From NCBI GenBank assembly GCA_963717255.1, contig CAVQVT010000014.1:8751-72750 (forward strand): 64,000 nucleotides of DNA, written 5' to 3'. How positions within the stretch are numbered: position 1 is the first letter of the stretch; every line of letters begins with the position of its first letter. Source of the DNA: an uncultured Chloroflexia bacterium. Its GTDB lineage: Bacteria; Chloroflexota; Limnocylindria; Limnocylindrales; CSP1-4. Of the stretch, positions 1-64,000 are shown piece after piece. Made by a program: the position numbers and the translations under genes. The notes beneath the pieces are model-generated. The model was not told the origin of the DNA. It saw nothing but the letters and a program-made list of their open reading frames with translations, and ran no database searches.

Positions 1-1
1 G

Positions 2-484
2 CAGCTCGGCGGCGTGACCGCCCTGACCGACGCCGTGGGGCGCACGAGCGACGTCACCGGGCAGGCGACACTCGCAGCCGCCGGGGACTCCGTCCAGGTG
101 ACCGCTGCGTCCTTCACGGCCGATGTCACGACGCTGAAGTCCGACAACGACCGCCGCGACGCGCGGATCCGCCAGATGGGGATCGAATCCGACAGCTACC
201 CGACGGCGGCCTTCACGCCGACCGCGCCGGTGGCCGTGCCGGTGGAGGCGCTCACCGGAGCGACCGTGCAGGTGACCCTCACGGGCGACCTGACCATCCA
301 CGGCATGACGAAGCCCGTGAGCATCCCCGCGGAGGCACGTCTGGCCGACGGCGTCGTCGAGATCGTCGGGAACCTCACCTTCCCCTTCGCCGACTTCGGG
401 ATGACGCCGCCGAGCGTGGGCGACTTCGTGAAGGTCGAGCCCGACGCGACGCTCGAGTTCCTCCTGCGACTGGCGAAGGGCTGA
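2..484 (+). CDS. YceI-like family protein, 5' end probably outside the window
   Basis: The frame is open to the window edge and no signal peptide is present. The segments LKSDNDRRDARIRQ..IESDSYPTAAF and TIHGMTKPVSIP..GNLTFPFADFGM resemble the YceI lipid-binding beta-barrel family. Confidence 0.7.
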   Translation, partial: QLGGVTALTDAVGRTSDVTGQATLAAAGDSVQVTAASFTADVTTLKSDNDRRDARIRQMGIESDSYPTAAFTPTAPVAVPVEALTGATVQVTLTGDLTIHGMTKPVSIPAEARLADGVVEIVGNLTFPFADFGMTPPSVGDFVKVEPDATLEFLLRLAKG

Positions 485-557
485 CGGCCGCGCGCGCCGC
501 CGGCGCCGGCGGCGCCCCGACCGCCGCGGCTGCGGCCCCAAGCCGTGCGGCCGCTGG

Positions 558-1613
558 CTAGGTGTGTTCCCTAGGGACGTTGTTGACAGCGTCGAGGGGT
601 GAACGTCCGCCGAGCGCCGTATGGGGTCGCCCGCGATTGTAGAAGTCGACGAAGACCGGGAGGGCCTCTTCGCGCTCCCGGTTCGTCGTGTACGGCCGGG
701 CATACGCCCACTCGTTGAGCAGGGTCTGGATGACCCGCTCGGCCTTGCCGTTGGTCTGGGGACGGTACGGCCGGGTCCGGCGTGTGGCGGATGCCGAGCC
801 CTCGCAGGCGCCGCGGCGAAGAGGCGGCTGCGTGTACGGCCAGCCGTTGTCGGTGAGGACCCGCTCGACCGTGATCCCGAGCGCGCGTAGAACGCGCCCG
901 GCGCGATCTCGAGGAAGCGCCGCCGTCGTCGCGGGCGAGCTCGTCGGGCAGCTCCTCCGACGTACGCGAGGCTGGCATGTGATCGACGACCGCGAGGTGG
1001 ACCCGGTCCCAGCCGATGCCGCGGTGACGGTCCCGGCCCTGACCGAGCGCCGGTCACGCGGTGCCCGGGCGCTCCGATCCGCCCGAGCAGCTTCGTGTCG
1101 TGATGGACGAGCGCGCCCGGGCTGGCAGCGCTCGTACCGCACACCGGCGGTCGCGGCTCAGACGATCCGAGCCGGTTGAAGCCCCGCACGGCCGGAGGAA
1201 CGCGTAGACCGTCGAGCGGCGGCAGCCCCGTCTCCCAGCCGAGGACGTGGGGGCCGACCGCGCAGCGCACGGCGGCGAGCGCAGACCGCCTCCACGAGCG
1301 CGACCGGGTGCGCACGCGCCTGGCGGTGGACGGCGCTCGCTCCGGTCGACGAGGCCCGCCTCGCCCTCGCGTCGGTAGCGGCCGCACCCACTTCGAGCCG
1401 TCTGGCGGCTGACACCGGCTGCTCCGCGGCGCGGGTGATCGGCCAGCCCGATGCGACGCGCATCGACGAGGAGTCTGCCGACGCAGACGGGCGTCAGGCG
1501 CGGCACTAGGATGGGCCAGCGAGGGTCCCTTCTTCGACTGTGGCTTCAGACACCGCCAACCGAACGATAGGGGCTCTCGGCCCGTCAACAACCTGATTGG
1601 GAACTAGAGCTAG
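558..1613 (-). mobile_element. IS481-family insertion sequence with a multiply frameshifted (decayed) transposase
   Basis: The HTH-like N-terminus (GVSRQTA..RYRREGEAGLVDRS, ORF 1054..1506) and the rve/DDE C-terminus (LTDNGWPY..RPYRPQTNGKAERVIQTLLNEWAY..YNRGRPHTALGG, ORF 558..1142) lie in different minus-strand frames. Imperfect ~30-bp terminal inverted repeats are present: CTAGGTGTGTTCCC..GTTGTTGAC at 558-587 and GTCAACAAC..GGGAACTAGAGCTAG at 1584-1613. Confidence 0.7.
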
Positions 1614-3334
1614 GCGGCCGCGGCCGCTCTCTCCGGTCCCCGCTCGACGTCTGGCTCGCCCGGCGCCACCGCGGTCACGGCCCGCCCCGGCAGCTTCCGC
1701 GTGAACCAGAACGCCAGGATCGCGAAGAGCGCCGCCGCACCGAGCGCGTTGCGGAGCCCGTCGAGCAGCGCGTCGCCGTAGTCGGCGGCCACCACGCTCG
1801 CGTCGGCTGCCGGCAGGCCCGCCTCGACGAGGAGCGACTCCGCCTGCTCGACGGTCACCACCGGGAGCGGCTTCGACTCGGCCGCCTGGGTGAGCGCCGC
1901 CTGGACGTCCGCCGGGATCGCCGGGTTCGTCTCGATCCGGTCCACGAACCCGTTCGTGAGGCCGATGAGCAGGATCGAGCCGATGAGCGCGGTGCCGAGG
2001 GACGCGCCGAGGTTCTGCGCCGTGCCCTGGAGCCCGCCCGCCTCGTTCGTCTGCGCCGGGGCGACGGACGACATGATCACGTTGCCCAGCTGTGACGCGA
2101 GGAGGCCGGCCCCGACGCCGTAGACGGCGAGACCGAACGCGAACCCGAGCGAGTTGAGCTCGACGTCAATCGTCGCGAGCAGGATCAGCGCCCCGGCCGA
2201 GAGGGCCGCCAGGCCGGCCTGCGCGACGCGCTTCGGCGAACGCTTCGCGGCCGCCCGCGGCCCGGCGAGCGCCGCGACGAGCATCATCGCGGACATCGGG
2301 ATGAGCCGCTTCCCGGTCTCGAACGCGTCGAGGCCCAGGACGACCTGCAGGTAGACGGGCAGGACGAAGAAGGTCCCGAGCAGGACGAGCTGCTGCATGC
2401 CGAGCGTCATCAGGCCGGCCCTGAGCGTCTCGATCCTGAGCATCGCGAGGTCGAGCAGCGCGTCGAGACCCAGTCGCCGCCGTCGCTCCTCCCACGCCAC
2501 GAAGGCCCAGAGCAGGCCCAGCCCGGCGAGGATGAGGAACGGCACGACCGAGAAGCCGAGCGGCGTGATCTCCTGCCCGCCGATCGTCGGCGCCGCGAGC
2601 GGCTGCACCCAGCCCCAGGTGCTGCTCATGAGGATCGCGAAGACGATCAGGCCCAGGCCCGAGGCGGAGAAGGCCGCACCGACCACGTCGAGCTGCGGCG
2701 TCCGGGCCGGCTTCGGGCTGGGCCGCATCCGCTTCCGGAAGAGGAGGATGACCGCCACGATGACGACCTCGCCGATGAAGACGAGGCGCCACGTGAAGGT
2801 GGTCGTCACCCAGCCGCCGATGAGCGGTCCGGCGGCGACCGCCGCGGCCGCGACGCCGCCGATGATCCCGTACGCGAGGGCCCGCTGCTTCCCCTCGTAG
2901 TTCGCCGCGATGAGCGCCGCGATGGCAGGCACGACCAGGACGGCGCCCAGCCCCTCGACGAGCGACCAGCCGAAGAGGAGGACGGCCAGGTTGGGGCTGA
3001 TCGCCGTGATCGCCGACCCGGTCGCGTAGACGACCAGGCCGATGGCGAAGGTCCGGTCGCGTCCCCAGATGTCGCCCAGCTTGGCGCCGACGAGCATGAA
3101 CGCCGCCATCACGAGCGTGTACAGCGTGATCGCCGTCTGCACCCCCTGCACGGTCGTGCCCAGGTCGGCGCAGATCTGGGAGATCGAGACGTTCATCACG
3201 CTGCTGTCGAGCACCATGACGAACTGGGCGGAGGCCAGGATGGCCACCGCTACCCACGATGCGGTGCGTGCCGACGGCGCGGCGGCTGCGCCGCCGGTCC
3301 CCGCGGGTTCGGAGGTCGCGGGCGTGTCGCTCAT
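1610..3334 (-). CDS. MFS transporter, DHA2 (EmrB/QacA-like, 14-TMS type) drug/proton antiporter family
   Basis: 574-aa ORF with many hydrophobic helices. The N-terminal MFS signature region is MVLDSSVMNVSI..LGDIWGRDRTF..GLGAVLVVPAIAALI. The stop codon lies inside the IS right inverted repeat. Confidence 0.85.
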   Translation of the reverse strand: MSDTPATSEPAGTGGAAAAPSARTASWVAVAILASAQFVMVLDSSVMNVSISQICADLGTTVQGVQTAITLYTLVMAAFMLVGAKLGDIWGRDRTFAIGLVVYATGSAITAISPNLAVLLFGWSLVEGLGAVLVVPAIAALIAANYEGKQRALAYGIIGGVAAAAVAAGPLIGGWVTTTFTWRLVFIGEVVIVAVILLFRKRMRPSPKPARTPQLDVVGAAFSASGLGLIVFAILMSSTWGWVQPLAAPTIGGQEITPLGFSVVPFLILAGLGLLWAFVAWEERRRRLGLDALLDLAMLRIETLRAGLMTLGMQQLVLLGTFFVLPVYLQVVLGLDAFETGKRLIPMSAMMLVAALAGPRAAAKRSPKRVAQAGLAALSAGALILLATIDVELNSLGFAFGLAVYGVGAGLLASQLGNVIMSSVAPAQTNEAGGLQGTAQNLGASLGTALIGSILLIGLTNGFVDRIETNPAIPADVQAALTQAAESKPLPVVTVEQAESLLVEAGLPAADASVVAADYGDALLDGLRNALGAAALFAILAFWFTRKLPGRAVTAVAPGEPDVERGPERAAAAA

Positions 3335-3388
3335 GCGTTGCAGCGTACCTCGCGCGCAAGGGCGGAAGTCGGCCGGCGGGACGCCGGA

Positions 3389-4477
3389 TCAGCGGCGGCC
3401 GGCCGGGGCGGCCAACGCGGCCGCCTTCGGGTCGCCGAGCGCCTGCCGGAAGAACGCGAGGAGGCGCGCCTCGTAGTCGTCGGGTCGAAGCAGCATCCCC
3501 TGCGTGTGCTCGGCGCCGGGGATGATCCACGGCTCCACGGACGTGCCCGCGGCGTACGCGGCCGCGGCGAGGTCGACGGCGTTGTGCGGGAGGACCGTCG
3601 TGTCCGAAAGGCCGTGCACGATGTCGTAGGGACGACCGGCGAGGTGGACGATCTCCGACGCCGGGTCGCGCGTTCCGAGCTCGGTCTCGCCGAGGAGGCG
3701 GCCGACGAAGACACCTGCGGGCACGACCCAGCCGGATAGCCCTCCGACTCCGTGTACTCGCTCGAGGCGACGTCGAACGAGTAGTAGCTGCTGTCGGCGA
3801 ACGTCGCCGCGACCCGCGGCTCCTCACCGGTCGCGATGGTCACCGTCCCCGCGCCGAGCGACGGCCCGAACAGGCCGATGCGGGCCGCGTCGGCGCCCTG
3901 CGCGACGAGCCAGTCCCATGCGCCGAGCACGTCGCGGTACTCCTTCGCCCCGCCGGCCCACCGTCCGTTGTCCGCATCGGAGTCGCCGTGGTTGCGCAGG
4001 TCGATCAGGAGGACGCCGAACCCGGCGCGGTGGAGCATCGCCGCGGGAAGCATCACGACGGGGTCGCGCCGGCAGCTGTCGCGGCCGTGCACGACGATGA
4101 CCGTGGGAGCGGAGACGCCGCCGGGGGCGGGGGCGTACCAGCCGCGGATCGTCAGGGACGGGTCGCGCGACGGGAACGCGACGTCCGAGTAGTCGGTGAA
4201 GCGGTACGGCGCGGTGTCGACCACGAGGCTGTGATCGCCGTCGTACGCCGTGAAGTCGGCGGGCGTCTGCGTCGCGAACTCACGAGAGGCGCAACGGGCG
4301 TGGACCGTCGAGAGGTGGTCGTACGCGAACCAGCCGGCCACGAGCCAGACGGTCCGACCGCGACGCGACGACGGAGACCGCGACGGTGGCCGCGATCGCG
4401 ATCCACCGGCGGCGGAGCCGGCCGCGGGGCGCACCTCCCGCGGCGGGTGTTCCGGGACCGGCCGAAGCGCTCCCCAT
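3389..4477 (-). pseudogene. alpha/beta-hydrolase (dienelactone hydrolase / prolyl oligopeptidase-like), needs about 2 frame corrections
   Basis: ATG at 4477 is preceded by GGGGAGGG. The N-terminal TM segment (WIAIAATVAVSVV) is in one frame. The core is in the 3331..4434 ORF (VIVVHGRDS..LIDLRNHGDS..GPSLGAG nucleophile elbow). The C-terminus is in ORF 3389..3724 (..IIPGAEHTQG catalytic His). The frame switches near 4345 and near 3725. Confidence 0.7.
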
Positions 4478-4599
4478 GCCGAGCCCTCCCCTCTCGCGGC
4501 CGAGGATGGGGTGCCGGCAGCGGCCCGCCAGTGCCGATGGTCGCTTCGTCCGAATGCCGCGGCGTCGTCCGGGACGCGTCACCGTGGTGCGCCCATCCG

Positions 4600-4935
4600 T
4601 TGCCGCGCGATGGCGGGCTCGCACCTCCGCGATGAACTCGGCCACGAGCGACTGAAGGTGGTGGACCCCATCCCTCCGGGGTCCCTGGCGCCGCGTCGTG
4701 CCACTCGAAGATCGTGAGCTCCGGTCCGGTCGGTCCGGTCCGGTCCGAGCGGCAGGATCACGTTCGTCTGCATGTTGTCCGGGTAGAGGTTGAGCATCGT
4801 GTTGGGGAAGAGCCGGTAGTCGAGGGCGTCGGTCTCGCCCTCGGGTGAGCGCACGTGCAGCCGGTCGCGCCCTATCTCCTCGCCCGGCTTCAGGTCGCGG
4901 ATCGGCGCGGACGGCGCGAGGCCGAAGTCGGGTAC
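4600..4935 (-). pseudogene. remnant of a Rieske-type (ring-hydroxylating / GbcA-like) oxygenase alpha-subunit C-terminal domain
   Basis: The tail of the otherwise spurious ORF 4579..7263 reads DYRLFPNTMLNLYPDNMQTNVILPLGPDRT. This resembles the conserved block of SRPBCC-type oxygenase catalytic domains. No Rieske N-terminal part exists upstream, and the frame is broken at the 4721-4750 microsatellite. Confidence 0.3.
4721..4750. repeat. short pentanucleotide (CCGGT/GGTCC) tandem repeat, about 6 units with one 1-nt deletion
   Basis: Read directly from the sequence: ccggtccggtcggtccggtccggtccgagc. Confidence 0.75.
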
Positions 4936-5667
4936 CATGCGCGGATGGTCGTGGAGGCGTCGACTCCGATCGCGAGGACCGGGCGGATCGTCCGGTTCGT
5001 CCTGCTCGGGCTCTTCACGCTGTACATCGGTCACGACGCCGTCTTCCTGGCCCAGTTCGGGGCGGGACCTGCGCTCGACCGCGCCATGGCGACATCGGGC
5101 CACGGCCCGCACTGGCTCGGCTTCGGCCTTCTCGCTGTCGCAGCCGCGGCGCTGCTCGCGGCCTGGTCCGTCGACGCCCTGTCGACGCTCGTCGCGGCGG
5201 CCGCGCGGTCGCGCTCGCGGCATCGGGCGCGGCGTCCGTCGTCCACGGAGTCCGGTCGCAGGGCCGGCGCGCTCCGTTGGGACGGCTATCTGCGCGAGGT
5301 CGTGGACCTGTGGCCCCCGCTCGTCCTCGCGACGCTCGTCTCGTTCGCGGTGCTCGAGAACATCGAGCATCTCGCATCCGACGGCCACCTGCTCGGCCTC
5401 GGGGCTCTGACCGGGCCCGAGTACCCGCTCGCGATCCCGGTGCTCGTCGCGGTCACGGGGCTCGTCTCGGCGATCGGCGCGGTGGTCCGATGGCGGATCG
5501 CCGCTCTGCGCCGGGAGACGTCGTGGTCCCCCGGCCGCACCAGGGTGGTCCGTGCTCGGCGCGCCGCGCCGGTCGCGTGGCAGGCGATCGCCGCGGGATG
5601 TGCCCACCACCTCCTGCTCGTCCGGCTCGATCCGGGGAGGGCGCCGCCCGCGTTCGTCGAAGCCTGA
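4855..5667 (+). CDS. hypothetical integral membrane protein (start uncertain; ATG at 4945 is plausible)
   Basis: Several hydrophobic helices (RFVLLGLFTLYIGHDAVFLAQFG, HWLGFGLLAVAAAALLAAW, LWPPLVLATLVSFAVLENIEH, AIPVLVAVTGLVSAIGAVV). The composition is not arginine-rich junk. No family was recognised. Confidence 0.45.
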   Translation: MQPVAPYLLARLQVADRRGRREAEVGYHARMVVEASTPIARTGRIVRFVLLGLFTLYIGHDAVFLAQFGAGPALDRAMATSGHGPHWLGFGLLAVAAAALLAAWSVDALSTLVAAAARSRSRHRARRPSSTESGRRAGALRWDGYLREVVDLWPPLVLATLVSFAVLENIEHLASDGHLLGLGALTGPEYPLAIPVLVAVTGLVSAIGAVVRWRIAALRRETSWSPGRTRVVRARRAAPVAWQAIAAGCAHHLLLVRLDPGRAPPAFVEA

Positions 5668-5763
5668 CGAACGCGGGCACCAGCCCGCCTGCCCGACGTC
5701 CCCCGTCCCGCCGCGCGCGCACGCCGTTCGCGGACGGCGGGATGCACCCTGAGGAGCATCCGC

Positions 5764-6363
5764 ATGCACGCACGCCGCCCGCTCGCGGTCGCCGCGGGTC
5801 TCGCCGTCGTCGCCCTCGCAACGCTCGCGGTCGTCCCCGCCCTCGCGCACGAGGAGCAGGAGATGGCCGGCTACACCATCGAGGTCGGCTTCATCGACGA
5901 GCCGGTGTTCGTCGGCCAGCGCACCGGCCTGGAGCTCGTCGTCGCCAAGGACGATGTGGGCGTGGAGGGGCTCGAGTCGACCCTGAAGGCCCAGGTCGTC
6001 AAGGACGACGCGAGCATGGACCTGGTCCTCGCCTCGCTGGAAGGCGAGCCAGGGACGTACCACGGCACGTTCATCCCGACGGTGGCGGGTCCGTACACCT
6101 TCCACATCAGCGGCACCATCGAAGACCAGGCGATCGACAAGTCGTTCACGTCCAGCCCAGGCGGGTTCGACGAGGTCCAGGAGGTGTCGGCGGGCCAGTT
6201 CCCCGTCCAGCTCCCGTCGCAGGCCGATCTCGCTGCGCAGGCACAGAAGGGAGCGGATGCGGCCGGCCAGGCGACGATCGCACTGATCGTGGCGGCGATC
6301 GGCGTCGTCGTCGCGATCGTGGCTCTGGGACTTGCCCTCGCCGCTCGCCGACGTCCGGCCTGA
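5764..6363 (+). CDS. exported protein with a cleavable signal peptide, predicted mature N-terminal His and a C-terminal TM anchor; first gene of the copper cluster
   Basis: ATG is preceded by GAGGAG. The signal peptide is ..LAVVPALA|HEEQE. A beta-rich middle region contains GTYHGTFIPTVAGPYTFHISG. The C-terminal helix IALIVAAIGVVVAIVALGLALA is followed by RRR. The stop lies 3 nt before the CopCD start. Confidence 0.6.
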   Translation: MHARRPLAVAAGLAVVALATLAVVPALAHEEQEMAGYTIEVGFIDEPVFVGQRTGLELVVAKDDVGVEGLESTLKAQVVKDDASMDLVLASLEGEPGTYHGTFIPTVAGPYTFHISGTIEDQAIDKSFTSSPGGFDEVQEVSAGQFPVQLPSQADLAAQAQKGADAAGQATIALIVAAIGVVVAIVALGLALAARRRPA

Positions 6364-6366
6364 CCG

Positions 6367-8304
6367 ATGCCCCGTCACCTCGTCGGCCTCACCCGGGCGG
6401 CCGTCGCGACCGTCGCCATCGGACTCGCCTTCGCGGGTCCGATGGCAGGCGTCGCGGCGGCGCACGCGATGCTCGTCTCGAGCACGCCCGGCGCCGGCGA
6501 GGTCGTCCCGTCGGCACCGGCCGAGCTGCGACTCGTCTTCTCGGAGCCGGTCGATGGGCGTTACACGTCCGTGATCCTGCTCGACGCGGCGGGCCGCACG
6601 GTCCAGACGGGCGCGGCGGTCCCGAGCGCAGGCGATCCGCGTGTCGTGATCGCGTCGCTTCCGCCACTCCCCGACGGGGCGTACTCGGTCACGTGGCGGG
6701 CGCTGTCCGCCGCGGATGGGCACCTCACATCCGGGTTCCTCACCTTCGGTGTCGGCCGGACGGTCCTCGGCACGTCGTCGGTCGACGGCGCGGCTGCGGG
6801 CGGCCTGCACGCTGGCCACACCGCGGGCGAGGCCGTCCTGGAGACGCAGGCTCGGTTCCTCGCCTATCTCGGGTTCATGACCGCGCTCGGGCTGGCGGTC
6901 ATCGCGTGGCTCGTCCTCCGGCCCGTCGGCCGTCTCCGCTCGGGCCTGCCCATCGCGCAGGGCCTGGCGCTCATCGGCGCCGCCGCCGGCAGCGTGGCGA
7001 TCGGCGTCGTCGCCGGGCTCGCCCCCGGGCTCGACCCGGTCGGGTACCTCACCGCCACGCGCCCCGGCGAGATGCTCGTGCTGCGCGGCCTGCTCGGCGT
7101 CGCGGCAGGGGCGGCGGTCCTGGTCCTGGTGCGCACGAGGAGGATGGGGCAGGCCGTCTGGCTGGGAGGCATCGCCGGTGCGGCAGGCCTTGTCGTCCTC
7201 GCCCTGGGAGGCCACCTCGCGGCGTCGGCGTCTCCGGTGCCGACCGGTGTGCTGCTCGTCCACCTCGCGGCGGGTTCGGTCTGGCTGGGCGGGCTGCTGG
7301 GCGTCGCGTGGCTGATCGTCGGTGACCGTGATCCCGACCGCGCCTGGGTGCCCGAGGTCGTGTCCCGCTTCTCGGCACTGGCGCTCGTCTCGGTGGCGCT
7401 CGTCGCGCTCACGGGTGCGTATCAGGCATGGGTCGCCACCCGCGATCTCGTGGACGCGGCGCCGTACACGGTGGCGCTCTGGGCGAAGGTCGCCTTGTTC
7501 GTCTCTGCGCTCGCGGTCGGCGCGGCGAACTTCGTCGACGGCGGCAGGGCGCTCGCCCGGCTCGGCGGCCTCCGGGCACGCATGGCGATCGAAGCCATCC
7601 TTGGTGTTGCGGTCCTCGTCGCGACCGCGACGCTCGCCAGCGGCTCGCCGCCGGCGAACGGACAGCCCGTCGCGATCTCGCCCGCTGCCTCGACCACCTG
7701 CTCCCCCGGGGTCGGCCTCGCCGTCCAGCCCGGGACCGCCGGACCTGCCCGCTTCATCGTACGGCTGGCGGACGCTCCGGCCGACGCGACGGTCGAGCTC
7801 GACCTGAACAGGACCGACGCCGTTGGTGGCGGGACCAGGGTCACGCTGCGGGAGGTGGCCGGCGCCGGATCCGGGGCCTCGACGGCCGGCGGCGGCCCGG
7901 CGGGCATCCCGACGTTGGTCTGCTCGATCGGCGGCACGCCGCAGGATGGCGCGCAGGCCGGCGGCGGGACCTGGGTGGCCGACGGCGGTCTGCTCGCCGC
8001 GGAGAGCCGGTGGGACGCCACGGTCGTCGTGCGCCGGGCCGACGCGACCGAGGTGGCGCGCGCCAGATTCCCCTTCGCTCTCGACTCGACCGCGATCTCC
8101 GAGGGGCGCGCGGGACCGCCCGTGGACCCCGTGGCCGTCCTCGGTGCCGTCGGCCTGCTCCTCGCTCTGCTCGCGGTGACCTTCACCCTAGCAGGCGGCA
8201 TCCTTCCGCGGACTGAGCCCCGACTCGGGCGCGGGGCCCTGCTCGCGGGCGCGGCGGTGGCGGCCGTCCTTGGTGTCGCGCTGCTCGTGGGTCCGGCATC
8301 GTGA
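6367..8304 (+). CDS. copper resistance CopC-CopD fusion protein (YcnJ-like)
   Basis: Signal peptide followed by the CopC fold, HAMLVSSTPGAG..LRLVFSEPV..YSVTWRALSAADGH. A multi-helix CopD-type membrane region follows, then an extra C-terminal domain and a final TM helix. Confidence 0.85.
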   Translation: MPRHLVGLTRAAVATVAIGLAFAGPMAGVAAAHAMLVSSTPGAGEVVPSAPAELRLVFSEPVDGRYTSVILLDAAGRTVQTGAAVPSAGDPRVVIASLPPLPDGAYSVTWRALSAADGHLTSGFLTFGVGRTVLGTSSVDGAAAGGLHAGHTAGEAVLETQARFLAYLGFMTALGLAVIAWLVLRPVGRLRSGLPIAQGLALIGAAAGSVAIGVVAGLAPGLDPVGYLTATRPGEMLVLRGLLGVAAGAAVLVLVRTRRMGQAVWLGGIAGAAGLVVLALGGHLAASASPVPTGVLLVHLAAGSVWLGGLLGVAWLIVGDRDPDRAWVPEVVSRFSALALVSVALVALTGAYQAWVATRDLVDAAPYTVALWAKVALFVSALAVGAANFVDGGRALARLGGLRARMAIEAILGVAVLVATATLASGSPPANGQPVAISPAASTTCSPGVGLAVQPGTAGPARFIVRLADAPADATVELDLNRTDAVGGGTRVTLREVAGAGSGASTAGGGPAGIPTLVCSIGGTPQDGAQAGGGTWVADGGLLAAESRWDATVVVRRADATEVARARFPFALDSTAISEGRAGPPVDPVAVLGAVGLLLALLAVTFTLAGGILPRTEPRLGRGALLAGAAVAAVLGVALLVGPAS

Positions 8305-8912
8305 GCATCTCGTTCGTGCTCGGGGTCGAGGCGCTCGTCCTGTCGGTCGTCCTCTGGCTGGTCGCTCCGTGGGTCCGGAGGCGGCGCCCGGAACTCGGCG
8401 GAGGACTGTTCCTCGTGCGGCTCGTCGCGGCCGCGGCTGCCTTCGCCTTCATGATCAACGCGCTCACGACGGACCGACCGCCAGGCTCGGGCCTGTCGAA
8501 CCCGGTGCAGGCGACCGTCGACTCGGTGACGGCCGGTGCGGCGCTCTACCAGGCTTCCTGCGCCGTGTGCCACGGAGCCGATGCCCGGGGGGGCGGTCCA
8601 GGCGCCGGGGCGACCGCCATCCCTCCGCCCGACCTGCGGAGCGGTCACCTCGTCGGCCATACGGACGGCGAGATCTTCACGTGGATCACCCGGGGACTCC
8701 CCGGCGGGATGCCGGCATGGGGGTCCGAGCTGTCGGAGACGGAGCGATGGCACCTCGTGAACTTCCTTCGGTCGATCAACGGATCGGGACCCACGCCGGC
8801 GCCGTCCGCGGCCGTCGCGTGGCCGCTCCTGCTCGCCCCAGCACTGGCGACCATCCTCGGCGCCGCGCTCGCGCCGGGCACACGCCGGAAGCGCCGGGTG
8901 GATCGCCCATGA
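8301..8912 (+). CDS. membrane-anchored c-type cytochrome
   Basis: GTGA overlap with the CopCD stop. Two N-terminal TM helices, heme motif CAVCH, and downstream GGMPAWG (Met ligand region). Confidence 0.75.
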   Translation: MSISFVLGVEALVLSVVLWLVAPWVRRRRPELGGGLFLVRLVAAAAAFAFMINALTTDRPPGSGLSNPVQATVDSVTAGAALYQASCAVCHGADARGGGPGAGATAIPPPDLRSGHLVGHTDGEIFTWITRGLPGGMPAWGSELSETERWHLVNFLRSINGSGPTPAPSAAVAWPLLLAPALATILGAALAPGTRRKRRVDRP

Positions 8913-9607
8913 GAGCCGGGTCGCGGCACCGGCCGCGCCCGCAGGCGGTCGGGTTGCTCGTGGTCGGCCTGACGCTCGCCCTCGTCGGCGGCGGATGCGC
9001 GCGGCAGGCGGTGTCAACGGCCGGACTGCCGAGCGAGGCGCCGGCCGCCATGACGACCGTCCCCATCCCGTCGGGGGACTTCGGGCTCCCATCCGGCACG
9101 GCGCGGCTCGGCCAGCGTGTGACCCGCGTCGACCCGCCCGTCGCCGCACCGCCGCTGGTCATGCCCGACACGGCCGGCGGCGTGTTCGACCTCGCATCGC
9201 TCCGGGGCGCGCCCGCGCTCGTGTACTTCGGGTACACGCGCTGCCCGGACGTGTGCCCGACGACGCTGGGCGTGCTCCGGGAGGTGGCGAAGGAGCGGCC
9301 CGACGTGCGGGTCGTGTTCGTGACCGTCGATCCCGAGCGTGACACGGCGGGCGCACTCGGCGAGTACCTCTCGTACTTCCACCAGGGCTGGATCGGGCTG
9401 TCCGGCGACGCGGCCCAGACCCGGTCCGCGGCGGACGCATGGGGCGTCCGGTACGCCCGGGTCGACTCCGGGTCGGCGTCCGGATACCTGATGGCGCACT
9501 CGGCCGAGGTCTACCTCGTGGACGCCGCGGGGGATCTCCGCTACCGGTACCCGTTCGGCACCCAGGACGAGGAGATCGTGCATGACCTGACGGCGCTCAC
9601 GGAGTGA
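8909..9607 (+). CDS. SCO1/SenC family copper chaperone / thiol-disulfide oxidoreductase (lipoprotein)
   Basis: ATGA overlap with the cytochrome c stop. Lipobox LVGGGC, motif YFGYTRCPDVCP, VDPERDT, and the conserved His in YLMAHSAEVYLVD. The annotated 445-aa ORF start at 8270 is rejected. Confidence 0.85.
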   Translation: MRAGSRHRPRPQAVGLLVVGLTLALVGGGCARQAVSTAGLPSEAPAAMTTVPIPSGDFGLPSGTARLGQRVTRVDPPVAAPPLVMPDTAGGVFDLASLRGAPALVYFGYTRCPDVCPTTLGVLREVAKERPDVRVVFVTVDPERDTAGALGEYLSYFHQGWIGLSGDAAQTRSAADAWGVRYARVDSGSASGYLMAHSAEVYLVDAAGDLRYRYPFGTQDEEIVHDLTALTE

Positions 9608-10263
9608 TCGGATGGCCGGCGGGAGGTACCCGGCGGCCGATGGCAGGGCGCCGGCGCGTGGGCGCCGGGGGAATGGAGGGAACGATGAGGCTCATCGGAG
9701 GACACTTGCCCGTTCAGGGCGGCGTCATGGGGCTCGCGGTCGCGGCGGCGGTCGTGTTCGCGGCCTGCTCGAGCTCGGGAGAGTCCCCGTCGTCGTCGCA
9801 GGGTGCGGCGGCGTCCGGACAGATGCAGGTGACGGATGCGTGGGCACGGCCCACCATGGGCAAGGACGTCCCGAGCGCCGCCTACCTGACGGTCACCAAC
9901 GGGACCGGCCAGGACGATGCGCTCGTGTCGGCGAGCTCGCCCGCCGCGAAGGTCGTAGAGCTCCACGAGGTCGTTCCGGCCGGCTCCGCGATGCCGGAAG
10001 GCTCGGGCGATGGGATGGGGATGGCGAGCGAGGCGCCGACAGGCTCGATGGGCATGGACGGGATGGACGGGATGATGGTGATGCGGCCCGTCGAGAGCAT
10101 CGAACTCCCCAGTGGAGCGTCGGTCGAGCTCAAGCCGGGCGGCTACCACATCATGCTCATCGAGCCCACCTCCGAGCTGAAGCCGGGCGATAAGGTCGAG
10201 CTGACGCTGACGTTCGCGAAGGCTCCGCAGCAGGTGGTCACGGCCGTCGTCAAGGAGCCCTGA
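9604..10263 (+). CDS. copper chaperone PCu(A)C (DUF461) lipoprotein; the real start is probably internal (9673-9727)
   Basis: Lipobox VFAACS. The family pattern is present: DAWARPT..AAYLTVTN..ELHEVV..MVMRPV..PGGYHIML..GDKVELTLTF. Confidence 0.8.
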   Translation: MIGWPAGGTRRPMAGRRRVGAGGMEGTMRLIGGHLPVQGGVMGLAVAAAVVFAACSSSGESPSSSQGAAASGQMQVTDAWARPTMGKDVPSAAYLTVTNGTGQDDALVSASSPAAKVVELHEVVPAGSAMPEGSGDGMGMASEAPTGSMGMDGMDGMMVMRPVESIELPSGASVELKPGGYHIMLIEPTSELKPGDKVELTLTFAKAPQQVVTAVVKEP

Positions 10264-10463
10264 CCGCCGGAACGCCTTTCGAGTGGGCGCGGCCGTCGCG
10301 CCCGCTCGGAATGAGCGATCCGCGACGCCGGCCGCGGTACAGTCGGTAGGGCGGCTCCGCCCGTCCGGACGGCCCGAACGGCCCACGACCCGGTCGACGG
10401 AGGGCGGCTAGGCTGGCGCATCCGGAAGTCCGGGTCGCCGTCATCGCGTGAAGGGAGCACGAC

Positions 10464-11768
10464 ATGACAGACACCGCGGCCGTGGCCAGCGCCGCCACGC
10501 TGCGCGTCGGCGAGGTCGAGCTGGAGTTGCCGCTCGAGCACGCGTCGGTGGGTCACCCCGTCTTCAACGTCGGGGCGCTCCTGGCGAAGGGCGGCATCAC
10601 GACGCTCGACTACGGGTTCGCGAACACGGCCGCGACGCGCAGCGCGATCACGTACATCGACGGCGACAACGGGATCCTGCGCTACCGCGGCTACCCGATC
10701 GAGCAGCTCGCGGAGCAGTCCACCTTCCTCGAGACGGCATACCTGCTCGTCTACGGCGAGCTGCCGACGGCCGACCAGCTGGCGGCCTGGGAGTCGGCGA
10801 TCACCCACCACACGCTGATCGACGAGGACTTCCGGCGCTTCTTCGAGGGCTTCCCGCGGAAGGCGCATCCGATGGGCGTGCTCGGGTCGGCGGTGATGGC
10901 GCTCTCGACCTTCTACCCCGATTCGATCGACCCATTCGACCCCGATGACGTGGAGATCAGCACGATCCGCGTGCTCGCGAAGCTCCCGACGATCGCGGCG
11001 GCCGCTCACAAGCACTCCATCGGCCAGCCGTTCGTGTACCCGGACAACGCGCTCGACTACGAGAGCAACTTCCTCCGGATGATGTTCGCGGTCCCCACGG
11101 AGCCGTATCACGTGGACCCCGAGGTCGCCGCCGCGATGCGCGTCCTCCTCATCCTCCACGCGGACCACGAGCAGAACTGCTCCACGTCCACGGTCCGCTT
11201 CGTCGGCTCCAGCCACGCGAACCTGTACGCCTCGGTGTCGGCGGGCGTCTCCGCCCTCTGGGGCCCACTCCACGGCGGCGCCAACCAGGAGGTCCTGGAG
11301 ATGCTCCGCGCGGTCCAGGCCGACGGAGGGGACGTGGGCAAGGCGGTCGCCCGGGCGAAGGACAAGGACGACCCGTTCCGCCTGATGGGCTTCGGGCACC
11401 GCGTGTACAAGAACTACGACCCGCGGGCGAAGATCATCAAGCGGGCAGCGGACACGATCCTCAACAAGGCCGGGCAGCACGACCCGCTCCTCGACATCGC
11501 CATGCAGCTCGAGGACGCCGCGCTCACAGATCCGTACTTCATCGAGAGGAAGCTCTACCCGAACGTCGACTTCTACAGCGGCCTCATCTACCACGCGCTC
11601 GGTTTCCCGGTCGAGATGTTCACTGTCCTCTTCGCGATCGGACGCGCACCCGGCTGGGTCTCCCATTGGCGCGAGATGATCCGCGACAAGGACACGAAGA
11701 TCGGGCGGCCGCGGCAGCTCTACACGGGCGTCGTCGAGCGCCCGTACGTGCCGATCGACCAGCGCTGA
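10464..11768 (+). CDS. gltA: citrate synthase (type II)
   Basis: 434 aa. Motifs LHADHEQNCSTSTVR, GPLHGGANQEV and GFGHRVYKNYDPRA. RBS AAGGGAG lies upstream of the ATG. Confidence 0.95.
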   Translation: MTDTAAVASAATLRVGEVELELPLEHASVGHPVFNVGALLAKGGITTLDYGFANTAATRSAITYIDGDNGILRYRGYPIEQLAEQSTFLETAYLLVYGELPTADQLAAWESAITHHTLIDEDFRRFFEGFPRKAHPMGVLGSAVMALSTFYPDSIDPFDPDDVEISTIRVLAKLPTIAAAAHKHSIGQPFVYPDNALDYESNFLRMMFAVPTEPYHVDPEVAAAMRVLLILHADHEQNCSTSTVRFVGSSHANLYASVSAGVSALWGPLHGGANQEVLEMLRAVQADGGDVGKAVARAKDKDDPFRLMGFGHRVYKNYDPRAKIIKRAADTILNKAGQHDPLLDIAMQLEDAALTDPYFIERKLYPNVDFYSGLIYHALGFPVEMFTVLFAIGRAPGWVSHWREMIRDKDTKIGRPRQLYTGVVERPYVPIDQR

Positions 11769-11819
11769 GGGCTCCGGACCGCGCCGGGCGGCGCGCGGTC
11801 CGCCGGGCGGTCGCAACCT

Positions 11820-13607
11820 CTAGGGCGCCGGCGTCCCCGCCGGCCGCTGGCGGGCGAACGCGCCGACGATCGGGTCCGCGACGCCGAGCTCCGCGAGGTC
11901 CGACCCGTCCGGCCGAACCGTCGCGAGCGTCATCGTGCCGGCGCCCCGGTGGGCAAGGCTGAAGAGGATCGCCGATCCGTCCGGTGACCAGGCCGGCCAG
12001 AAGGCTGCGCCGTCGACGCTCTCGAGGTCCGTGAGGCACGTGAGCCCGCTGCCGTCGGGGCGGATCGCGTAGAGCTCGGATGTCGGATGCTGCGGGTCGA
12101 ACGGGTCCAGCGCTCCGGCCGAGAAGACGATGAGGTCCTCGGTCGGATGCCACGCGGCGCTCCCCGCGTACATCTCCGGGTCCACGAGCCGGCGCACCGT
12201 CGGAGGTGACGAAGCCAGGTCGACGACCGCAAGCGAGGTGCCGCGGATCTCGGGCGCAGCCGCGGTCGTCCCGGCAGAGACCGTCGCATCGATCACGACG
12301 AGGCGCCGACCGTCGCCCGACCACCGCGGCAGAGCGAGGATCCGGGGCGGTCGGCTCTCGAGCACGGTCGAGACCGTTTCGCTCGCGACGTCGAGCGTCC
12401 GGAGGCTGGATCCGGCGAGCGAGTCGCCGGCGACGTCGAGGCGCCAGAAGGCGATCGACCGGCCGTCCGGCGACCAGGCAGGGCCTCCCACCTCGGTGCA
12501 GGGAGGCGCACAGTCGACGAGGCGCGTGACGTCGGTCCCGTCCCAGTCGGCGGCCCACAGGTCCCTGGTGCCGTCGGCGTCGACGCCGATGAATGCGTAG
12601 CGCTCCCCGTCGGGAGACCAGTCGACCTCGCCGGACACCTCCTCCGGACCGCCGGCCAGCGCGGGCTCGACCTCGTCGGTGCCCGGCCGGAGGCGCCAGA
12701 GCTGTCGCTCGTCGTACCGGAAGAAGAGGACCCACGGGACGGCCGCGTCAGGGGCACGGGTCGGCGCCGGGGAACCCGGCGCCATCGACGACGCGGCCCC
12801 CGACGGCGGCGCCAGGTCGCAGTCGGGCGTCGTGCAGAGCTCGAGCCCGAGCGCGGCGAACCCCTCCGCGAGCGGCGTGAACGCCATCCGCCCGCCGAGG
12901 CTGCGGCTCACGATCCCTGCCGGCTTCCCGTCCACGAACACTGGCCCACCCGAGTCGCCGACGCGGGCCCGGGTGTCCGTGAGGACGAGGCACGGGAAGT
13001 GGTCGCCGTCACCATCCACCAGGTGCGGCGCCACGTCCAGGACGGTCCCGCGCCGGTAGCCGAGCACGCCGGTCGCCTCCATCGGGTCGCCGGGCTCGAT
13101 GTCCGCGCACGCGAGCGGCCGCGTGCCCGCGAGGCTCCGGATCCCCGATCGGCCCATCCGGACCGTGTCCAGCAGGCCCCAGGGGATCCGGTCCGGTGCC
13201 AGGACGACATAGGTCATGTCCGAGGCGAGGCACCGGCGGTCCGGCGCATCGCACGGGTCGATCAGCGCGAGCGGTCCCCAGGTGCCGAGGTGCCGGCCGC
13301 GTGCGTCGGTGACCGCGGCGCCCTCCACGCCGTGGCAGTGGGCCACGGCCACGAGGACGACCTTGTCCCCGTGGCGCGCGTAGACGTTCCCGAAGCACGG
13401 GTACGCGATCTGGTGTCCGGCCATGATCGCGTCGTCCGCGTACCCGGCCGACATGGGCGGGAGGAAGCGCAGGAGGACGATCGCGAGGAGGCAGGCGAGG
13501 GCGGCCACCAGCGTCCACGTGAGCGTCCGCACGACCTCCCGGCGCTCCGACGGAGCCGGGCCCGCCGGGTCCGCGCAGGGCGGCTCGGAGGACCTGCGTG
13601 CGTCCAT
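11820..13607 (-). CDS. membrane-anchored chymotrypsin-like (S1) serine protease fused to a TolB-like PD40 beta-propeller
   Basis: N-terminal TM helix. Catalytic triad context AVAHCHG / DMTYVVL / GDSGGPVF. Repeated PD40-type blades are present: WSPDGERYAF, PAWSPDGRSIAF, WSGDGRRLVV, AAWHPTEDLIVF, PAWSPDGSAILF. Confidence 0.75.
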   Translation of the reverse strand: MDARRSSEPPCADPAGPAPSERREVVRTLTWTLVAALACLLAIVLLRFLPPMSAGYADDAIMAGHQIAYPCFGNVYARHGDKVVLVAVAHCHGVEGAAVTDARGRHLGTWGPLALIDPCDAPDRRCLASDMTYVVLAPDRIPWGLLDTVRMGRSGIRSLAGTRPLACADIEPGDPMEATGVLGYRRGTVLDVAPHLVDGDGDHFPCLVLTDTRARVGDSGGPVFVDGKPAGIVSRSLGGRMAFTPLAEGFAALGLELCTTPDCDLAPPSGAASSMAPGSPAPTRAPDAAVPWVLFFRYDERQLWRLRPGTDEVEPALAGGPEEVSGEVDWSPDGERYAFIGVDADGTRDLWAADWDGTDVTRLVDCAPPCTEVGGPAWSPDGRSIAFWRLDVAGDSLAGSSLRTLDVASETVSTVLESRPPRILALPRWSGDGRRLVVIDATVSAGTTAAAPEIRGTSLAVVDLASSPPTVRRLVDPEMYAGSAAWHPTEDLIVFSAGALDPFDPQHPTSELYAIRPDGSGLTCLTDLESVDGAAFWPAWSPDGSAILFSLAHRGAGTMTLATVRPDGSDLAELGVADPIVGAFARQRPAGTPAP

Positions 13608-13616
13608 CGCGGCCGT

Positions 13617-14288
13617 TCAGCCGGCCCCGGCCGGCCGCGACGCGCCGAGGATCAGCGCGGGGAGGACCGCCCGCGCCATCGCATCCGGGTCGTCCCCTCC
13701 CGAGAGCAGCGTCCGCCGGATGCTGCGCTCGACGATGGCGACCGCGGCGTCCGCGACGTCGGTCGCGTCCGCCGTGAGCTCGCGGCCGAGCTGGGCGATC
13801 CCGTGCTCGATGAACTGCACGATCCGCGCCCGGAACCGGTCGTCCGCCTCGAGGAACGGGCGCGACGAGGACGGCTGGCGCACGGCATGGATCTCCATCT
13901 CCGTCTGGACGAGCGAGAGGAACCGGTCGCCGGGGACCGACGCGAGGATCCGCTCCACGATCCCGCCGAGGACCCCGGCCGGGTCCGCGGCCACTCCGGC
14001 CGCCTCGGCCAGCGCCCCCGGCTCGTCACCGAAGAGGTCCAGGTTCGCGTCGAGGTAGGCGAGGAGACGCGCGTGCTCGCGCTCGATCAGCGCCTGGAGC
14101 ACGTCCTCCTTGTCCGCGAAGTTCGAGTAGAAGGCGCCGCGCGTGAACCCCGCCTGCTCGCAGATCTCCTCGACGGTGCCGCCGAAGACGCCTCGCTCCG
14201 CGAAGACGACCAGCGCGGCGTCCAGCACGCGCTCGCGGGTCGCGTCACGACGCGCCGAGCGGATCGGCTCCCTCGCCTCCACGCTCAC
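13617..14288 (-). CDS. TetR/AcrR family transcriptional regulator (GTG start at 14288 preferred over the annotated 14381)
   Basis: HTH region RERVLDAALVVFAERGVFGGTVEEICEQAGFTRGAFYSNFADKEDV. Divergent from the MMPL gene. Confidence 0.85.
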   Translation of the reverse strand: MSVEAREPIRSARRDATRERVLDAALVVFAERGVFGGTVEEICEQAGFTRGAFYSNFADKEDVLQALIEREHARLLAYLDANLDLFGDEPGALAEAAGVAADPAGVLGGIVERILASVPGDRFLSLVQTEMEIHAVRQPSSSRPFLEADDRFRARIVQFIEHGIAQLGRELTADATDVADAAVAIVERSIRRTLLSGGDDPDAMARAVLPALILGASRPAGAG

Positions 14289-14304
14289 GTCCCATCCCCC
14301 AAAT

Positions 14305-14355
14305 GGATACACGGTCGTACTCGATACGTTGACGTATCGGATACGCCTCCGTATC
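14305..14355. promoter_or_regulatory. candidate TetR operator(s) in the divergent TetR/MMPL intergenic region
   Basis: Two adjacent inverted repeats are built from the same half-site: GATACGT-tg-ACGTATC (14323-14338) and GATACG-cctc-CGTATC (14340-14355). A further GATAC lies at 14305-14309. Confidence 0.5.
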
Positions 14356-14436
14356 GTAGTGGGTGCCCCAGCACGGCGCAACCCTCTCGACAGACGCGGG
14401 CCGAGGTCGTCCCCCGATCGGCCACGGAGGCAGGCG

Positions 14437-17335
14437 ATGTTCGAACGACTCGGTGTCCAGGCATTCAGGCTCCGGTATCCTCATCGTCGTCGTCTGGGTC
14501 GTCCTCGCCGTGCTGTCCGTCCAATTCGCGCCGTCTCTCGCCACCAGCGGCGCTGCGGACCAGGCCGGGTTCCTCCCTGCGTCCGCGCCGTCCGTGCAGG
14601 CCACCGCCGCCATCGAGAAGGCGTTCCCGGGATCGTCGGCTTCGAGCTCAGCCGTGCTCACGTTCTCCCGCGAGAGCGGGCTGACCGGCGCGGACCGCGT
14701 CTACATCGCCGGCGTCGCCGCGTGGATGTCGAGCGCCGACGCGCCGCAGGAGGTCCGCGACGCCGTGAAGAGCGTCGACTCCGCCACGTCCCGCCCCGAG
14801 CTCGCCTCGATGCTTCGGAGCTCCGACGGGATCCTCGAGTTGCTGACGGTGAACCTCAGCATCGGGTCCGCCGGCGAAGCGGCCGACACGGTCGTCACCC
14901 AGCTGCGCGACCATATGGCGGCGACGACCCCCGCTGGCCTCGAGACGCACGTCACGGGCGCCGCTGGCATCACCACCGACTACATCCGGGCGATCGAGTC
15001 CGGCACGGACAGCACGACGATCGTGACGATCATCCTCGTCGTCATCATCCTGCTGCTCATCTACCGCGCGCCCCTCGCCGCGCTCGTGCCGCTGCTGACC
15101 ATCGGTGCGGCGTTCGTGGTCGCCCGCGGCGTCCTGGGCACGCTCGCCGCCGCGGGCTGGCAGATCTCGTCGCTCCTCGACACGTTCGTCGTCGTGCTGG
15201 TCTTCGGCGTCGGCACCGACTACGCCATCTTCCTGATCTCCCGCTATCGCGAGGAGGTCCGCCACGAGGGCTGGCACGAGGCGGTCCGCGACACCGTCAA
15301 GCGGATCGGCGCGGTGATCAGCGCGAGCGCGGCCACGGTCATCGTCGGCCTCGCCGCGATGGCGTTCGCCGACTTCGAGATGATCCGGACGATCGGTCCT
15401 GCGCTCGGCGTTGCGGTGTTCATCACGCTCCTCGCGGGGCTTACCCTCACGCCGGCGCTCCTGGGGATCTTCGGCCACTACCTCTTCTGGCCGCTCCACA
15501 TGCGGACCGCCGGCGACGGCGAGCCGGACGGCTTCTTCGCGCGCCTGGCGTCGGGCGTGTCGCGCCATCCGGGCGTGGTCACCGTCGCGCTGACGGTGGT
15601 GCTGGCCATCCCGATCCTCTACGTGCCCCAGGCGAAGACCAACTTCGACACGCTCGCAGAGCTGCCGGAGTCGTCGGACGCCCGGGCGGGCTACGACATC
15701 GTCGCCGCGCACCTCGGCAAGGGACGCATCACCCAGTCCACGGCGCTCATCGACGCGCCCGGATCCGGGGACATGCTCGCGCCGGCGTCGCTCGCACGCC
15801 TGCGCGACACGGTCGCCGCGCTCGAGGCGACGCCCGGGGTGGACACGGTGACGAGCCTCGTCACGCCGAACGGCGACGGGATCGTCCCCGACGGGCTCCG
15901 GCCATCCCTGCAGCTCGGCACGATCGCCGACGAGCTCGACGCGAAGGACGGCGGCACGTCGGCCGACACGTCGGCACTCCTCGACGCGGAGGTCGCGGAC
16001 GGGCTCACCTCGGCCCTCGACTACGTGAGCGCCCTGGGCGTGGCCTTCCCGGACGTCGCCGGCCGCTCCGAGTATCGTGCCGCGACGCGCGCGGTCGAGG
16101 ATGCGCAGGCGGTCGTCGAGAACGTGCGCGAGCAGAGCCGGCTCTCGACCCAGCTGCGCACGCTCGCCGCCATGCTCACGTCCACGAGCGCCCTCGCGAG
16201 CTCGGGCGGCGACGCCGACACCGGCCTGATCGCCCGGTACCTCGACGAGCTCGCGGCCGCCTACACCGAGGTCCGAAGCCTGCCCGCGTACGCGGATGCG
16301 AAGGCTGCCGCGGCGGACATCGCGAAGGAGCCCACGATCGACGCGGCCGTCGCAGCGTCGAACGCGCTCCGGTCGCTCGCGACGCACTTCGACGCGCGGC
16401 CGGAGGCCACGCTCGCCCCGGAGAGCCTCGCCGGGACGGACGCCGCCAAGGAGGCGCGGCGGAAGGCCGAGGCCACGTTCGCGGCGCTGCCCGTCGCCTT
16501 CCGCGACCTCGCGACCGTCTTCGCCGGCCGGTCGGACGACCTCTTCGTCCCGGTCGGGATCGGCGGCGACCGGGCCGCGGACATCCAGAAGGCGACCGAC
16601 GCGTTCGTCTCGCGGGACCGCTCCGCGACCCGCTTCTACGTCACGACGACCGACGACCCGTACTCGATCGACGCGTTCGCCGCGGTCCGCGCTGCACAGG
16701 ACGTGCTCGCGGCCGCCGCGCCGGCGTTCGGCCAGGGGACGGTCAGCCACCTCGGCGGCTCGACCACCCAGCTGGCGGACGTCCAGGACGTCCTCTCCAC
16801 CGATTTCGTGCGCGTCGGGATCATCACGGTCCTGGGCATCCTCGTCGTTCTGATCGTCCTGCTCCGCGCGCTCGTGGCGCCGCTCTACCTCGTCGCGACC
16901 GTCCTCCTCTCGTACGGGTGTGCCCTCGGCCTCTCCGGGTTCCTGTTCCAGGAGGTCCTGGGGCAGCCCGGGATCAGCTTCTACCTCCCGCTCATCGTCT
17001 TCGTCCTCCTGGTCGCACTGGGGGCCGACTACAACATCTTCCTCATGAGCCGCGTCCGCGAGGAGAGCGTGGCCCGACCGATCCGCGACGGCATCCGGGT
17101 CGCGTCCGGCAAGACCGGCGCCGTCATCACGTCCGCCGGTCTCATCCTCGCGGGGACCTTCGGCTCGATGGCGACGGCGCCGCTCGTCGTCTTGTTCCAG
17201 GTGGGCGTCGCGGTGGCGATCGGCGTCCTCATCGACACCTTCCTCGTCCGTTCGATCCTCGTCCCGGCGATCACGACGCTCGTCGGCGACCGTGCCTGGT
17301 GGCCGTCCGGGCTCCGCTTCGGGGAGCGCGGGATC
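14437..17335 (+). pseudogene. MMPL family (RND superfamily) transporter; needs one frame correction near 14475 and has no stop codon before the YhgE/Pip part
   Basis: GGAGG lies 6 nt upstream of the ATG at 14437, giving the typical MMPL N-terminus MFERLGVQAFRLR. The frame then shifts into ILIVVVWVVLAVLS.. of ORF 14363..20473. Two MMPL 6-TM bundles are present, with VFGVGTDYAIFLISRYREE and LVALGADYNIFLMSRVREE. Confidence 0.8.
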
Positions 17336-20300
17336 GTGCCGGTCCCCGTCGCGGCCGCGCGGGACGGCGGGGTCGCGACGTCGGCCGCGCAGGGCCGTCG
17401 CTCCCGCCGGCGCCTCGCGGTCGCCCTCGTGCTCGCCGCGCTCGTGCCGGTGACGTTCGCCGGCCTCGTCGTCTGGTCGCAGTCGCAGGGCGGCACGTCC
17501 TCGACGCCGGCCGCGGTGGTGGTCCTCGACGAGGGGGCGACCGTCTCCCGCGCCGACGGGACGACCGCGTCGCTCGCGCTGGGTGCGGACCTCGCGGCGC
17601 AGCTCGTCGCCGGCGACGTCACGGACGCGTTCCGGTGGGAGACCGTCGGAGCGGCGGAGGCGGCCGACGGGCTCGCGGCGGGCCGGTACGGCGCCGTCCT
17701 CACGATCCCGGCCGACTTCTCCCGTCGGGTCGCGGCGATCCGCGCCGACGCGACGGGCGGCCAGCCTGCGGCGGGCCTCGACCTGGCGATGGGGCCGGGC
17801 GAGGGCACCGGCGCGACGGAGATCGCCCGCGAGGTGCGGGCGGCGATCACCGCGACCGCGGCGCGGGACGCCGCGGCGTCGTACGTGGAGGACGTGCTCC
17901 TCGCGGTCACCGCGGCCGACCGCACGATCGCCACGGCGTCCACGGACGCGCGATCGCTCGCCGATCGGACGTCGGCCCTCGCCGACGACGCCTCGGGGAT
18001 CCGGACGGTGAGCGGCGAGCTGGTGGTCGGGCTGGACGAGCTCGCGAACGGCGCGACCTCGGCCGTCGACGGCGTCACCGAGCTGGTGGACGGGACGAGC
18101 GCGCTGGCGTCGGGGACGGCGCTCGTGGCCGACGGCGCGACGGCCGTGGCGGCCGGCGCGAAGGACGCGTCGACCGGCGCAGCGGAGCTGTCCTCCGGGG
18201 CGGATTCGCTCTCGGAGGGGCTCCAGACGCTCGACGAGCAGACCGCCGCGCTTCCGGGCCAGACGGCGACGCTCGCCTCGGGCGCGACCGACGTGGCGTC
18301 GGGCGCGACCCAGGCGGCCGCCGGCGCGAACGACCTGGCGACGGGGCTCGGGACGCTGCAGACGCAGACGTCCGGTCTCCCGGACCAGACGCAGCAGCTC
18401 GCCGACGGTGCTGCGCAGCTGTCGACCGGGACGACGAAGGCGGCGGCGGGGGCGACCGAGCTCGCGACGGGCCTCGGGACGATGCAGACGCAGACGACGG
18501 GGCTCGGGGCGCAGACGGCGGCGCTCGCGACAGGTGCCGCGCAGCTCTCGGGCGGGACGACGCAGGCGGCCTCGGGTGCCGCGGATCTCGCGACGGGCCT
18601 GGGGACGCTGCAGGCCCAGACGACGGGGCTGGGCGCGCAGGCCCAGGCGCTCGCGTCCGGCGCATCCGTCCTCGCGACCGGCGCCGCGGGCGTGTCGGGC
18701 GGGGCCACGCAGACGGCCGCCGGCGCGGCGACGCTCGCGCAGGGCGCCGACACCCTCTCCGCGTCTGTCGCCGGCTACACGGCCGCGATCGCGGGGCTGT
18801 CGGCCTCGTGCATCGCCCAGGGCGGCGGCCTGGTCGTGTGCGGCCAGCTCGCCGCGATCGCCGGGCAGGGTCCGGCCCTCGCCACGGGAGCGAGCGACCT
18901 CGCGACGGGGACGCACGGCGTCGCCGACGGCACCGCGCAGGTGGCGGCGGGCGCCACGGGCGTCAGCCAGGGAGCGAGCGACCTCGCGACGGGCACGGCG
19001 ACGTTCGCCGCCGGCGCGCCGCAGCTCGAGGCGGGGATCGCACAGTCGGCGACCGGCGCGAAGGCGCTCGCGGACGCGCTGACGGCCCTCGCGGCGGGCG
19101 CGTCGCAGCTGGCCGACGGCACGGCGAAGCTCGCGGCCGGCATGCCGCAGCTGGAGGCCGGGATCGCCCAGGCGGCGACCGGCGCGAAGGCGCTCGCGGA
19201 CGCGCTGACGGCCCTGGCGGCGGGCGCGTCGCAGCTGACGGACGGCACGGCGAAGCTCGCGGAGGGCACGCCGCAGCTCGCCTCGGGGATCGCGCAGTCG
19301 TCCGACGGAGCGGCCCAGCTCGCCACCGGCACGCAGCAGGTCGCCGACGGTGCGACCCAGCTCGCCACGGGCACGCAGCAGCTGGCCGACGGGATGGTCC
19401 CCCTCGCCTCGGGGGTCGCGAGCGCCGCGTCCGGCGCATCCGACCTCGCGGTCGGCGCCTCCCAGCTCGCCGGCAGGCGTCGCGGACCTCGCGACGGGGT
19501 CCACGAAGGTCGCGGCCGGCGCCGAGAAGACGGCGTCGGGCGCGGAGACACTGGCCGACGGCACGGCCACGGCAGCGTCGAGCTTCGACCAGCTGACGGA
19601 CGCGATGAGCCGGCTCGTCGGCGGCGCGCGCGTCGTCGAATCGCGGTCCGGCCTGCTCGCCGACGACGGCAGTGCCGTGTCGGCGGACGCGGCTCGGGCC
19701 GCGAACGGCCTCGGCGGGGTGGGCGGCCCGGCCGCGCCCGTGACGGATGCGACGAGGGCGGCGGTCGCACGACGGGCCGCGGATCCGGTCGCCGTGCAGG
19801 CGTCCGGGACCGTCGGCACGGGCGGGATGGAGACCGGGATCGCGCCGTACGTGATGGCCCTCGCCCTCTGGCTCGGCGCGCTCGTGGCGTTCCTCGTCCT
19901 GCCGGCCGGCCGGCGCGGACGGGGGCGCCGGTGGTGGGTCGGCCCGGTCGCGGCGTTCGCCGCCGCCGCCGGCCTGGGGACCGTCGGCGCGGTGCTGATG
20001 ATCGCCGGCCTGAACCTCGGCGTCGGAATGGACGTCGCCCGGCTGCCGGCTCTCATCGCGGTCGCGGCGCTGGCGGCCGCCGCGTTCGCGGCGATCATCC
20101 AGGCGCTCGTGATCGCGTTCGGCGACCGTGGCTGGCTCGTCGGGCTGCTCTTCGCCGGCGTCCAGGCGGCCGCGTGCGGGTCCCCGTACCTGGTCGACTC
20201 GCTCCCGGCCCCGCTCGCGTTCATCCGTCCGCTCATGCCGGTGACGTGGGCCGCGGACGCCTTCCGCGCGTGCATCGACGGCACGACGGCCGGCCTCGCG

Positions 20301-20408
20301 GCCGGCGTGCTGCTCCTCGGGGGCTCGCTCGTGATCGCGCTGCTGGTGACGCTCGCGGTGGCGTTCGGGACCGATCGACCGACGGCCACGGCACCCGCCC
20401 CGGCGTAG
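17336..20408 (+). pseudogene. YhgE/Pip domain protein (N-terminal TM plus extracellular domain, long LxxG heptad-repeat middle, C-terminal ABC-2-like membrane domain); in frame with the MMPL, with one frame correction near 19470
   Basis: RRRLAVALVLAALVPVTFAGL plus GRYGAVLTIPADFS match the YhgE/Pip N-terminus. About 600 aa of ..LA(D/T)G(A/T)xQLxxG.. repeats follow. After an apparent inserted A in ggc-a-ggc (~19473) the protein continues in ORF 19350..20408 with the multi-TM C-terminal domain. An in-frame GTG at 17336 is a possible independent start. Confidence 0.75.
19019..19270 (+). repeat. two near-identical 126-nt (42-codon) tandem units inside the YhgE/Pip repeat region
   Basis: PQLEAGIAQSATGAKALADALTALAAGASQLADGTAKLAAGM is followed by PQLEAGIAQAATGAKALADALTALAAGASQLTDGTAKLAEGT. 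Further, more diverged ~40-codon units lie upstream (18300-18700). Confidence 0.8.
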
Positions 20409-20466
20409 GGGGAGCGCCGGAGCTGGGCGACGGGTCCGGACCCGCCACAGCCCTGACGTGGAGGCG

Positions 20467-20715
20467 TCAGTAGAGCGACGGGATGAGTCGGCGCGTGCGC
20501 TGGCGGTAGGCCGCGTAGCCGGCGAAGCGCTCGTCGAGCCACGCCTCCTCGCGGCGGGACTTGAGATCGAAGAACACGAGGAGCGCGACGGCGCCCGCCA
20601 GGGCGGCCGGCGAGGCCATGGCGAGGCCCCAGCCAAGGGCCGCGATCACGAAGCCGCCGTACATCGGGTGCCGGACGAGCCCGAAGGCGCCGACCGAGGT
20701 CCGGCAGGTGAACAC
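20467..20715 (-). pseudogene. C-terminal fragment of an isoprenylcysteine carboxyl / phospholipid methyltransferase-family membrane protein
   Basis: GLVRHPMYGG motif plus a following TM helix and ..EEAWLDERFAGYAAYRQRTRRLIP. Only 82 codons; the frame is closed about 35 nt upstream, so the N-terminal helices are missing or in another frame. Confidence 0.5.
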
Positions 20716-20756
20716 GGAGGGTGGTGAGGGAACGCCCGCTCGTCGAGATCATCGCC

Positions 20757-21092
20757 CTACCTCCCCCGCCCGACCTGCCCGGCGATGATCGCAAGGCCGA
20801 CGAGGATGAGCAGGAGCGCGAACACCGGAACGTCGAGGCCGGCCATGACGCCCAGGCCCGCCAGGACCGCGCCGATCCCGAGGATCACCCCGAACCGCTC
20901 CGGCGCGAGCCCGAGGTAGACGCGCGTCGCGTTGAGACCGAGCAGCAGGACGCCGAACCCGGCCAGCCAGGTCCCGTCGGGGAGGCCGGGGATGAGGGCG
21001 AGCGCCCCCGTCATGAGGAACAGGAGTCCCCAACCGATCGCGTCGATCCGGCCGGGGATGTCACGTCGTGCCATGTCTGTTGCCGTTCCCAT
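20757..21092 (-). CDS. small hypothetical membrane protein (3-4 TM helices)
   Basis: GWGLLFLMTGALALIPGL, LAGFGVLLLGL, VILGIGAVLAGLGVMAGL, VFALLLILVGLAIIAG. Divergent from the TetR gene at 21279. Confidence 0.5.
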   Translation of the reverse strand: MGTATDMARRDIPGRIDAIGWGLLFLMTGALALIPGLPDGTWLAGFGVLLLGLNATRVYLGLAPERFGVILGIGAVLAGLGVMAGLDVPVFALLLILVGLAIIAGQVGRGR

Positions 21093-21166
21093 CGGTCTGT
21101 CTCCCGTGGCTGAGCCACGCCTCCTGGTGTGTCGGGCCTCGCCCGTCTCGCGATGTCCGGATACTA

Positions 21167-21188
21167 GTAGAACGAGCGCTCGTTCTAC
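21167..21188. promoter_or_regulatory. perfect 22-bp palindrome, candidate TetR operator
   Basis: GTAGAACGAGCGCTCGTTCTAC is its own reverse complement. A related half-site, GAGCGAACGTTCTAC, recurs at 21241-21255 just upstream of the TetR RBS. Confidence 0.55.
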
Positions 21189-21278
21189 ATGTGCCGTTCG
21201 GCCCTATGTCGCAGGGCGCGCGAGAGGGGTAGACTGCGATGAGCGAACGTTCTACGTAGACCTCTCGGGAGGCCACGA

Positions 21279-21902
21279 ATGCCACGGATCACGGCCGAGC
21301 ACGAGGCGGAGAAGCGGGCGCACATCCTCGCGGCCGCACGCCGGGTGTTCGTCGCGAAGGGCTTCCACGACGCGAGCATCGACGACGTCGTCGCCGAGAG
21401 CGGCGTCTCCGTGGGCGCCATCTACAACTACTACGGGGGCAAGGACGAGCTGATCCACGAGAGCATCCTCGCCGCGGTCAATGTCGAGGCGGACGCCGTC
21501 CTCGCCGACGGCCGGTTCGTCGGCAACGCTCGCGACAAGATGGAGCGGGCGATCTGGGGGTATTTCGACTACACGATCGACGCGCCCGGCGCCGCCGCCT
21601 TCCTCGTCCAGTGCTGGGCGGTGGCGTCGCAGAGGCCGCTCATCCGCGACCTCCTCGTCCGGCGCCGCGAGCGGACGGTGACGGTCGCCGCGCTCATCGG
21701 CCGCGAGGCCGTCGAGACTGGCGAGCTCCCGGGCGACTTCGACGTCGAGGCCATGGCCCGGGGGTTCACCGCCCTGCTCGACGGCCTCGTCCTCCAGCGC
21801 GTGGAGGAGGGCGACGCCTACCGCCGCGCCGACATGGAGCGGCGGGTGCTGGCGTTCCTGGATCTCGTCGCCCCGCGTCGGGCCGATGCCGGCGAGAGCT
21901 AG
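21279..21902 (+). CDS. TetR/AcrR family transcriptional regulator
   Basis: RAHILAAARRVFVAKGFHDASIDDVVAESGVSVGAIYNYYGGKDEL. GGGAGG RBS. Confidence 0.9.
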   Translation: MPRITAEHEAEKRAHILAAARRVFVAKGFHDASIDDVVAESGVSVGAIYNYYGGKDELIHESILAAVNVEADAVLADGRFVGNARDKMERAIWGYFDYTIDAPGAAAFLVQCWAVASQRPLIRDLLVRRRERTVTVAALIGREAVETGELPGDFDVEAMARGFTALLDGLVLQRVEEGDAYRRADMERRVLAFLDLVAPRRADAGES

Positions 21903-22537
21903 GGGGACCGGCGCTCCGCGAAGCGCGGCGCCCACAGCCCGATCCCGACGCCGAACGCGATGTGGCCGACGAGCATGATCCGGCCGATCCGAGCCGCCTC
22001 GCCGGACCGGAGACCGAACCAGCCGTAGCCCATCGACGGGAACATGACGAGGAGCGGCAGCACGGCCGTCGCGATGCCGAACGCCGTCCCTCCGAGGAAG
22101 GTCGGTCGCCCGTCCCCTCGACGCGGGAGCATCAGGAACGCCTGCGTGAGGATGACGCCCGTGCCGTAGTGCGTGAGGAAGCCGAGGGCGACCTCCCCGC
22201 GCTGCGCCGGCTCGCTCGTGATGTCGGCCCGGCGCCACTGGCCGCGCACCAGGCCGGCCACCCAGCGACCGATCACGTCCACGTCGGTGCGCTCGGAGGT
22301 GAACGCCCTCCCTCCGAGGCTGCCAGCGGCCACGATGGCGACGTCCATGATGACGGTCGCCAGCACGCCCGCCGGGACACCGGCCGGAACGGGGATCGCG
22401 CGAGTGCGACCGACGCGCATCACGCGGCCATTATCCGTCGCCCCGCATCGGCACGTCACGTTCATGCCCATCGCCTCTGGCGCCGTGAACGCCACCGCGG
22501 ACATGGTTCCCCGACGCCGCGAGCCTGGCGGCGTCAC
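21899..22537 (-). CDS. DUF2938-like integral membrane protein (real start probably near 22421)
   Basis: VIGRWVAGLVRGQWRRADI..GEVALGFLTHYGTGV, flanked by TM helices. The family assignment is from memory of the DUF2938 pattern. Confidence 0.5.
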   Translation of the reverse strand: MTPPGSRRRGTMSAVAFTAPEAMGMNVTCRCGATDNGRVMRVGRTRAIPVPAGVPAGVLATVIMDVAIVAAGSLGGRAFTSERTDVDVIGRWVAGLVRGQWRRADITSEPAQRGEVALGFLTHYGTGVILTQAFLMLPRRGDGRPTFLGGTAFGIATAVLPLLVMFPSMGYGWFGLRSGEAARIGRIMLVGHIAFGVGIGLWAPRFAERRSP

Positions 22538-22644
22538 CCTGCGGCGTCCCGCAGTCCGCGTGCTGCACGGAGGGGACGAGGCTGGGGCATCACACCCGAC
22601 ATCGCGGCGCCGGGGCGGGGGACGTGCCGGGAGGAACCTCGCGC

Positions 22645-23570
22645 ATGACCGGACCGGTCATCGTGGTCGAGTCGCTCGAGAAGTCCTACGGCTCCGTCCG
22701 CGCCGTGGACGCGATCTCGTTCGAGGTCGAGGCGGGCGAGATCTTCGGCGTCGTCGGTCCGAACGGCGCCGGAAAGACGACCACGATCGAGTGCCTCGAG
22801 GGGCTGCGCGCACCCGACGGCGGGCAGTGTGCGCGTCCTCGGGCTCGACCCGCGCCGCGACGGCGCCGCGCTCCGGGAACGGATCGGGGCGCAGCTCCAG
22901 TCGAGCGCCCTTCCGGCCAGGTTGCGGGTCGGAGAGGCCGTGCGCCTGTTCGGGTCCTTCTACGCAACACCCTCTCGAGCCCGGGTCGATCCTCGACGGG
23001 CTCGGCCTCGCCGACAGGAAGAACGTCGCCTACGCCGAGCTCTCCGGGGGCCAGAAGCAGCGCCTCTCGATCGCGCTGGCGCTGGTCGGCGATCCCGAGC
23101 TGGTCTTCTTCGACGAGCTGACGAGCGGGCTCGATCCCCAGGCTCGCCACGCGACCTGGGACCTCGTCCGCGATGTTCGAGCCAGGGGGAAGACGGTCTT
23201 CCTGACGACGCACTACATGGAAGAGGCCGAGCGGCTGTGCGACCGCGTGATGATCATCGACGCAGGGCGGATCGTCGCGCTCGACACCCCCGCGGCGCTT
23301 GTTCGCGCCCTTCGCGTGGAGCAGCGGATCGCCTTCGATGCCGACGGAATGGCCGACGAGGTCCTCGAGGCACTGCGGGCGATCCCCGGGGTGGAGCGCG
23401 TCGAGCGGTCGGGCGGCCGCGTGGTGGTGTACGGACAGTCGGATCAGGTCCTGGTGCCGGTCCTCGACGCTCTCCGGGAAGCGCACCTGCCGTTCCACGA
23501 TCTGCAGACGGAGCAGCCGAACCTCGAGGACGTCTTCCTGACCCTGACCGGACGAGAGATGCGGGACTGA
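22645..23570 (+). pseudogene. ABC transporter ATP-binding protein (DrrA-like, ABC-2 subfamily), needs 2 frame corrections
   Basis: Walker A GPNGAGKTT is in frame 1 (ORF 22624..). VRVLGLDPRRDGAALRERIGAQLQ is in ORF 22829... The signature LSGGQKQRLS, Walker B LVFFDELTSGLD and H-loop TTHYMEE are in ORF 22173..23570. The frame switches near 22828 and near 22970. Confidence 0.8.
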
Positions 23571-23583
23571 GGGCGCGACGGCG

Positions 23584-24333
23584 ATGACGATCCGCGGGCT
23601 GTCCATCTTCACCTGGACACAGGGGAAGCTCTACCTCCGCGAGCCCATCGCGACCTTCTTCACGATGTTCTTCGCGCCGCTCATGCTCGTCCTGTTCGGG
23701 CTCATCTACGGCAATGAGCCGAACGAGATCTTCGGTGGGCTCGGGTCCATGGACGTCACCGTCCCGGCCTACCTCGGGATCATCATCGTGACCGTGGGTC
23801 TCATCGGCCTCCCGATCCAGACGTCGGTCAACCGCGAGCTCGGGATCCTGCGCCGCTACCGGGTCACCCCGCTGCGCCCCCTGACCTACTTCGTCGCCGA
23901 CGTGACCTCCTACTGGGTCATGGCGCTGGCGGGCTTGGTGCTCCTCGTCATCGTCGCGAAGCTGGCGTACGACGTGCGGTTCGAGGGCGACATCCTGAGC
24001 GTGCTGGCCGGCTTCACCCTCTGCACCCTGTCCTTCCTCGCGATCGGTTTCGTGATCGCGAGCTTCGCCCCCTCCGCGCGTGTCGCCCAGACGGTCGGGA
24101 TGGTGATCGCCTACCCGATGATGTTCCTCTGCGGGGCGACGATCCCTCTCGAGATGCTCCCCTCGAGCGTCCAGCAGATCGCCGCCTTCCTGCCCCTGAC
24201 GTACGTGGTCAAGCTCATGCGGGGACTCTGGGTCGGCGAGCCATGGTCCGATCTGTGGCTGGAGGTGGTCGTGCTGACCGCCGTCCTCGTCGTCTGCGGT
24301 CTGGCATCGGCGCGGTTCTTCCGCTGGGAGTGA
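23584..24333 (+). CDS. ABC-2 type transporter permease
   Basis: 249 aa, 6 predicted TM helices, immediately downstream of the ATPase. The C-terminal block AAFLPLTYVVKLMRGLW is typical of ABC-2 permeases. Confidence 0.8.
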   Translation: MTIRGLSIFTWTQGKLYLREPIATFFTMFFAPLMLVLFGLIYGNEPNEIFGGLGSMDVTVPAYLGIIIVTVGLIGLPIQTSVNRELGILRRYRVTPLRPLTYFVADVTSYWVMALAGLVLLVIVAKLAYDVRFEGDILSVLAGFTLCTLSFLAIGFVIASFAPSARVAQTVGMVIAYPMMFLCGATIPLEMLPSSVQQIAAFLPLTYVVKLMRGLWVGEPWSDLWLEVVVLTAVLVVCGLASARFFRWE

Positions 24334-24505
24334 GCGGCCCGAGGCGGCTACGGCGGGCCTCACCCGCCCGGCCGGCTGGCAGGTGTTCCGTCCCACGCGC
24401 CGCGCACGCGAGTCCACGCAGCGTCATGTAAAGGAGGCTTGACAGGACTGCCTCTCGTCGCTAGAGTCATGCCAAGCGAGCTTTACACGATGAGGCAGAG
24501 GGTCT

Positions 24506-24709
24506 GTGATGGTCAACCGGGTCAAGGAGCTGCGCGTGGCGGCGGGTCTGCGTCAGGAAGACCTCGCTGCCAGCACCGGGGTCAGCCGCCAGACGATCAT
24601 CTCCATCGAGCGCGGCCGCTACAACCCGTCGCTCGAGCTCGCCTGGAAGCTGGCCAGGAGGCTGGGCGTGACCATCGAGGAGCTCTTCTGCTTCACGGAG
24701 GGAGACTGA
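24506..24709 (+). CDS. XRE-family (Cro/C1-type) HTH transcriptional regulator, small YozG-like
   Basis: LRVAAGLRQEDLAASTGVSRQTIISIERGRYNPSLELAWKLARRLGVTIEELF. Confidence 0.85.
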   Translation: MMVNRVKELRVAAGLRQEDLAASTGVSRQTIISIERGRYNPSLELAWKLARRLGVTIEELFCFTEGD

Positions 24710-24710
24710 C

Positions 24711-25088
24711 ATGCGGACCGCACGCATGACCATCCTCATCGCGGCGGTGCTCGCGCTGCCCTATCTCGTCATCGGCCTGTGGTCCGACGGCCCGAACGCC
24801 GGACGACTCATCGGCGGCGGCATCTTCCTGCTCGTGGTGAGCGGCGTCGCCGCCGCGTTCATGGCATGGCGCGGCAAGCGCATCGACGAGACCCAGGACG
24901 AGCGCCAGACGTTCATCGTCGGCAACGCGATGCGCTTCTCGTTCTGCGTCATGGCCGTCGCCGTGCAGGCGTACTGGGCCTGGCAGTTCGCGACCCTGGG
25001 CAACGCCGGCGACAGCTCGTTCTGGCTTCTCGTCGCCCTCTGGGGCTCGTTCCTCGGCGGCGTCGTCTACAACCAGGCCAGACACTGA
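24711..25088 (+). CDS. small membrane protein partnered with the XRE regulator
   Basis: Starts 2 nt after the XRE stop. Four hydrophobic helices. No family was recognised with confidence. Confidence 0.55.
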   Translation: MRTARMTILIAAVLALPYLVIGLWSDGPNAGRLIGGGIFLLVVSGVAAAFMAWRGKRIDETQDERQTFIVGNAMRFSFCVMAVAVQAYWAWQFATLGNAGDSSFWLLVALWGSFLGGVVYNQARH

Positions 25089-25146
25089 CTCGCACCGAAG
25101 GAGGACGTCATGGGAGGCGAGCGGAGAGCATGAGAGAGGGTGTGAC

Positions 25147-26094
25147 GTGATGGCTCTGGTGGTCGACGGCCTGGTCAAGGACTTCGGGAGCGTCCGGGCG
25201 CTCGACGGCGTGACGTTCTCGGTCCAGCGCGGGGGCATCTGCGGATTCCTCGGTGCGAACGGTGCCGGCAAGACAACGACCATGCGGATCGTCCTCGGGT
25301 TCCTGCGCCCGGATTCCGGGAGCGTGACGTGGGACGACCGCGAGACGCGGGAGTGGCCGCGCCGCACGTGGGGCTACATGCCCGAGGAGCGGGGCCTCTA
25401 CTTGCGCATGCCGGTCATCGACCAGCTGGTGTTCTTCGGGACGCTGTACGGCCTCACGCGATCGCGGGCGCGCGCGCTGGCCTCCGAGTGGCTGGCTCGC
25501 TTTCGGATCGCCGACTACGCCGACAGGAAGGCCGAGAGCCTGTCGAAGGGCAACCAGCAGAAGGTCCAGTTCATCGCGACGGTCCTCCACGACCCCGACG
25601 TGATCCTGATGGACGAGCCGTTCGTCGGCCTCGATCCGATCAACGCCGCCCTCCTCCGGGAGGCTTTCCTGGAGCTGCGCGACCGCGGCAAGACCCTTCT
25701 GTTCAGCACGCACCAGCTCGACCAGGCCGAGGAGCTGTGCGACTCGGTCGCCATCATCGACCACGGTCGGGTCGTCACGGCCGGGCCCACGCGCGAGGTC
25801 AAGCGCTCGGCGGGTCACCAGGTCGTCCGCGTGGCGACCTCCGTCCCGGACGAGCTCGTCTGGTTGCGGTCGTTGCCGCACGTGACCGTCACGCATCCGG
25901 GGCGGGACTACACGGAGGTCCGCGTCGATGCCGGCGCAGACCCGCAGTCGGTCCTCCGGGCCGCGGTCGCCAGGGGTGGCGACGTGCTCCGCTTCGAGGT
26001 GGCCGACCCTTCGCTCGAGCAGGTCTTCGTCGATCGCGTCGGTGCGCTCGACGTCGAGGAGAGGACGCTGGCGGCCCCGGAGGCGCGGCTATGA
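25147..26094 (+). CDS. ABC transporter ATP-binding protein (NatA-like)
   Basis: Walker A GANGAGKTT, Q-loop, signature LSKGNQQKVQ, Walker B ILMDEPFVGLD, H-loop STHQLD. Confidence 0.9.
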   Translation: MMALVVDGLVKDFGSVRALDGVTFSVQRGGICGFLGANGAGKTTTMRIVLGFLRPDSGSVTWDDRETREWPRRTWGYMPEERGLYLRMPVIDQLVFFGTLYGLTRSRARALASEWLARFRIADYADRKAESLSKGNQQKVQFIATVLHDPDVILMDEPFVGLDPINAALLREAFLELRDRGKTLLFSTHQLDQAEELCDSVAIIDHGRVVTAGPTREVKRSAGHQVVRVATSVPDELVWLRSLPHVTVTHPGRDYTEVRVDAGADPQSVLRAAVARGGDVLRFEVADPSLEQVFVDRVGALDVEERTLAAPEARL

Positions 26095-27416
26095 GCGGCC
26101 TCGCGAACATCGCGGCCGTCGCGCGCCGGGAGTACATGGTCCGGGTCACGACCCGGAGCTACGTCTTCGGCACCGTCGTCCTGCTCGTGGGCGTCCTCGC
26201 CATCGCGTTCGCTCCGGTCATCATCCGGGCGATCGACCAGTCGAGCCAGCAGCGGATCGCCGTCCACGTCGCCGCGACCGACCTCGCGGGCGATCCCGCC
26301 GCGACCCTGTCGGGCCTTCTCAACGCGGCGACGGACACCGGGACGCCGGCGTCCGACCGGAAGCCCGACTTCGTCGTCACTCCCGTACCCGACCTCGCCA
26401 CGGCCCGGCAGGCGGTCGTCGCCGGGGAGTACGCGGCCGCCCTGGAGATCGGGCGGGCGACCGGCGGCGAGCTGGGATTCACGCTGTACACGAACGACAG
26501 CGCGACGGGCCGGACGGCCGGCCTGATCCGCCAGGCGACGACTGCGATCGCGGTCAGTGACCGGCTCGCCCGGCTCGGGGTCGCGCCGGCCGGCCAGGCG
26601 GGCCTCTTCGCGCCCGCCGCGTTCGGCGTCGAGTGGCCCGACCCCGCGAAGAGCGGCCCCACGCGCGGGACGACCGAAGCGATCGGCCAGGACATGCTCG
26701 GCTTCGGGATGACCCTTCTGATCTTCATGATGGTCATCCTCTACGGCCAGTGGGTCGCGGCGAGCGTCGTCGAGGAGAAGTCGTCGCGCGTGATGGAGGT
26801 GGTCCTCAACGCCGCGACACCGTTCCAGCTCCTGACCGGCAAGGTGCTCGGCGTCGGCGCCCTCGCGCTCACGCAGTACGGTGCGCTGCTGCTGACCGGC
26901 GTGGCGGCGCTGCTCGCGCAGGACGTGGTCGCGGGCATCGTCCTCGGCGACACGGGGGGTTCGACGCCACTTCCGCAGGGCCTGACCGTCGAGCTCCTGC
27001 TGCTCTTCGGCCTCTATGGCATCCTCGGCTTCCTGCTGTTCGCCGTGCTGTACGCCGCCGCCGGGTCACTCGTCAGCCGCCAGGAGGACGTCAACGCCAT
27101 CGTCATGCCGATGACGGTCTTCGCGACCTTCGGCTACCTCGTCGGGGTCTACGCGGCGATGGGCCTGCTCGACATCAAGGCAGCCTGGATGGTCGCGCTC
27201 GCCCAGGTCCCGCTCGTCAGCCCGTACATGATGCTCGGTCGGGTCACGACGGGAGAGGCCATGGTCTGGGAGGTACCGGTCTCGGTGGCGCTCCTCGTGG
27301 CAGCCATCGTGGGCGCGCTCTGGCTGGCCGCCCGCATCTACGCTGCCGGCGTGCTCATGTACGGCCAGCGGCCAAGCGCTCGTGCGATCTGGCGCCTCGT
27401 GCGCTCGGGGACGTAG
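26091..27416 (+). CDS. ABC-2 family permease (NatB-like, large extracytoplasmic loop after TM1)
   Basis: ATGA overlap with the ATPase stop. MSGLANIAAVARREYMVRVTTRSYVFGTVVLLV.., followed by a ~170-aa loop and 5 C-terminal helices. Confidence 0.8.
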   Translation: MSGLANIAAVARREYMVRVTTRSYVFGTVVLLVGVLAIAFAPVIIRAIDQSSQQRIAVHVAATDLAGDPAATLSGLLNAATDTGTPASDRKPDFVVTPVPDLATARQAVVAGEYAAALEIGRATGGELGFTLYTNDSATGRTAGLIRQATTAIAVSDRLARLGVAPAGQAGLFAPAAFGVEWPDPAKSGPTRGTTEAIGQDMLGFGMTLLIFMMVILYGQWVAASVVEEKSSRVMEVVLNAATPFQLLTGKVLGVGALALTQYGALLLTGVAALLAQDVVAGIVLGDTGGSTPLPQGLTVELLLLFGLYGILGFLLFAVLYAAAGSLVSRQEDVNAIVMPMTVFATFGYLVGVYAAMGLLDIKAAWMVALAQVPLVSPYMMLGRVTTGEAMVWEVPVSVALLVAAIVGALWLAARIYAAGVLMYGQRPSARAIWRLVRSGT

Positions 27417-27489
27417 GGCGGTCGAGTCGACGCCGACGTAGCGCGGAGCCGGGCGCGGGCGCCGGCTTCGGATGCCGGATCGCCCTCCG

Positions 27490-28242
27490 TCACGACACGA
27501 GCGGCTTGTGGCAGCTCACGACCCGGTTGTCCGCGAGGAACAGGACGGGCTTGTATCGGACGGTCAGGTCCGCGAATCCGGCATCCTCGAGGATCCGGCG
27601 GAAGTCGGCCTCGGTCCAGCTCCAGGGGACGCCGGGGCCGGCAGTCCGCTCGCTCGACGGCTTCCTCGGGTCGAGGTCGAGCTCGTCGACATACACGAAG
27701 CGTCCGCCCGGGCGCAGTACCCGGAACACCTCGGCCAGGTTCGCCGGCGCCGTGATGGCGGTGACCGCGGAGAACTCGCCGTCGTTGAAGGGCAACACGG
27801 CCGAGCTGGCGGGCACGAGCCGGGCCGTCCCACCGGCCAGCCGGTCCGCGAGCCGCTGCTCGGCCTCGCGCAGCATGGTCCGCGAGGGGTCAAGGCCAAC
27901 GACCCGGCGAACATGGCGCGCCTTGGAGGCCAGGAACGCCCCAGGCCCGCAGCCGATGTCCAGCAGCTCGTCGTCGGGCTGCAGGTCGAGCATCTCGGCG
28001 ACGACCGCGTACACGCCCGCATGGCTGATCGGTTGGAACTTCGCGAACGCCCGCCCGATCGGCCCGTTGAACCAGAAGCCCCGCGGCCCACCCGGCGCGA
28101 GCACCGTGAACTGCGGATCCTCCTCGGACGACGTGGGTGCCTGCGGTCCCCGCCCCCCGAGCCGGCCGCGGGCGAGAGCGCCGCCCGCGACGGCGGCCGT
28201 GGCCCCGCCGGCAACGAGGGCAAGCTTGGCGACGCGGCGCAT
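27490..28242 (-). CDS. class I SAM-dependent methyltransferase with a hydrophobic N-terminal segment
   Basis: Motif I LLDIGCGPGAF, LPFNDGEFSAV, and post-II VLRPGGRFVYVD. Confidence 0.8.
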   Translation of the reverse strand: MRRVAKLALVAGGATAAVAGGALARGRLGGRGPQAPTSSEEDPQFTVLAPGGPRGFWFNGPIGRAFAKFQPISHAGVYAVVAEMLDLQPDDELLDIGCGPGAFLASKARHVRRVVGLDPSRTMLREAEQRLADRLAGGTARLVPASSAVLPFNDGEFSAVTAITAPANLAEVFRVLRPGGRFVYVDELDLDPRKPSSERTAGPGVPWSWTEADFRRILEDAGFADLTVRYKPVLFLADNRVVSCHKPLVS

Positions 28243-28490
28243 GGTGCCGTCCTCCCGGAACGCCTGCGGCGGGTCGGTCTCGCCTGTGACTCGGCGCGGT
28301 CCGGGTGTCCGGGTTCGAGCCGGGCGTCAGAGCCTCCCGCTCGGACCGAGCGTCGCCCCGGGTGTCCGGGTCCACCAGAGCCGGATGTCGTCGCGGATGG
28401 GCGGGGCCGTGATCAGGCGCGCCATCGACCACCTATGCTCGGGACGACATCGTCGACAGGCACGGGCGCAAGGACACGGATCGGAGACTC

Positions 28491-29472
28491 ATGAGAGCGA
28501 TCGTCTGCACGCGCTACGGGCCGGCGGATGTCCTTCGACTCAGGGACATGCGGAAGCCCGTGCCGAAGGACGACGAGGTGCTGGTCCGGATCCGGGCAAC
28601 GACCGTGAGCGCGGCCGACTGCGAGCTTCGGCGGTTCGACTTCGCCCCCTGGATCTGGCTCCCGATGCGACTCGGCTTCGGGGTCTTCCGGCCGCGGAGA
28701 CGCGTGCTCGGGCAGGAGCTCGCCGGTGACGTCGAGGCGGTGGGCAAGAAGGTCGGGTCGCTCAAGAAGGGCGACCGGGTCTTCGGGACGACGGGCATCG
28801 GGCTGGGGGCCTATGCGGAGTACATCTGCCTGCGCGAGGATCCGCCGACCGGGGCGATGGCGACGATGCCGGCGAACCTCGACTACCCGGAGGCGGCGGC
28901 CATCCCCTACGGGGGAGGCGAGGCCCTCGGCTTCCTGCGCAAGGCGGACGTCCGGGGCGGCCAGCGGGTCCTGGTCAACGGGGCGGGCGGGAGCTTCGGC
29001 ACGTTCGCGGTCCAGCTCGCCAAGATCCTCGGGGCGCACGTGACCGCGGTGGACAGCGCGCCGAAGCTGGAGATGCTGCGCACGCTCGGCGCGGACCGCG
29101 TCATCGACTACGCCCGGGAGGACGTCACCGCCGGCCGGGAGCACTACGACGTCATCTTCGACATCGTCCGCGGCACGCCGTCCGACCGCATGGTGCAGGT
29201 CGCTGACCGGGAACGGATGGCTGCTCATGGCCAACCCGGGCTTCCTGCAGATCGTCCGCGCCTGGAGGGCGTCGAGAGGGACCGGGAAGCGGTGGTCGAT
29301 CGCGGGAGCGGGTGGCACGAAGGAGGACCTGGCCTACCTGCGCGGCCTGGTCGAAGCGGGACGGCTGCGCCCGGTCATCGACCGGCGCTTCCCGCTCGAG
29401 CAGATGGTCGAGGCCCACCGGTACGCCGAGACCGGCCAGAAGCTGGGGAACATCGTCGTCACCGTCGAGTAG
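28491..29472 (+). pseudogene. NADPH:quinone oxidoreductase / zinc-type alcohol dehydrogenase-like (MDR) protein, one frame correction near 29190
   Basis: MRAIVCTRYGPADVL..GDRVFG..VNGAGGSFGTFAVQLAKILGAHV (Rossmann) is in ORF 28491... The C-terminus ..[40 protein letters not shown] is in ORF 29227..29472. Confidence 0.8.
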
Positions 29473-29806
29473 CGGCGGCGCGGGCGCGGGCGGGCAGGCG
29501 TGAACGGGATCGAGGGGAGACCACGGTGGAGAACGTTGATGCTGACGATCAGTCGGCCGAGTCCTGGCGCATCCGACGAGCGATCTCCCGCTCGTAGTCG
29601 GGGAAGTACCGCCCGATGACTCTGAGGTCGAACGTCCCCAGGATCGACTCCTTCGGCTCGCGCTCCAGGAGGAAGCCGAAGCTCGACCGCACGAAGTCCG
29701 AGTGATCGTCGACCTTCAGGACGCCCGAGAGCTCACGACCGACCTTGACCGGCCGTCGGCTGTGGGGCCGGACGCGCCCGTCCTTCGACCCTGGGCGGAA
29801 GGCACG

Positions 29807-30793
29807 TCAGGGTCGCGAGGAGAGCGTGGGCCTCCCATCGCCGGCGTCGCGGACCAGCGATTCCAGAACCGGCGCGAATGACTCGACGCTCGCTCTCGTC
29901 GACGGGATGAGACCGACCTGCAGGTGGCGGATCCCTGCGGCCGCGAACGCCCCAAGCGACATCGCCAACTCCTCGGCGGAGCCCCGCAGAGCGCCGGCAG
30001 ACCAATCGAACGGGCCGACCATCTCCGGCGGTCCGCTCAGGTGCACCATGACTGCGGCAGTCCGGCCGAGCGTCGTCGGGTCTCGTCCGACCTCGGCGCA
30101 GGCATCGTCGACCTCTCCCTGCAGCGTGACGACCTTGTCCACATCGGATGGGACGCCGAAGAACCCGACATTCCACAGGTCGGCGAAGCGAGCCGCGAGG
30201 CGCCGCATCCGCGGGCCCTCGCCGCCGACGAGGATCGGCGGGCCGGCGGAGCGAGGACCGCGGAGTCCGATCTCGCAGTCCCGTGCCCGGACATGCTTGC
30301 CCTCGAAGTCCACGTGCCCGTCTCGGAAGAGGCCCCGGATGATCGTCAGCGTCTCCTCCAGCCGGTCGAACCGGTGCTCCCACGTGAAGCCGTAGGCCTC
30401 GTGCTCGTCCTGGTTGACCCCGGCCCCGATCCCGAGGATGAGCCGACCGCCACTGATCTCATCAACGGTCTCCGCCATCCCGGCGAGGAGGGCCGGATCC
30501 CGGTAGGCGCCGACGAGCACCAGCGTGCCGATCTCCAGGCGGCGCGTGGACGCAGCCAGTGCGGCCACGAGGGACCACGTCTCCCAGCAGGCGAGCGGGT
30601 CGATCCCCTCGCCGAACCGGTAGCGGAGCATGTCGGGGAGCCAGACGGAGTCGAACCCGACGTCCTCGGCCAGTCGGGCGAGGCCGGCGAGCTCGGTCCA
30701 GTGCGGCGTGTGTCCGCCGAGGCTCCCGGTCCACGTGGGGAGGATCAGACCGACCTTCATTCCGCGATCGCGTTCCTCGCCCATCTCACCCAC
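29807..30793 (-). CDS. LLM-class (luciferase-like) F420/flavin-dependent oxidoreductase
   Basis: MKVGLILPT..AEDVGFDSVWLPD..EIGTLVLVGAYRDPALLAGMAETVDEISGGRLILGIGAG..PPILVGGEGPRM. The start may be the internal ATG at 30760. Confidence 0.85.
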   Translation of the reverse strand: MGEMGEERDRGMKVGLILPTWTGSLGGHTPHWTELAGLARLAEDVGFDSVWLPDMLRYRFGEGIDPLACWETWSLVAALAASTRRLEIGTLVLVGAYRDPALLAGMAETVDEISGGRLILGIGAGVNQDEHEAYGFTWEHRFDRLEETLTIIRGLFRDGHVDFEGKHVRARDCEIGLRGPRSAGPPILVGGEGPRMRRLAARFADLWNVGFFGVPSDVDKVVTLQGEVDDACAEVGRDPTTLGRTAAVMVHLSGPPEMVGPFDWSAGALRGSAEELAMSLGAFAAAGIRHLQVGLIPSTRASVESFAPVLESLVRDAGDGRPTLSSRP

Positions 30794-30944
30794 CCCTGGG
30801 CCAGACTCCCTGATCCGCCTCGCCGGCGGCCCGCCGCGGACCCGGCGTCCTCACGGTCGGCCGCGTCGATACCGTGCATCGCGAGTGGGGAGATCGTCTC
30901 ACCGCCACGAGGCTGCGGCGCCACTGACCCACAAGGCGGCTGAA

Positions 30945-31083
30945 CGCCGCAGCAGGCACGAACCGGAAGTGGAGCGGGAGCCGGGTCTCGAACCCGCGAC
31001 ATTCAGCCTGGAAGGCCGGGGCGGCTATGGGTTACAGCATGGTGCTCGGGGGCCCGAGCGAGACGTGTCCAGTCATCGTGTCT
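30945..31083 (-). repeat. junction module R1 (orphan tRNA-Gly 3' half at 30970-31015 plus conserved arms); most tRNA-distal copy
   Basis: The core differs from the tRNA at 2 positions. The right arm is GGCGGCTATGGGTTACAGCATGGTGCTCGGGGGCCCGAGCGAGACGTGTCCAGTCATCGTGTC. The left arm is the most diverged of all copies. Confidence 0.85.
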
Positions 31084-31199
31084 CCGCCAAGAGGTCCCCG
31101 AGCCCGATCCGCTGGGGGGTCACGATGACGGCGGTCGCCGTTGCCGCCCGCCGGCCGTCCTCTGGTCATTCGACGATCGTCCCGTCCGGCCGGATGCCG

Positions 31200-31327
31200 A
31201 GATCGCCGCCTTCCTGCCCCTGACGTACGTGGTCAAGCTCATGCGGGGACTCTGGGTCGGCGAGCAATGGTCCGACCGGTGGCTCGGCGCGGTCCCGACG
31301 GCCGGGATCGTGGACGGCCGAAGGTAG
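31200..31327 (+). pseudogene. 3'-terminal fragment of an ABC-2 permease gene, paralogous to 23584..24333
   Basis: 31200-31265 is identical by eye to 24176-24241 (66 nt). One mismatch follows, then 9 more identical nt, then divergence. The fragment encodes ..IAAFLPLTYVVKLMRGLWVGEQWSDRWL.. with a stop at 31325-31327. No upstream part of the gene is present. Confidence 0.65.
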
Positions 31328-31337
31328 GAGGCCACGC

Positions 31338-33734
31338 CTACTCGTACCTGATCGCGTCGCCGGGCTTCATGCTGGTGGCACGCCGGAGAGGGAAGAAGAT
31401 CACGATCAGCGTGCCGATCATCGCGAAGACGAACGACCAGCCGATGTAGATCAAGGCGAACTTGTCGGGCAGCGTGAGCTTCATCCCGCTTGCCATCGCG
31501 GCAGCCATGATCCGGTACACGACCCAGCCCAGCGGAATGCCCACGACCCACCCGAGGAACGCCAGGAAGAGCCCCTCCGACGCGAAGACGTTCCGCACGT
31601 CCCTTGACTGGGCTCCGATGCACCGGAGCATCCCGATCTCCGTGGTGCGGTCCAGGATGTTCATCACGAGCGTGCTCATGAGCCCGACAAGCACGATGAG
31701 CACGATGATGAAGCTCACCATCAGGAACATCGTGACGAGCGTCGAGTTCTGGGCGACGTTCTGCGCGGCCGCCACGTAGTTGATGGTGATGTCGGCCCGG
31801 TAGCCCGATGCCTCCAATCGATCGGAGACCCGGCGGGCGGTGGCGTCGATCGCCGGGTGGTCGCGGCTGTCGGTCTGGATGAAGAAGCCGTTGACCGCAT
31901 CGCCCTTCTGCAGCACCGCCTGCACCGCCTCCAGGGGGGCATAGACGAACTGGCCGTTCTCCGTGAAGGCGGCGTCGATGCCGATGACCTCGAACTCGTG
32001 TGCGCCCGTCGCCGTCATGAGCTCGATGGTGTCGCCCAGTCCGATGTTCTCGAATCGGGAGAGTGCGTCCCCGATGACGACGACCCGAGCGGCTGCCCTG
32101 ACCTCTTCCGGAGTCCACCAACGCCCCTGGCCGTTCTCGAGCAGCGTCTCTCGGAAGTCGAGCGCCTGTGTGCCCTGCACGTACCCGTAGAAGGGCACGG
32201 TCCTGTCGTTGACCTGGGCGAAGGTGCTGTTGACCGGCTCGGCCGACTTCACCCCGTCGACGCCCTCGATGAGGGCGGCCTTGTCGGCGGTCATGGGGTC
32301 GGTCGGGTCGTCTGCCACGGTCGTCCACATGTCCCAGGTCCGGACGTCGTAGGCGCCGACCGTCATGTCGATGAGGCCGTCGCCTCCGTTGAGCATGGTG
32401 AGCACGACGGCGACCGCGAAGGCGACCTGCAGGATCGTCGAGATGCTCCTGCCCTTGCGGCGGGCCGCGTTGCGGATGCCCATCTGGACGACTCGGGGGA
32501 TGCCGCGGATGCGCATGAGGATGCGATCGGAGAAGGTCCGGCCGTAGTCAGCCGAGATGCCATGACTCTCCAGGCCTTCCACGACCGAGACGCGCAGCGT
32601 CCGGAGGATCGCCGGCAGCGACGCCAGGATGACGACGCCCACGCCGACAGCCAGGCTGATGCCGACGGTCGGCCAGTGCACGTCGAAGGGCGCGTCGAAT
32701 CCGAAGCTCTGCTTCATGAATGTGCGTTCGACCACGCTCGCCACGAGGATCCCGAGCCCCGCGCCGATGCCCGCGCCGATGAAGCCGATGATCGCGGATG
32801 TGGTCAGGAAGGACCGGAACACCGTCCCTCGGGTCGCACCGATCGCCTTCATCATCGCGATCTCTCGGGTCTGTTCGGAGACGATGGTGTTCATGGTGTT
32901 GGCGATGAGGAAGAGGCTCACGAACAGGATCAGGAACGCCAGGATCGCCATGAAGTTCATGATCTGCGAGAAGATCTCCCGTCCCTCCCAGAACCCCTCC
33001 TCGCGCACGTCGGCCAGGTTGTCGAACGCGACGACCGACGTGTTGGCCACCAGGTAGTCGCGGATGACCTCCACGGTCCGCGCCATCGCTGCCGGGTCGG
33101 TGTCCTTCAGGGTGAAGTCCAGGTTGGTGAACCCGGTCCGGCCGCTGACCTGCTCGACCGCGTCAAGGGTGGTGTAGAAGACGGCCACGCCGCCGCGGGT
33201 GGCCCCGCTGTGGATGAAGTTCTTGCCGACCCCCGTGACACGCAGGCGGCTCGTGGTGCCCGTCGGGTCCTGCACGGTGATCTCGTCGCCTTCGGCCAGC
33301 GAGATGACGGCGTTGGCTGCGTTGCCCTGGTCGGTCAGGACCTGCATCCCGCGGGGCACCTCGCCCGAGGTGATGCGGACCACGTCGACCGCTTGATCCG
33401 CGTAGTCGGGGACGCCGACGAGAAGTGCCCTCTGGCGCCTGCCGTCGATCTCCATCGCCACCGGCAGCTCGGCCTGCGGGGACATCTGGTCGACGTTGTC
33501 CAGGGCCTTCAGATCGTCGAGCTGTGCGTCGGTGAGCTGCACATCGGTCACGCGAACGCCGACGTTGTGCATCTTCTCGGCCTTGAGCTCCGCCGCGACG
33601 CCACGGTCGGCGAGCGGCGTGATCGCGAACAGCCCGATGCCCATCACGCCGAGGGCCACGGTGACGATCGTGAAGGCGGTGCGGGCCTTCCGGCGAGCGA
33701 GGTCCTTCCACGACTTCTTCAGCAGCGCTGACAT
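31338..33734 (-). CDS. ABC transporter permease with two FtsX-type domains (MacB/YbbP-like)
   Basis: 798 aa. AGGAGG RBS. Two 4-helix FtsX modules (..FVSLFLIANTMNTIVSEQTREIAMMKAIGAT.. and ..LVGLMSTLVMNILDRTTEIGMLRCIGAQ..), each preceded by a large extracytoplasmic domain. Confidence 0.85.
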   Translation of the reverse strand: MSALLKKSWKDLARRKARTAFTIVTVALGVMGIGLFAITPLADRGVAAELKAEKMHNVGVRVTDVQLTDAQLDDLKALDNVDQMSPQAELPVAMEIDGRRQRALLVGVPDYADQAVDVVRITSGEVPRGMQVLTDQGNAANAVISLAEGDEITVQDPTGTTSRLRVTGVGKNFIHSGATRGGVAVFYTTLDAVEQVSGRTGFTNLDFTLKDTDPAAMARTVEVIRDYLVANTSVVAFDNLADVREEGFWEGREIFSQIMNFMAILAFLILFVSLFLIANTMNTIVSEQTREIAMMKAIGATRGTVFRSFLTTSAIIGFIGAGIGAGLGILVASVVERTFMKQSFGFDAPFDVHWPTVGISLAVGVGVVILASLPAILRTLRVSVVEGLESHGISADYGRTFSDRILMRIRGIPRVVQMGIRNAARRKGRSISTILQVAFAVAVVLTMLNGGDGLIDMTVGAYDVRTWDMWTTVADDPTDPMTADKAALIEGVDGVKSAEPVNSTFAQVNDRTVPFYGYVQGTQALDFRETLLENGQGRWWTPEEVRAAARVVVIGDALSRFENIGLGDTIELMTATGAHEFEVIGIDAAFTENGQFVYAPLEAVQAVLQKGDAVNGFFIQTDSRDHPAIDATARRVSDRLEASGYRADITINYVAAAQNVAQNSTLVTMFLMVSFIIVLIVLVGLMSTLVMNILDRTTEIGMLRCIGAQSRDVRNVFASEGLFLAFLGWVVGIPLGWVVYRIMAAAMASGMKLTLPDKFALIYIGWSFVFAMIGTLIVIFFPLRRATSMKPGDAIRYE

Positions 33735-33745
33735 GTGGAGACCTC

Positions 33746-34420
33746 CTAGGCCTGGACGAGCTGTCCGTCGACCATCTCCACCTTGTGTCTGGCCTTCGCG
33801 GCCAGGGCCGGGCTGTGCGTGACGTAGATGACCGTCTTGCCCTGCCTGTTGAGCTCGTCGAACAGCTCGAACATGGCGGCCTCGGTCCTGGAATCGAGGT
33901 TGCCGGTGGGTTCGTCTCCGATGAGCACCTTAGGCTCGTTGACGAGCGCCCTGGCGATCGCGACACGCTGTTGCTGGCCGCCGGAGAGCTCCGAGGGGAG
34001 GTTGTCGACCTTGTCGCCGAGCCCCACGAGCTCCAGTCGCTCGCGGGCGCGCTTCTTGCGCTCAGCGACACTCCCGCGCCTGAGGAAGTCCATGGGCAGC
34101 ATGACGTTCTCGAGCGCGGTGAGTGTCGGGAAGAGCTGGAAGAACTGGAAGACGATGCCGACGTTGGCGCCCCGCCAGGCGGCGAGCTTGTCTTCCTTCA
34201 TCTGGTCGATGCGATCCCCGGCGATCGTGACGCTGCCGCCGGTGGGCCGGTCGATGCCGGTGATCATGTTGAGCATCGTCGACTTGCCCGACCCGGACGG
34301 TCCGACGATGGCCACGAGTTGGCCTTCTTGGATGTCGAGATCGACGCCCTTGAGAGCCTCGAACTCGAGCTTGCCGGTCTTGTACGTCTTCCTGAGATCG
34401 CGAAGCTGGATGAGCGACAT
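33746..34420 (-). CDS. ABC transporter ATP-binding protein (MacB/LolD-type)
   Basis: GPSGSGKST, IVFQFFQLFPTLTALENV, LSGGQQQRVAIARAL, LIGDEPTGNLD, YVTH. Confidence 0.9.
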   Translation of the reverse strand: MSLIQLRDLRKTYKTGKLEFEALKGVDLDIQEGQLVAIVGPSGSGKSTMLNMITGIDRPTGGSVTIAGDRIDQMKEDKLAAWRGANVGIVFQFFQLFPTLTALENVMLPMDFLRRGSVAERKKRARERLELVGLGDKVDNLPSELSGGQQQRVAIARALVNEPKVLIGDEPTGNLDSRTEAAMFELFDELNRQGKTVIYVTHSPALAAKARHKVEMVDGQLVQA

Positions 34421-34850
34421 GGAACAGCTCCCTCCGCTCCAGTCCCGCCGTCATCCCAGCGCCCGGGAGTGCGGGTCGGTCTCGCCCGCGGCTCAGCGCG
34501 GTCCCGGCGGCCGGGGCATGGGCCGCGTGTCCAAGCCCCCCGCTGCGGCCGATGCTGGTTCCGGACAGACACGCTCGCCAGAGCCGGAGGTCGCCTTGAT
34601 CAGTGAAGCCGCGGTCGGCGCGAGCGGCGCCTGAACACGATCGGGCCCGGGCGGGACGGCGGTGGATGGAAACGAGCCCGCCGCGTGCTTCATCGACCGC
34701 CGCCGGGTAGCTGTGCGCGCCGAGATCCACGTCGGCGGCGATCACGCGGCTTCGCGACACGGAAGCTGGTCGCGGCTGAGCGCTGTGGCGGTGAACACGG
34801 GCGCTCAGGGGACCGCAGAAGGCCGAGTGGGTGTCTCGCACCACAGGCTG

Positions 34851-35003
34851 CGTGTCGCCCGGAGCACGGAACCGGGGAAGTGGAGCGGGAGACGGGTCTC
34901 GAACCCGCGACATTCAGCGTGGAAGGCCGGGACGGCTACGCGTTACAGCATCGTGCTCGGGGGCCCGAGCGAAACGTGTCCAGTCATCGTGTCGTCACGG
35001 GGG
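34851..35003 (-). repeat. junction module R2 (orphan tRNA-Gly 3' half at 34881-34926 plus conserved arms)
   Basis: The core has 1 mismatch. Left arm CGTGTCGCCCGGAGCACGGAACC. Right arm ..CATCGTGCTCGGGGGCCCGAGCGAAACGTGTCCAGTCATCGTGTCGTCACGGGGG, followed by an 11-nt tandem duplication (34993-35003 / 35004-35014). Confidence 0.85.
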
Positions 35004-38000
35004 CGTCACGGGGGCCAGCTTGGGCGCGGCGGAGTTGCCAGTCCGGTCCGATGAAGGAGCGAGAGCAGCGTCGAGCCGGGCGATGAACGGCGCGGCCTCC
35101 AGCCGGACGAGGATCTCGCGTGCGGCCTTCGCGGCGGCCCGCACCTCCGGACCGGCCGGCTCGAGCAGCGTCGCCATGGTGATCCCGGTGAGCGACTCGC
35201 GCCAGGGCGCGCCGAGGTCGCGCCATCCTGCGAGCGCCTCCCGGAAAGCCGACAGCGCGTCGCCCGCACGCCCGTCGAGGGCCGCCAGCCCGGCCCGGAT
35301 CGTCCGGCGGTCGATATCGACGACCCTGCCGTGTACTCCGGTCGCGTCCAGGGCGGCGAGCGCGGCGGCCGCCCGCTCGCGGTTGCGCTCCCAGAGGGCG
35401 CAGATGGCGGCGTAGAAGAAGATGTAGCTCGCCTCTGCCGGGCGAATGTGCCCGTACGCCATCGCCGCGTCGCAGGCATCGGAGAGCCGGCCCGACCCGA
35501 AGGCGACCCAGAAGCGCAGCTCGGGGATCGTTTCGCGCGCCACCGTGGCGTCCGCGGCACCGAAGTACCGCTCCAGCCAGCCCGCCTCCTCGGCCGGGTC
35601 TTCCCCACGCAGGGAGTTGATCATCAGACGACTGTAGGTCAGATGCGCCTGCTCGACGTCCTCCGGCGCCGTCTCCATGGCGGCCGCGCACTCGCCCAGG
35701 GCCCAAGCCCAGTCTCCCGATTCCACGGCAGCCTGTGTCGCGTTCACCATGGTGTGGGCGTATCCGGCGCGATCACCGAGCCGCGCCGCCAGCGCGAGCG
35801 CGGCCCGGGCGGCGTCGAACGAACCCCGGAGGTCGGAGTCGATCAGTCTGAAGCTGAGGCTGCCCAGGCCGGTCACGGTGACCTGCGTGAGCCCATTCGC
35901 CTGGGCAAGGTCGATCCCCGCCCTGACCGCGCCGACCCCTTCGTAGGAGCGGCCGAGATTGCACAGGGCGGAACCGCGAGTGACCAGCGTGTCGGCCACG
36001 AGCGCCACGAGGTCGCCCCGCTCGGCCGCGGCCAGAGCGCGGTCGGCGACCTCGATCCCCCGTTGATGCTGCTCGCCGACCATGAGCGCTCGTGCGAGCT
36101 GGCTGTCGAGGGCGACGGCTCCGGGGTCCCCGGCCAGGTCGGCGAACTCCGTGGCGGCGGGCTCGAGGATCGCCAGCGCGCGGTCGTCACGCAGACCGCG
36201 GCCGAGCGCGCGACCGAGCTCCGCGGTCGCGCGGGCGGTCGCCGGGCGGTCACCGAGCCCGCGATAGGTGTCCGTCGCCCGCACGAGGTAGCGCTCCGCC
36301 GCGTCGTGGTCGGCGGCCATGGAAGCCGAATGGCCGGCACGCTCGAGGAGGAGGGCCTGCTCCGCCGGGTCGGTCGTCACGCTGAGCGCATGCTCGAGGA
36401 ACGCGACGGCCTGCGCATGGGAGCCCAGGCCCGCGGCGCGCTCGGCAGCCGCCCGCAGGGCGATGCGCGCCTGGGCGGCGACGTCGTCGGACTCCGCTCC
36501 GCCGGGGGCGTTGCGGTAGGCGGCGACGTAGTGACCGGCAAGTGCGCCGGCGAGCTCGTCGGTCCCGAGCACCTCGAAGTAGCGGGCGGCCGCGAGGTGG
36601 CGGACCTTCCGGTCGCGCTTCGCGAGCGTGTTGTACGCGACCTCGCGGACCAGCGACTGGACGAAGGCATACTGACCGCGCTCCGGGGAGCGGGGGTTGC
36701 CCTCGACCGCGAGGAGCTCGCGCCGCACGAGGGAGAGGAGGCGGGGCTCGAGCTCGGGCTGTGGGATGCCGGACACGGCCGCCAGGGCGTCACGGGTGAA
36801 GCTCTGGCCGAGGACGGCGGCATCGGAGAGGAGGGCCCGGTCGGCCGGCTCGAGACCATCGAGACGGGAAGCGATGAGCGCGGTGAGCGTCTCAGGGACG
36901 GCCAGGGTCGCGAGATCGTGGATCGGCCGGTAGACGTCACCATCGAGGGTGAGCCTGCCCTGGGCGAGGAGCATGCGGACCGTCTCGACCGCATAGAGGG
37001 GCACCCCGTCGGCGCGTTCGACGATCGCCAGGACCGCCGCCTCGGGGAGCCCCGGCACGAGCCCCGCCAGGAGCTCGCGCATGACCGCCGCCGGGAGCGG
37101 CTCGAGGAAGATCGAGGTGAAGCTCCGCTTGCCCGCGCCCCAGGCGGGGAGCTCCTCGAGGAGCTCGGGCCGGGCGAGGGTGAGGACGAAGATGGGGAAC
37201 GAGCGGCTCCACTCGAGGAGGGCGTCGATGAAGTCGAGGAGCCCCGGGTCGGCCCACTGGATGTCCTCGAAGACCATCACGACCGTGCCAGTCGCGGAGA
37301 GCCGCTCGAAGAACGTCCGCCAGGCCGCGAAGAGCTGCTCGGGGTCGACCGCATCAGTGTCGATCCCGAGGAGCGCGAGGAGAGCCGGCTCGATCCAGCG
37401 GCGCTCGGCCACGTCGGGGACGTGCTCGGCGACCGTCCCTGCGACCTTCGCCCGCGTCGTGCGCTCGTCGTCGGTCCCGACGAGGCCGGCCCGTGCGCGA
37501 ACCATCTCGCCGAGCGCCCAGAACGTGATCCCCTCGCCGTACGCGGGGCTGCGGCCCTCGTGCCACCAGATCGGCTCGACGAGCCCGTCGAGGTACTTCT
37601 CGAACTCCCAGGCCAGGCGGGTCTTGCCGATCCCGCCGATTCCGGTGATCGAAACGAGCCTGGCCCGCTGCTCCCGGCCCGTCGCGTGGTAGAGGTCCTT
37701 GAGCAGGCGCAGCTCGTCCTCGCGGCCGACGAAGGGGGCCTCGAGCGTCTCCGACCGGTTGCGGCCGCCCCGTTCCGCGACAACGCGAAGGGCTCGCCAG
37801 GCCTGGACCGGGGCGGTCTTGCCCCTGAGGGTCAGCTCGCCGGCCTCCACGAACACGATCGCCCGGCTCGCGGCACGTTGGGTCGCCTCGCCGACGAGGA
37901 CCGTGCCCGGGGCAGCGGCCGACTGCAGCCGGCTCGCCGTGTTCACGAGGTCGCCGGCGACGATCCCCTGGCCGACGGCCCCGAGGGTGACGGCGGCCTC

Positions 38001-38492
38001 CCCGGTCAAGACCCCGACCCGTGCCTGGATCGACGGGCCGATGGTCATGACGGCATCCACGAGTTCGAGGCCGGCGCGGACCGTTCGCTCGGCGTCGTCC
38101 TCGTGGGCGGTGGGCGCACCCCAGATTGCCACGACGGCGTCGCCGATGAACTTCTCGACCGTCCCTCCGTACCGGCTGATGACGTCTCGGGCCAGGTCGA
38201 AGTAGCTGGACAGCGTCTCGCGCACCTCCTCGGCGTCGCGCTCCTCTGCGAAGGTCGTGAAGCCAACGAGGTCGGCGAAGAGGACCGAGACGAGACGGCG
38301 CTCGGCGACGGGTGCCGCGGTCGTGGTCAGAGGGCCAGGACCGGCGAGCGGGGTCGCGCACTCGCCGCAGAACTTCGCGTCGGCGCCGTTGGCCGCTTCG
38401 CAGGACGGACAGACCAGCTCGAGTCGAGCCGCGCATTCCTTGCAGAACTTGCGCCCCGCCTCGTTCTCGGTCCCGCAGCTCGCGCAGACCAC
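34995..38492 (-). CDS. large signal-transduction protein: double zinc-ribbon, class III adenylate/guanylate cyclase domain, AAA/NTPase (STAND-like) domain and TPR-like C-terminus
   Basis: GTG at 38492 follows GGAG. Zinc ribbon VCASCGTENEAGRKFCKEC..CPSCEAANGADAKFCGEC. Cyclase block VSVLFADLVGFT..GGTVEKFIGDAVVAIWGAP..NTASRLQ. P-loop ITGIGGIGKTRLA. A long helical-repeat C-terminus follows. The annotated start at 38693 lies inside module R3 and is rejected. Confidence 0.85.
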   Translation of the reverse strand: MVCASCGTENEAGRKFCKECAARLELVCPSCEAANGADAKFCGECATPLAGPGPLTTTAAPVAERRLVSVLFADLVGFTTFAEERDAEEVRETLSSYFDLARDVISRYGGTVEKFIGDAVVAIWGAPTAHEDDAERTVRAGLELVDAVMTIGPSIQARVGVLTGEAAVTLGAVGQGIVAGDLVNTASRLQSAAAPGTVLVGEATQRAASRAIVFVEAGELTLRGKTAPVQAWRALRVVAERGGRNRSETLEAPFVGREDELRLLKDLYHATGREQRARLVSITGIGGIGKTRLAWEFEKYLDGLVEPIWWHEGRSPAYGEGITFWALGEMVRARAGLVGTDDERTTRAKVAGTVAEHVPDVAERRWIEPALLALLGIDTDAVDPEQLFAAWRTFFERLSATGTVVMVFEDIQWADPGLLDFIDALLEWSRSFPIFVLTLARPELLEELPAWGAGKRSFTSIFLEPLPAAVMRELLAGLVPGLPEAAVLAIVERADGVPLYAVETVRMLLAQGRLTLDGDVYRPIHDLATLAVPETLTALIASRLDGLEPADRALLSDAAVLGQSFTRDALAAVSGIPQPELEPRLLSLVRRELLAVEGNPRSPERGQYAFVQSLVREVAYNTLAKRDRKVRHLAAARYFEVLGTDELAGALAGHYVAAYRNAPGGAESDDVAAQARIALRAAAERAAGLGSHAQAVAFLEHALSVTTDPAEQALLLERAGHSASMAADHDAAERYLVRATDTYRGLGDRPATARATAELGRALGRGLRDDRALAILEPAATEFADLAGDPGAVALDSQLARALMVGEQHQRGIEVADRALAAAERGDLVALVADTLVTRGSALCNLGRSYEGVGAVRAGIDLAQANGLTQVTVTGLGSLSFRLIDSDLRGSFDAARAALALAARLGDRAGYAHTMVNATQAAVESGDWAWALGECAAAMETAPEDVEQAHLTYSRLMINSLRGEDPAEEAGWLERYFGAADATVARETIPELRFWVAFGSGRLSDACDAAMAYGHIRPAEASYIFFYAAICALWERNRERAAAALAALDATGVHGRVVDIDRRTIRAGLAALDGRAGDALSAFREALAGWRDLGAPWRESLTGITMATLLEPAGPEVRAAAKAAREILVRLEAAPFIARLDAALAPSSDRTGNSAAPKLAPVTPP

Positions 38493-38633
38493 CGGGCACT
38501 CCGATGCGACGTATGGGACCGAGCGTACCGCAGGAAACCCGTCACGGACAGGGGTTCCGCCACCGTGAGCCTCTTGGCATACGGTCGGGATGCGCCCTCT
38601 GGGTGGTCCAGAAGGCCGCCCGCACGGGGAGCA

Positions 38634-38781
38634 TGTCGACTCGAGCACGAAGCTGGGAACTGGAGCGGGAGACGGGTCTCGAACCCGCGACATTCAGCTT
38701 GGAAGGCCTCGGCGGCTATGCGTAACAGCACCGTGCTCAAGGGCCCGAGCGAAACGTGTCCAGTTATCGTGTCGTCGCGGG
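38634..38781 (-). repeat. junction module R3 (orphan tRNA-Gly 3' half at 38661-38706 plus conserved arms)
   Basis: The core is identical to the tRNA 3' part. Arms are TGTCGACTCGAGCACGAAGC / ..CACCGTGCTCAAGGGCCCGAGCGAAACGTGTCCAGTTATCGTGTCGTCGCGGG. Confidence 0.85.
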
Positions 38782-38818
38782 TGCCGATTCGCGCATACCG
38801 ACCGCTTCTCGGCCGGGT

Positions 38819-38991
38819 TCACATCGTCGTTGGCAGGAGATCAGGCAGCAGGACGATCGCCACACCCACCGTTGTCAGTGCGACCCCGACGGTCTGGCTG
38901 AGGCGCCGGCCGACGGGCAGGGCCTTCTCGGCAAGGACGAGCAGCGCCACGATGGCCATCGCGGCGACGTTCATGATCCCGAGGGGATAAC
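38819..38991 (-). pseudogene. C-terminal stump of a DUF2182-like metal-binding integral membrane protein
   Basis: ..YPLGIMNVAAMAIVALLVLAEKALPVGRRLSQTVGVALTTVGVAIVLL.. matches my recollection of the last two helices of DUF2182. The frame closes immediately upstream, next to the hydrolase stop. No N-terminal part is present. Confidence 0.5.
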
Positions 38992-38995
38992 GCGC

Positions 38996-39793
38996 TCAGC
39001 TCGTGAGCGGGGTCGCGGGCAGCACCACGGAGAGCTCCGCGAGCAGCGCCTTCAGCGCCGGGAGCATGAGGTCCGGGCGCTCCAGGACACCGACATGGTC
39101 GGCACCGGGCACCACGACGAGCCGGGCACTCGGTGGAAGGGATGGCACGGTCCAGCCTTCGATCTCCACCTCGCCCCAGGCGAAGAGCGCGGGCACCGCG
39201 AGTTCGGTAAGTCGCTCGGGGATCGGCTCGACCAGGTTCCAGCCGCGCATCCAGGCCGCCATTGCCAGAGGATCGGCCTGGCTCACGAGGCGGGCCCGCT
39301 CGGGTCGGCCCTCGTCCTCGAGCTTGGCCACCAGCCTCGCCATCCCATCGCGCTCAATGAACTGCGCCCGCGTGTCGTCCGAGTCGCTCTCGGTCGGCAG
39401 ATCGGCGAATCCCACCGCCTCCGGGTCCGAGCCGATCGCAGCGACAGCGTCGACGCGATCGGGGTAGCAGGCGGCCGTGCGGAGCGCCGTGTTGGCACCC
39501 AGCGAGAAGCCGCAGACGGCCGCCGACGAGAGCCCGACCTCGTCGAGGACGGCAACGACGTCGGTGGCGAGACGCGAGAACCGATAGGCATTCGGGTCGT
39601 GCGGCTTGTCACTCTGGCCGTGCCCGCGGAGGTCGATCAGGACGAGCTGATGGTCGTCGCGGAGGCCATCGATGTAGCCGTCGATCCGCCAGAGTTCCGA
39701 CGACGTGTACCCGCCGTGGAGGAGGACCAGGGGCGGTCCGCTCCCTTCGAGCTCGAAGTGGATCGTCAGGCCCGAGCGTCGCGTCGTCGGCAT
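38996..39793 (-). CDS. alpha/beta-hydrolase fold protein
   Basis: ATG at 39793. PPLVLLHGG, LIDLRGHGQSDKP, nucleophile elbow GFSLGAN, and C-terminal VVPGADHVG. The annotated start at 40075 lies inside module R4 and is rejected. Confidence 0.8.
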   Translation of the reverse strand: MPTTRRSGLTIHFELEGSGPPLVLLHGGYTSSELWRIDGYIDGLRDDHQLVLIDLRGHGQSDKPHDPNAYRFSRLATDVVAVLDEVGLSSAAVCGFSLGANTALRTAACYPDRVDAVAAIGSDPEAVGFADLPTESDSDDTRAQFIERDGMARLVAKLEDEGRPERARLVSQADPLAMAAWMRGWNLVEPIPERLTELAVPALFAWGEVEIEGWTVPSLPPSARLVVVPGADHVGVLERPDLMLPALKALLAELSVVLPATPLTS

Positions 39794-40023
39794 CGGGGTT
39801 TGGCTCCGTCCTCGAGGATGCGTCCTGAGGACCGGAGCATGCCACGCGGGGGGAGGCGGCACCAGCGGGGGACCGCGGCGGTCGCTCGTGCCCGAACGAG
39901 CGTGGCGTCGTAGACGTCGCTGCCAGGTCTGGGTCACTGAGCGTTGTAGCGGCGAACGCAGGCGCTGTCGAGGGCCGCGGCAGGCCCTATGAGTGTCCGG
40001 CGGTCGCAGGCTGCGTGTCGCCC

Positions 40024-40175
40024 TGAGCACCAACCGAGGAAGTGGAGCGGCAGACGGGTCTCGAACCCGCGACATTCAGCTTGGAAGGCCGGGACGCCTG
40101 AGCGTTGTGGCACCGTGCTCAGGGGCCCGAGCGTAACGTGTCCAGTTATCGTGTCGTCACGGGGGCGGTCCAGTG
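40024..40175 (-). repeat. junction module R4 (orphan tRNA-Gly 3' half at 40053-40098 plus conserved arms)
   Basis: The core has 1 mismatch. Left arm CGTGTCGCCCTGAGCACCAACC (shares a further ~12 nt, CAGGCTGCGTGT, with R2). Right arm ..CACCGTGCTCAGGGGCCCGAGCGTAACGTGTCCAGTTATCGTGTCGTCACGGGGG. Confidence 0.85.
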
Positions 40176-40341
40176 GCTCGCGGGCATCCCCTCGCCTGAC
40201 CGCGATCCGGGCGTCGCGGGGCGTCTATAGTCGGGGGACGCACCCCGTTCGGCAGGTGTCGGTCGCGAAGCGGGTTGCCTGACTGTGCTACCTACCGGTC
40301 GCTGCCCACGCTCGCCCGTTGCACGCGCCAAGGAGGACCCG

Positions 40342-42693
40342 ATGCCGATCGTCGAATACCCCGCGGGAGCACCCTTCCCCGGCGTGATCGGTCGAACCGC
40401 CGACGAGTCGAGCCCGGCCTGGCCGGCGCCGACGCGGGCGCAGAAGGGCACCCCGAACGTCCTGTTCGTCGTACTCGACGACACCGGGTTCGGACAGCTC
40501 GGCTGCTACGGCAGCCCGATCGAGACGCCGAACTTCGACGCACTCGCGGCGGACGGCCTGCGCTTCAACAACATGCACACGACGGCGCTGTGCTCGCCGA
40601 GTCGCGCCTGCATCGTCACCGGGCGCAACCACCACAGCAACGGCATGGCGTGCATCACCGAGTTCGCCACCGGCTACCCGGGCTACAACGGGATCATGCC
40701 GTTCGAGAATGGGATGCTCTCAGAGATGCTGCTTGAGCACGGCTACGGCACGTACATGGTCGGCAAGTGGCACCTCACCCCGAGCGTCTACGAGACGGCC
40801 GCCGGGCCGTACGACCGCTGGCCGCTGGGGCGCGGCTTCCAGCGGTTCTACGGGTTCCTCGGCGGCGACACGAGCCAGTGGTACCCGGAGCTCGTGTACG
40901 ACAACCACCCGGTCGAGCCGCCCAGGACGCCCGAGGAGGGCTACCACCTGACCGAGGACCTGGTCGACAAGTCGATCGAGTTCATCACCGACCTCCGCCA
41001 GATCGACCCCGACAAGCCGTTCTACCTGCACCTGTGCTTCGGCGCGACCCACGCCCCGCACCACGTGCCCAAGGAGTGGGCCGACAAGTACGCTGGCCAG
41101 TTCGACGACGGCTGGGACGCCTACCGCGAGCGCGTGTTCGCCCGCCAGAAGGAGCTGGGCATCCTACCGGCCGACGCGGAGCTCTCGCGCCACGACCCGG
41201 ACGTGCCGGAGTGGGATTCACTGTCCCCGGAGGCCCGCCGGCTCTCCGCCCGGATGATGGAGGTGTTCGCCGGCTTCCTCAGCCACACCGACCACCACCT
41301 CGGCCGGCTGCTCGACTACCTGCGCGAGCAGGGCGTCCTCGACAACACCATCGTCATGGTCATCAGCGACAACGGCGCCAGCGCCGAGGGCGGCCCGGGC
41401 GGGACGACGAACGAGGCCCAGTTCTTCAACAACGCCCAGGAGACGCTCGAGGAGAGCCTGGCCGTCATCGACCAGATCGGCGGCCCCGAGCACTTCAACC
41501 ACTACCCCTGGGGCTGGACGTTCGCGGGCAACACGCCGTTCCGGCGCTGGAAGCGCGAGACGTACCGCGGCGGCTCGACCGACCCGTTCATCGTGTCCTG
41601 GCCCAAGGGCGTCATGGCGCGCGGCGAGGTTCGCACCCAGTACGCCCACATCATCGACATGGTGCCGACGGTCCTCGACCTCCTCGGCATCGAGCCTCCG
41701 AGAGCGATCCGCGGGGTCACCCAGGCGCCGATCGAGGGCGTGAGCTTCGCCCACGCGCTCGACGATCCCTCAGCGCCCAGCCGCCACCACGTCCAGTACT
41801 TCGAGATGCTCGGCCACCGCGCCATCTACAAGGATGGCTGGCGAGCGGTCTGCCCGTGGCCAGGCCCCTCGTTCGCCGAGGCCGGCACGGGCTTCGGCAA
41901 CCCGATCTCGGCCGAGACGCTCACGAAGCTCGACGCCACCGGCTGGGAGCTCTACCACATCGACGAGGACCCGGCCGAGAACCACAATCTGGCGGCAGAC
42001 AACCGCGAGAAGCTGATCGAGTTGATCGGCACCTGGTACGTCGAGGCCGGCAAGTACGAGGTGATGCCGGTCGACGGCTCGGGTCTCGCCCGGATGATCG
42101 TCGAGAAGCCGCTCGTCGCGGTCCCTCGCAACCAGTACACGTACGTGCCCGGGACCCAGTCGATCCCGAACTTCGCCGCGCCGCGCCTGCATAACCGTCC
42201 GCACAGCATCACCGCGACCGTGGTCATCCCGGAGGGCGGCGCCGAGGGCGTCCTGTTCTGTCAGGGGACGGCGGCCGGCGGCTACTCCCTGTACGTCAAG
42301 GGCGGTCGGCTGCACTACGTCCACAACTACGTCGCCCGGCAGCGGTTCACGGTCTCGTCACCCGACGCGCTCCCGTCCGGCCGGCATGAGCTGCGCTTCG
42401 AGTTCGAACCCACCGGCCAGCCCGACATGGCGCACGGCCACGGTGCCCCCGGCCGGCTCCAGCTCTACGTCGATGGGGCGCTGGTCGCGAGCGCCGACGT
42501 CCCGTACACCACGCCGTTCATGTTCAACCCGGGCGGCGTCAGCTGCGGCCACAACCCGGGGTCCCCGGTGACCCCGGAGTACACGAGTCCGTTCAAGTTC
42601 ACCGGGGGCCTCGAGAAGGTCGTGGTGGACGTCAGCGGCGAGCTGATCGTGGATCCCGAGGCTGAGCTCAGGATGCACATGGCGCGCCAGTAG
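40342..42693 (+). CDS. arylsulfatase (type I, formylglycine-dependent)
   Basis: AAGGAGGA RBS. NVLFVVLDDTGFGQLGCYGS. FGly motif CSPSRACIVTGRNHH. GKWHL, and later SDNGAS. About 780 aa. Confidence 0.9.
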   Translation: MPIVEYPAGAPFPGVIGRTADESSPAWPAPTRAQKGTPNVLFVVLDDTGFGQLGCYGSPIETPNFDALAADGLRFNNMHTTALCSPSRACIVTGRNHHSNGMACITEFATGYPGYNGIMPFENGMLSEMLLEHGYGTYMVGKWHLTPSVYETAAGPYDRWPLGRGFQRFYGFLGGDTSQWYPELVYDNHPVEPPRTPEEGYHLTEDLVDKSIEFITDLRQIDPDKPFYLHLCFGATHAPHHVPKEWADKYAGQFDDGWDAYRERVFARQKELGILPADAELSRHDPDVPEWDSLSPEARRLSARMMEVFAGFLSHTDHHLGRLLDYLREQGVLDNTIVMVISDNGASAEGGPGGTTNEAQFFNNAQETLEESLAVIDQIGGPEHFNHYPWGWTFAGNTPFRRWKRETYRGGSTDPFIVSWPKGVMARGEVRTQYAHIIDMVPTVLDLLGIEPPRAIRGVTQAPIEGVSFAHALDDPSAPSRHHVQYFEMLGHRAIYKDGWRAVCPWPGPSFAEAGTGFGNPISAETLTKLDATGWELYHIDEDPAENHNLAADNREKLIELIGTWYVEAGKYEVMPVDGSGLARMIVEKPLVAVPRNQYTYVPGTQSIPNFAAPRLHNRPHSITATVVIPEGGAEGVLFCQGTAAGGYSLYVKGGRLHYVHNYVARQRFTVSSPDALPSGRHELRFEFEPTGQPDMAHGHGAPGRLQLYVDGALVASADVPYTTPFMFNPGGVSCGHNPGSPVTPEYTSPFKFTGGLEKVVVDVSGELIVDPEAELRMHMARQ

Positions 42694-42781
42694 GCGGCCG
42701 GACGTTCCCACCCACCCGGGGAGTCATGACAAGGAGGGTCAACTTCCTGGACCCGTGACCTCCAGGACTCTGGGTGCCGGG

Positions 42782-42935
42782 CGTGTCGTGCTGAGCACGA
42801 AACCGAGGGCTGGAGCGGGAGACGGGTCTCGAACCCGCGACATTCAGCTTGGAAGGCCTCGGCGACTATGCGTCACAGCATCGTGCTCAGGAGCCCGAGC
42901 TTAGGCGTGTCCAGTTATCGTGTCGTCGTGGGGGG
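42782..42935 (-). repeat. junction module R5 (orphan tRNA-Gly 3' half at 42811-42856 plus conserved arms)
   Basis: The core is identical to the tRNA. Left arm CGTGTCGTGCTGAGCACGAAACC. Right arm ..CATCGTGCTCAGGAGCCCGAGCTTAGGCGTGTCCAGTTATCGTGTCGTCGTGGGGGG. Confidence 0.85.
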
Positions 42936-43158
42936 CGTGTGAGCCCTGGTCGCGGTCGATCGCGATGACCATGGTCGCCGAGGCGCTACCGCCCCACCGG
43001 CCCGCCTGACGGCTCGCGGCTCGACCTTCATGCCGAACGCCTCTGGCGGGCCCGGGCACGCCCTGCTGGAGTGATCTCAGGCGACTGGGCCGCCACCAGC
43101 GGTCCGTTCCAACCCTGCCATCGGTGGCTCGGCCCCCCGGCACAAGCGGCGGCAGATC

Positions 43159-43845
43159 GTGAACGCGAAGCCAAGTGTCGCGTCCCTCCTCCTCGGGTTC
43201 GTCCTCGCAGCGTGCGCGAGCACTTCCACGACCCAGGCGCCGGCGGCCGCGCTCGCCACCTCGATGGCCACGCCCACCGCCTCGCCCGAGCTGACCGAAC
43301 CCCCGACACCAACGCCGAAACCCACAACCACGGCGACTCCGGTTGTCGGGCCGACAGCGACACCGAATCCGACGCCAACGCCGAAACCCGTGGCGGGCTG
43401 GCCCTCCGTCAGCCGGGCGGGGATCACCATGGCCGGCGCCGTCGAAGACTCCGCTGGGACGGACGGTCGCCTCCGACTCTCGATCACCGTGGCCGGGCTT
43501 GCGCCGGGCGAAGTCGTCTCACTCAGTGCCGCGGGGAGGTACGACATCCTCGAATGGATCTGCGGGACCGCGCCCGAGCCGTGCGGCGACCTCGGGTGTG
43601 GGCCCGGCACCTACCGCGAGACGGAGGGGACAGCCACGGCCGCCGCTCAGGCGGTCGCCGGTACCGACGGCACGGTCGCCGCCCGGGTCTCGCTCGTCGC
43701 CGCACCCCCTGCCGAGTCCTGCCCCACGGACACCAGTTCGCCGTGGGTGGCGAAGCACGAACGATGGGAGAAGGTGAGCATCGCGGACTCCGCCCATGGC
43801 CTCCTCCTGACCCCAGAGACGATCGAGCGGGGCTTCACCTACTGA
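43159..43845 (+). CDS. hypothetical lipoprotein, copy 1 of 3 (Pro/Thr-rich linker plus Cys-containing C-terminal domain)
   Basis: GTG start. Lipobox LGFVLAAC. Linker ..TEPPTPTPKPTTTATPVVGPTATPNPTPTPKP... The domain has 5 Cys (WICGTAPEPCGDLGCGPG..ESCPTD). No family was recognised. Confidence 0.7.
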   Translation: MNAKPSVASLLLGFVLAACASTSTTQAPAAALATSMATPTASPELTEPPTPTPKPTTTATPVVGPTATPNPTPTPKPVAGWPSVSRAGITMAGAVEDSAGTDGRLRLSITVAGLAPGEVVSLSAAGRYDILEWICGTAPEPCGDLGCGPGTYRETEGTATAAAQAVAGTDGTVAARVSLVAAPPAESCPTDTSSPWVAKHERWEKVSIADSAHGLLLTPETIERGFTY

Positions 43846-43892
43846 CGCGGCCTCGCACCGGGCGTGGCACCGCGGCGTGGCACCGGGGAGCG

Positions 43893-43949
43893 GGACGGGA
43901 CGGGCACTGGGCCATCCGGGCGTTCGTCGCGAACGCATCTGTCCCGTCC
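43893..43949 (+). terminator. nested GC-rich hairpin downstream of the lipoprotein gene (no U-tract); repeated in each cassette copy
   Basis: The outer stem is GGACGGGAC (43893-43901) / GTCCCGTCC (43941-43949). It encloses the hairpin GCGTTCG-tcg-CGAACGC (43920-43936). The same structure occurs at 46359-46415. Confidence 0.3.
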
Positions 43950-44015
43950 GCCAGCGCTACAGCACTCAATTCGGCCGCATCACCCGCTCGTCGAGATAGC
44001 CGGCCGTCCGGCTAC

Positions 44016-44168
44016 CGTGTCGTCCTGAGCACGAAACCGGGCTCTGGAGCGGGAAACGGTCTCGAACCCGCGACATTCAGCTTGGAAGGCCTCGGCGACT
44101 ATGCGTCACAGCATCGTGCTCAGGAGCCCGAGCTTAGCGTGTCCAGTTATCGTGTCGTCGTGGGGGGC
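44016..44168 (-). repeat. junction module R6 (orphan tRNA-Gly 3' half at 44046-44090 plus conserved arms)
   Basis: The core has 1 substitution and a 1-nt deletion (GGGAAACGGTCTC). The arms are as in R5/R7. Confidence 0.85.
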
Positions 44169-44388
44169 GTGTGGAGCCCTGGTCGCGGTCGATCGCGATG
44201 ACCATGGTCGCCGAGGCGCTACCGCCCCACCGGCCCGCCTGACGGCTCGCGGCTCGACCTTCATGCCGAACGCCTCTGGCGGGCCCGGGCACGCCTGCTG
44301 GAGTGATCTCAGGCGACCGGGCCGCCACCAGCGGTCCGTTCAACCCTCCATCGGTGGCTCGGCCCCCCGGCACAAGCGGCGGCAGATC

Positions 44389-45076
44389 GTGAACGCGAAG
44401 CCAAGTGTCGCGTCCCTCCTCCTCGGGTTCGTCCTCGCAGCGTGCGCGAGCACTTCCACGACCCAGGCGCCGGCGGCCGCGCTCGCCACCTCGATGGCCA
44501 CGCCCACCGCCTCGCCCGAGCTGACCGAACCCCCGACACCAACGCCGAAACCCACAACCACGGCGACTCCGGTTATCGGGCCGACGGCGACACCGAATCC
44601 GACGCCAACGCCGAAACCCGTGGCGGGCTGGCCCTCCGTCAGCCGGGCGGGGATCACCATGGCCGGCGCCGTCGAAGACTCCGCTGGGACGGACGGTCGC
44701 CTCCGACTCTCGATCACCGTGGCCGGGCTTGCGCGGGCGAAGTCGATCTCACTCAGTGCCGCGGGGAGGTACGACATCCTCGAATGGATCTGCGGGACCG
44801 CGCCGAGCCGTGCGGCGACCTCGGGTGTGTGGCCAGGCACCTACCGCGAGACGGAGGGGACAGCCACGGCGGCCGCTCAGGCGGTCGCCGGTACCGACGG
44901 CACGGTCGCCGCCCGGGTCTCGCTCGTCGCCGCACCCCCTGCCGAGTCCTGCCCCACGGACCCCAGTTCGCCGTGGGTGGCGAAGCACGAACGATGGGAG
45001 AAGGTGGAGCATCGCGGACTCCGCCCATGGCCTCCTCCTGACCCCAGAGACGATCGAGCGGGGCTTCACCTACTGA
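44389..45076 (+). pseudogene. lipoprotein copy 2 of 3, disrupted by several indels
   Basis: Same gene as 43159..43845. Two deletion/insertion pairs locally scramble the frame and then restore it (GLAPGEVVSLS to GLARAKSISLS; APEPCGDLGCGPG to APSRAATSGVWPG). One uncompensated inserted G (gagaaggtg-g-agc) removes the normal C-terminus. Confidence 0.65.
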
Positions 45077-45245
45077 CGCGGCCTCGCACCGGGCGTGGCA
45101 CCGCGGCGTGGCACCGGGGAGCGGGACGGGACGGGCACTGGGCTATCCGGGCGTTCGTCGCGAACGCATCTGTCCCGTCCGCCAGCGCTACAGCACTCGA
45201 TTCGGCCGCATCACCCGCTCGTCGAGATAGCCGGCCGTCCGGCTA

Positions 45246-45401
45246 CCGTGTCGTCCTGAGCACGAAACCGGGCTCTGGAGCGGGAGACGGGTCTCGAACC
45301 CGCGACATTCAGCTTGGAAGGCCTGGGACGACTGATGCGTCACAGCATCGTGCTCAGGAGCCCGAGCTTAGCGTGTCCAGTTATCGTGTCGTCGTGGGGG
45401 G
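45246..45401 (-). repeat. junction module R7 (orphan tRNA-Gly 3' half at 45276-45321 plus conserved arms)
   Basis: The core is identical to the tRNA. The arms are as in R5/R6. Confidence 0.85.
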
Positions 45402-45624
45402 CGTGTGAGCCCTGGTCGCGGTCGATCGCGATGACCATGGTCGCCGAGGCGCTACCGCCCCACCGGCCCGCCTGATGGCTCGCGGCTCGACCTTCATGCC
45501 GAACGCCTCTGGCGGGCCCGGGCACGCCCTGCTGGAGTGATCTCAGGCGACCGGGCCGCCACCAGCGGTCCGTTCCAACCCTCCCATCGGTGGCTCGGCC
45601 CCCCGGCACAAGCGGCGGCAGATC

Positions 45625-46311
45625 GTGAACGCGAAGCCAAGTGTCGCGTCCCTCCTCCTCGGGTTCGTCCTCGCAGCGTGCGCGAGCACTTCCACGACCC
45701 AGGCGCCGGCGGCCGCGCTCGCCACCTCGATGGCCACGCCCACCGCCTCGCCCGAGCTGACCGAACCCCCGACACCAACGCCGAAACCCACAACCACGGC
45801 GACTCCGGTTGTCGGGCCGACGGCGACACCGAATCCGACGCCAACGCCGAAACCCGTGGCGGGCTGGCCCTCCGTCAGCCGGGCGGGGATCACCATGGCC
45901 GGCGCCGTCGAAGACTCCGCTGGGACGGACGGTCGCCTCCGACTCTCGATCACCGTGGCCGGGCTTGCGCCGGGCGAAGTCGTCTCACTCAGTGCCGCGG
46001 GGAGGTACGACATCCTCGAATGGATCTGCGGGACCGCGCCCGAGCCGTGCGGCGACCTCGGGTGTGGGCCCGGCACCTACCGCGAGACGGAGGGGACAGC
46101 CACGGCCGCCGCTCAGGCGGTCGCCGGTACCGACGGCACGGTCGCCGCCCGGGTCTCGCTCGTCGCCGCACCCCCTGCCGAGTCCTGCCCCACGGACCCC
46201 AGTTCGCCGTGGGTGGCGAAGCACGAACGATGGGAGAAGGTGAGCATCGCGGACTCCGCCCATGGCCTCCTCCTGACCCCAGAGACGATCGAGCGGGGCT
46301 TCACCTACTGA
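45625..46311 (+). CDS. hypothetical lipoprotein, copy 3 of 3
   Basis: Differs from copy 1 by one amino acid (PTDPSS vs PTDTSS) and a few silent or flanking substitutions. Confidence 0.7.
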   Translation: MNAKPSVASLLLGFVLAACASTSTTQAPAAALATSMATPTASPELTEPPTPTPKPTTTATPVVGPTATPNPTPTPKPVAGWPSVSRAGITMAGAVEDSAGTDGRLRLSITVAGLAPGEVVSLSAAGRYDILEWICGTAPEPCGDLGCGPGTYRETEGTATAAAQAVAGTDGTVAARVSLVAAPPAESCPTDPSSPWVAKHERWEKVSIADSAHGLLLTPETIERGFTY

Positions 46312-46512
46312 CGCGGCCTCGCACCGGGCGTGGCACCGCGGCGTGGCACCGGGGAGCGGGACGGGACGGGCACTGGGCCATCCGGGCGTTCGTCGCGAAC
46401 GCATCTGTCCCGTCCGCCAGCGCTACAGCACGCGATTCGGCCGCATCACCCGCTCGTCGAGATAGCCGGCCGTCGCGGCTACCGTGTCGTCCTGAGCACG
46501 AAACCGGGGTGC

Positions 46513-46588
46513 TGGAGCGGGAGACGGGTCTCGAACCCGCGACATTCAGCTTGGAAGGCTGACGCTCTACCGACTGAGCTACTCCCGC
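46513..46588 (-). tRNA. tRNA-Gly, anticodon UCC, CCA encoded
   Basis: Sense strand: GCGGGAG-TA-GCTC-AGTCGGT-AGAGC-G-TCAGC-CTTCCAA-GCTGA-ATGTC-GCGGG-TTCGAGA-CCCGT-CTCCCGC-T-CCA. This gives a 7-bp acceptor stem, standard D, anticodon and T arms, and discriminator U. Confidence 0.93.
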
Positions 46589-46722
46589 CCGTCGCGAGGC
46601 ACCGGCGAGGGTACCACGGGGTGGCCGGGGGACGGGTCGACCAACTCGTCACCGGTGACCGCACGAGGTGAGGCTGGTGTCGGCTGATACCCTGTCGGTC
46701 TCGGGTCCCTGGGAGGACGACC

Positions 46723-48878
46723 ATGGGCGTCGATCGGCGAGCGCACATCCGGGCGGGACACCACGGGGGCCAGCACGGGCCGGCCTTTCGCGGCGCGCCT
46801 GCCGTCGTCGCGCTCGTGGCGGCCGGTGCTCGGCGCCTCCGTCGCCTTCGCTCCGGGTGCCGTCGGCGCCGTGGGTGTCGCGGCAGGTGCGGCGTCCCCG
46901 TCACCCCTCGTCGAGTCGGCCTGGTCGGCCTCCTTCGCCTCCTCCCCCGCGAAGGGCACGGGGACCGTCCGCGTCCTCGACACCGGCGCGGGGTCGGTCG
47001 TGCTCTCCCTCCGCGGGCTGAAGGCGTCGGCGACGTACGCGGTCTCCGTCCGCCGCGGTGCGTGCCCGGCGCCCGGGAAGGTCGTCGCGTCGGTCGGCAC
47101 CGCGAAGGCGACGGGCGGCGGCGCCCTGACCGCCACACGCCCGCTGTCCGTGTCCCAGGCCGCCGCGCTCCGGGCCGCCACTGCGGGCACCGGCCGCGCG
47201 TCGCTCACGGTGACGGGCGCCGGACGGACCGCGTGTGCGACCCTCGCGAAGTCGGCCGCCGTGACCCCGCGGATCTGGTTCGCGCCGCTTCCGCCGATGC
47301 CGCAGCGGCCGGGGCGTATGTACGTGGGCTCCACGGACTTCGCCGCCCTCTTCGCGCCGAACGCGCCGTGGAAGGCGACCGCCGGCCGCACGCACGTGTT
47401 CAAGCTGTACGGCGAATGGCTCGGCGGAACGGCGACCGATGCCGAACTGCGGCGCGTCGTCGCCGCACTGGAGGCACGACAGATCGAGATCGCGATCGAA
47501 GCGGGCCCCCTGATCGCCGGCACCTGCGGCGAGGGCGTCGAGGGGTTCGCCGGTGGATCGGCCGAAGCCCTCCGACTGATCCGGCGCATCGAGGCCGCCG
47601 GGGGACGGGTGCGGTACGTCGCGATGGACGAGCCGTACTTCTTCGCGAGCCTGTACGACGGTCCGAACGCCTGCCGCTGGTCGGTCGAGCAGGTCGCCAC
47701 CGAAGTGGCCCGCTTCGTGCGGGAGGTCCGTGCCGCGCGCCCCTCGGTCGTGGTCGGCGACATCGAGCCGCTCGCGGGAGCGGCGACGGCCCAGCGGTAC
47801 GAGGAGTGGATGGCCGCGTTCCGCGCGGCCACGGGCACGCCGCTCCCGTTCTTCCACCTCGACCTCGACTGGGGGCGGACGGGCTGGCCGGCCGAGACGC
47901 TGCGCCTGCAAGAGTCCGCGCGAGCGCACGGGACACGCTTCGGGATCATCTACAACGGGACCGCCGAGCCGACCGACGCGGCCTGGCTCGGTGCCGCCTG
48001 GGATCACGTGGCGACGCACGAGCTCGACGGCGACGGCCCCCCGGACGACGCGGTCTTCCAGTCGTGGACGGACAAGCCCGACCTCGTCCTGCCGGAGTCG
48101 GGCGAGAACACGTTCACCGGGCTCATCGCGCGATACACGCGGGCGCGGACCGCGATCGACGTGTCGGCCGCGAAGGGCGCGGAGGGCCCGCGGGCGATGG
48201 GGCGGCTCCGGACGCTCGGCGGGTCGCCGGTCGCGGGCGGCCGCGTCGCCGTGTCCGCCACGCCGCTCGACGGCGCGTACCAGGTGCTCGAGGTGACCGG
48301 GACCGTGCCGGCGGGTGCGACGCACGCGGTGGTCGGGATCCGCGTGAACCAGGAGGGTGCCGGTCCGGGCGACGCCGACCTGACGGTCTACGAGGTGGGG
48401 TACGCTGAGGGCGCGGGCGGGCCGAACCTCGTGTCCGACCCGACGTTCGCGCAGGGGCTCGACCGATGGGGCCGGTGGGGCGACGGGAGCCTCGACGACG
48501 CCCGAGAGCGACCGCGGGTCTGGCCGGATGCTCCGGATCGTGGCGCCGGCGGCACGTTCCCTCGGCATCAACTCGGCCGAGTTCGTCGTTACACCCGGCG
48601 CGGCATACCGTGCGTGGATCGCGGTGCGCGTCCCGGCGGCCTCCGCGGACGCCGCCTACGTCGCGCCGATCTTCCTCGCGGTGGACGAGCTGCGCCGCGA
48701 CATCCGGGCGATCGCGCCCGCGCCGGTCCCGCTCGGGACCGTGACGACGGACGCGTCCGGCGGGTTCACGCAGAGCCTCGGCGGGCTCGAGGCCGGCCTC
48801 TACCGCGTGACGGCCGAGTGGCCCGGCGACGCGATGCGGTGGCCCGCGCGGGCGCGGGCGGAGGTGCGCCTCCCCTGA
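46723..48878 (+). pseudogene. hypothetical exported protein (N-terminal beta-rich domain, TIM-barrel-like middle, C-terminal CBM-like domain); appears to need 2 frame corrections
   Basis: GGGAGG lies 7 nt before the ATG at 46723 (signal n-region ..APAVVALVAAG). The protein continues in ORF 46826.. (LGASVAFAPGAVGAVG..) as far as ..FAQGLDRWGRWG. It then continues in ORF 48528..48878 (LRIVAPAARSLGINSAEFVVTPGAAYRAWIAV..). The frame switches near 46820 and near 48500. No family was recognised. Confidence 0.5.
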
Positions 48879-48920
48879 CAGGCGCGTGTTTGCGGCGGGC
48901 CCCCGTGGCGTGCGACGCTC

Positions 48921-49385
48921 TTGCGGACCGGGCCCGGCGCCGTCGGCCGGCAGCGCGAAGGAGCGGTGGTGACGCAGGAGCAGCGGTCCGTCCAGGGACG
49001 CCCCATCGGGGTGACGCTCATCTCGACGCTGGCGCTCGTCTGGAGCGTGATGGCCTTCTTCGAGGCGCTCACGCTCTTCCCGTCGTCGGCCTCCGCGACG
49101 ATCGTGGACCAGGGACTCGACACGGGACCCCTCGGCCAGACGCTCGCGTTCGCGGCGCTCGCGCTCGGGGTGGTCTACTTCCTCGTCTCGTTCGGCCTCT
49201 GGGACATGCACCGCTGGGCGTACTGGCTGACCCTCGGCATCTCCGTCCTGCACGTGGTGGGGAGCGTGCTCGGCGCGCTGCTGGGTGGCCCGACGTGGAC
49301 GATGGCGGCGGTCGCGTCGATCGTGCCGGTGATCCTCGTCTTCTACCTGCTCACGCCCGGGATCCGGCGCGCGTTCCGCGTCTGA
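48921..49385 (+). CDS. hypothetical membrane protein (4 TM helices)
   Basis: GVTLISTLALVWSVMAFFEAL, LAFAALALGVVYFLVSFGLW, AYWLTLGISVLHVVGSVLGALL, MAAVASIVPVILVFYLL. Confidence 0.55.
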   Translation: MRTGPGAVGRQREGAVVTQEQRSVQGRPIGVTLISTLALVWSVMAFFEALTLFPSSASATIVDQGLDTGPLGQTLAFAALALGVVYFLVSFGLWDMHRWAYWLTLGISVLHVVGSVLGALLGGPTWTMAAVASIVPVILVFYLLTPGIRRAFRV

Positions 49386-49406
49386 GCGTCCGCGGCCGGC
49401 GGCCTC

Positions 49407-49976
49407 CTACCGGCGCAGCCAGCCCGGGAGCGGCAGCTCCTCGCCCCGCCACCGCGTGATCTCCTCGGTGGCGACGCGCCCGTAGAAGTTGAGGAAGTGC
49501 GCACCGAGCGCGTTCAGCCGCTCGACGACCCGGCCGCGCAGCGCCGTCTCCGGCGCGTGGACCGCCACCACGGCCCGGCCGTCCCGCAGCGCCGCGAGGT
49601 ACAGCGCGAAGTCCGGCGCCTGGTCCATCGTCATGAACCGGACGGCGGTCATCGCCCGCTGGATGACGCTGTCCTTGGCGAGCAGGTCGAGGCGGTCGTC
49701 GGCGCCGTCGCCCGAGAGCACCTCCACGTCGGCGGGTGCGACGCCCAGCCCGACGATCGCGGCGACCGCGGCGGGACCCTCCTCTGGGCGGTCCAGGACC
49801 GCGAGCAGGTGGTCCGTCGGATAGCGGAACGTCCGCCGGGGGCGCGCCGCCTCCGGGTCGCTCGCCGCGGCGGCCGCCATCGCCTCCTCGGCCGCGGACT
49901 CCGCGGCGAGCCGGGAGCGCTCGGCCGCGAGCCGCGCGCGCTCCTCCTGGTGCGGATCGCCGTGCGGATCGCTCAT
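49407..49976 (-). CDS. hypothetical protein (189 aa)
   Basis: Only the last 189 codons of ORF 49407..52970 have protein-like composition (MSDPHGDPHQEE..FRYPTDHLLAVLD..GRAVVAVHAPE..). ATGA overlap with the upstream gene. Confidence 0.5.
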   Translation of the reverse strand: MSDPHGDPHQEERARLAAERSRLAAESAAEEAMAAAAASDPEAARPRRTFRYPTDHLLAVLDRPEEGPAAVAAIVGLGVAPADVEVLSGDGADDRLDLLAKDSVIQRAMTAVRFMTMDQAPDFALYLAALRDGRAVVAVHAPETALRGRVVERLNALGAHFLNFYGRVATEEITRWRGEELPLPGWLRR

Positions 49977-51334
49977 GCCGCTCCCTCCGGTCCATCCAGC
50001 GCGACCGGCGTCGCCCACGCCGCGCGCTCCTGCATCCATGCCGCGAACGTGGAGAGGATCGCCAGTCGGTCGTCCGATCCGAGGCCGCGCGCGAGCGGGA
50101 CCGGGAAGTGCGTGACGAAGAAGGGCGCATCCCCCTCGGCGGTCCAGGCCCCCACGAACGGTGCCAGCTTCACGTCGGTCAGCTCGCGCCGGTTCAGGCG
50201 CGAGGCGAGCGCGGCCGCGTCTGCGGCCGACCGCGCCCGGACGGGCAGCCGGAGGCGCATCGCGAGCCCGGCGCCGTACTCGGGGTGGCGATCCCCGAAC
50301 GAGATCCGGAGCAGGGCGGTGCCCGGGCGAGACTCGCGCGCGACCGCGGTGGCGGCGCCGGCCGCCGCGCCTGCTGCCGCGTCTGCCGCCGCGCCGTCTG
50401 GCGTGGGCACGACCGGGGCCGGCGTCTCTCCGTCGCGCATCGCCGCGAGCCAGGCGGCCTCGTGCGCGCGGGCCGGGTCTGACCGGTCCCTGCGGGCCGC
50501 ATCGACGAGGGCGCGGGTGCGCTCCTGGGGGCTCCGGTCGGCCATCAGTCCGTCGGCACTCGACGCGGGGACCTCCGCCGTGACCGCGTCGGGGCCGTGC
50601 ACGGCGAACGGGAGGAGCGCGAGCGGGCTGCGCACGAGCGCCCGGAGGTCGCCCTCCGTGAACGGCGTCGCCCGATCGCCGGCCGCCGCGAACGCCGCGC
50701 CCGAATCCACGAGCTCGTCGTGCTCGGCGCGTGATCCCGAGGCCGGGTGGCCGGTCGCGGCGATCGATCCGCCGATCTCCGCCTGCAGGGCGTCCACGCT
50801 CGACTCGGCGATCGCGGCCTGGAGGCCCGACACCGAGTACACGAGGGGGTCGAGCCATGCGTCGCCCGCGTGACACCAGATGGTCGCGGCGAGGGCGACC
50901 GTCCGCTCCTCCGGGTCCCACACGAGCCCGTCGATCGCGGCCCGGGCGTTGTGGCCGGCGATGTGCTCGACGATCTCCCGCGTCGCAGGGACGTCGCGCA
51001 GGAGTGTCGTCGTCGTCGTCACGCGAACGGCCGAGAGGCCGTGGAGGACGACCGGGTCGCCCACCCGGACGGTGAGCGCGAGCCGCCCGGGCCACCACGT
51101 GAAGCCACGGCCCCGCTCTACGGTCCACTCGGGCTGCGTCCCGAGGTGCTCCTGGAGGAGCGCGAGGATCCGGGGGCCCTGGTCGGCGCCGTCGGCGAGG
51201 ACCGCGTCCGCCTCGCTCGGGTCGGCGCCCGCGGGAAGCGCCGGGACGGCCGGGAGGAGGTCGGGCTCGAGCGGACGGGCCGGGTCGGCGCCGCCGAACG
51301 TCTCGGCGAGGGCTCGGGCATCGACCGACGACAT
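49973..51334 (-). CDS. hypothetical protein (about 453 aa)
   Basis: ATG at 51334 follows GGAGG. Protein-like composition starts at MSSVDARALAETFGG... No family was recognised. Confidence 0.5.
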   Translation of the reverse strand: MSSVDARALAETFGGADPARPLEPDLLPAVPALPAGADPSEADAVLADGADQGPRILALLQEHLGTQPEWTVERGRGFTWWPGRLALTVRVGDPVVLHGLSAVRVTTTTTLLRDVPATREIVEHIAGHNARAAIDGLVWDPEERTVALAATIWCHAGDAWLDPLVYSVSGLQAAIAESSVDALQAEIGGSIAATGHPASGSRAEHDELVDSGAAFAAAGDRATPFTEGDLRALVRSPLALLPFAVHGPDAVTAEVPASSADGLMADRSPQERTRALVDAARRDRSDPARAHEAAWLAAMRDGETPAPVVPTPDGAAADAAAGAAAGAATAVARESRPGTALLRISFGDRHPEYGAGLAMRLRLPVRARSAADAAALASRLNRRELTDVKLAPFVGAWTAEGDAPFFVTHFPVPLARGLGSDDRLAILSTFAAWMQERAAWATPVALDGPEGAA

Positions 51335-51524
51335 CGGGCCTCCGGGCTGTGCGAGTGGGCTGAGCTCGCGCCCGGTTCGCGCCCTTGTGCGCGCCCGGGA
51401 GCGGGGGGAGCGGCCACAGGGTACCCCGGGGTCGGCTAGGCTGCGCCGCGTGGGGACGCGCCGCGCCGAGCCGCGCGCCGCGCCGAGCCGCGCGCCCACG
51501 CCGAGGGGCCGGGGAGGGGACGGG

Positions 51525-53003
51525 ATGACGGGACCGGCAGCCGGGACGCTGCGGGAGATCGTCGGGGAGGACGTCGAGGTCCCCGTCGTCACCGGCGGCA
51601 CGCGTCGCTACGTGAACCTCGACGTCGCGGCGAGCGCACCCGCGCTCCGCGCGGTCGCGGACGGCGTGGCGGCGTGCCTGCCGTGGTACGCGAGCGTCCA
51701 CCGCGGCGCCGGGTTCAAGAGCCGCGTCTCCACCGAGCTGTACGAGCGGGCCCGCGAGGCGATCCGGACGTTCGTCGGCGCGCGGTCGGATGACGCCGTC
51801 GTCATCACGCGCAACACGACCGACGCGATCAACCTGCTCGCGAGCGCGCTCCCCGAGCGCACGACCGTCCTCGTCTTCGCCGTCGAGCACCACGCGAACA
51901 TGCTCCCGTGGCGCCACGGGACGCACCACGGACGCGTCCGCTATCTGCCGGTCCCCTCCTCCCCCGATGACCTCGTCGGGCTCCTCGATGCGGCCCTCCG
52001 CGAGGAGCGGGCAGGCGGCACCGCCCCGGACGGATCGGAGCGCGCCGGCGCCGGGCACATCCTCGTCTCCACGACCGGGGCGTCCAACGTCACCGGCGAG
52101 ATCTGGCCGCTCGCGCGCATCTCGGAGACCGCGCACGCCCACGGGGCGCGCTTCATGGTGGACGCCGCGCAGCTCGCCCCCCACCTGCCCGTGGACATCG
52201 CACGCGACGGGATCGACTACCTCGCGATGTCCGGGCACAAGCTCTACGCGCCGTACGGCGCCGGCGCGCTCGTCGGGCGGCGCGACTGGCTCGAAGAGAC
52301 GGAGCCGTTCCTCTGGGGCGGTGGGGCCGTCCGTTTCGTCACCCTCGACGACGTGATGTGGGCTCCCCTGCCCGACCGACAGGAGGCGGGCTCGCCGAAC
52401 GTCCTCGGGGCCGTCGCGATGGGGATCGCGTGCGAGACGCTCGCGGCCATCGGGATGGAGTCGATCGCCGCCGAGGAGCTCGCCCTCCACGCCCATGCCG
52501 TCGGCCGGCTCTCGGCGATCCCGGGGGTCCGGGTCCACCTCACGTGGGGCATCGACCAGCCGCACATCGGCCTGGTGACGTTCGCGGTGGACGGGTACGA
52601 CCATGGCGAGGTCGCGTCGGTCCTCAGCGCCGAGCACGCGATCGGCGTCCGGCACGGCTGCTTCTGCGCGCACCCGCTGATGCTCCACCTGCTCCGCATG
52701 GACGAGGGGGCCGCCGCCACGATCCAGGCGGCGCTGCGCGCGGGCGAGGACCCGCCGCTGCCGGGCGCGGTCCGGATGAGCTTCGGCCTGGAGACGACCG
52801 AGGCGGACGTGGACGCGGTCGCGGACGCGCTGGCCTCGATCGCACGATCCGGGCCCGCCTGGACGTATCGCGTCAGCCCGGTGACCGGCGAATGGGAGCC
52901 GGACCCGGACCCGCGGGCATGGCCGGACCTGCCGCTCACCGCGGGTGCGCGGGGAGCTGCCGGCGCGCACGCGCGGCGCGCGACGGCGGGCGAGGCGTCG
53001 TAG
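51525..53003 (+). CDS. class V aminotransferase / cysteine desulfurase-like PLP enzyme
   Basis: YVNLDVAASAP..RNTTDAINLL..HHANMLPW..ASNVTGE..VDAAQLAPH..SGHKLYAPYGAGAL (PLP lysine)..AGSPNVLG..VRHGCFCAHP. Confidence 0.85.
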   Translation: MTGPAAGTLREIVGEDVEVPVVTGGTRRYVNLDVAASAPALRAVADGVAACLPWYASVHRGAGFKSRVSTELYERAREAIRTFVGARSDDAVVITRNTTDAINLLASALPERTTVLVFAVEHHANMLPWRHGTHHGRVRYLPVPSSPDDLVGLLDAALREERAGGTAPDGSERAGAGHILVSTTGASNVTGEIWPLARISETAHAHGARFMVDAAQLAPHLPVDIARDGIDYLAMSGHKLYAPYGAGALVGRRDWLEETEPFLWGGGAVRFVTLDDVMWAPLPDRQEAGSPNVLGAVAMGIACETLAAIGMESIAAEELALHAHAVGRLSAIPGVRVHLTWGIDQPHIGLVTFAVDGYDHGEVASVLSAEHAIGVRHGCFCAHPLMLHLLRMDEGAAATIQAALRAGEDPPLPGAVRMSFGLETTEADVDAVADALASIARSGPAWTYRVSPVTGEWEPDPDPRAWPDLPLTAGARGAAGAHARRATAGEAS

Positions 53004-53024
53004 GCGGCCCCGGCCGCCCCGCGA

Positions 53025-54038
53025 TCAGGACTCCGGTTCGGCCGGCGCGGGCTGCGGCGGATCGGCCACGTGGACCGGGCCAGGCCCGTCGTCGGCCATC
53101 GGCGCGTCCGGGCCGGCCGCGTTCGCCTTCTCCCCGGTCGCGGCCTCCGCGCGGATCCCCTTCCGGACCTTCTCGACCCGCGCCTTCGCATCGGCCACCT
53201 GCGCTCTCACGCTCTCGAGGACGGCCTCCTTCGTCGCTTCGGTCTCCGCCTCGATCGTGGCCTCGGCGTCCGCCTCGCCCTCGTCGAGGAGTGCCTCGCG
53301 CTCCGCGAGCTGCTGGTCCATCGCCATGACGCGCTCGGCCCACCAGCCGTCCGGCGCGGTCAGCGCGTCCCGGCCCTCGCGGGCGGTCCGCTCGGCGCGC
53401 CCCTTGAGGCCGAGCAGCATCCGCCGGAACATGACGAAGCTGCCGGGCTCGAAGCCGAGGATCATCGGGAGCTGCCGCAGCCCTGCGGCGGACTTCGTCG
53501 CGGACTCCACGTCCCATTCCGCGAAGCGCGCGCGGCCCCGGAACACGAGGCGGGTCCCCTCCTCGACCGGGAGGAGCTCGAAGCAGAACGACCCGGCGCC
53601 GACCGCGGAGTCCTCCGCCTCGAGCAGGAGGAGCCTGTCCGGCTCGAGGGAGACGACCGGCAGGTCGAAGGCGCCGAAAGGCATCGCGTCGCCGACCTTG
53701 AGCCCCTGGAGCTCGGGGATGATGAGCTCGACCGAGTGGACGTCGAGTCCCAGCCGCTTCTCGATCATGTCGTAGCTGTAGAAGCCGGCCCGGCCGATGC
53801 CCATCTGGACGAGCCACGGCCAGACGTCGGCGGGCGGCGCCGCCACTGTGACCGCGTAGGTCACCTGCCAGCTCGGATCCGTGACGACGTCGTCGCCCGG
53901 CATGGGGGCGGCGAGCTCCTCGTCCGTCGCGCCCCACGCCCGGAAGAGCGGGCGGACCTTCCGCGAGTAGGACACCGCGACCGCGGTGGCGGCGAGCGAG
54001 AGCGCCACGGACAGGGCGACCGCTGTGCGTGCCTTCAT
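53025..54038 (-). CDS. SRPBCC-like hypothetical protein with an N-terminal anchor and an acidic coiled-coil tail
   Basis: VWPWLVQMGIGRAGFYSYDMIEKRLGLDV..IIPELQGLKVGD block. The C-terminus is rich in E/A. Confidence 0.55.
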   Translation of the reverse strand: MKARTAVALSVALSLAATAVAVSYSRKVRPLFRAWGATDEELAAPMPGDDVVTDPSWQVTYAVTVAAPPADVWPWLVQMGIGRAGFYSYDMIEKRLGLDVHSVELIIPELQGLKVGDAMPFGAFDLPVVSLEPDRLLLLEAEDSAVGAGSFCFELLPVEEGTRLVFRGRARFAEWDVESATKSAAGLRQLPMILGFEPGSFVMFRRMLLGLKGRAERTAREGRDALTAPDGWWAERVMAMDQQLAEREALLDEGEADAEATIEAETEATKEAVLESVRAQVADAKARVEKVRKGIRAEAATGEKANAAGPDAPMADDGPGPVHVADPPQPAPAEPES

Positions 54039-54174
54039 CGGGGGACCCTCCTGCCGGTCGAGCCGGCGAGCCTGGCTGAGTCCGACCAGTCTGCCCCTCG
54101 CCCTGGCCCGCGGCGAGGGCCTTCGGTCATGGGTTCCGACCGGGGGCGGCCCGGGTCGCTCCCGGCGCCGGCCC

Positions 54175-55365
54175 TCAGGCGACCCCGGCGCCCGCCGCCG
54201 GATCCACCGCGAGGACCCGGGGGGTCAGCCCCGTCCGCGCCGGATACTCCGCGAGGACGGCCCGTGCCAGCGCGTCCACCGCGCCGCGGCGCACGAGGTT
54301 CACGGTGCAGCCGCCGAACCCCGCCCCCGTCATCCGGGCCGCGACCACGCCGGGCACCGCTCGGGCGATCTCCACGAGGGCGTCGAGCTCCGGCGAGCTG
54401 ACCTCGTAGAGGTCGCGGAGCGACGCGTGGCTCTCGGCGAAGAGCCGCCCGACCGCCTCGAGGTCCCCGCGTCCGAGCGCGGCGACGGTCTCCTCGACGC
54501 GGATGTCCTCGCGGACCACGTGCTCGCAGCGTCGGTACGTCTCGTCGTCCAGGACGCCGCGGAGGCCGTCGAGCATCGACGGCGTGACGTCGCGCAGCGC
54601 CCGGACCGGGAGGCCGCGCTCGGCGAGGATCGCCACGGCCCGCTCGCACTGGGCGCGCCGCGCGTTGTACTCGCTCGCCTGCAGCTTGCGCACCGACCCC
54701 GTGTGGCAGACGACGAGGACGTGGCCGGCGAGCGGGAGGGGGACGGCGCGGTGCTCGAGCGACCGGCAGTCGAGGAGGACCGCGCCGTCGGCGCGGCCGC
54801 AGGACGACGCGAACTGGTCCATGAGGCCGCACGCGACGCCGACGTAGGCGTTCTCCCCGCGCTGGCAGATGCGCGCGAGCGTGAGCGGGTCCACCGCCGG
54901 GTCCGTGGCCGGGGAGAGCGCCCACGCGGAGGCGAGCTCGAGCGCCGCCGAGGAGGAGAGCCCCGAGCCCTGCGGGAGCGTGCTCGCGAGAAGCCCGCGG
55001 AAGCCGCGGAGCGGGAGGCCGGCCTCGTGCATCGCCCAGGCGGTGCCGGCGACGTAGTCGACGAACCCTCCGCGGCGCTCGCGGGCCGCGACGACGTCGT
55101 CGAGATCGACGGAGGCGCGCTCACCGGTCGCGTCGAGGACGATCTCCACGCGACGGTCGTCGGTCGGCACGAGCGCGATGCGGATCTCGAGGTCGATCGC
55201 CGCGGGGAGCACGAGGCCGTCGTTGTAGTCCGTGTGCTCGCCGATGAGGTTCACGCGTCCCGGCGCCCGCACGACGACGACGGCCCCGGGGTCGGCGGCG
55301 GCACGGGGCTCGACGGCCGCGAGCCTCGCGCGAAGACGGCCCGGGTCGAGCGCGGACCGGTCCAC
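54175..55365 (-). CDS. galK: galactokinase
   Basis: GRVNLIGEHTDYNDGLVLPAAI signature, GHMP motif GSGLSSSAALE, and C-terminal ARMTGAGFGGC. Confidence 0.92.
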   Translation of the reverse strand: MDRSALDPGRLRARLAAVEPRAAADPGAVVVVRAPGRVNLIGEHTDYNDGLVLPAAIDLEIRIALVPTDDRRVEIVLDATGERASVDLDDVVAARERRGGFVDYVAGTAWAMHEAGLPLRGFRGLLASTLPQGSGLSSSAALELASAWALSPATDPAVDPLTLARICQRGENAYVGVACGLMDQFASSCGRADGAVLLDCRSLEHRAVPLPLAGHVLVVCHTGSVRKLQASEYNARRAQCERAVAILAERGLPVRALRDVTPSMLDGLRGVLDDETYRRCEHVVREDIRVEETVAALGRGDLEAVGRLFAESHASLRDLYEVSSPELDALVEIARAVPGVVAARMTGAGFGGCTVNLVRRGAVDALARAVLAEYPARTGLTPRVLAVDPAAGAGVA

Positions 55366-55453
55366 GGCCGCCGGGGCGGCACGGGTGCGAGGGCGGGCCC
55401 GGGTGCCGGCTCCGCCGCGGTCGGGGGCGCGGACCGGTCAGCCCCGTCGGCCG

Positions 55454-56449
55454 TCACCGGTCCACCTCGGTGGGATCGGCCGGCTGCACGTCGCGCAGGC
55501 GCGCCGCCGTCTCCTCGGGGAGGGTGTCGTTGATGAAGGCGCCGGCGCCCGCCTCGGACCCCGCGAGGAACTTCAGCTTCGTCGCGGTGCGGTTCGGCGG
55601 ATAGAACTCCACGTGCAGGTGGTACCCGTCGTGGTCGCCGCCGTCGGTCGGCCGCTGATGGATCGCCATGATGTACGGGAGGCTCCCGTCGAAGAGCGCG
55701 TCGTACGCGAGCAGCTGCGCCTTGAGGCTCCGGGCCATCGCCGCGATCTCGGCACCGGTCAGCTCGTGGAGCCAGCCCACGTGCCGTCGAGGGAGGAGAT
55801 GGACCTCGTAGGGCCAGCGGGCGTAGAAGGGCACGACCGCCATCCAGTCGTCGGTGGCGGCGACGACCCGCCGGCCGTCGGCAACCTCGTCGGCGACGAC
55901 GTCGCACCAGACGCAGCGGCCGGTCCGCGCGCGGTGCTTGCGGGCGCTCTCCGCCTCGCGCGCCAGGATCGACGGCAGCCAGCTGTACCCGTAGACCTGG
56001 CCGTGGGGATGGTGGAGCGTGACGCCGATGATCTCGCCCTTGTTCTCGAAGCAGAAGACGGCCGCGACATCCGACCGTGCGCCCAGGACGAGCGTCCGAT
56101 GGGCCCATACCCCGATCAGGTGCTCGATCCGCTCGAGCGGCTGGTCGGTGAGCGTGCCGTCGTGCACGGGCGTGTAGACCACGACCTCGCAGACCCCGTT
56201 CGACGGCGCCACCGGCATGAGCTCGGTGCCCGCGACGACCGGGTCCTCCGGGTCGGGCCGCAGCGAGGGGAACCGGTTCTCGAAGACGGCGATGTCGAAG
56301 TCGGCGCGGGAGATCTCGGTGGGGATCCCGTCGGGTCGCGTGGGGCAGAGGGGGCAGAAGTCGCGCGGGGGGAGGAAGGTCCGGTCCTGGCGATGGGTGG
56401 CCGTGATGACCCACTCGCGGAGGACCGGGTTCCAGCGTCGCTCGCTCAT
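55454..56449 (-). CDS. galT: galactose-1-phosphate uridylyltransferase (HIT-type)
   Basis: ATG at 56449. RWNPVLREWVITATHRQDRTF, CPLCP zinc site, FENRFPSL, and active site HHPHGQVYGY. Confidence 0.9.
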   Translation of the reverse strand: MSERRWNPVLREWVITATHRQDRTFLPPRDFCPLCPTRPDGIPTEISRADFDIAVFENRFPSLRPDPEDPVVAGTELMPVAPSNGVCEVVVYTPVHDGTLTDQPLERIEHLIGVWAHRTLVLGARSDVAAVFCFENKGEIIGVTLHHPHGQVYGYSWLPSILAREAESARKHRARTGRCVWCDVVADEVADGRRVVAATDDWMAVVPFYARWPYEVHLLPRRHVGWLHELTGAEIAAMARSLKAQLLAYDALFDGSLPYIMAIHQRPTDGGDHDGYHLHVEFYPPNRTATKLKFLAGSEAGAGAFINDTLPEETAARLRDVQPADPTEVDR

Positions 56450-56798
56450 CGGCCGTCGGTCCCGCCGCGTGCGCCGCCCTGTGCCCCGCCGGGCCGCTCG
56501 CCGGCGGCCGTGCCGGGTCGCGGCCACGTGTAGTAGAGGACGTAGCGGCCGTCGGGGAGCCGCTCCTCCTCGACGACGAGATCGCGCGGGTCGCCGCCGG
56601 CCGGGACCGTCCGGTGCCGGTCGTCGCCCGTCGGCGCCGCCTCCCGCCCGTTCAGCCTTGGTCCGTGCCATCGCACCCCTCCGGCCGCGTGTGCGCCGCG
56701 GACCGCGATCCGCGTGGCGCCGATTGGTCCAGACCTATCACGGAGACCTGCCGTACACTCCGACGGGCAGGCTCTCACACCGGAGGATACCCGCGCGG

Positions 56799-57656
56799 GT
56801 GGGCAAGGAACCGCTTCATTCGATCGTCGCGAGCAGGGCCGAGGCGCGCATCCGGTCGGGCGAATGGGCGCCCGGCACGCGACTGCCGCCGGAGCGCGAG
56901 CTGTGCCGCGTCCTGGACATCAGCCGCGCCACGCTCCGACAGGCCCTCGCGGAGCTGGAGCAGCGCGGGCTCATCACCCGCCACCAGGGTCGAGGCACCT
57001 TCGTCACCCGTCCCCCGGTCGCCGCGGAGATCTCCGGCTTCTTCACCGTCGCCGCCGCCCTTCGTGCGCGGGGGATGCAGCTGGCGACCCGCGTGCTGGC
57101 GGTGGAGACCGAGGATGCCAGCCGGCAGCTGGCGCAGGATCTCGGCTGCCTGCCCGGCGACCCGCTCCTCCGGCTGGACCGCCTGCGCCTGGTCGAGTCG
57201 GAGCCGCTCATGGCCGACTCGACCTGGCTCCCCCTGGCGCGGTTCCCGCGGCTCGAGGCGCACGACTTCGCCGGCCGCTCGCTGTACGACATCCTCCGCG
57301 AGGACTACGGCTGCGAGCTCGAGAGCGCGCTGGAGTCGTTCGAGCCGGTCGTGACGACGCCGCGCGAGGCCCACCTGCTCGGCGTCCCGCGCCACGCTCC
57401 TGCCCTGCTGCTGCGCCGCGTGGCGTTCGACTCCGCCGGCGTCCCGGTGGAGATGAGCAACTCGCTCCTCCGGGGGGACCGGTCGCGGTTCCTCCTCGAA
57501 CGCCGGTACCACGACGTGTGGGCGGCGGAGCCCGGCGAGGGTGCCGGGCGGAACGACGCGCCCGGCGGCCCGCAACCCCGCGATGGCGAGGTCGGCGACC
57601 GCAACGGCATCGACGCGTCGATCGTGCGCGAGGCGCTCCTCCCCGATCGCGGCTGA
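56799..57656 (+). CDS. GntR-family (HutC/UTRA subfamily) transcriptional regulator
   Basis: GTG at 56799 follows GGAGGA. LPPERELCRVLDISRATLRQALAELEQRGLITRHQGRGTFV, then a UTRA-like effector domain. Confidence 0.85.
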   Translation: MGKEPLHSIVASRAEARIRSGEWAPGTRLPPERELCRVLDISRATLRQALAELEQRGLITRHQGRGTFVTRPPVAAEISGFFTVAAALRARGMQLATRVLAVETEDASRQLAQDLGCLPGDPLLRLDRLRLVESEPLMADSTWLPLARFPRLEAHDFAGRSLYDILREDYGCELESALESFEPVVTTPREAHLLGVPRHAPALLLRRVAFDSAGVPVEMSNSLLRGDRSRFLLERRYHDVWAAEPGEGAGRNDAPGGPQPRDGEVGDRNGIDASIVREALLPDRG

Positions 57657-57665
57657 CGGCGAGCG

Positions 57666-59058
57666 TCAGGCGCGGCGCTCTCCCGCGGCGGTCCCCTGGC
57701 CGCGCGCGAGCGGGAGGGCGATCGCGAATCGCGCGCCGCCCCCGGGGGCATCCGCGACACCGATCGACCCGCCGTGCATCTCGACGATCCGCCTGGCGAT
57801 CGCGAGACCCAGTCCGCTGCCGGAGCCCCGCGCCCGGCTCTCGCCGGGCAGGCGGGCGAAGGGCTCGAAGATCGCCTCCCGCGCCCCCGACGGGACGCCC
57901 GGCCCGCGGTCGTCGACCGTGATCTCGACGGTGGAGCCCGCCCGGACGACGTCGACGGTGACCGGCGTCCCCGCCGGGGCATGGCGCGTGGCGTTGTCGA
58001 TGAGGACGAGCAGCACCTGGATGAGGCGGTCGGGGTCCACGTCGGCGACCGCGGGCGCGCCGGCCGTCGGTCCGGCCACCGCGACGCCGCGCTCCGCCGC
58101 GAGCGGGCGAGCGCGCGCCGCGGTCTCGGCGACGAGCGCTCGGAGGTCCGTCGGGCGGCGGTCGAGGACGAGGGTCCCGCGGTCCGACGCGTCGAGTGCG
58201 AGCAGGTCGTCCACCAGGCGCCCGAGCCGGTCGGTCTCGGCGACCATGTCGGCGACGAGCGGACGCCCGCCCTCCTTCACGAGGTCCTCGCGTTCGAGCA
58301 CCTCCGCCGACGCCCGGATGATCGCGGCGGGCGTGCGGATCTCGTGCGACGCGTCCGCGATGAACCGGCGCTCGGTGTCGAAGGCCGCTCGGATCGGGAC
58401 GAGCGCCCGCCCGACGACGACGACGGTCACGACCGCCGCGCCCAGCAGCCCGAGGAGGCCGACGATGACGACCGTCAGGACGATCGTCTGGATCTGCCGG
58501 TCCTGGAGCGTGAGGACGTAGCCCGACTGGACGTAGCCGACGACCGCGCCTTCGTGGGTGACGGGGACGGTGAGCAGCCGGACGCGCGCGCCTCCGGCGT
58601 CCACGGTCCGCAGGTCCGAGCCGGACACGGCCGCGGCAGTCACGGCGTCGGCGTCCGGCAGCCCGCCCAGGGGGACGCGGGCGGGGTTGGCGACGAGCGT
58701 ACCGTCCGGGGCAAGCACGAGGTGGAAGGTGTCGGACTCGGCCGGAGGGCGTTCGTCCTGCTCGGCCTCCGTCGCCCGCTCCCTCGTCCTCGGAGCCCTG
58801 CTCGGCCCCGCCGCCGGGCGCCGCCGCCACCGAGCCGTCCAGCCGGGCGACGAAGGCGTCGGACGAGGTCTGCAGCGCCCGGTCCGCCTCGGCGTCGATC
58901 ACGCGGATCGCGGTGAAGGCGGTCGCGACGCCGATCGCGAGGACGAGCGTTCCGACGAGGACGAGGACGACCGCGGCGAGACGGCGACGCGTCCGCGCGA
59001 GGAGGCGTGCGTGCGGGTCCGCCGTCGCGCGCGGCGTCGCCCCGGCCGTGCCGGTCAT
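57666..59058 (-). pseudogene. sensor histidine kinase, one frame correction near 58770
   Basis: The N-terminal TM and sensor part are in ORF 57208..59058 (..LAAVVLVLVGTLVLAIGV..). The rest is in ORF 57666..58718: second TM, H-box ADASHEIRTP, N-box LIDNATRHAP, DDRGPGV, GSGLGLAIARRIVEMHGG. Confidence 0.8.
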
Positions 59059-59738
59059 GCCGGGCCCCGCAGCGTGTATCCGACGCCGCGGATCGTCCGG
59101 ATCAGGCCGGCCCGTCCGAGCTCGCCGAGCTTGCGCCGCAGGTACGAGACGTACAGGTCGACCACGTTGGAGTAGACGTCGGGCTCCGCACCCCAGACCG
59201 CGTCGAGGGCCTGCTGGCGGGTGACGACCCTGCCTTCGTTGCGCATCAGGTACGCGAGGAGCGCGAACTCGCGCGCCGAGAGGTCCACGGCCGCGTCACC
59301 GACGCGCGCGACGTGGCGCTCCTCGTCGAGCTCGAGGTCGCCGACGGCGAGCCGCGCGTCGCCGGCCGGCGTCGCGCGGCGCCCGAGTGCCCGGATCCGC
59401 GCGAGGAGCTCCGCGAACGCGAACGGCTTGGCCAGGTAGTCGTCGGCGCCCGCGTCGAGCCCCTCGACACGGTGCTCCACGGAGCCGAGCGCCGTGAGGA
59501 TGAGCGCAGGGGCGGCGACGCCCCGCGATCTGAGCAGCCGCAGGAGCTCGAGGCCGTCGATGTCGGGCAGGCCGCGATCCAGCACGAGGACGTCGTACGG
59601 GGCTCCGCCCGCGAGCGCGAGCGCGGACACGGCGTCGGGCGCGACGTCCACCGTGTGGTGCTCGGCGACGAGGACCCGGCGGACCAGGTCGGCCATCCGG
59701 GGCTCGTCCTCGACGAGGAGAAGGTGCATCGCGGTCAT
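59055..59738 (-). CDS. OmpR/PhoB-family response regulator
   Basis: LLLVEDEPRMADL..VLVLDRGLPDIDG..ADDYLAKPF receiver domain, plus winged-helix ..VVDLYVSYLRRKLG..IRTIRGVGYTL. Overlaps the kinase start. Confidence 0.9.
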   Translation of the reverse strand: MTAMHLLLVEDEPRMADLVRRVLVAEHHTVDVAPDAVSALALAGGAPYDVLVLDRGLPDIDGLELLRLLRSRGVAAPALILTALGSVEHRVEGLDAGADDYLAKPFAFAELLARIRALGRRATPAGDARLAVGDLELDEERHVARVGDAAVDLSAREFALLAYLMRNEGRVVTRQQALDAVWGAEPDVYSNVVDLYVSYLRRKLGELGRAGLIRTIRGVGYTLRGPA

Positions 59739-59872
59739 CCTGGGTGTCCCTGTGCCGTCGCGTCAATGGCGTCGACCCGTTCCTGTGAGAACGCACATCC
59801 GCGTCATAGGGCCGCCTCATCCGCACGCGGGACGATGCGCCTCGTTGACCGCCCCGGGACCGACGCCAGCCG

Positions 59873-60442
59873 ATGATCCCCCTCCTCGACCGGCGTCGCC
59901 GGGACGGTCCACAGACCAGACGGATCCACCGAGCGCCAGCCACCGGAGTGCCGACCGTGACCGACGACCGAACCGACCCGAGGGAGCCTTCCTCCTCTCC
60001 CTCCCCCTCCCCGCTCGCCGCCGCCGGACCGGGTGCCTCCTCTCGCCCGGCCGGCGCGGCGCGGCGGCCCACCGGCCCCACGACCGGCACCCGCCGGTTG
60101 GCGCTCCTGCTCGCCGCAGGTGCGGCGATCGGCACGCTCGGGGTCGCCGCCGGTGTCGCGACGCTGACGCCGACGGCACCGGTGCCGACGTCGGCGGCTT
60201 CCGTCCCCGTCGTCGCGGCCGCCACCCCGGCGCCCACCGAGCAGGTGGTCGTGGACACCGTGTACGTCCGGGACCCCGCGCCGACCGCGAACCCCGAGCC
60301 GATCGTCGTGCCGGCGCCGTCCGCGCCGCCCGCGGAGGCCCAGGTCGTGCGGGTCGTCCGCGTCGTCACGGGCGGCGAGCACGAGGGCGATGAGGGCGAC
60401 CACGAAGGTGCCGAGGGCGGCGAAGGCGGCGAGGACGACTGA
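59873..60442 (+). CDS. hypothetical Pro/Ala-rich single-pass membrane protein with an acidic tail (start uncertain)
   Basis: TM segment RRLALLLAAGAAIGTLGVAAGV. C-terminus ..GGEHEGDEGDHEGAEGGEGGEDD. Weak support only. Confidence 0.35.
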   Translation: MIPLLDRRRRDGPQTRRIHRAPATGVPTVTDDRTDPREPSSSPSPSPLAAAGPGASSRPAGAARRPTGPTTGTRRLALLLAAGAAIGTLGVAAGVATLTPTAPVPTSAASVPVVAAATPAPTEQVVVDTVYVRDPAPTANPEPIVVPAPSAPPAEAQVVRVVRVVTGGEHEGDEGDHEGAEGGEGGEDD

Positions 60443-60830
60443 CGTGTCCGTACGCGATCCGCGCGACCACACGCGGGCGGACCTGGGGCCCGTCGCCGAC
60501 CGCGCGCCGCGCGCCGGCTCCTCCGCCCGGCCCGATCCCACCGGCGCGAGACTCGCCGCAGGGATGGCCGGCGCCGCCGCGACGACCGCGATCCTCGCGG
60601 CGATCGTCGGCGGGGCGTCCGGGTCCTCCGCCGTCACCGTCGATGCCGCCGCCGTCGTCACCCAGCCCGCCGCGGACGTCCCGGTCCGTCACGTGACGCA
60701 GGTCGTGCACATCGCCTCCGACGCGACGCCGCCTCCCCGCAAGGTCGTGTACGCGACCCCCGTGCCGGCGCCGGCCAAGCCCCGCGTCGTCGTCATCACG
60801 ACGACCCAGTCGGGCACGGTGATCAAGTGA
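60390..60830 (+). CDS. hypothetical single-pass membrane protein (start uncertain, probably after 60442)
   Basis: TM segment AAGMAGAAATTAILAAIVGGA. Organisation resembles the preceding ORF. Weak support only. Confidence 0.35.
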   Translation: MRATTKVPRAAKAARTTDVSVRDPRDHTRADLGPVADRAPRAGSSARPDPTGARLAAGMAGAAATTAILAAIVGGASGSSAVTVDAAAVVTQPAADVPVRHVTQVVHIASDATPPPRKVVYATPVPAPAKPRVVVITTTQSGTVIK

Positions 60831-61849
60831 CCGCCGGCGCCGCACCGATCGGAGCGCCGCGACGCCTCGGCGGGGCGGTCGGAGCCGACCCGACCTCCCT
60901 CCGTCATGCCTCCACCGCGATGGGCGGCCGCCTCGTCCTCCGCGTGGTCCCGGCCCCCGGCCTGCAGGCCGAGGCGGAGCGCGACCTCGAGGCCGTGGCG
61001 CGGCGCGTCCGCGGCTGGGCGTCCATCCTCACGCGTCATGCCGACGATTCCGCGCTCCTGCGGCTCAACCGCGATCCCCGTCCCGAAGTCCCCGTCGGGC
61101 CGACACTCGCGGCCGTGCTCGCGTGGGCGGCGGACGCGGCGGCCGCGACCGGCGGCATCGTGGACGCCGCCCTGCTCGACGAGCGGCTCGCGGCGCAGGG
61201 CCTCGCCGCCGACGGCGGCCCTGGCGTCGCCGCTCCCGCGCCTCACGGCCGGCATCCGCTCGACGCCCCCACACCGCGCCCGACATGGTCCGTCCGGTCG
61301 GGCCTGCCCCACGGCGCAGCGACGGTGACCCGGGCTCCCGGCACGCGCATCGACCTCGACGGCGTCGCGAAGGGCTGGGTCGCGGACCGTGCGCTCCGCC
61401 TGCTCGAACGACATCGCGGTGCGATCGTCGACGCCGATGGCGACATCGCGATCCGGCCTGCGCCCGGCGAGACGGTCGACGTGGGCGTGGGGGATCCGCG
61501 GTCGGACGGTGACCAGCTCGCGGTCCTCTCGCTCGCAGCCGGTCCGGGCCGCCGCACCTGGGGCGTCGCCACGTCCGGGATCTCCGTCCACCGGTGGGCG
61601 ACTCCGGGTGGCGAGGCCCATCACCTCATCGATCCGCGGACCCTCCGGCCGGCCGCCACGGACGTCGTCCAGGCCACCGTCGTGGCGGGCACCGCACGCG
61701 ACGCGGAGGCCTTCGCGAAGGCCGCCGTGATCCTCGGCTCGGTCGATGGGCTGGGCCTCCTCGATCGCGCGGGCGTCGCCGGCGCGATCCTCCTCCTTCG
61801 CGACGACCGCGTCGTCGCCCTCCCGCGCACGATGGAGCTCGTCGCATGA
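60827..61849 (+). CDS. FAD:protein FMN transferase (ApbE family)
   Basis: IDLDGVAKGWVADRA, IVDADGDIA, GVATSGISVHRW, and HHLIDPRTLRPA. Confidence 0.8.
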   Translation: MTAGAAPIGAPRRLGGAVGADPTSLRHASTAMGGRLVLRVVPAPGLQAEAERDLEAVARRVRGWASILTRHADDSALLRLNRDPRPEVPVGPTLAAVLAWAADAAAATGGIVDAALLDERLAAQGLAADGGPGVAAPAPHGRHPLDAPTPRPTWSVRSGLPHGAATVTRAPGTRIDLDGVAKGWVADRALRLLERHRGAIVDADGDIAIRPAPGETVDVGVGDPRSDGDQLAVLSLAAGPGRRTWGVATSGISVHRWATPGGEAHHLIDPRTLRPAATDVVQATVVAGTARDAEAFAKAAVILGSVDGLGLLDRAGVAGAILLLRDDRVVALPRTMELVA

Positions 61850-62616
61850 CGTACCGCGGACTGCCCCTCCCCGTCCGGATCGCCGTCGCACTCGCCCTCG
61901 GCGTGGCCGTCGGCGCCGTCATCGCGGCGACGCTCCCCTCGGCCGTGACCGGCATCGCCGGGCTGGCCCTCGCGACTCCCGAGAAGATCCCGTGGGTCAC
62001 CTCCCGCGTGACCGCGTTCGTCGCGTACCTCGCGCTCGCCGGGTCCGTCGTCTACGGGCTCCTGCTCTCGACGAAGATCCTCGACGCCATCGCGCACCGG
62101 CCCGTCAGCTTCGCGCTCCACCAGGATCTCGCAGCGGTCGGGCTCGGGCTCGCCGGCATCCACGGGGCGCTCCTCGCGCTCGATCCCACGATCCGGTTCA
62201 CGCTCGCCGACCTCCTCGTTCCCTTCGCGTCACCCTACCGCCCGATCGCGGTGGGCCTAGGCCAGATCGCCCTCTACGTCGTGCTCCTCGTGACGCTGAG
62301 CTTCTACGCACGGCGCCGGATCGGGACACGGGCATGGCGGCTCCTCCACTACCTGACGTTCCTCGCGTTCGCCGCGGCGACCGCCCACGGGATCCTCGCG
62401 GGGACCGACACCACCCGGCCGTGGGCGTTCGCGATCTACGCCGCGTCGACCGTCGCCGTCGTCTTCCTGACGACGTACCGCGTCGCCCTCGGTGTGGCCG
62501 CGTCCCGCGGACGGCGAGCCACCCGGGATGCCGCCCGCGCGGGCGGCACCGTGCCGCGTCCGGGAATCGGAGAGCGTCCGGGGATCGGAGAGCGCCCGGA
62601 GGCTCGACCGGCCTGA
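61846..62616 (+). CDS. ferric-reductase-like transmembrane (di-heme, MsrQ/FRD-type) protein
   Basis: ATGA overlap with the ApbE stop. Six helices with paired His (..FALHQDLA..GIHGALL.. and ..LLHYLTFLAFAAATAHGIL..). Confidence 0.7.
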   Translation: MTYRGLPLPVRIAVALALGVAVGAVIAATLPSAVTGIAGLALATPEKIPWVTSRVTAFVAYLALAGSVVYGLLLSTKILDAIAHRPVSFALHQDLAAVGLGLAGIHGALLALDPTIRFTLADLLVPFASPYRPIAVGLGQIALYVVLLVTLSFYARRRIGTRAWRLLHYLTFLAFAAATAHGILAGTDTTRPWAFAIYAASTVAVVFLTTYRVALGVAASRGRRATRDAARAGGTVPRPGIGERPGIGERPEARPA

Positions 62617-63034
62617 CACACGACCAGGAGTCGAACGGCGCAACGTGCCCATCCGCCGTCCCCGGGGGATCCCCGGGGACGGCGGATGGCGGGTCGGCCT
62701 CGACGCCCGCTGGCCCGCTCCCCCCACCTGGCGCGGTGCGGAGCGAGGCGCCCGCGCGACCCTATCGACCTCGGATCACCGGCGGCTCATCGCCCGATCG
62801 ACGGCCCGGCGGATGGCGGCCGCGCGACCGCCGCCGGCCGTGCCGCGGCGCGGAGCAGCGGCCCCGCCGGGCCACCGGGCGGGGCCGCCACCGGGTGGCC
62901 CGGCGGTGGGATGATGCGTGGGCGGCAGGGTTCCTGCGCGGGGACGACCACCGGTCGTGGATCGAGGACGACCTTCGCCACCGGACGATCGAGCCGGATC
63001 ACGGCACCTACCTCGACGCTGGAGGACCGAGCCC

Positions 63035-63805
63035 GTGAGCGACGGCACGGCGGAGGTGCGCGACCAGTACGCGGCGGTGGCGGCCGCCTACCGCACCTCG
63101 CGCGTCCATGCGACCGGCCCGGACCTCGACCGCATGGTGGACCTCCTCGCGCCGACAGGCGAAGAGACGGCGATCGACCTCGGGACCGGGGCCGGCCACG
63201 CGGCGGTGCGGCTGGCCGCGCACGTCGCCCGCGTGGAGGCGATCGACCTGGTGCCCGAGATGCTGGAGCAGGCGGCCCTGCTCGCGGCCGAGCGCGGCGC
63301 CTCGAACATCGGGTTCCACGCCTGCGATGTCCGTGCGCTGCCGTTCGCCGACTGCACGTTCGACGCCGCGGTCAGCCGGGTCTCGGCGCACCACTGGGCG
63401 GACGTCCCGGCGGGGATCACCGAGGCCGCACGGGTGTTGCGTTCCGGTGCGCGGATGGTCGTCCTCGACACGGTGGCGCCGCCCGAGCCGGCGCTCGATT
63501 CGTTCATCAACGCCGTGGAGATCCTCCGCGACCCGAGCCACGGCCGGGATCTGGCGATGGCCGAGTGGGCGCGCGTGCTGGAGGCGGCGGGGTTCCGCGT
63601 GGACGTGGCCGAGACGTCGCCGATCGAGATCGATGCAGCCGACTGGTTCGCTCGCTCGCGGACCGCGGCATGGCGCGAGGAGGCGGCGCGCCGTCTGCTG
63701 CGCGAGGCACCGCCGAGGGCGCGCGAGACCTTCCGGATCGAGGACGGCGGGGACCGCTTCGTGCTGCTCCGCGGCATCCTCGCGGCCACGAGATCGCCCG
63801 CCTGA
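63035..63805 (+). CDS. class I SAM-dependent methyltransferase
   Basis: GTG at 63035 follows GGAGGA. AIDLGTGAGH motif I, LPFADCTFDAAVSRVSAHHW, and VLRSGARMVVLD. Confidence 0.85.
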   Translation: MSDGTAEVRDQYAAVAAAYRTSRVHATGPDLDRMVDLLAPTGEETAIDLGTGAGHAAVRLAAHVARVEAIDLVPEMLEQAALLAAERGASNIGFHACDVRALPFADCTFDAAVSRVSAHHWADVPAGITEAARVLRSGARMVVLDTVAPPEPALDSFINAVEILRDPSHGRDLAMAEWARVLEAAGFRVDVAETSPIEIDAADWFARSRTAAWREEAARRLLREAPPRARETFRIEDGGDRFVLLRGILAATRSPA

Positions 63806-63830
63806 CGCGGGCGCTCGGGCGACGGGTCGG

Positions 63831-64000
63831 CTACCGGCGGGCGGCGATCGCCCGCCGGTACATGTCGAGGTAGCCCCCGACCGGGCCCGCCTCCCACGAC
63901 CAGTCGCGCGCCATCCCGTGCGCCACGACCGCGTCCCACCGGGAGCGGTCCGGGCCCACATATGCGGCGGTCGCACGCGCGACGGCCGCGGCGAGGGCGG
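63831..64000 (-). CDS. 3' end of a GT-B glycosyltransferase (glycogen/starch-synthase-like), 5' part outside the window
   Basis: The minus-strand frame ends ..AVVAHGMARDWSWEAGPVGGYLDMYRRAIAARR*. This resembles the C-terminal (D/N)FSW...Y..LY motif of GlgA-like GT4/GT5 enzymes. Confidence 0.45.
   Translation of the reverse strand, partial: ALAAAVARATAAYVGPDRSRWDAVVAHGMARDWSWEAGPVGGYLDMYRRAIAARR

Follow-up and report, generated by a model that had tools for sequence, protein, structure and literature searches.

How does a single tRNA gene come to be followed by seven copies of its own 3′ half, with a compact gene unit lying between one copy and the next? The question is raised by a stretch of 64,000 nucleotides (hereafter the window). 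The first-pass annotation had ascribed it to a high-GC Gram-positive-type genome, but its host, an uncultured soil bacterium, belongs to the Chloroflexota (Limnocylindria). Serial site-specific capture by a recombinase encoded elsewhere had then been proposed. Comparative data now support this idea, with the amendment that homologous recombination and gene conversion also shape the array. We consider it likely, though by no means settled, that the interval consists of small integrative cassettes without integrase, stacked in tandem at tRNA-Gly(UCC) in a Limnocylindria-type genome by serial site-specific insertion served in trans.

Architecture of the Array

ARAGORN finds a single tRNA, Gly(UCC), exactly where it had first been placed. 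Downstream of this intact gene, its last 46 nt recur seven times on the same strand. Six of these copies start at 45276, 42811, 40043, 38661, 34881 and 30970 (0, 0, 1, 0, 1 and 2 mismatches, respectively), and the remaining one, at 44045–44090, differs by one substitution and the loss of 1 nt. All seven had been noticed earlier, but the fourth lies at 40043–40088 and not at 40053–40098. The number of 46-nt 3′-half repeats expected from 100 shuffles of the sequence is zero. As previously stated, the copies lack a 5′ half: none was found beside any of them, and the 5′ 32 nt of the tRNA occur once in the window.

The repeated unit extends beyond the tRNA 3′ half. In 7/7 copies the half is embedded in a conserved module of ~155 nt, where it lies between a left arm of 77 nt and a right arm of ~35 nt; these flanking arms had been overlooked. 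The right arm is also present directly 3′ of the intact tRNA. The whole arrangement reads as follows, from the tRNA outward:

46513–46588, minus strand: intact tRNA-Gly(UCC), head of the array and attB-like site (ARAGORN)
46478–46512, minus strand: right arm (..GGTTTCGTGCTCAGGACGACACGG), start of the newest cassette (alignment, motif search, nhmmer model positions 76–158)
45400–46477, plus strand: cassette 1, lipoprotein gene 45625–46311(+), copy 3 of the 1232-bp unit (repeat families, 98–100% identity)
45242–45399, minus strand: module with left arm, tRNA 3′ half 45276–45321 and right arm (repeat search, alignment, nhmmer)
44167–45241, plus strand: cassette 2, lipoprotein unit with small frame-breaking indels (repeat families, sequence)
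44011–44166, minus strand: module, core 44045–44090 with the 1-nt deletion and one substitution (repeat families, alignment, nhmmer)
42934–44010, plus strand: cassette 3, lipoprotein gene 43159–43845(+), signal peptide, lipobox LAAC
42781–42933, minus strand: module, core 42811–42856 (repeat search, alignment, nhmmer)
40166–42780, plus strand: cassette 4, sulfatase gene 40285–42693(+) (Pfam Sulfatase, E = 2e-69)
40009–40165, minus strand: module, core 40043–40088, 1 mismatch (repeat search, alignment, nhmmer)
38783–40008, minus strand: cassette 5, alpha/beta hydrolase and PF09948 stump (Pfam)
38628–38782, minus strand: module, core 38661–38706 (repeat search, alignment, nhmmer)
35004–38627, minus strand: cassette 6, Zn-ribbon/adenylate-guanylate cyclase/AAA_16/TPR protein of ~1200 aa (Pfam)
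34846–35003, minus strand: module, core 34881–34926, 1 mismatch, in the anticodon loop (repeat search, alignment, nhmmer)
31091–34845, minus strand: cassette 7, ABC ATPase 33746–34420 and FtsX/MacB_PCD permease 31338–33734 (Pfam)
30940–31090, minus strand: distal module, core 30970–31015, 2 mismatches (repeat search, alignment, nhmmer)

Even with filters off, no further modules were found past the distal one or elsewhere in the window. The right side of this last module is the furthest from the right-arm consensus, as would be expected if it were the original chromosomal flank.

The same left arm is carried by the 3′ half of tRNA-Arg(UCU) behind tRNA-Arg genes. Sequence comparison supports a view in which the arms are part of the element and the core is part of the target, the module then being attP-like. 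The 3′ copies start at (G)CCTTCCAAGC, and the single displaced 5′ half (L107) stops at CCTTCCAAG. Displaced cores vary in 5–13 of 90 copies per position near the loop, versus 0–1 of 90 in the T arm. From the copy boundaries, the crossover appears to be sharply confined to 9 nt of the anticodon loop, the exact point of exchange being inferred.

Cargo of the Cassettes

Pfam recovers most of the cargo first listed, namely the ABC/permease pair, the cyclase-TPR protein, the hydrolase with its PF09948 stump and the sulfatase; a “permease stump” has no Pfam match. The hydrolase ORF runs on the minus strand from 38996 to about 40000–40075, next to a stump at 38822–38995(-) that retains 43 aa of the PF09948 (former DUF2182) C terminus. 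The Zn-ribbon/cyclase/AAA_16/TPR ORF spans 34995–38693(-), and the next left arm opens with its TGA stop; ORF clustering makes this protein family the commonest cargo across all arrays. The sulfatase cassette is also present in a related locus, L001 (97.7% identity).

The three 1232-bp lipoprotein units are ~99% identical and each encodes a lipobox (LAAC) protein, for which no Pfam family was found in cassette 3. The frame-breaking indels of cassette 2 are possibly sequencing errors. These units had been counted as separate captures. At 99% identity, they more likely represent one amplified cassette.

Distribution in Related Genomes

Module-delimited arrays are observed in 104 further contigs, from 23 species-level MAGs and metagenomes, with 212 module matches spaced 0.1–5.7 kb apart. 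The head tRNA is included at 30 of these loci, and is tRNA-Gly(UCC) in 27 and tRNA-Arg(UCU) in 3. All named genomes with modules are Chloroflexota/Ca. Limnocylindria, except for two short contigs. The latter bear the outlying labels Anaerolineaceae and “Cellulomonas.”

Might the module be simply a generic dispersed repeat of the REP/MITE kind, or the array an artefact of assembly? The sequence is indeed repetitive, and the indels of the middle lipoprotein unit are typical of long-read errors. However, there are no modules in the window outside the array, and a single module orientation behind tRNA-Gly or tRNA-Arg is kept at 103/104 loci. Furthermore, many projects have yielded independent contigs with this layout, more than 100 in all, and among them is another assembly from a strain nearly identical to this one. 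This explanation is effectively refuted, with a proviso for the tandem of three lipoprotein units, and scattering at non-tRNA loci, which would have undermined the initial interpretation, is not seen among the loci compared. Comparison of the loci supports confinement of the modules to co-oriented arrays behind tRNA-Gly(UCC) or tRNA-Arg(UCU).

Cassette Gain, Loss and Reordering

The first-pass annotation had suggested comparing relatives for polymorphism in cassette presence and order, and such polymorphism is observed, with breaks at the modules. L001, 97.7% identical to the window, has no hydrolase cassette, and carries a different cassette in place of the lipoprotein units. In L084 the hydrolase cassette occupies second place, the cassette next to tRNA-Arg in L019 has an internal position in L081, and an FAD-oxidase cassette is found in five arrays with differing neighbours. 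L077 and L129 encode an identical integrase and hold different cassettes. Gain, loss and reordering of cassettes at module boundaries between genomes are supported by these alignments, from which site-specific mobility and present-day activity are inferred but not demonstrated. No circular cassette contig was found.

The units could also be the remains of integrase-bearing islands after deletion of their mobility genes, in an array now old and fixed. For tRNA islands such as tycheposons, accretion in tandem with later decay has been described (preprint, 10.1101/2020.12.28.424599), gene stumps do occur within cassettes, and L059 retains a 27-aa integrase remnant. Yet this is the only such remnant seen, and the median size of the 100 non-redundant cassettes is 1.9 kb, most of them holding one gene. 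Both arms are moreover kept at every junction, the same cassette is 91–97% identical in different positions and arrays, and close strains differ by whole cassettes. We find such an origin quite improbable.

The left arm follows the upstream cargo (98.7% vs. 79% identity), whereas clean co-segregation with cargo is not seen for the right arm, nor for the ~25 nt of the left arm adjoining the core. The L001 junction is a mosaic, its right arm resembling that of the missing hydrolase cassette, and core-proximal arm segments are alike inside the single array L081. Homologous exchange or gene conversion would fit the junction and the arm segregation better than one clean site-specific event.

The Recombinase

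The interval had been said to contain no recombinase, and this holds: Pfam detects no such domain in its sizeable ORFs or in the other window ORFs scanned, and a tblastn search of the window with the Xer-like integrase of relatives gives no match. Nor was a recombinase gene found in the 100 non-redundant cassettes. A PHROG scan of 126 representative array ORFs returned two IS transposases and one tyrosine integrase, located outside its array.

A recombinase does lie beside the same tRNA in relatives. This Xer-like “simple” tyrosine recombinase of ~316 aa, 120–205 nt from the tRNA 5′ end, adjoins the tRNA divergently in L077, L129, L121, L126, L111-120 and L122/123, and does likewise with tRNA-Lys (L124/125) and tRNA-His (L127); a 2.5-kb insert separates the two in L107-L110. 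Canonical arrays are observed 3′ of the integrase-linked tRNA in four loci (L077, L129, L121 and L126), and the head tRNAs of L077 and L121 are 100% identical to that of the window. In L124 a displaced tRNA-Lys 5′ half delimits the integrase element, and in at least one case the integrase sits on an autonomous element of ~11 kb that supplies a tRNA 5′ half of its own. Among the array heads whose upstream sequence exceeds 1.3 kb, about 13 in number, a single one has the integrase beside it.

The simple recombinase lacks an arm-binding domain. It scores 144–156 bits against the XerC/XerD models, below their cut-offs of 330–335, and its identification as XerC or XerD was rejected. The integrase side and the module right arm share a TGAGCACGAA box, which recurs upstream of Gly, Lys and His tRNAs. 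In 690 kb there are 46 occurrences of the 10-mer GAGCACGAAA; right arms contain 43 of them, in inverted orientation, and one lies upstream of the integrase-linked tRNA of L077. The left arm has no significant similarity to the integrase-side region. This Xer-like clade is the best candidate enzyme, an assignment inferred by association and from one short shared box. Since the 64-kb window has neither an integrase nor, upstream of its tRNA, a TGAGCACGAA box, the array could be inactive here.

Could homologous recombination suffice on its own? The modules would then serve as portable patches of homology, 155 bp long and identical over a 46-nt core, with no dedicated recombinase today, and arrays would lengthen, shorten and swap cassettes through unequal crossing-over mediated by RecA, through gene conversion, and by taking up array fragments of foreign origin. 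The three tandem lipoprotein units, the L001 mosaic, the likeness of arm segments within L081 and the lack of an integrase in the window are all in its favour. It leaves unexplained, however, the origin of the module, the conservation of the left arm across species and two target tRNAs, the sharp crossover at the copy boundaries, and the linkage of an integrase family to exactly these tRNAs and arrays. As a complete account it seems unlikely, without being negligible.

Proposed Mechanism

In serial site-specific insertion, a circular cassette, itself inferred, would consist of cargo and one ~155-bp attachment module: the left arm, the stretch of tRNA running from anticodon loop to CCA, and the right arm. 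A tyrosine recombinase, encoded outside the array and the window and presumed to act in trans, would exchange strands in the anticodon loop (CCTTCCAAG), with the tRNA gene or any resident module as partner. The tRNA would be restored by the incoming 3′ half and the old one pushed downstream behind the new cargo, so that every array junction would again resemble a full module. Later homologous recombination or gene conversion between modules may amplify units, as with the three lipoprotein copies, and may also cause deletions and homogenise the array.

Comparison with Known Systems

In Prochlorococcus, tycheposon insertion at a tRNA pushes earlier elements outward, leaving partial tRNAs between units of ~10–20 kb, which have their own tyrosine recombinase integrase, usually a replication module, and flexible, niche-related cargo (Hackl et al., bioRxiv 10.1101/2020.12.28.424599). 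The arrays share this tRNA-anchored stacking, the partial tRNAs as separators, the flexible and niche-related nature of the cargo and, as a candidate, the tyrosine recombinase. Contrary to tycheposons, their units are of 0.5–5.7 kb without integrase or replication module, each bears the same ~155-nt two-armed site, and the candidate integrase is short, Xer-like and on the tRNA 5′ side. Within the Chloroflexota, Dehalococcoides ssrA islands likewise follow one another behind a small-RNA gene, with direct repeats of the gene's 3′ end (20 bp of tmRNA) between them and extra conserved bases beside the repeats; most islands contain CcrB-like serine recombinases, and some units without an integration module were proposed to be cis-mobilisable (PMC3146451). 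These islands are much larger than the units described here, and their recombinase is mostly carried within.

CIMEs, known from ICE/IME accretion in the Streptococcus model, are integrase-less elements that keep their att sites and are mobilised in trans by a tandem integrase-encoding element; they are few per locus, large, and regarded as decayed ICEs. The tandem integrase-less units with att sites are alike, but here up to seven or more single-gene units stand at one locus, an arrangement that predominates throughout an entire class. Like IMEX (XerCD/dif; CTX/TLC/GGI), the arrays stack integrase-less units at one chromosomal site, presumably with a simple tyrosine recombinase from elsewhere, the target being a tRNA anticodon loop instead of dif and the candidate enzyme neither XerC nor XerD.

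With integrons they share the build of the array: the cassettes are small, lack a recombinase, mostly hold a single gene and each bring a recombination site of their own. Cassette order likewise differs from strain to strain, and the recombinase, where present, is of the simple (Xer-like) tyrosine type, encoded next to the primary site and oriented away from the array. The arrays differ from integrons in that the site is a double-stranded tRNA-derived module, in which no support for a hairpin was found, whereas attC is folded. The cargo has no strand bias (47 same vs. 54 opposite), and the integrase, usually not at the array, scores 51–62 bits against an integron-integrase cut-off of 265. The best reading remains an array that is integron-like in function and built by tRNA-anchored island accretion.

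Anatomy of the Array and its Module

A single tRNA gene, a tRNA-Gly(UCC), is recognized by ARAGORN in the window, and its 3′ half recurs seven times on the same strand, while 100 shuffles gave zero matches to this 46-nt sequence. For the first 32 nt of the gene, the window holds no second occurrence, in agreement with the first-pass annotation, which had described an intact gene followed by seven orphan halves without a 5′ part. Its coordinates also hold, except for those of the fourth copy, which had been placed at 40053-40098 and is here moved to 40043-40088.

tRNA gene and 3′-half copies (all on the minus strand)
46513-46588, intact tRNA-Gly(UCC)
45276, 46-nt copy, 0 mismatches
44045-44090, seventh copy, with one deletion and one substitution
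42811, 46-nt copy, 0 mismatches
40043, 46-nt copy, 1 mismatch
38661, 46-nt copy, 0 mismatches
34881, 46-nt copy, 1 mismatch
30970, 46-nt copy, 2 mismatches

The repeat is larger than had been described. Every copy is embedded in a module of about 155 nt, made of a 77-nt left arm (GACGACACGATAACTGGACACG .. GCTCGGGCC.CTGAGCACG .. ~25 nt), the tRNA 3′ half or core, and a right arm (.. GGTTTCGTGCTCAGGACGACACG). The intact tRNA is also trailed by a right arm, without any left arm. This layout, with the tRNA and a P′ arm at the head and then P arm, core and P′ arm at each internal junction, is what is expected of a chain of elements having related attP sites. No module, not even a decayed one, is found in the window outside the array. 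Since an intact tRNA heads the array and repeats of its 3′ part, all co-oriented, delimit the units, a layout shared by 104 other loci, one criterion of accretion is fulfilled, and anatomically the array qualifies as att-site accretion at a tRNA.

Other readings of these sequences were set aside. A site working as a folded strand, either attC-like or RNA, was rejected after RNAalifold was run on both strands of 130 distinct modules: it gave only a weak helix of invariant columns, and no helix supported by covariation beyond these. The left arm as a decayed tRNA 5′ half with its upstream region is unsupported, as local alignment does no better than shuffles except for an 8-nt TGAGCACG box. Finally, the pairing of TGAGCACGAAA boxes between leader and trailer as an RNA processing stem was dropped, because the window tRNA has no upstream box and trailers vary at the integrase-linked heads.

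Distribution of the Module

A 25-base left-arm pattern was used to search for other loci. It is found at 27 loci in 23 MAGs among species-representative genomes and at 76 loci in JGI metagenomes; viral contigs gave no match to it. The labels of the 27 representative-genome loci are Chloroflexota, Chloroflexia or Ca. Limnocylindria, with two short contigs excepted: L028 (JADGOR010000157.1) belongs to a Cellulomonas sp. MAG and L019 (CAZRUC010000012.1) to an Anaerolineaceae MAG. The former, 3.4 kb long, is probably mis-binned. A viral link through the tRNA half was also considered, and discarded: its only matches fall in tRNA clusters, carried by two unrelated viral contigs, one of them 376 kb long. 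As for the window itself (66-79% G+C), the named sequences closest to its citrate synthase, at 72-75% identity, come from MAGs of Ca. Limnocylindrales and Chloroflexota, and the host is therefore not the high-GC Gram-positive type that had been supposed.

A profile of the window modules detects 212 copies in 104 loci, spaced by 0.1-5.7 kb, with uniform orientation in 103 of the loci. A dispersed REP/MITE repeat, which the first-pass annotation had named as a refuting outcome, would show copies scattered at unrelated loci in both orientations; this is not the pattern seen, and no copy lies outside the array in the window. A head tRNA, that is the intact gene from which an array starts, is present in 30 loci (27 tRNA-Gly(UCC), 3 tRNA-Arg(UCU)). 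The left arm is fused to a tRNA-Arg(UCU) 3′ half in six loci (L019, L063, L102, L066, L081, L083), and in the first three of these the array is headed by tRNA-Arg(UCU) itself, then by a similar right arm. As one left arm can thus accompany either a Gly or an Arg core, the arms are a property of the elements, and the core is one of the target. GCCTTCYAAGC is found at the anticodon loop of both tRNAs. Some loci have a conserved gene block (ferric reductase, FMN_bind, ApbE, HlyD) past the last module; considered as mobility machinery, it turned out to be ordinary chromosomal flank.

Cassettes and their Cargo

Cargo of the window cassettes (families by Pfam)
FtsX/MacB permease and ABC ATPase
34995-38693, zinc-ribbon/cyclase/AAA_16/TPR protein of ~1200 aa
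alpha/beta hydrolase, then a 43-aa C-terminal stump of PF09948 (former DUF2182)
sulfatase
three 1232-bp units, 98-100% identical, each coding for a lipobox protein without a Pfam family

Pfam thus confirms the permease/ATPase, the cyclase regulator, the hydrolase with its stump and the sulfatase, all of which had been assigned from the sequence, while a further “permease stump” remains unconfirmed. The stump of the PF09948 membrane protein (PpoB2), at 38822-38995 on the minus strand, abuts the left arm of the hydrolase cassette; gene truncation at the border of a cassette gives a hint of how cassettes are excised from source DNA. Several genes are broken by single-base indels: that of a secreted protein upstream of the tRNA (window 46826-49459, plus strand), the middle lipoprotein copy (44167-45241), and the cyclase gene of L001, the contig of a near-identical strain, which is split into three ORFs (5787-9426). 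Long-read homopolymer errors fit these better than real pseudogenes do. A 76-nt non-coding stretch (window 34471-34546) recurs with 87% identity at 8827-8901 of the array locus L121, in otherwise unrelated cassettes and in opposite orientation relative to the array direction.

Over all loci, 100 non-redundant cassettes have a median length of 1.9 kb (10th-90th percentiles 0.9-3.8 kb). One ORF is called in 51 of them, two in 19 and three in 4, and ORF direction is mixed (47 with the tRNA, 54 against). The commonest cargo family is the cyclase-AAA16-TPR protein, with 25 ORF pieces in at least 15 loci. This STAND-like regulator is often in the first cassette after the tRNA, 21 of the 25 pieces run with the tRNA, and the terminal TGA of the gene opens the left arm. 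Other cargo includes methyltransferases, SnoaL/DUF4440, Kelch, beta-lactamase-fold and RHS proteins, ECF sigma factors, MFS and ABC transporters, amidohydrolases and peptidases.

The earlier statement that the interval holds no recombinase is borne out: Pfam finds no recombinase domain there or in the other window ORFs scanned, and the seven window cassettes are without integrase. Outside the window, representatives of about 100 cassettes likewise yielded no integrase. When 126 representative array ORFs were scanned with PHROG, two IS transposases and one tyrosine integrase came up, the latter lying outside its array. Ordinary ISs occur in or beside arrays at L069 3297-4613 and L033 859-2070, both on the minus strand (IS256-type Transposase_mut and rve-type transposase). 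Among large or low-GC cassettes, the ORFs of L102 (5.5 kb) have no recombinase domain by Pfam; for L002 and L077 the inspection was limited to a listing of ORFs. A regular expression for the tyrosine-recombinase box II matched nothing in any locus, yet it also missed the L077 integrase described below, and this negative carries no weight; the absence of a recombinase rests on the PHROG and Pfam scans.

Cassette Turnover

Another criterion of accretion is that the units differ in presence and order from one related genome to the next, with breakpoints at the repeats. This polymorphism, whose search had been proposed as a check, is found. L001, from another ENA assembly, is 97.7% identical to the window, and in it the sulfatase and cyclase cassettes are separated by just one module, with no 1.38-kb hydrolase cassette in between. 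Where the window has the lipoprotein units, upstream of the sulfatase, L001 has a different cassette carrying an 81% paralogue of the cyclase gene. Shared cassettes also appear in new contexts. The hydrolase cassette is the second one of L084 (93.6% identity), a FAD-oxidase cassette occurs in five arrays with differing neighbours, and the cassette next to the tRNA-Arg in L019 has an internal position in L081 (95.8% identity), which fits a newer insertion at the tRNA. L077 and L129 have different arrays beside integrases that are 100% identical. An invariant array in relatives, which would have counted against capture, is therefore not what is seen, L001 differing by whole cassettes. A fixed relic, a dispersed repeat and an assembly artefact are all ruled out by these results.

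The left arm moves together with its upstream cargo, being 98.7% identical where that cargo is shared and 79% where it is not. Co-segregation with cargo is poor for the right arm and for the 25 nt of left arm that adjoin the core: at the L001 junction the right arm resembles that of the absent hydrolase cassette, and two modules of L081 have an unusual core-proximal segment in common. Such mosaic arms are read here as the outcome of gene conversion, or of homologous exchange, starting from the identical core, a process that would also explain the tandem of three lipoprotein units. No contig with the terminal overlap of a circular cassette was found.

An ABC-2 transporter pair with modules on both sides (L050 333-2057) is 92.8% identical to window 22170-24333, a stretch 6.6 kb past the last module and without any vestige of a module in its vicinity. 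There are two explanations: ordinary chromosomal genes are taken up as cassettes, or cassettes shed their modules with age.

A Candidate Recombinase

In L077, a 316-aa protein with Phage_int_SAM and Phage_integrase domains is encoded 125 nt upstream of the head tRNA-Gly, in divergent orientation. It has no relative in viral contigs, and belongs to a large family (304-320 aa, many on 1-4 kb contigs). The family is Xer-like and falls far under the XerC, XerD and integron-integrase cut-offs (51-62 bits against 265 for NCBIfam TIGR02249). It is therefore made of “simple” tyrosine recombinases, that is, without an arm-binding domain (PMC8138268). In every readable context the gene lies 120-205 nt from the tRNA 5′ end and diverges from it, or is parted from it only by an identifiable insert.

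Integrase loci other than L077, with their tRNA and its 3′ side
L129, Gly(UCC): three modules
L121, Gly(UCC): two modules
L126, Gly(UCC): one module
L111-L120, Gly(UCC): no modules
L122/L123, Gly(UCC): no modules
L107-L110, Gly(UCC): one partial module, in L107
L124/L125, Lys(UUU): no modules found
L127, His(GUG): contig terminates at the tRNA

The integrase is thus adjacent to, and divergent from, a tRNA with a 3′ array in L077, L129, L121 and L126. The window and most other array heads have no adjacent integrase, and the window tRNA also lacks the upstream box. The integrase-tRNA spacer is conserved and ends in TGAGCACGAA(AC) immediately before the tRNA. Array loci totalling 690 kb contain the 10-mer GAGCACGAAA 46 times: 43 copies are inverted in right arms and one is upstream of the L077 tRNA. 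In L107-L110 the distance reaches 2.6 kb, with a 2.5-kb ECF-sigma/Kelch unit inserted in between (L107 7300-10000). Along with this unit came a further copy of the upstream region and of the tRNA 5′ half, and the old 5′ half is still beside the integrase; integrase-less cassettes can therefore also load on the 5′ side. In L124 the integrase is inside a 10.9-kb element (9846-20778), whose borders are tRNA-Lys(UUU) at one end and, at the other, a displaced tRNA-Lys 5′ half that has kept the old upstream region, and which also carries Replic_Relax, HTH_17 (excisionase-like), ABC/FtsX and GerE regulator genes. L124 and L125 are 99.7% identical until 2 nt past the tRNA 3′ end and unrelated after. 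Replacement of the target tRNA's 5′ half, as by this type of element, is unusual.

From the linkage to tRNAs, the L124 element and the 10-mer, it is inferred that this family, which co-occurs with canonical arrays, drives elements integrating in tRNA anticodon loops; its activity is itself an inference, as is its service to integrase-less cassettes in trans. The 3′ copies start at (G)CCTTCCAAGC, and the displaced tRNA-Gly 5′ half of L107 terminates at CCTTCCAAG. In 90 displaced cores, each compared with its own head tRNA or, where unavailable, with the locus majority, the part from anticodon loop to variable loop differs in 5-13 copies per position and the T arm in 0-1. Strand exchange is thus inferred to occur in the anticodon loop; among tyrosine integrases that target tRNAs, one class is known to do this, as Williams reportedly described in 2002.

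Defence-type genes abound on the integrase side of the tRNA (L129 10420-18533, L121 16831-20924, L111 9574-12867, L107 11029-17753), among them a Lamassu-like LmuB_C set, a ThiF/Prok-JAB/Prok-E2 set, AbiEi/AbiEii, Abi_C, a Phd-type antitoxin and Fic. Many members of the integrase family (P0003, P0009, P0015, P0027, P0115 and others) are each represented by dozens of near-identical sequences on contigs of just 1-4 kb, and the L127 contig stops exactly at the tRNA 3′ end. Assemblies thus seem to break on either side of the integrase gene, which is expected beside strain-variable DNA.

Comparison with Known Systems

The cassettes are like an integron array in their size, their number and the genes they hold. 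An integrase gene beside the primary site and divergent from the array, as in integrons, is seen in the four loci with 3′ arrays, but neither in the window nor at most array heads, and in L124 the integrase belongs to a mobile element. However, integrons rely on an IntI-type integrase and on attC sites, imperfect palindromes used as folded single strands, whereas the module here is a tRNA 3′ half with two arms; because both the integrase model and the attC features fail, the arrays are not integrons. Tycheposons carry their own integrase and usually a replication module beside the cargo, and the units here are not tycheposons because they have neither. An IMEX integrates at dif through the host XerC/XerD; here the target is a tRNA anticodon loop and the candidate scores far under the XerC/XerD equivalog cut-offs, which sets IMEX aside. 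The cassettes are closer to CIMEs, in having no integrase, conserved sites (whose function is inferred) and an autonomous integrase-bearing element at the same tRNA in relatives. By analogy, the system would work most like CIME-type elements served in trans, the trans action being inferred. The literature searched holds no prior description of such tRNA-based cassette arrays.

A General Gene-Capture System?

Limnocylindria are abundant uncultured bacteria of soil, peat and freshwater, and we know of no account of how they exchange genes. One broader reading, by analogy, is offered only tentatively and may well prove wrong: that a tRNA-based analogue of the integron serves as a general gene-capture system in Limnocylindria and possibly in other Chloroflexota. 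Short Xer-like recombinases may take whole tRNA genes (Gly-UCC, Arg-UCU, perhaps Lys and His) as primary site, and may shuttle single-gene circles bearing the ~155-bp module in and out of the 3′-side arrays. Elements with a tRNA 5′ half, integrase-bearing or not, may load the 5′ side. In that case a single tRNA gene may serve as a docking point with two sides, and the arrays may make up a pool of accessory genes that can be exchanged across the class.

The array system is noteworthy in being class-wide, sequence-defined and testable. The conserved module is a search handle for the flexible gene pool of this lineage in metagenomes, as attC is for integrons. If the Xer-like recombinase is confirmed, cassette-array biology would have evolved convergently on a tRNA site rather than on attC, and a small recombinase with a long specific site would be a possible tool. 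For these bacteria, the arrays are a compact, sequence-defined route for swapping single accessory genes, including regulators, transporters, hydrolases and lipoproteins, at one chromosomal address.

Follow-up and report, generated by a model that had tools for sequence, protein, structure and literature searches.

The window, by which we mean the whole 64-kb stretch of DNA that was analysed, carries seven modules built around a copy of the 3' part of a tRNA-Gly(TCC) gene, and these are probably the P-core-P' junctions of a family of tRNA-integrating elements that is associated with a tyrosine integrase, here called IntG, and in which most units are non-autonomous. Each module would be a hybrid attachment-site junction, left when small circular DNA units inserted site-specifically, again and again, into the segment of tRNA-Gly(TCC) that runs from the anticodon loop to the 3' end. 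Read in the sense of the tRNA, a unit would present a P arm (the right arm on the plus strand, ~80 nt), the core and a P' arm (the left arm, ~25 nt); on insertion the tRNA gene would be regenerated and older units would be pushed outward, so that P-core-P' units entering on the tRNA side would leave P-core-P' (the attP form) at interior junctions and 5' half-core-P' at the tRNA end. Rare autonomous members would carry the gene for IntG, and the enzyme would serve the integrase-less cassettes in trans; the modules of the window may recombine to this day.

Modules and cassettes of the window

Both ARAGORN and Rfam find a single tRNA in the window, tRNA-Gly(TCC), and a repeat search revealed seven further copies, all in the same orientation, of the 47 nt that reach from its anticodon stem to the CCA end. 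Three of these seven orphan cores match the tRNA exactly, the remaining four having substitutions or a deletion. The repeat search, a MAFFT alignment of the eight loci and nhmmer define exactly seven modules and a partial copy at the tRNA (46479-46561), with no further module copies in the 64 kb (Table 1). On the plus strand a module consists of a ~25-nt left arm with the pattern cGTGTCGyC-CTGAGCACGA-AACC, the 47-nt core and a ~80-nt right arm that terminates in CGTGTCCAGTTATCGTGTCGTC, which gives a total of ~155 nt. In the MAFFT alignment the genuine tRNA end lacks a right arm and shows just the left arm and core, and the interior junctions have both arms; this is the layout that the original prediction had expected from tandem insertion at a tRNA, and the same arms are also found around a tRNA-Arg core as described below.

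The left flank of the outermost module, R1, was considered as unrelated chromosomal sequence, a reading that was rejected as a diverged left arm is recognisable in it (GCTGA...GCACGAAC), and the array may therefore once have reached further out. The layout had been said to hold in independent copies with R1 degraded: R1 to R5 are indeed independent of each other, and R1 itself has a left arm that has diverged and a core with 2 SNPs.

Table 1. Coordinates in the window of the modules, the tRNA-Gly(TCC) gene and the motifs inside module R5
Feature	Position	Strand	Remarks
Module R1, outermost	30940..31093	+	right arm, 2-SNP core, diverged left arm; MAFFT and nhmmer
Module R2, junction of ABC-transporter and cyclase-STAND cassettes	34847..35006	+	MAFFT and nhmmer
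Module R3, junction of cyclase and alpha/beta-hydrolase cassettes	38628..38787	+	MAFFT and nhmmer
Module R4, junction of hydrolase and sulfatase cassettes	40010..40169	+	MAFFT and nhmmer
Module R5 (J5), junction of sulfatase and first lipoprotein cassettes	42781..42938	+	nhmmer E 3.8e-51, alignments
A1, left-arm 9-mer CGTGTCGTG	42782..42790	+	GTGTC here in 50/78 family members
Left-arm palindrome TCGTGC-TGA-GCACGA, includes B motif	42786..42800	.	78.8% paired across family, no covariation
B motif CTGAGCACGA	42791..42800	+	exact reverse complement at 42881-42890
Core, copy of tRNA-Gly(TCC) from anticodon stem to CCA	42811..42857	-	47/47 identical to gene at 46513-46559
B' = TCGTGCTCAG, reverse complement of B	42881..42890	+	one subfamily only; others CCCTCGTGGAG
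Right-arm end CGTGTCCAGTTATCGTGTCGTC: A2, AGTTATCG box and A3	42906..42927	+	most conserved non-tRNA part of the family
A2, third direct motif copy CGTGTCCAG	42906..42914	+	absent from the original prediction
AGTTATCG box	42913..42920	+	right-arm end
A3, right-arm 9-mer CGTGTCGTC	42919..42927	+	direct repeat, 8/9 identical to CGTGTCGTG
Module R6, within 1.23-kb triplication	44012..44171	+	core with 1-nt deletion and one substitution; nhmmer
Module R7, within 1.23-kb triplication	45243..45405	+	nhmmer
Left arm (putative P' arm) immediately downstream of the genuine tRNA	46479..46512	+	attL-type junction without right arm; MAFFT, nhmmer
Genuine tRNA-Gly(TCC), putative primary attachment site	46513..46588	-	ARAGORN; Rfam 72.7 bits

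The cargo between the modules includes an FtsX/MacB permease with an ABC ATPase, a 1232-aa adenylate-cyclase/AAA/TPR regulator (cyclase-STAND), an alpha/beta hydrolase and a sulfatase in separate cassettes, and a 1233-bp unit that is present three times, each time with a 228-aa lipoprotein-like ORF. Cargo genes are found in both orientations, and the cassettes are flanked by att-type modules and carry no integration or transfer genes; two of the cassette proteins have no exact-protein match on record. The boundaries of the modules match the switches between unrelated cargo, and in the MAFFT alignment R1 to R5 are flanked by unrelated DNA with similarity ending at the module edges. As the genes between them are unrelated, R1 to R5 are taken as independent, whereas R5, R6 and R7 share a tandem triplication of the 1233-bp unit that is 99-100% identical and are therefore counted as one observation.

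A possibility raised at the outset, that the flanks are part of a longer duplicated segment, is thus true of R5 to R7 but fails for R1 to R5. The triplication could have arisen by re-insertion or, equally, by unequal homologous exchange between modules, and the fact that unequal crossing-over between 155-nt modules could make such a structure is the point in favour of regarding all the modules as plain products of segmental duplication or homologous recombination, and not as recombination sites. Similarity that stops at the edges of R1 to R5, with unrelated cassettes on their flanks, and the recurrence of the module, with different cargo, in hundreds of further genomes make such an origin extremely improbable.

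The positions originally given for the 9-mers, the inverted repeat and the core of R5 all proved correct on re-reading, and the 9-mer does recur as a direct repeat in both arms (Table 1). Allowing up to one mismatch, the B motif CTGAGCACGA has 21 occurrences against 6.7 expected, and the modules account for the excess. An inverted-repeat pair at 50628/50718 with module-like spacing is a chance occurrence, lying within coding sequence and having no nhmmer module match. Among the independent copies in the window the inverted repeat is invariant only in GAGCAC/GTGCTC, and the other changes are not compensatory.

A module family in Chloroflexota

An exact-pattern scan of species-representative genomes with the query GTGTCCAGTYATCGTGTC found at least 117 loci, which among the matches listed are nearly all from Chloroflexota or Limnocylindrales MAGs, and a metagenome scan found 120 further loci. 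A profile search against related genomes had been suggested in the original prediction, and an HMM trained solely on the seven modules of the window does match hundreds of other Chloroflexota loci, with at least 198 matches in at least 117 genome loci and 223 matches in 120 metagenome loci. The family thus totals more than 400 copies in about 230 Chloroflexota/Limnocylindrales loci, and we found no description of it in the literature. When sorted by coverage, the matches in the genome set comprise full modules, tRNA-end copies with the left arm and core, and copies without the left arm. The spacing from module to module has a median of 1.6 kb, and the cargo is diverse and includes cyclase-STAND regulators, hydrolases, DUF4386 proteins, RCC1-repeat proteins and methylases, with no conjugation or mobilisation genes in any unit examined across the related loci.

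In an alignment of 78 distinct modules from the family, GTGTC stands in direct orientation at three fixed positions (in 50, 64 and 75 of the 78 modules), and TCGTG/CACGA occurs 3.2 times per module. The 18-mer of the right arm, GTCCAGTTATCGTGTCG, is near-invariant, and is so also in 20 modules that lie outside the selection made by the search pattern.

The modules are conserved in sequence and not in structure. For the 78 modules RNAalifold returns, on either strand, the T-arm plus a weak anticodon-region stem and nothing else (-7 kcal/mol), and the top mutual-information pairs are subfamily blocks and not Watson-Crick pairs; single-sequence folding gives z-scores of -0.01 to +1.15, and at module sites Rfam finds the tRNA only. 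The helix between B and B' is 60.7% paired, with its inner pairs unpaired in 40-51 of the 78 sequences because over half of the family has CCCTCGTGGAG in place of CGTGCTCAG at B', and a structure that includes this helix is 70.1% paired compared with 69.6% in shuffles. The inverted repeat around the core, as originally described, is therefore exact in R5 but a trait of one subfamily and not of the whole family. Several candidate helices were rejected on the same grounds: the pairing of the long-range B:B' helix equals that of shuffled controls, a D-arm-like hairpin in the right arm has no support over shuffles, and the CCCTC-GTG-GAGGG palindrome, a GCTC...GAGC hairpin and the left-arm palindrome TCGTGC-N3-GCACGA, which furthermore has no covariation, are not above shuffles.

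It had been argued from the non-compensatory substitutions that the repeats are protein sites and not an RNA stem, and this is borne out by the null covariation, the RNAalifold result and the fold z-scores; the covariation check proposed alongside it, carried out with RNAalifold, mutual information and shuffles on the 78 modules, supports no structured RNA. The perfect 10-nt inverted repeat of R5 to R7, which is used in the minus-strand minimum-free-energy fold, might still suggest that the module is a structured tRNA-like RNA, or a folded single-stranded attC-like DNA with the inverted repeat as its long stem. With such z-scores, helices at the level of shuffles and no Rfam match of its own to set against this, we find it scarcely credible. 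The GTGTC copies, TCGTG/CACGA and the AGTTATCG box are most likely protein-binding accessory sites and not parts of an RNA or DNA hairpin, and their ligand could be extra recombinase protomers or a directionality or regulatory factor.

Furthermore the arms are separable from the core, as in L036, L113, L006, L048, L071 and other loci they enclose the 3' part of tRNA-Arg(TCT) instead, and in L036 a genuine tRNA-Arg(TCT) is found at the end of such an array of tRNA-Arg cores. A recombination site would be predicted to have conserved arms and, between them, a core agreeing with the local tRNA, and a tRNA-derived RNA gene would not give this.

Candidate recombinases and growth of the arrays

Neither motif screens nor tblastn found a recombinase gene or remnant in the 64-kb window, including the 17 kb on the tRNA side. 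The likeliest recombinase of the arrays, going by its position in related loci, is IntG, a Xer-like tyrosine integrase of 290-297 aa that was uncovered by tblastn with a 367-371-aa integrase as the probe. Its Pfam domains are Phage_int_SAM (core-binding) and Phage_integrase (catalytic) only, without an arm-binding domain, an architecture that corresponds to the simple recombinase in the classification of PMC8138268. In L115, L174 and L046 the gene starts ~80-170 nt after the 3' end of the tRNA, past the left arm; in L115 and L174 the distance is about 80-110 nt, and the gene lies behind a genuine tRNA-Gly(TCC) and a canonical left arm and is transcribed away from the tRNA, and L046 has a like arrangement at tRNA-Gly(CCC). 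The three genes are at L115:3531-4421, L174:2013-2885 and L046:1772-2641, and L115 also encodes a small protein of 261 aa (2522-3304). The same position is taken by homologues with 58-83% identity behind tRNA-Arg(CCG), tRNA-Arg(TCT), tRNA-Gly(CCC) and an orphan Arg 3' end. The final 38 codons of IntG are preserved in L237, where they begin 14 nt beyond a canonical module, and this unit is the integrase-less product of an internal IntG deletion; other IntG fragments are present in L038, L170 and L106.

Motifs of the modules also recur beside these genes. In the sense of the tRNA A1 reads CGACAC (= GTGTCG), and when the tRNA-to-integrase intervals are aligned with left arms this motif is conserved ~35 nt past the CCA in L174, L115, L237, L245 and L247, as well as in the three window left arms that were aligned with them, those of the genuine tRNA, R5 and R3 (CGACAT in R3). 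The core of the 18-mer, read along the tRNA, is GATAACT, and this sequence is found again in L174, L046, L247 and L249, either at the start of IntG or a short way upstream of it. The AGTTATCG motif is absent from the 12 kb seen around the 83%-identical IntG homologue at tRNA-Arg(CCG).

The integrase of 367-371 aa that served as the probe belongs to a very conserved family, with 76-95% identity among hundreds of proteins from Limnocylindrales, and is accompanied by a ParB-methylase. The four contexts that were read have no module or tRNA nearby, and it is not proposed as the main enzyme. In locus L132 of the metagenome set a 3' fragment of this integrase lies 63 bp from a left arm, which weighs against treating IntG as the settled cognate enzyme.

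Since IntG has no arm-binding domain, classical binding of arm sites by the integrase is not to be expected and the motifs in the arms are better termed accessory or regulatory sites. The original prediction saw the 9-mers as arm-type sites, and in its favour there are repeated motifs in both arms that lie away from the presumed crossover, but the candidate enzyme lacks the domain in question; the specific claim of arm-type sites bound by the integrase is one that we lean against, though not strongly.

Other elements use the core as well, and two kinds of junction that they form may narrow down where exchange takes place. The viral contig L118, which encodes a D5-type primase, a methylase and a small terminase, occupies the exact site of a module that is uninterrupted in L107; when the occupied L118 is set against the empty L107 the junction falls between the T-loop and the anticodon stem, similarity restarting at the T-loop. 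L118 was the one match of a motif search of viral contigs, and a search with its primase found L118 alone. In L040 and L114 a RepSA-like Rep, a methylase and a frameshifted serine recombinase (Resolvase domain) lie beside a partial core that begins at the variable loop. Taken together the L118/L107 and L040/L114 junctions would confine the exchange region to the variable loop and the anticodon stem-loop, and the crossover is predicted to lie within the latter.

In Dehalococcoides, which also belongs to the Chloroflexota, tandem islands at the tmRNA gene are the work of large serine recombinases, and the cassettes might likewise have been moved by a serine recombinase and not by a tyrosine integrase, as could be read from the Resolvase-domain recombinase, RepSA-like Rep and methylase beside the partial core of L040 and L114 and from the small resolvases in arrays or elements of L037 and L248. 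The elements of L040 and L114, however, have an arm of their own made of GTTGCTACCGGC repeats, and only the core in common with the modules. Such recombinases are moreover found in few of the ~230 loci and have no fixed position relative to the canonical arms, and a regular-expression screen for serine recombinases picked out L037 only. Module conservation extends ~90 nt on one side, which is atypical of serine-integrase att sites, and all in all movement by a serine recombinase seems very unlikely compared with the activity of a tyrosine integrase such as IntG.

The gain or loss of cassettes is seen by comparison of loci. In L007, L045 and L098 the cyclase cassette (77-83% nt identity) directly adjoins the genuine tRNA-Gly, whereas in the window five extra cassettes lie between the two. 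Related genomes with the cyclase cassette at the tRNA thus suggest that the window has gained five cassettes on the tRNA side, which agrees with cassettes entering at the tRNA. L016, a genome in which the cyclase cassette is just 83% identical, has a copy of the lipoprotein cassette with 92-93% identity.

A like origin could also have left modules that are now inert scars, that is, decaying remnants of autonomous elements which have stayed similar through youth or gene conversion. This would fit the SNPs or indel in four of the seven orphan cores of the window and its want of an integrase, and decay is real as the IntG deletion remnants in L237, L038, L170 and L106 attest; no excision, circle or empty-site junctions were found in Logan contigs, which are short fragments with noise-like joints. 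Against this the arms are recognisable and the 18-mer near-invariant over hundreds of loci with unrelated cargo, and the arms persist where shared cassettes are just 70-83% identical, a sign that purifying selection has acted on them. Related genomes also differ in the cassettes that they have beside the same tRNA, and the occurrence of the 92-93% identical lipoprotein cassette in a genome with an 83%-identical cyclase cassette would not be expected of scars. We regard wholesale inertness as unlikely, and the modules are treated below as P-core-P' junctions of an IntG-associated family.

Relation to known systems

The system is classed as tandem accretion, or CIME-like. CIMEs and tandem accretion have been described for relatives of ICESt1 and ICESt3 in Streptococcus thermophilus (review PMC5704250, which cites Pavlovic 2004 and Bellanger 2011). 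As in CIMEs, the units keep att-type sites without integration genes and would have been stacked by successive site-specific insertions at the 3' end of a target gene, the interior junctions would be attL/attR hybrids, and mobilisation would require the integrase of a related element. A deletion derivative of an integrase-bearing unit is seen here in the L237 integrase remnant. The units described here differ in being very small (median ~1.6 kb and often single-gene), very many and without conjugation or mobilisation genes. Furthermore they have a long conserved two-armed module that occurs lineage-wide with two alternative tRNA cores, and the associated integrase is simple and Xer-like, without an arm-binding domain.

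Tycheposons are tRNA-flanked islands of Prochlorococcus, a different host phylum, and as far as the available text of the preprint goes (bioRxiv 10.1101/2020.12.28.424599) they share with the arrays the tRNA targets, the partial tRNA repeats at the edges of cargo, the displacement of older elements into the island by newer ones, the degenerate remnants and the satellite-like relatives at the same site (compare L118). In the same text tycheposons carry their own tyrosine recombinase and a replication module, whereas most units here have neither, and a word search of it gave no mention of arms, nor was a ~150-nt two-arm module found in it.

Integrons, with attI, attC and IntI, and the integrase-less attC clusters known as CALINs (PMC4889954) resemble the arrays in having small, mostly single-gene cassettes without a recombinase, a conserved bounding site and one entry end. 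The modules however have no folded attC-type hairpin, the primary site is a functional tRNA gene, the cargo is in both orientations, and there is no IntI-type integrase, attI or Pc promoter platform beside the array of the window. A bolder reading, which is offered tentatively and is on balance rather unlikely, is that Limnocylindria-type Chloroflexota may keep a dedicated tRNA-anchored platform for gene capture, integron-like in its working and different in its build. The primary site would be a functional tRNA (Gly-TCC, or Arg-TCT in a sister set), hundreds of one- to few-gene cassettes would each have a ~150-bp two-armed site, a Xer-like recombinase acting in trans would insert, excise and reshuffle them, and the GTGTC repeats and AGTTATCG box would replace the arm-binding-domain logic of phage integrases.

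If active, the system would be a second, independently evolved bacterial means of collecting and shuffling single-gene cassettes, in a host lineage that is abundant yet uncultured in soil, wetland and sediment. With a site defined to ~150 bp and a candidate recombinase that is small, the system lends itself to direct testing and possibly to reuse as a tool, and an explanation would be needed for why a simple recombinase is associated with long, conserved accessory arms. Even if they are inert, the modules mark the limits of accessory-gene cassettes in Chloroflexota metagenome bins and explain assembly breaks at these tRNA loci.

In the Williams classification of 2002 the islands and prophages of tRNA-targeting tyrosine integrases reportedly include an anticodon-loop class. 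The arrays are like this class in that identity with the tRNA extends from the anticodon stem-loop as far as the 3' end, insertion would restore the gene and a displaced 3' fragment marks the far end; the classical elements are single, large and integrase-bearing, whereas the arrays are multi-unit and integrase-less.

Finally, IMEXs and the pdif modules of Acinetobacter plasmids are touched on in PMC9771954. The cassettes described here are similar to these in being integrase-less gene modules with a simple Xer-type tyrosine recombinase encoded elsewhere, albeit a putative one in the present case. Sites of the pdif type are 28-bp mimics of dif that have neither long arms nor any similarity to tRNA. 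No dif-like site was noticed here, and the modules have long arms and a tRNA-derived core.

Elements at modules and tRNA cores

The satellite-like element of L118, which encodes a D5-type primase together with a DNA methylase and a small terminase subunit, has an attP-like junction module as its insertion point, with the corresponding unoccupied site found in L107. In two further loci (L040 and L114) a partial tRNA-Gly core is adjoined by tandem GTTGCTACCGGC repeats, which are a second, different arm type at the same tRNA-Gly site; the elements there encode a RepSA-like Rep along with a methylase and a frameshifted serine recombinase.

In the tRNA-Arg(TCT) array of L036 a degenerate Gly-core module lies at most about 70 nt before each of two Arg-core modules, and this pairing suggests that cassettes have moved between Gly and Arg arrays. 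The core itself varies, with some modules (L008, L096, L065 and L057) carrying a 15-nt hairpin insertion in its variable-loop part (columns 68-82 of the alignment of 78 distinct modules), the variants of which look compensatory (GAGCC..GGCTT versus GCGCC..GGCGT).

Coordinates of features in the window and in related loci
Locus	Positions	Strand	Feature
L118			Satellite-like element; IMG/VR contig, 8226 bp
L040	5900-6210		Tandem repeats
L114	5560-5640		Tandem repeats
L036	1022-1389, 2975-3315		Gly-core/Arg-core module pairs
L248	2815-6847		3.9-kb unit
L239	10747-11046, 13323-13622		Integrase 3'-end duplicates
Window	33746-34420	minus	ABC-transporter ATPase gene
Window	34465-34549	minus	c-di-GMP-II (GAG variant) riboswitch match; 49.2 bits, gathering score 40
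Window	42858-46512		Three tandem 1233-bp cassettes
Window	42935-43152		Conserved stretch right of module
L097	2247-2462		Conserved stretch
Window	46600-48500		Long open frames

Integrase-bearing loci

The 3.9-kb unit of L248, which encodes a homolog of the Xer-like integrase IntG and a small resolvase, has a full-length tRNA-Arg(TCT) gene at both ends rather than a gene and a fragment. In L239 the gene for the 371-aa Limnocylindrales integrase has its 3' end repeated, at 80% identity, 2.5 kb further downstream, and it looks as if this end is the insertion site of a small cassette.

Gene content around the tRNA-Gly array

On the 5' side of tRNA-Gly, both strands of a ~2 kb region have long open frames with atypical codon-position GC; these had no match in Pfam and no convincing gene could be assigned there. 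Pfam likewise gave no match for the 228-aa Pro/Thr-rich lipoprotein-like ORF encoded by the 1233-bp cassette, the three copies of which share 99-100% identity. L016 holds a cassette 92-93% identical to it, apparently fused to the start of the cyclase cassette. In the lipoprotein cassette, a stretch of ~220 bp on the right-hand side of the module is 81% conserved in L097, where it precedes a sulfatase homolog; this stretch may represent either a leader common to both or an arm extension. In cassette 1 the riboswitch match lies immediately upstream of the ABC-transporter ATPase gene.
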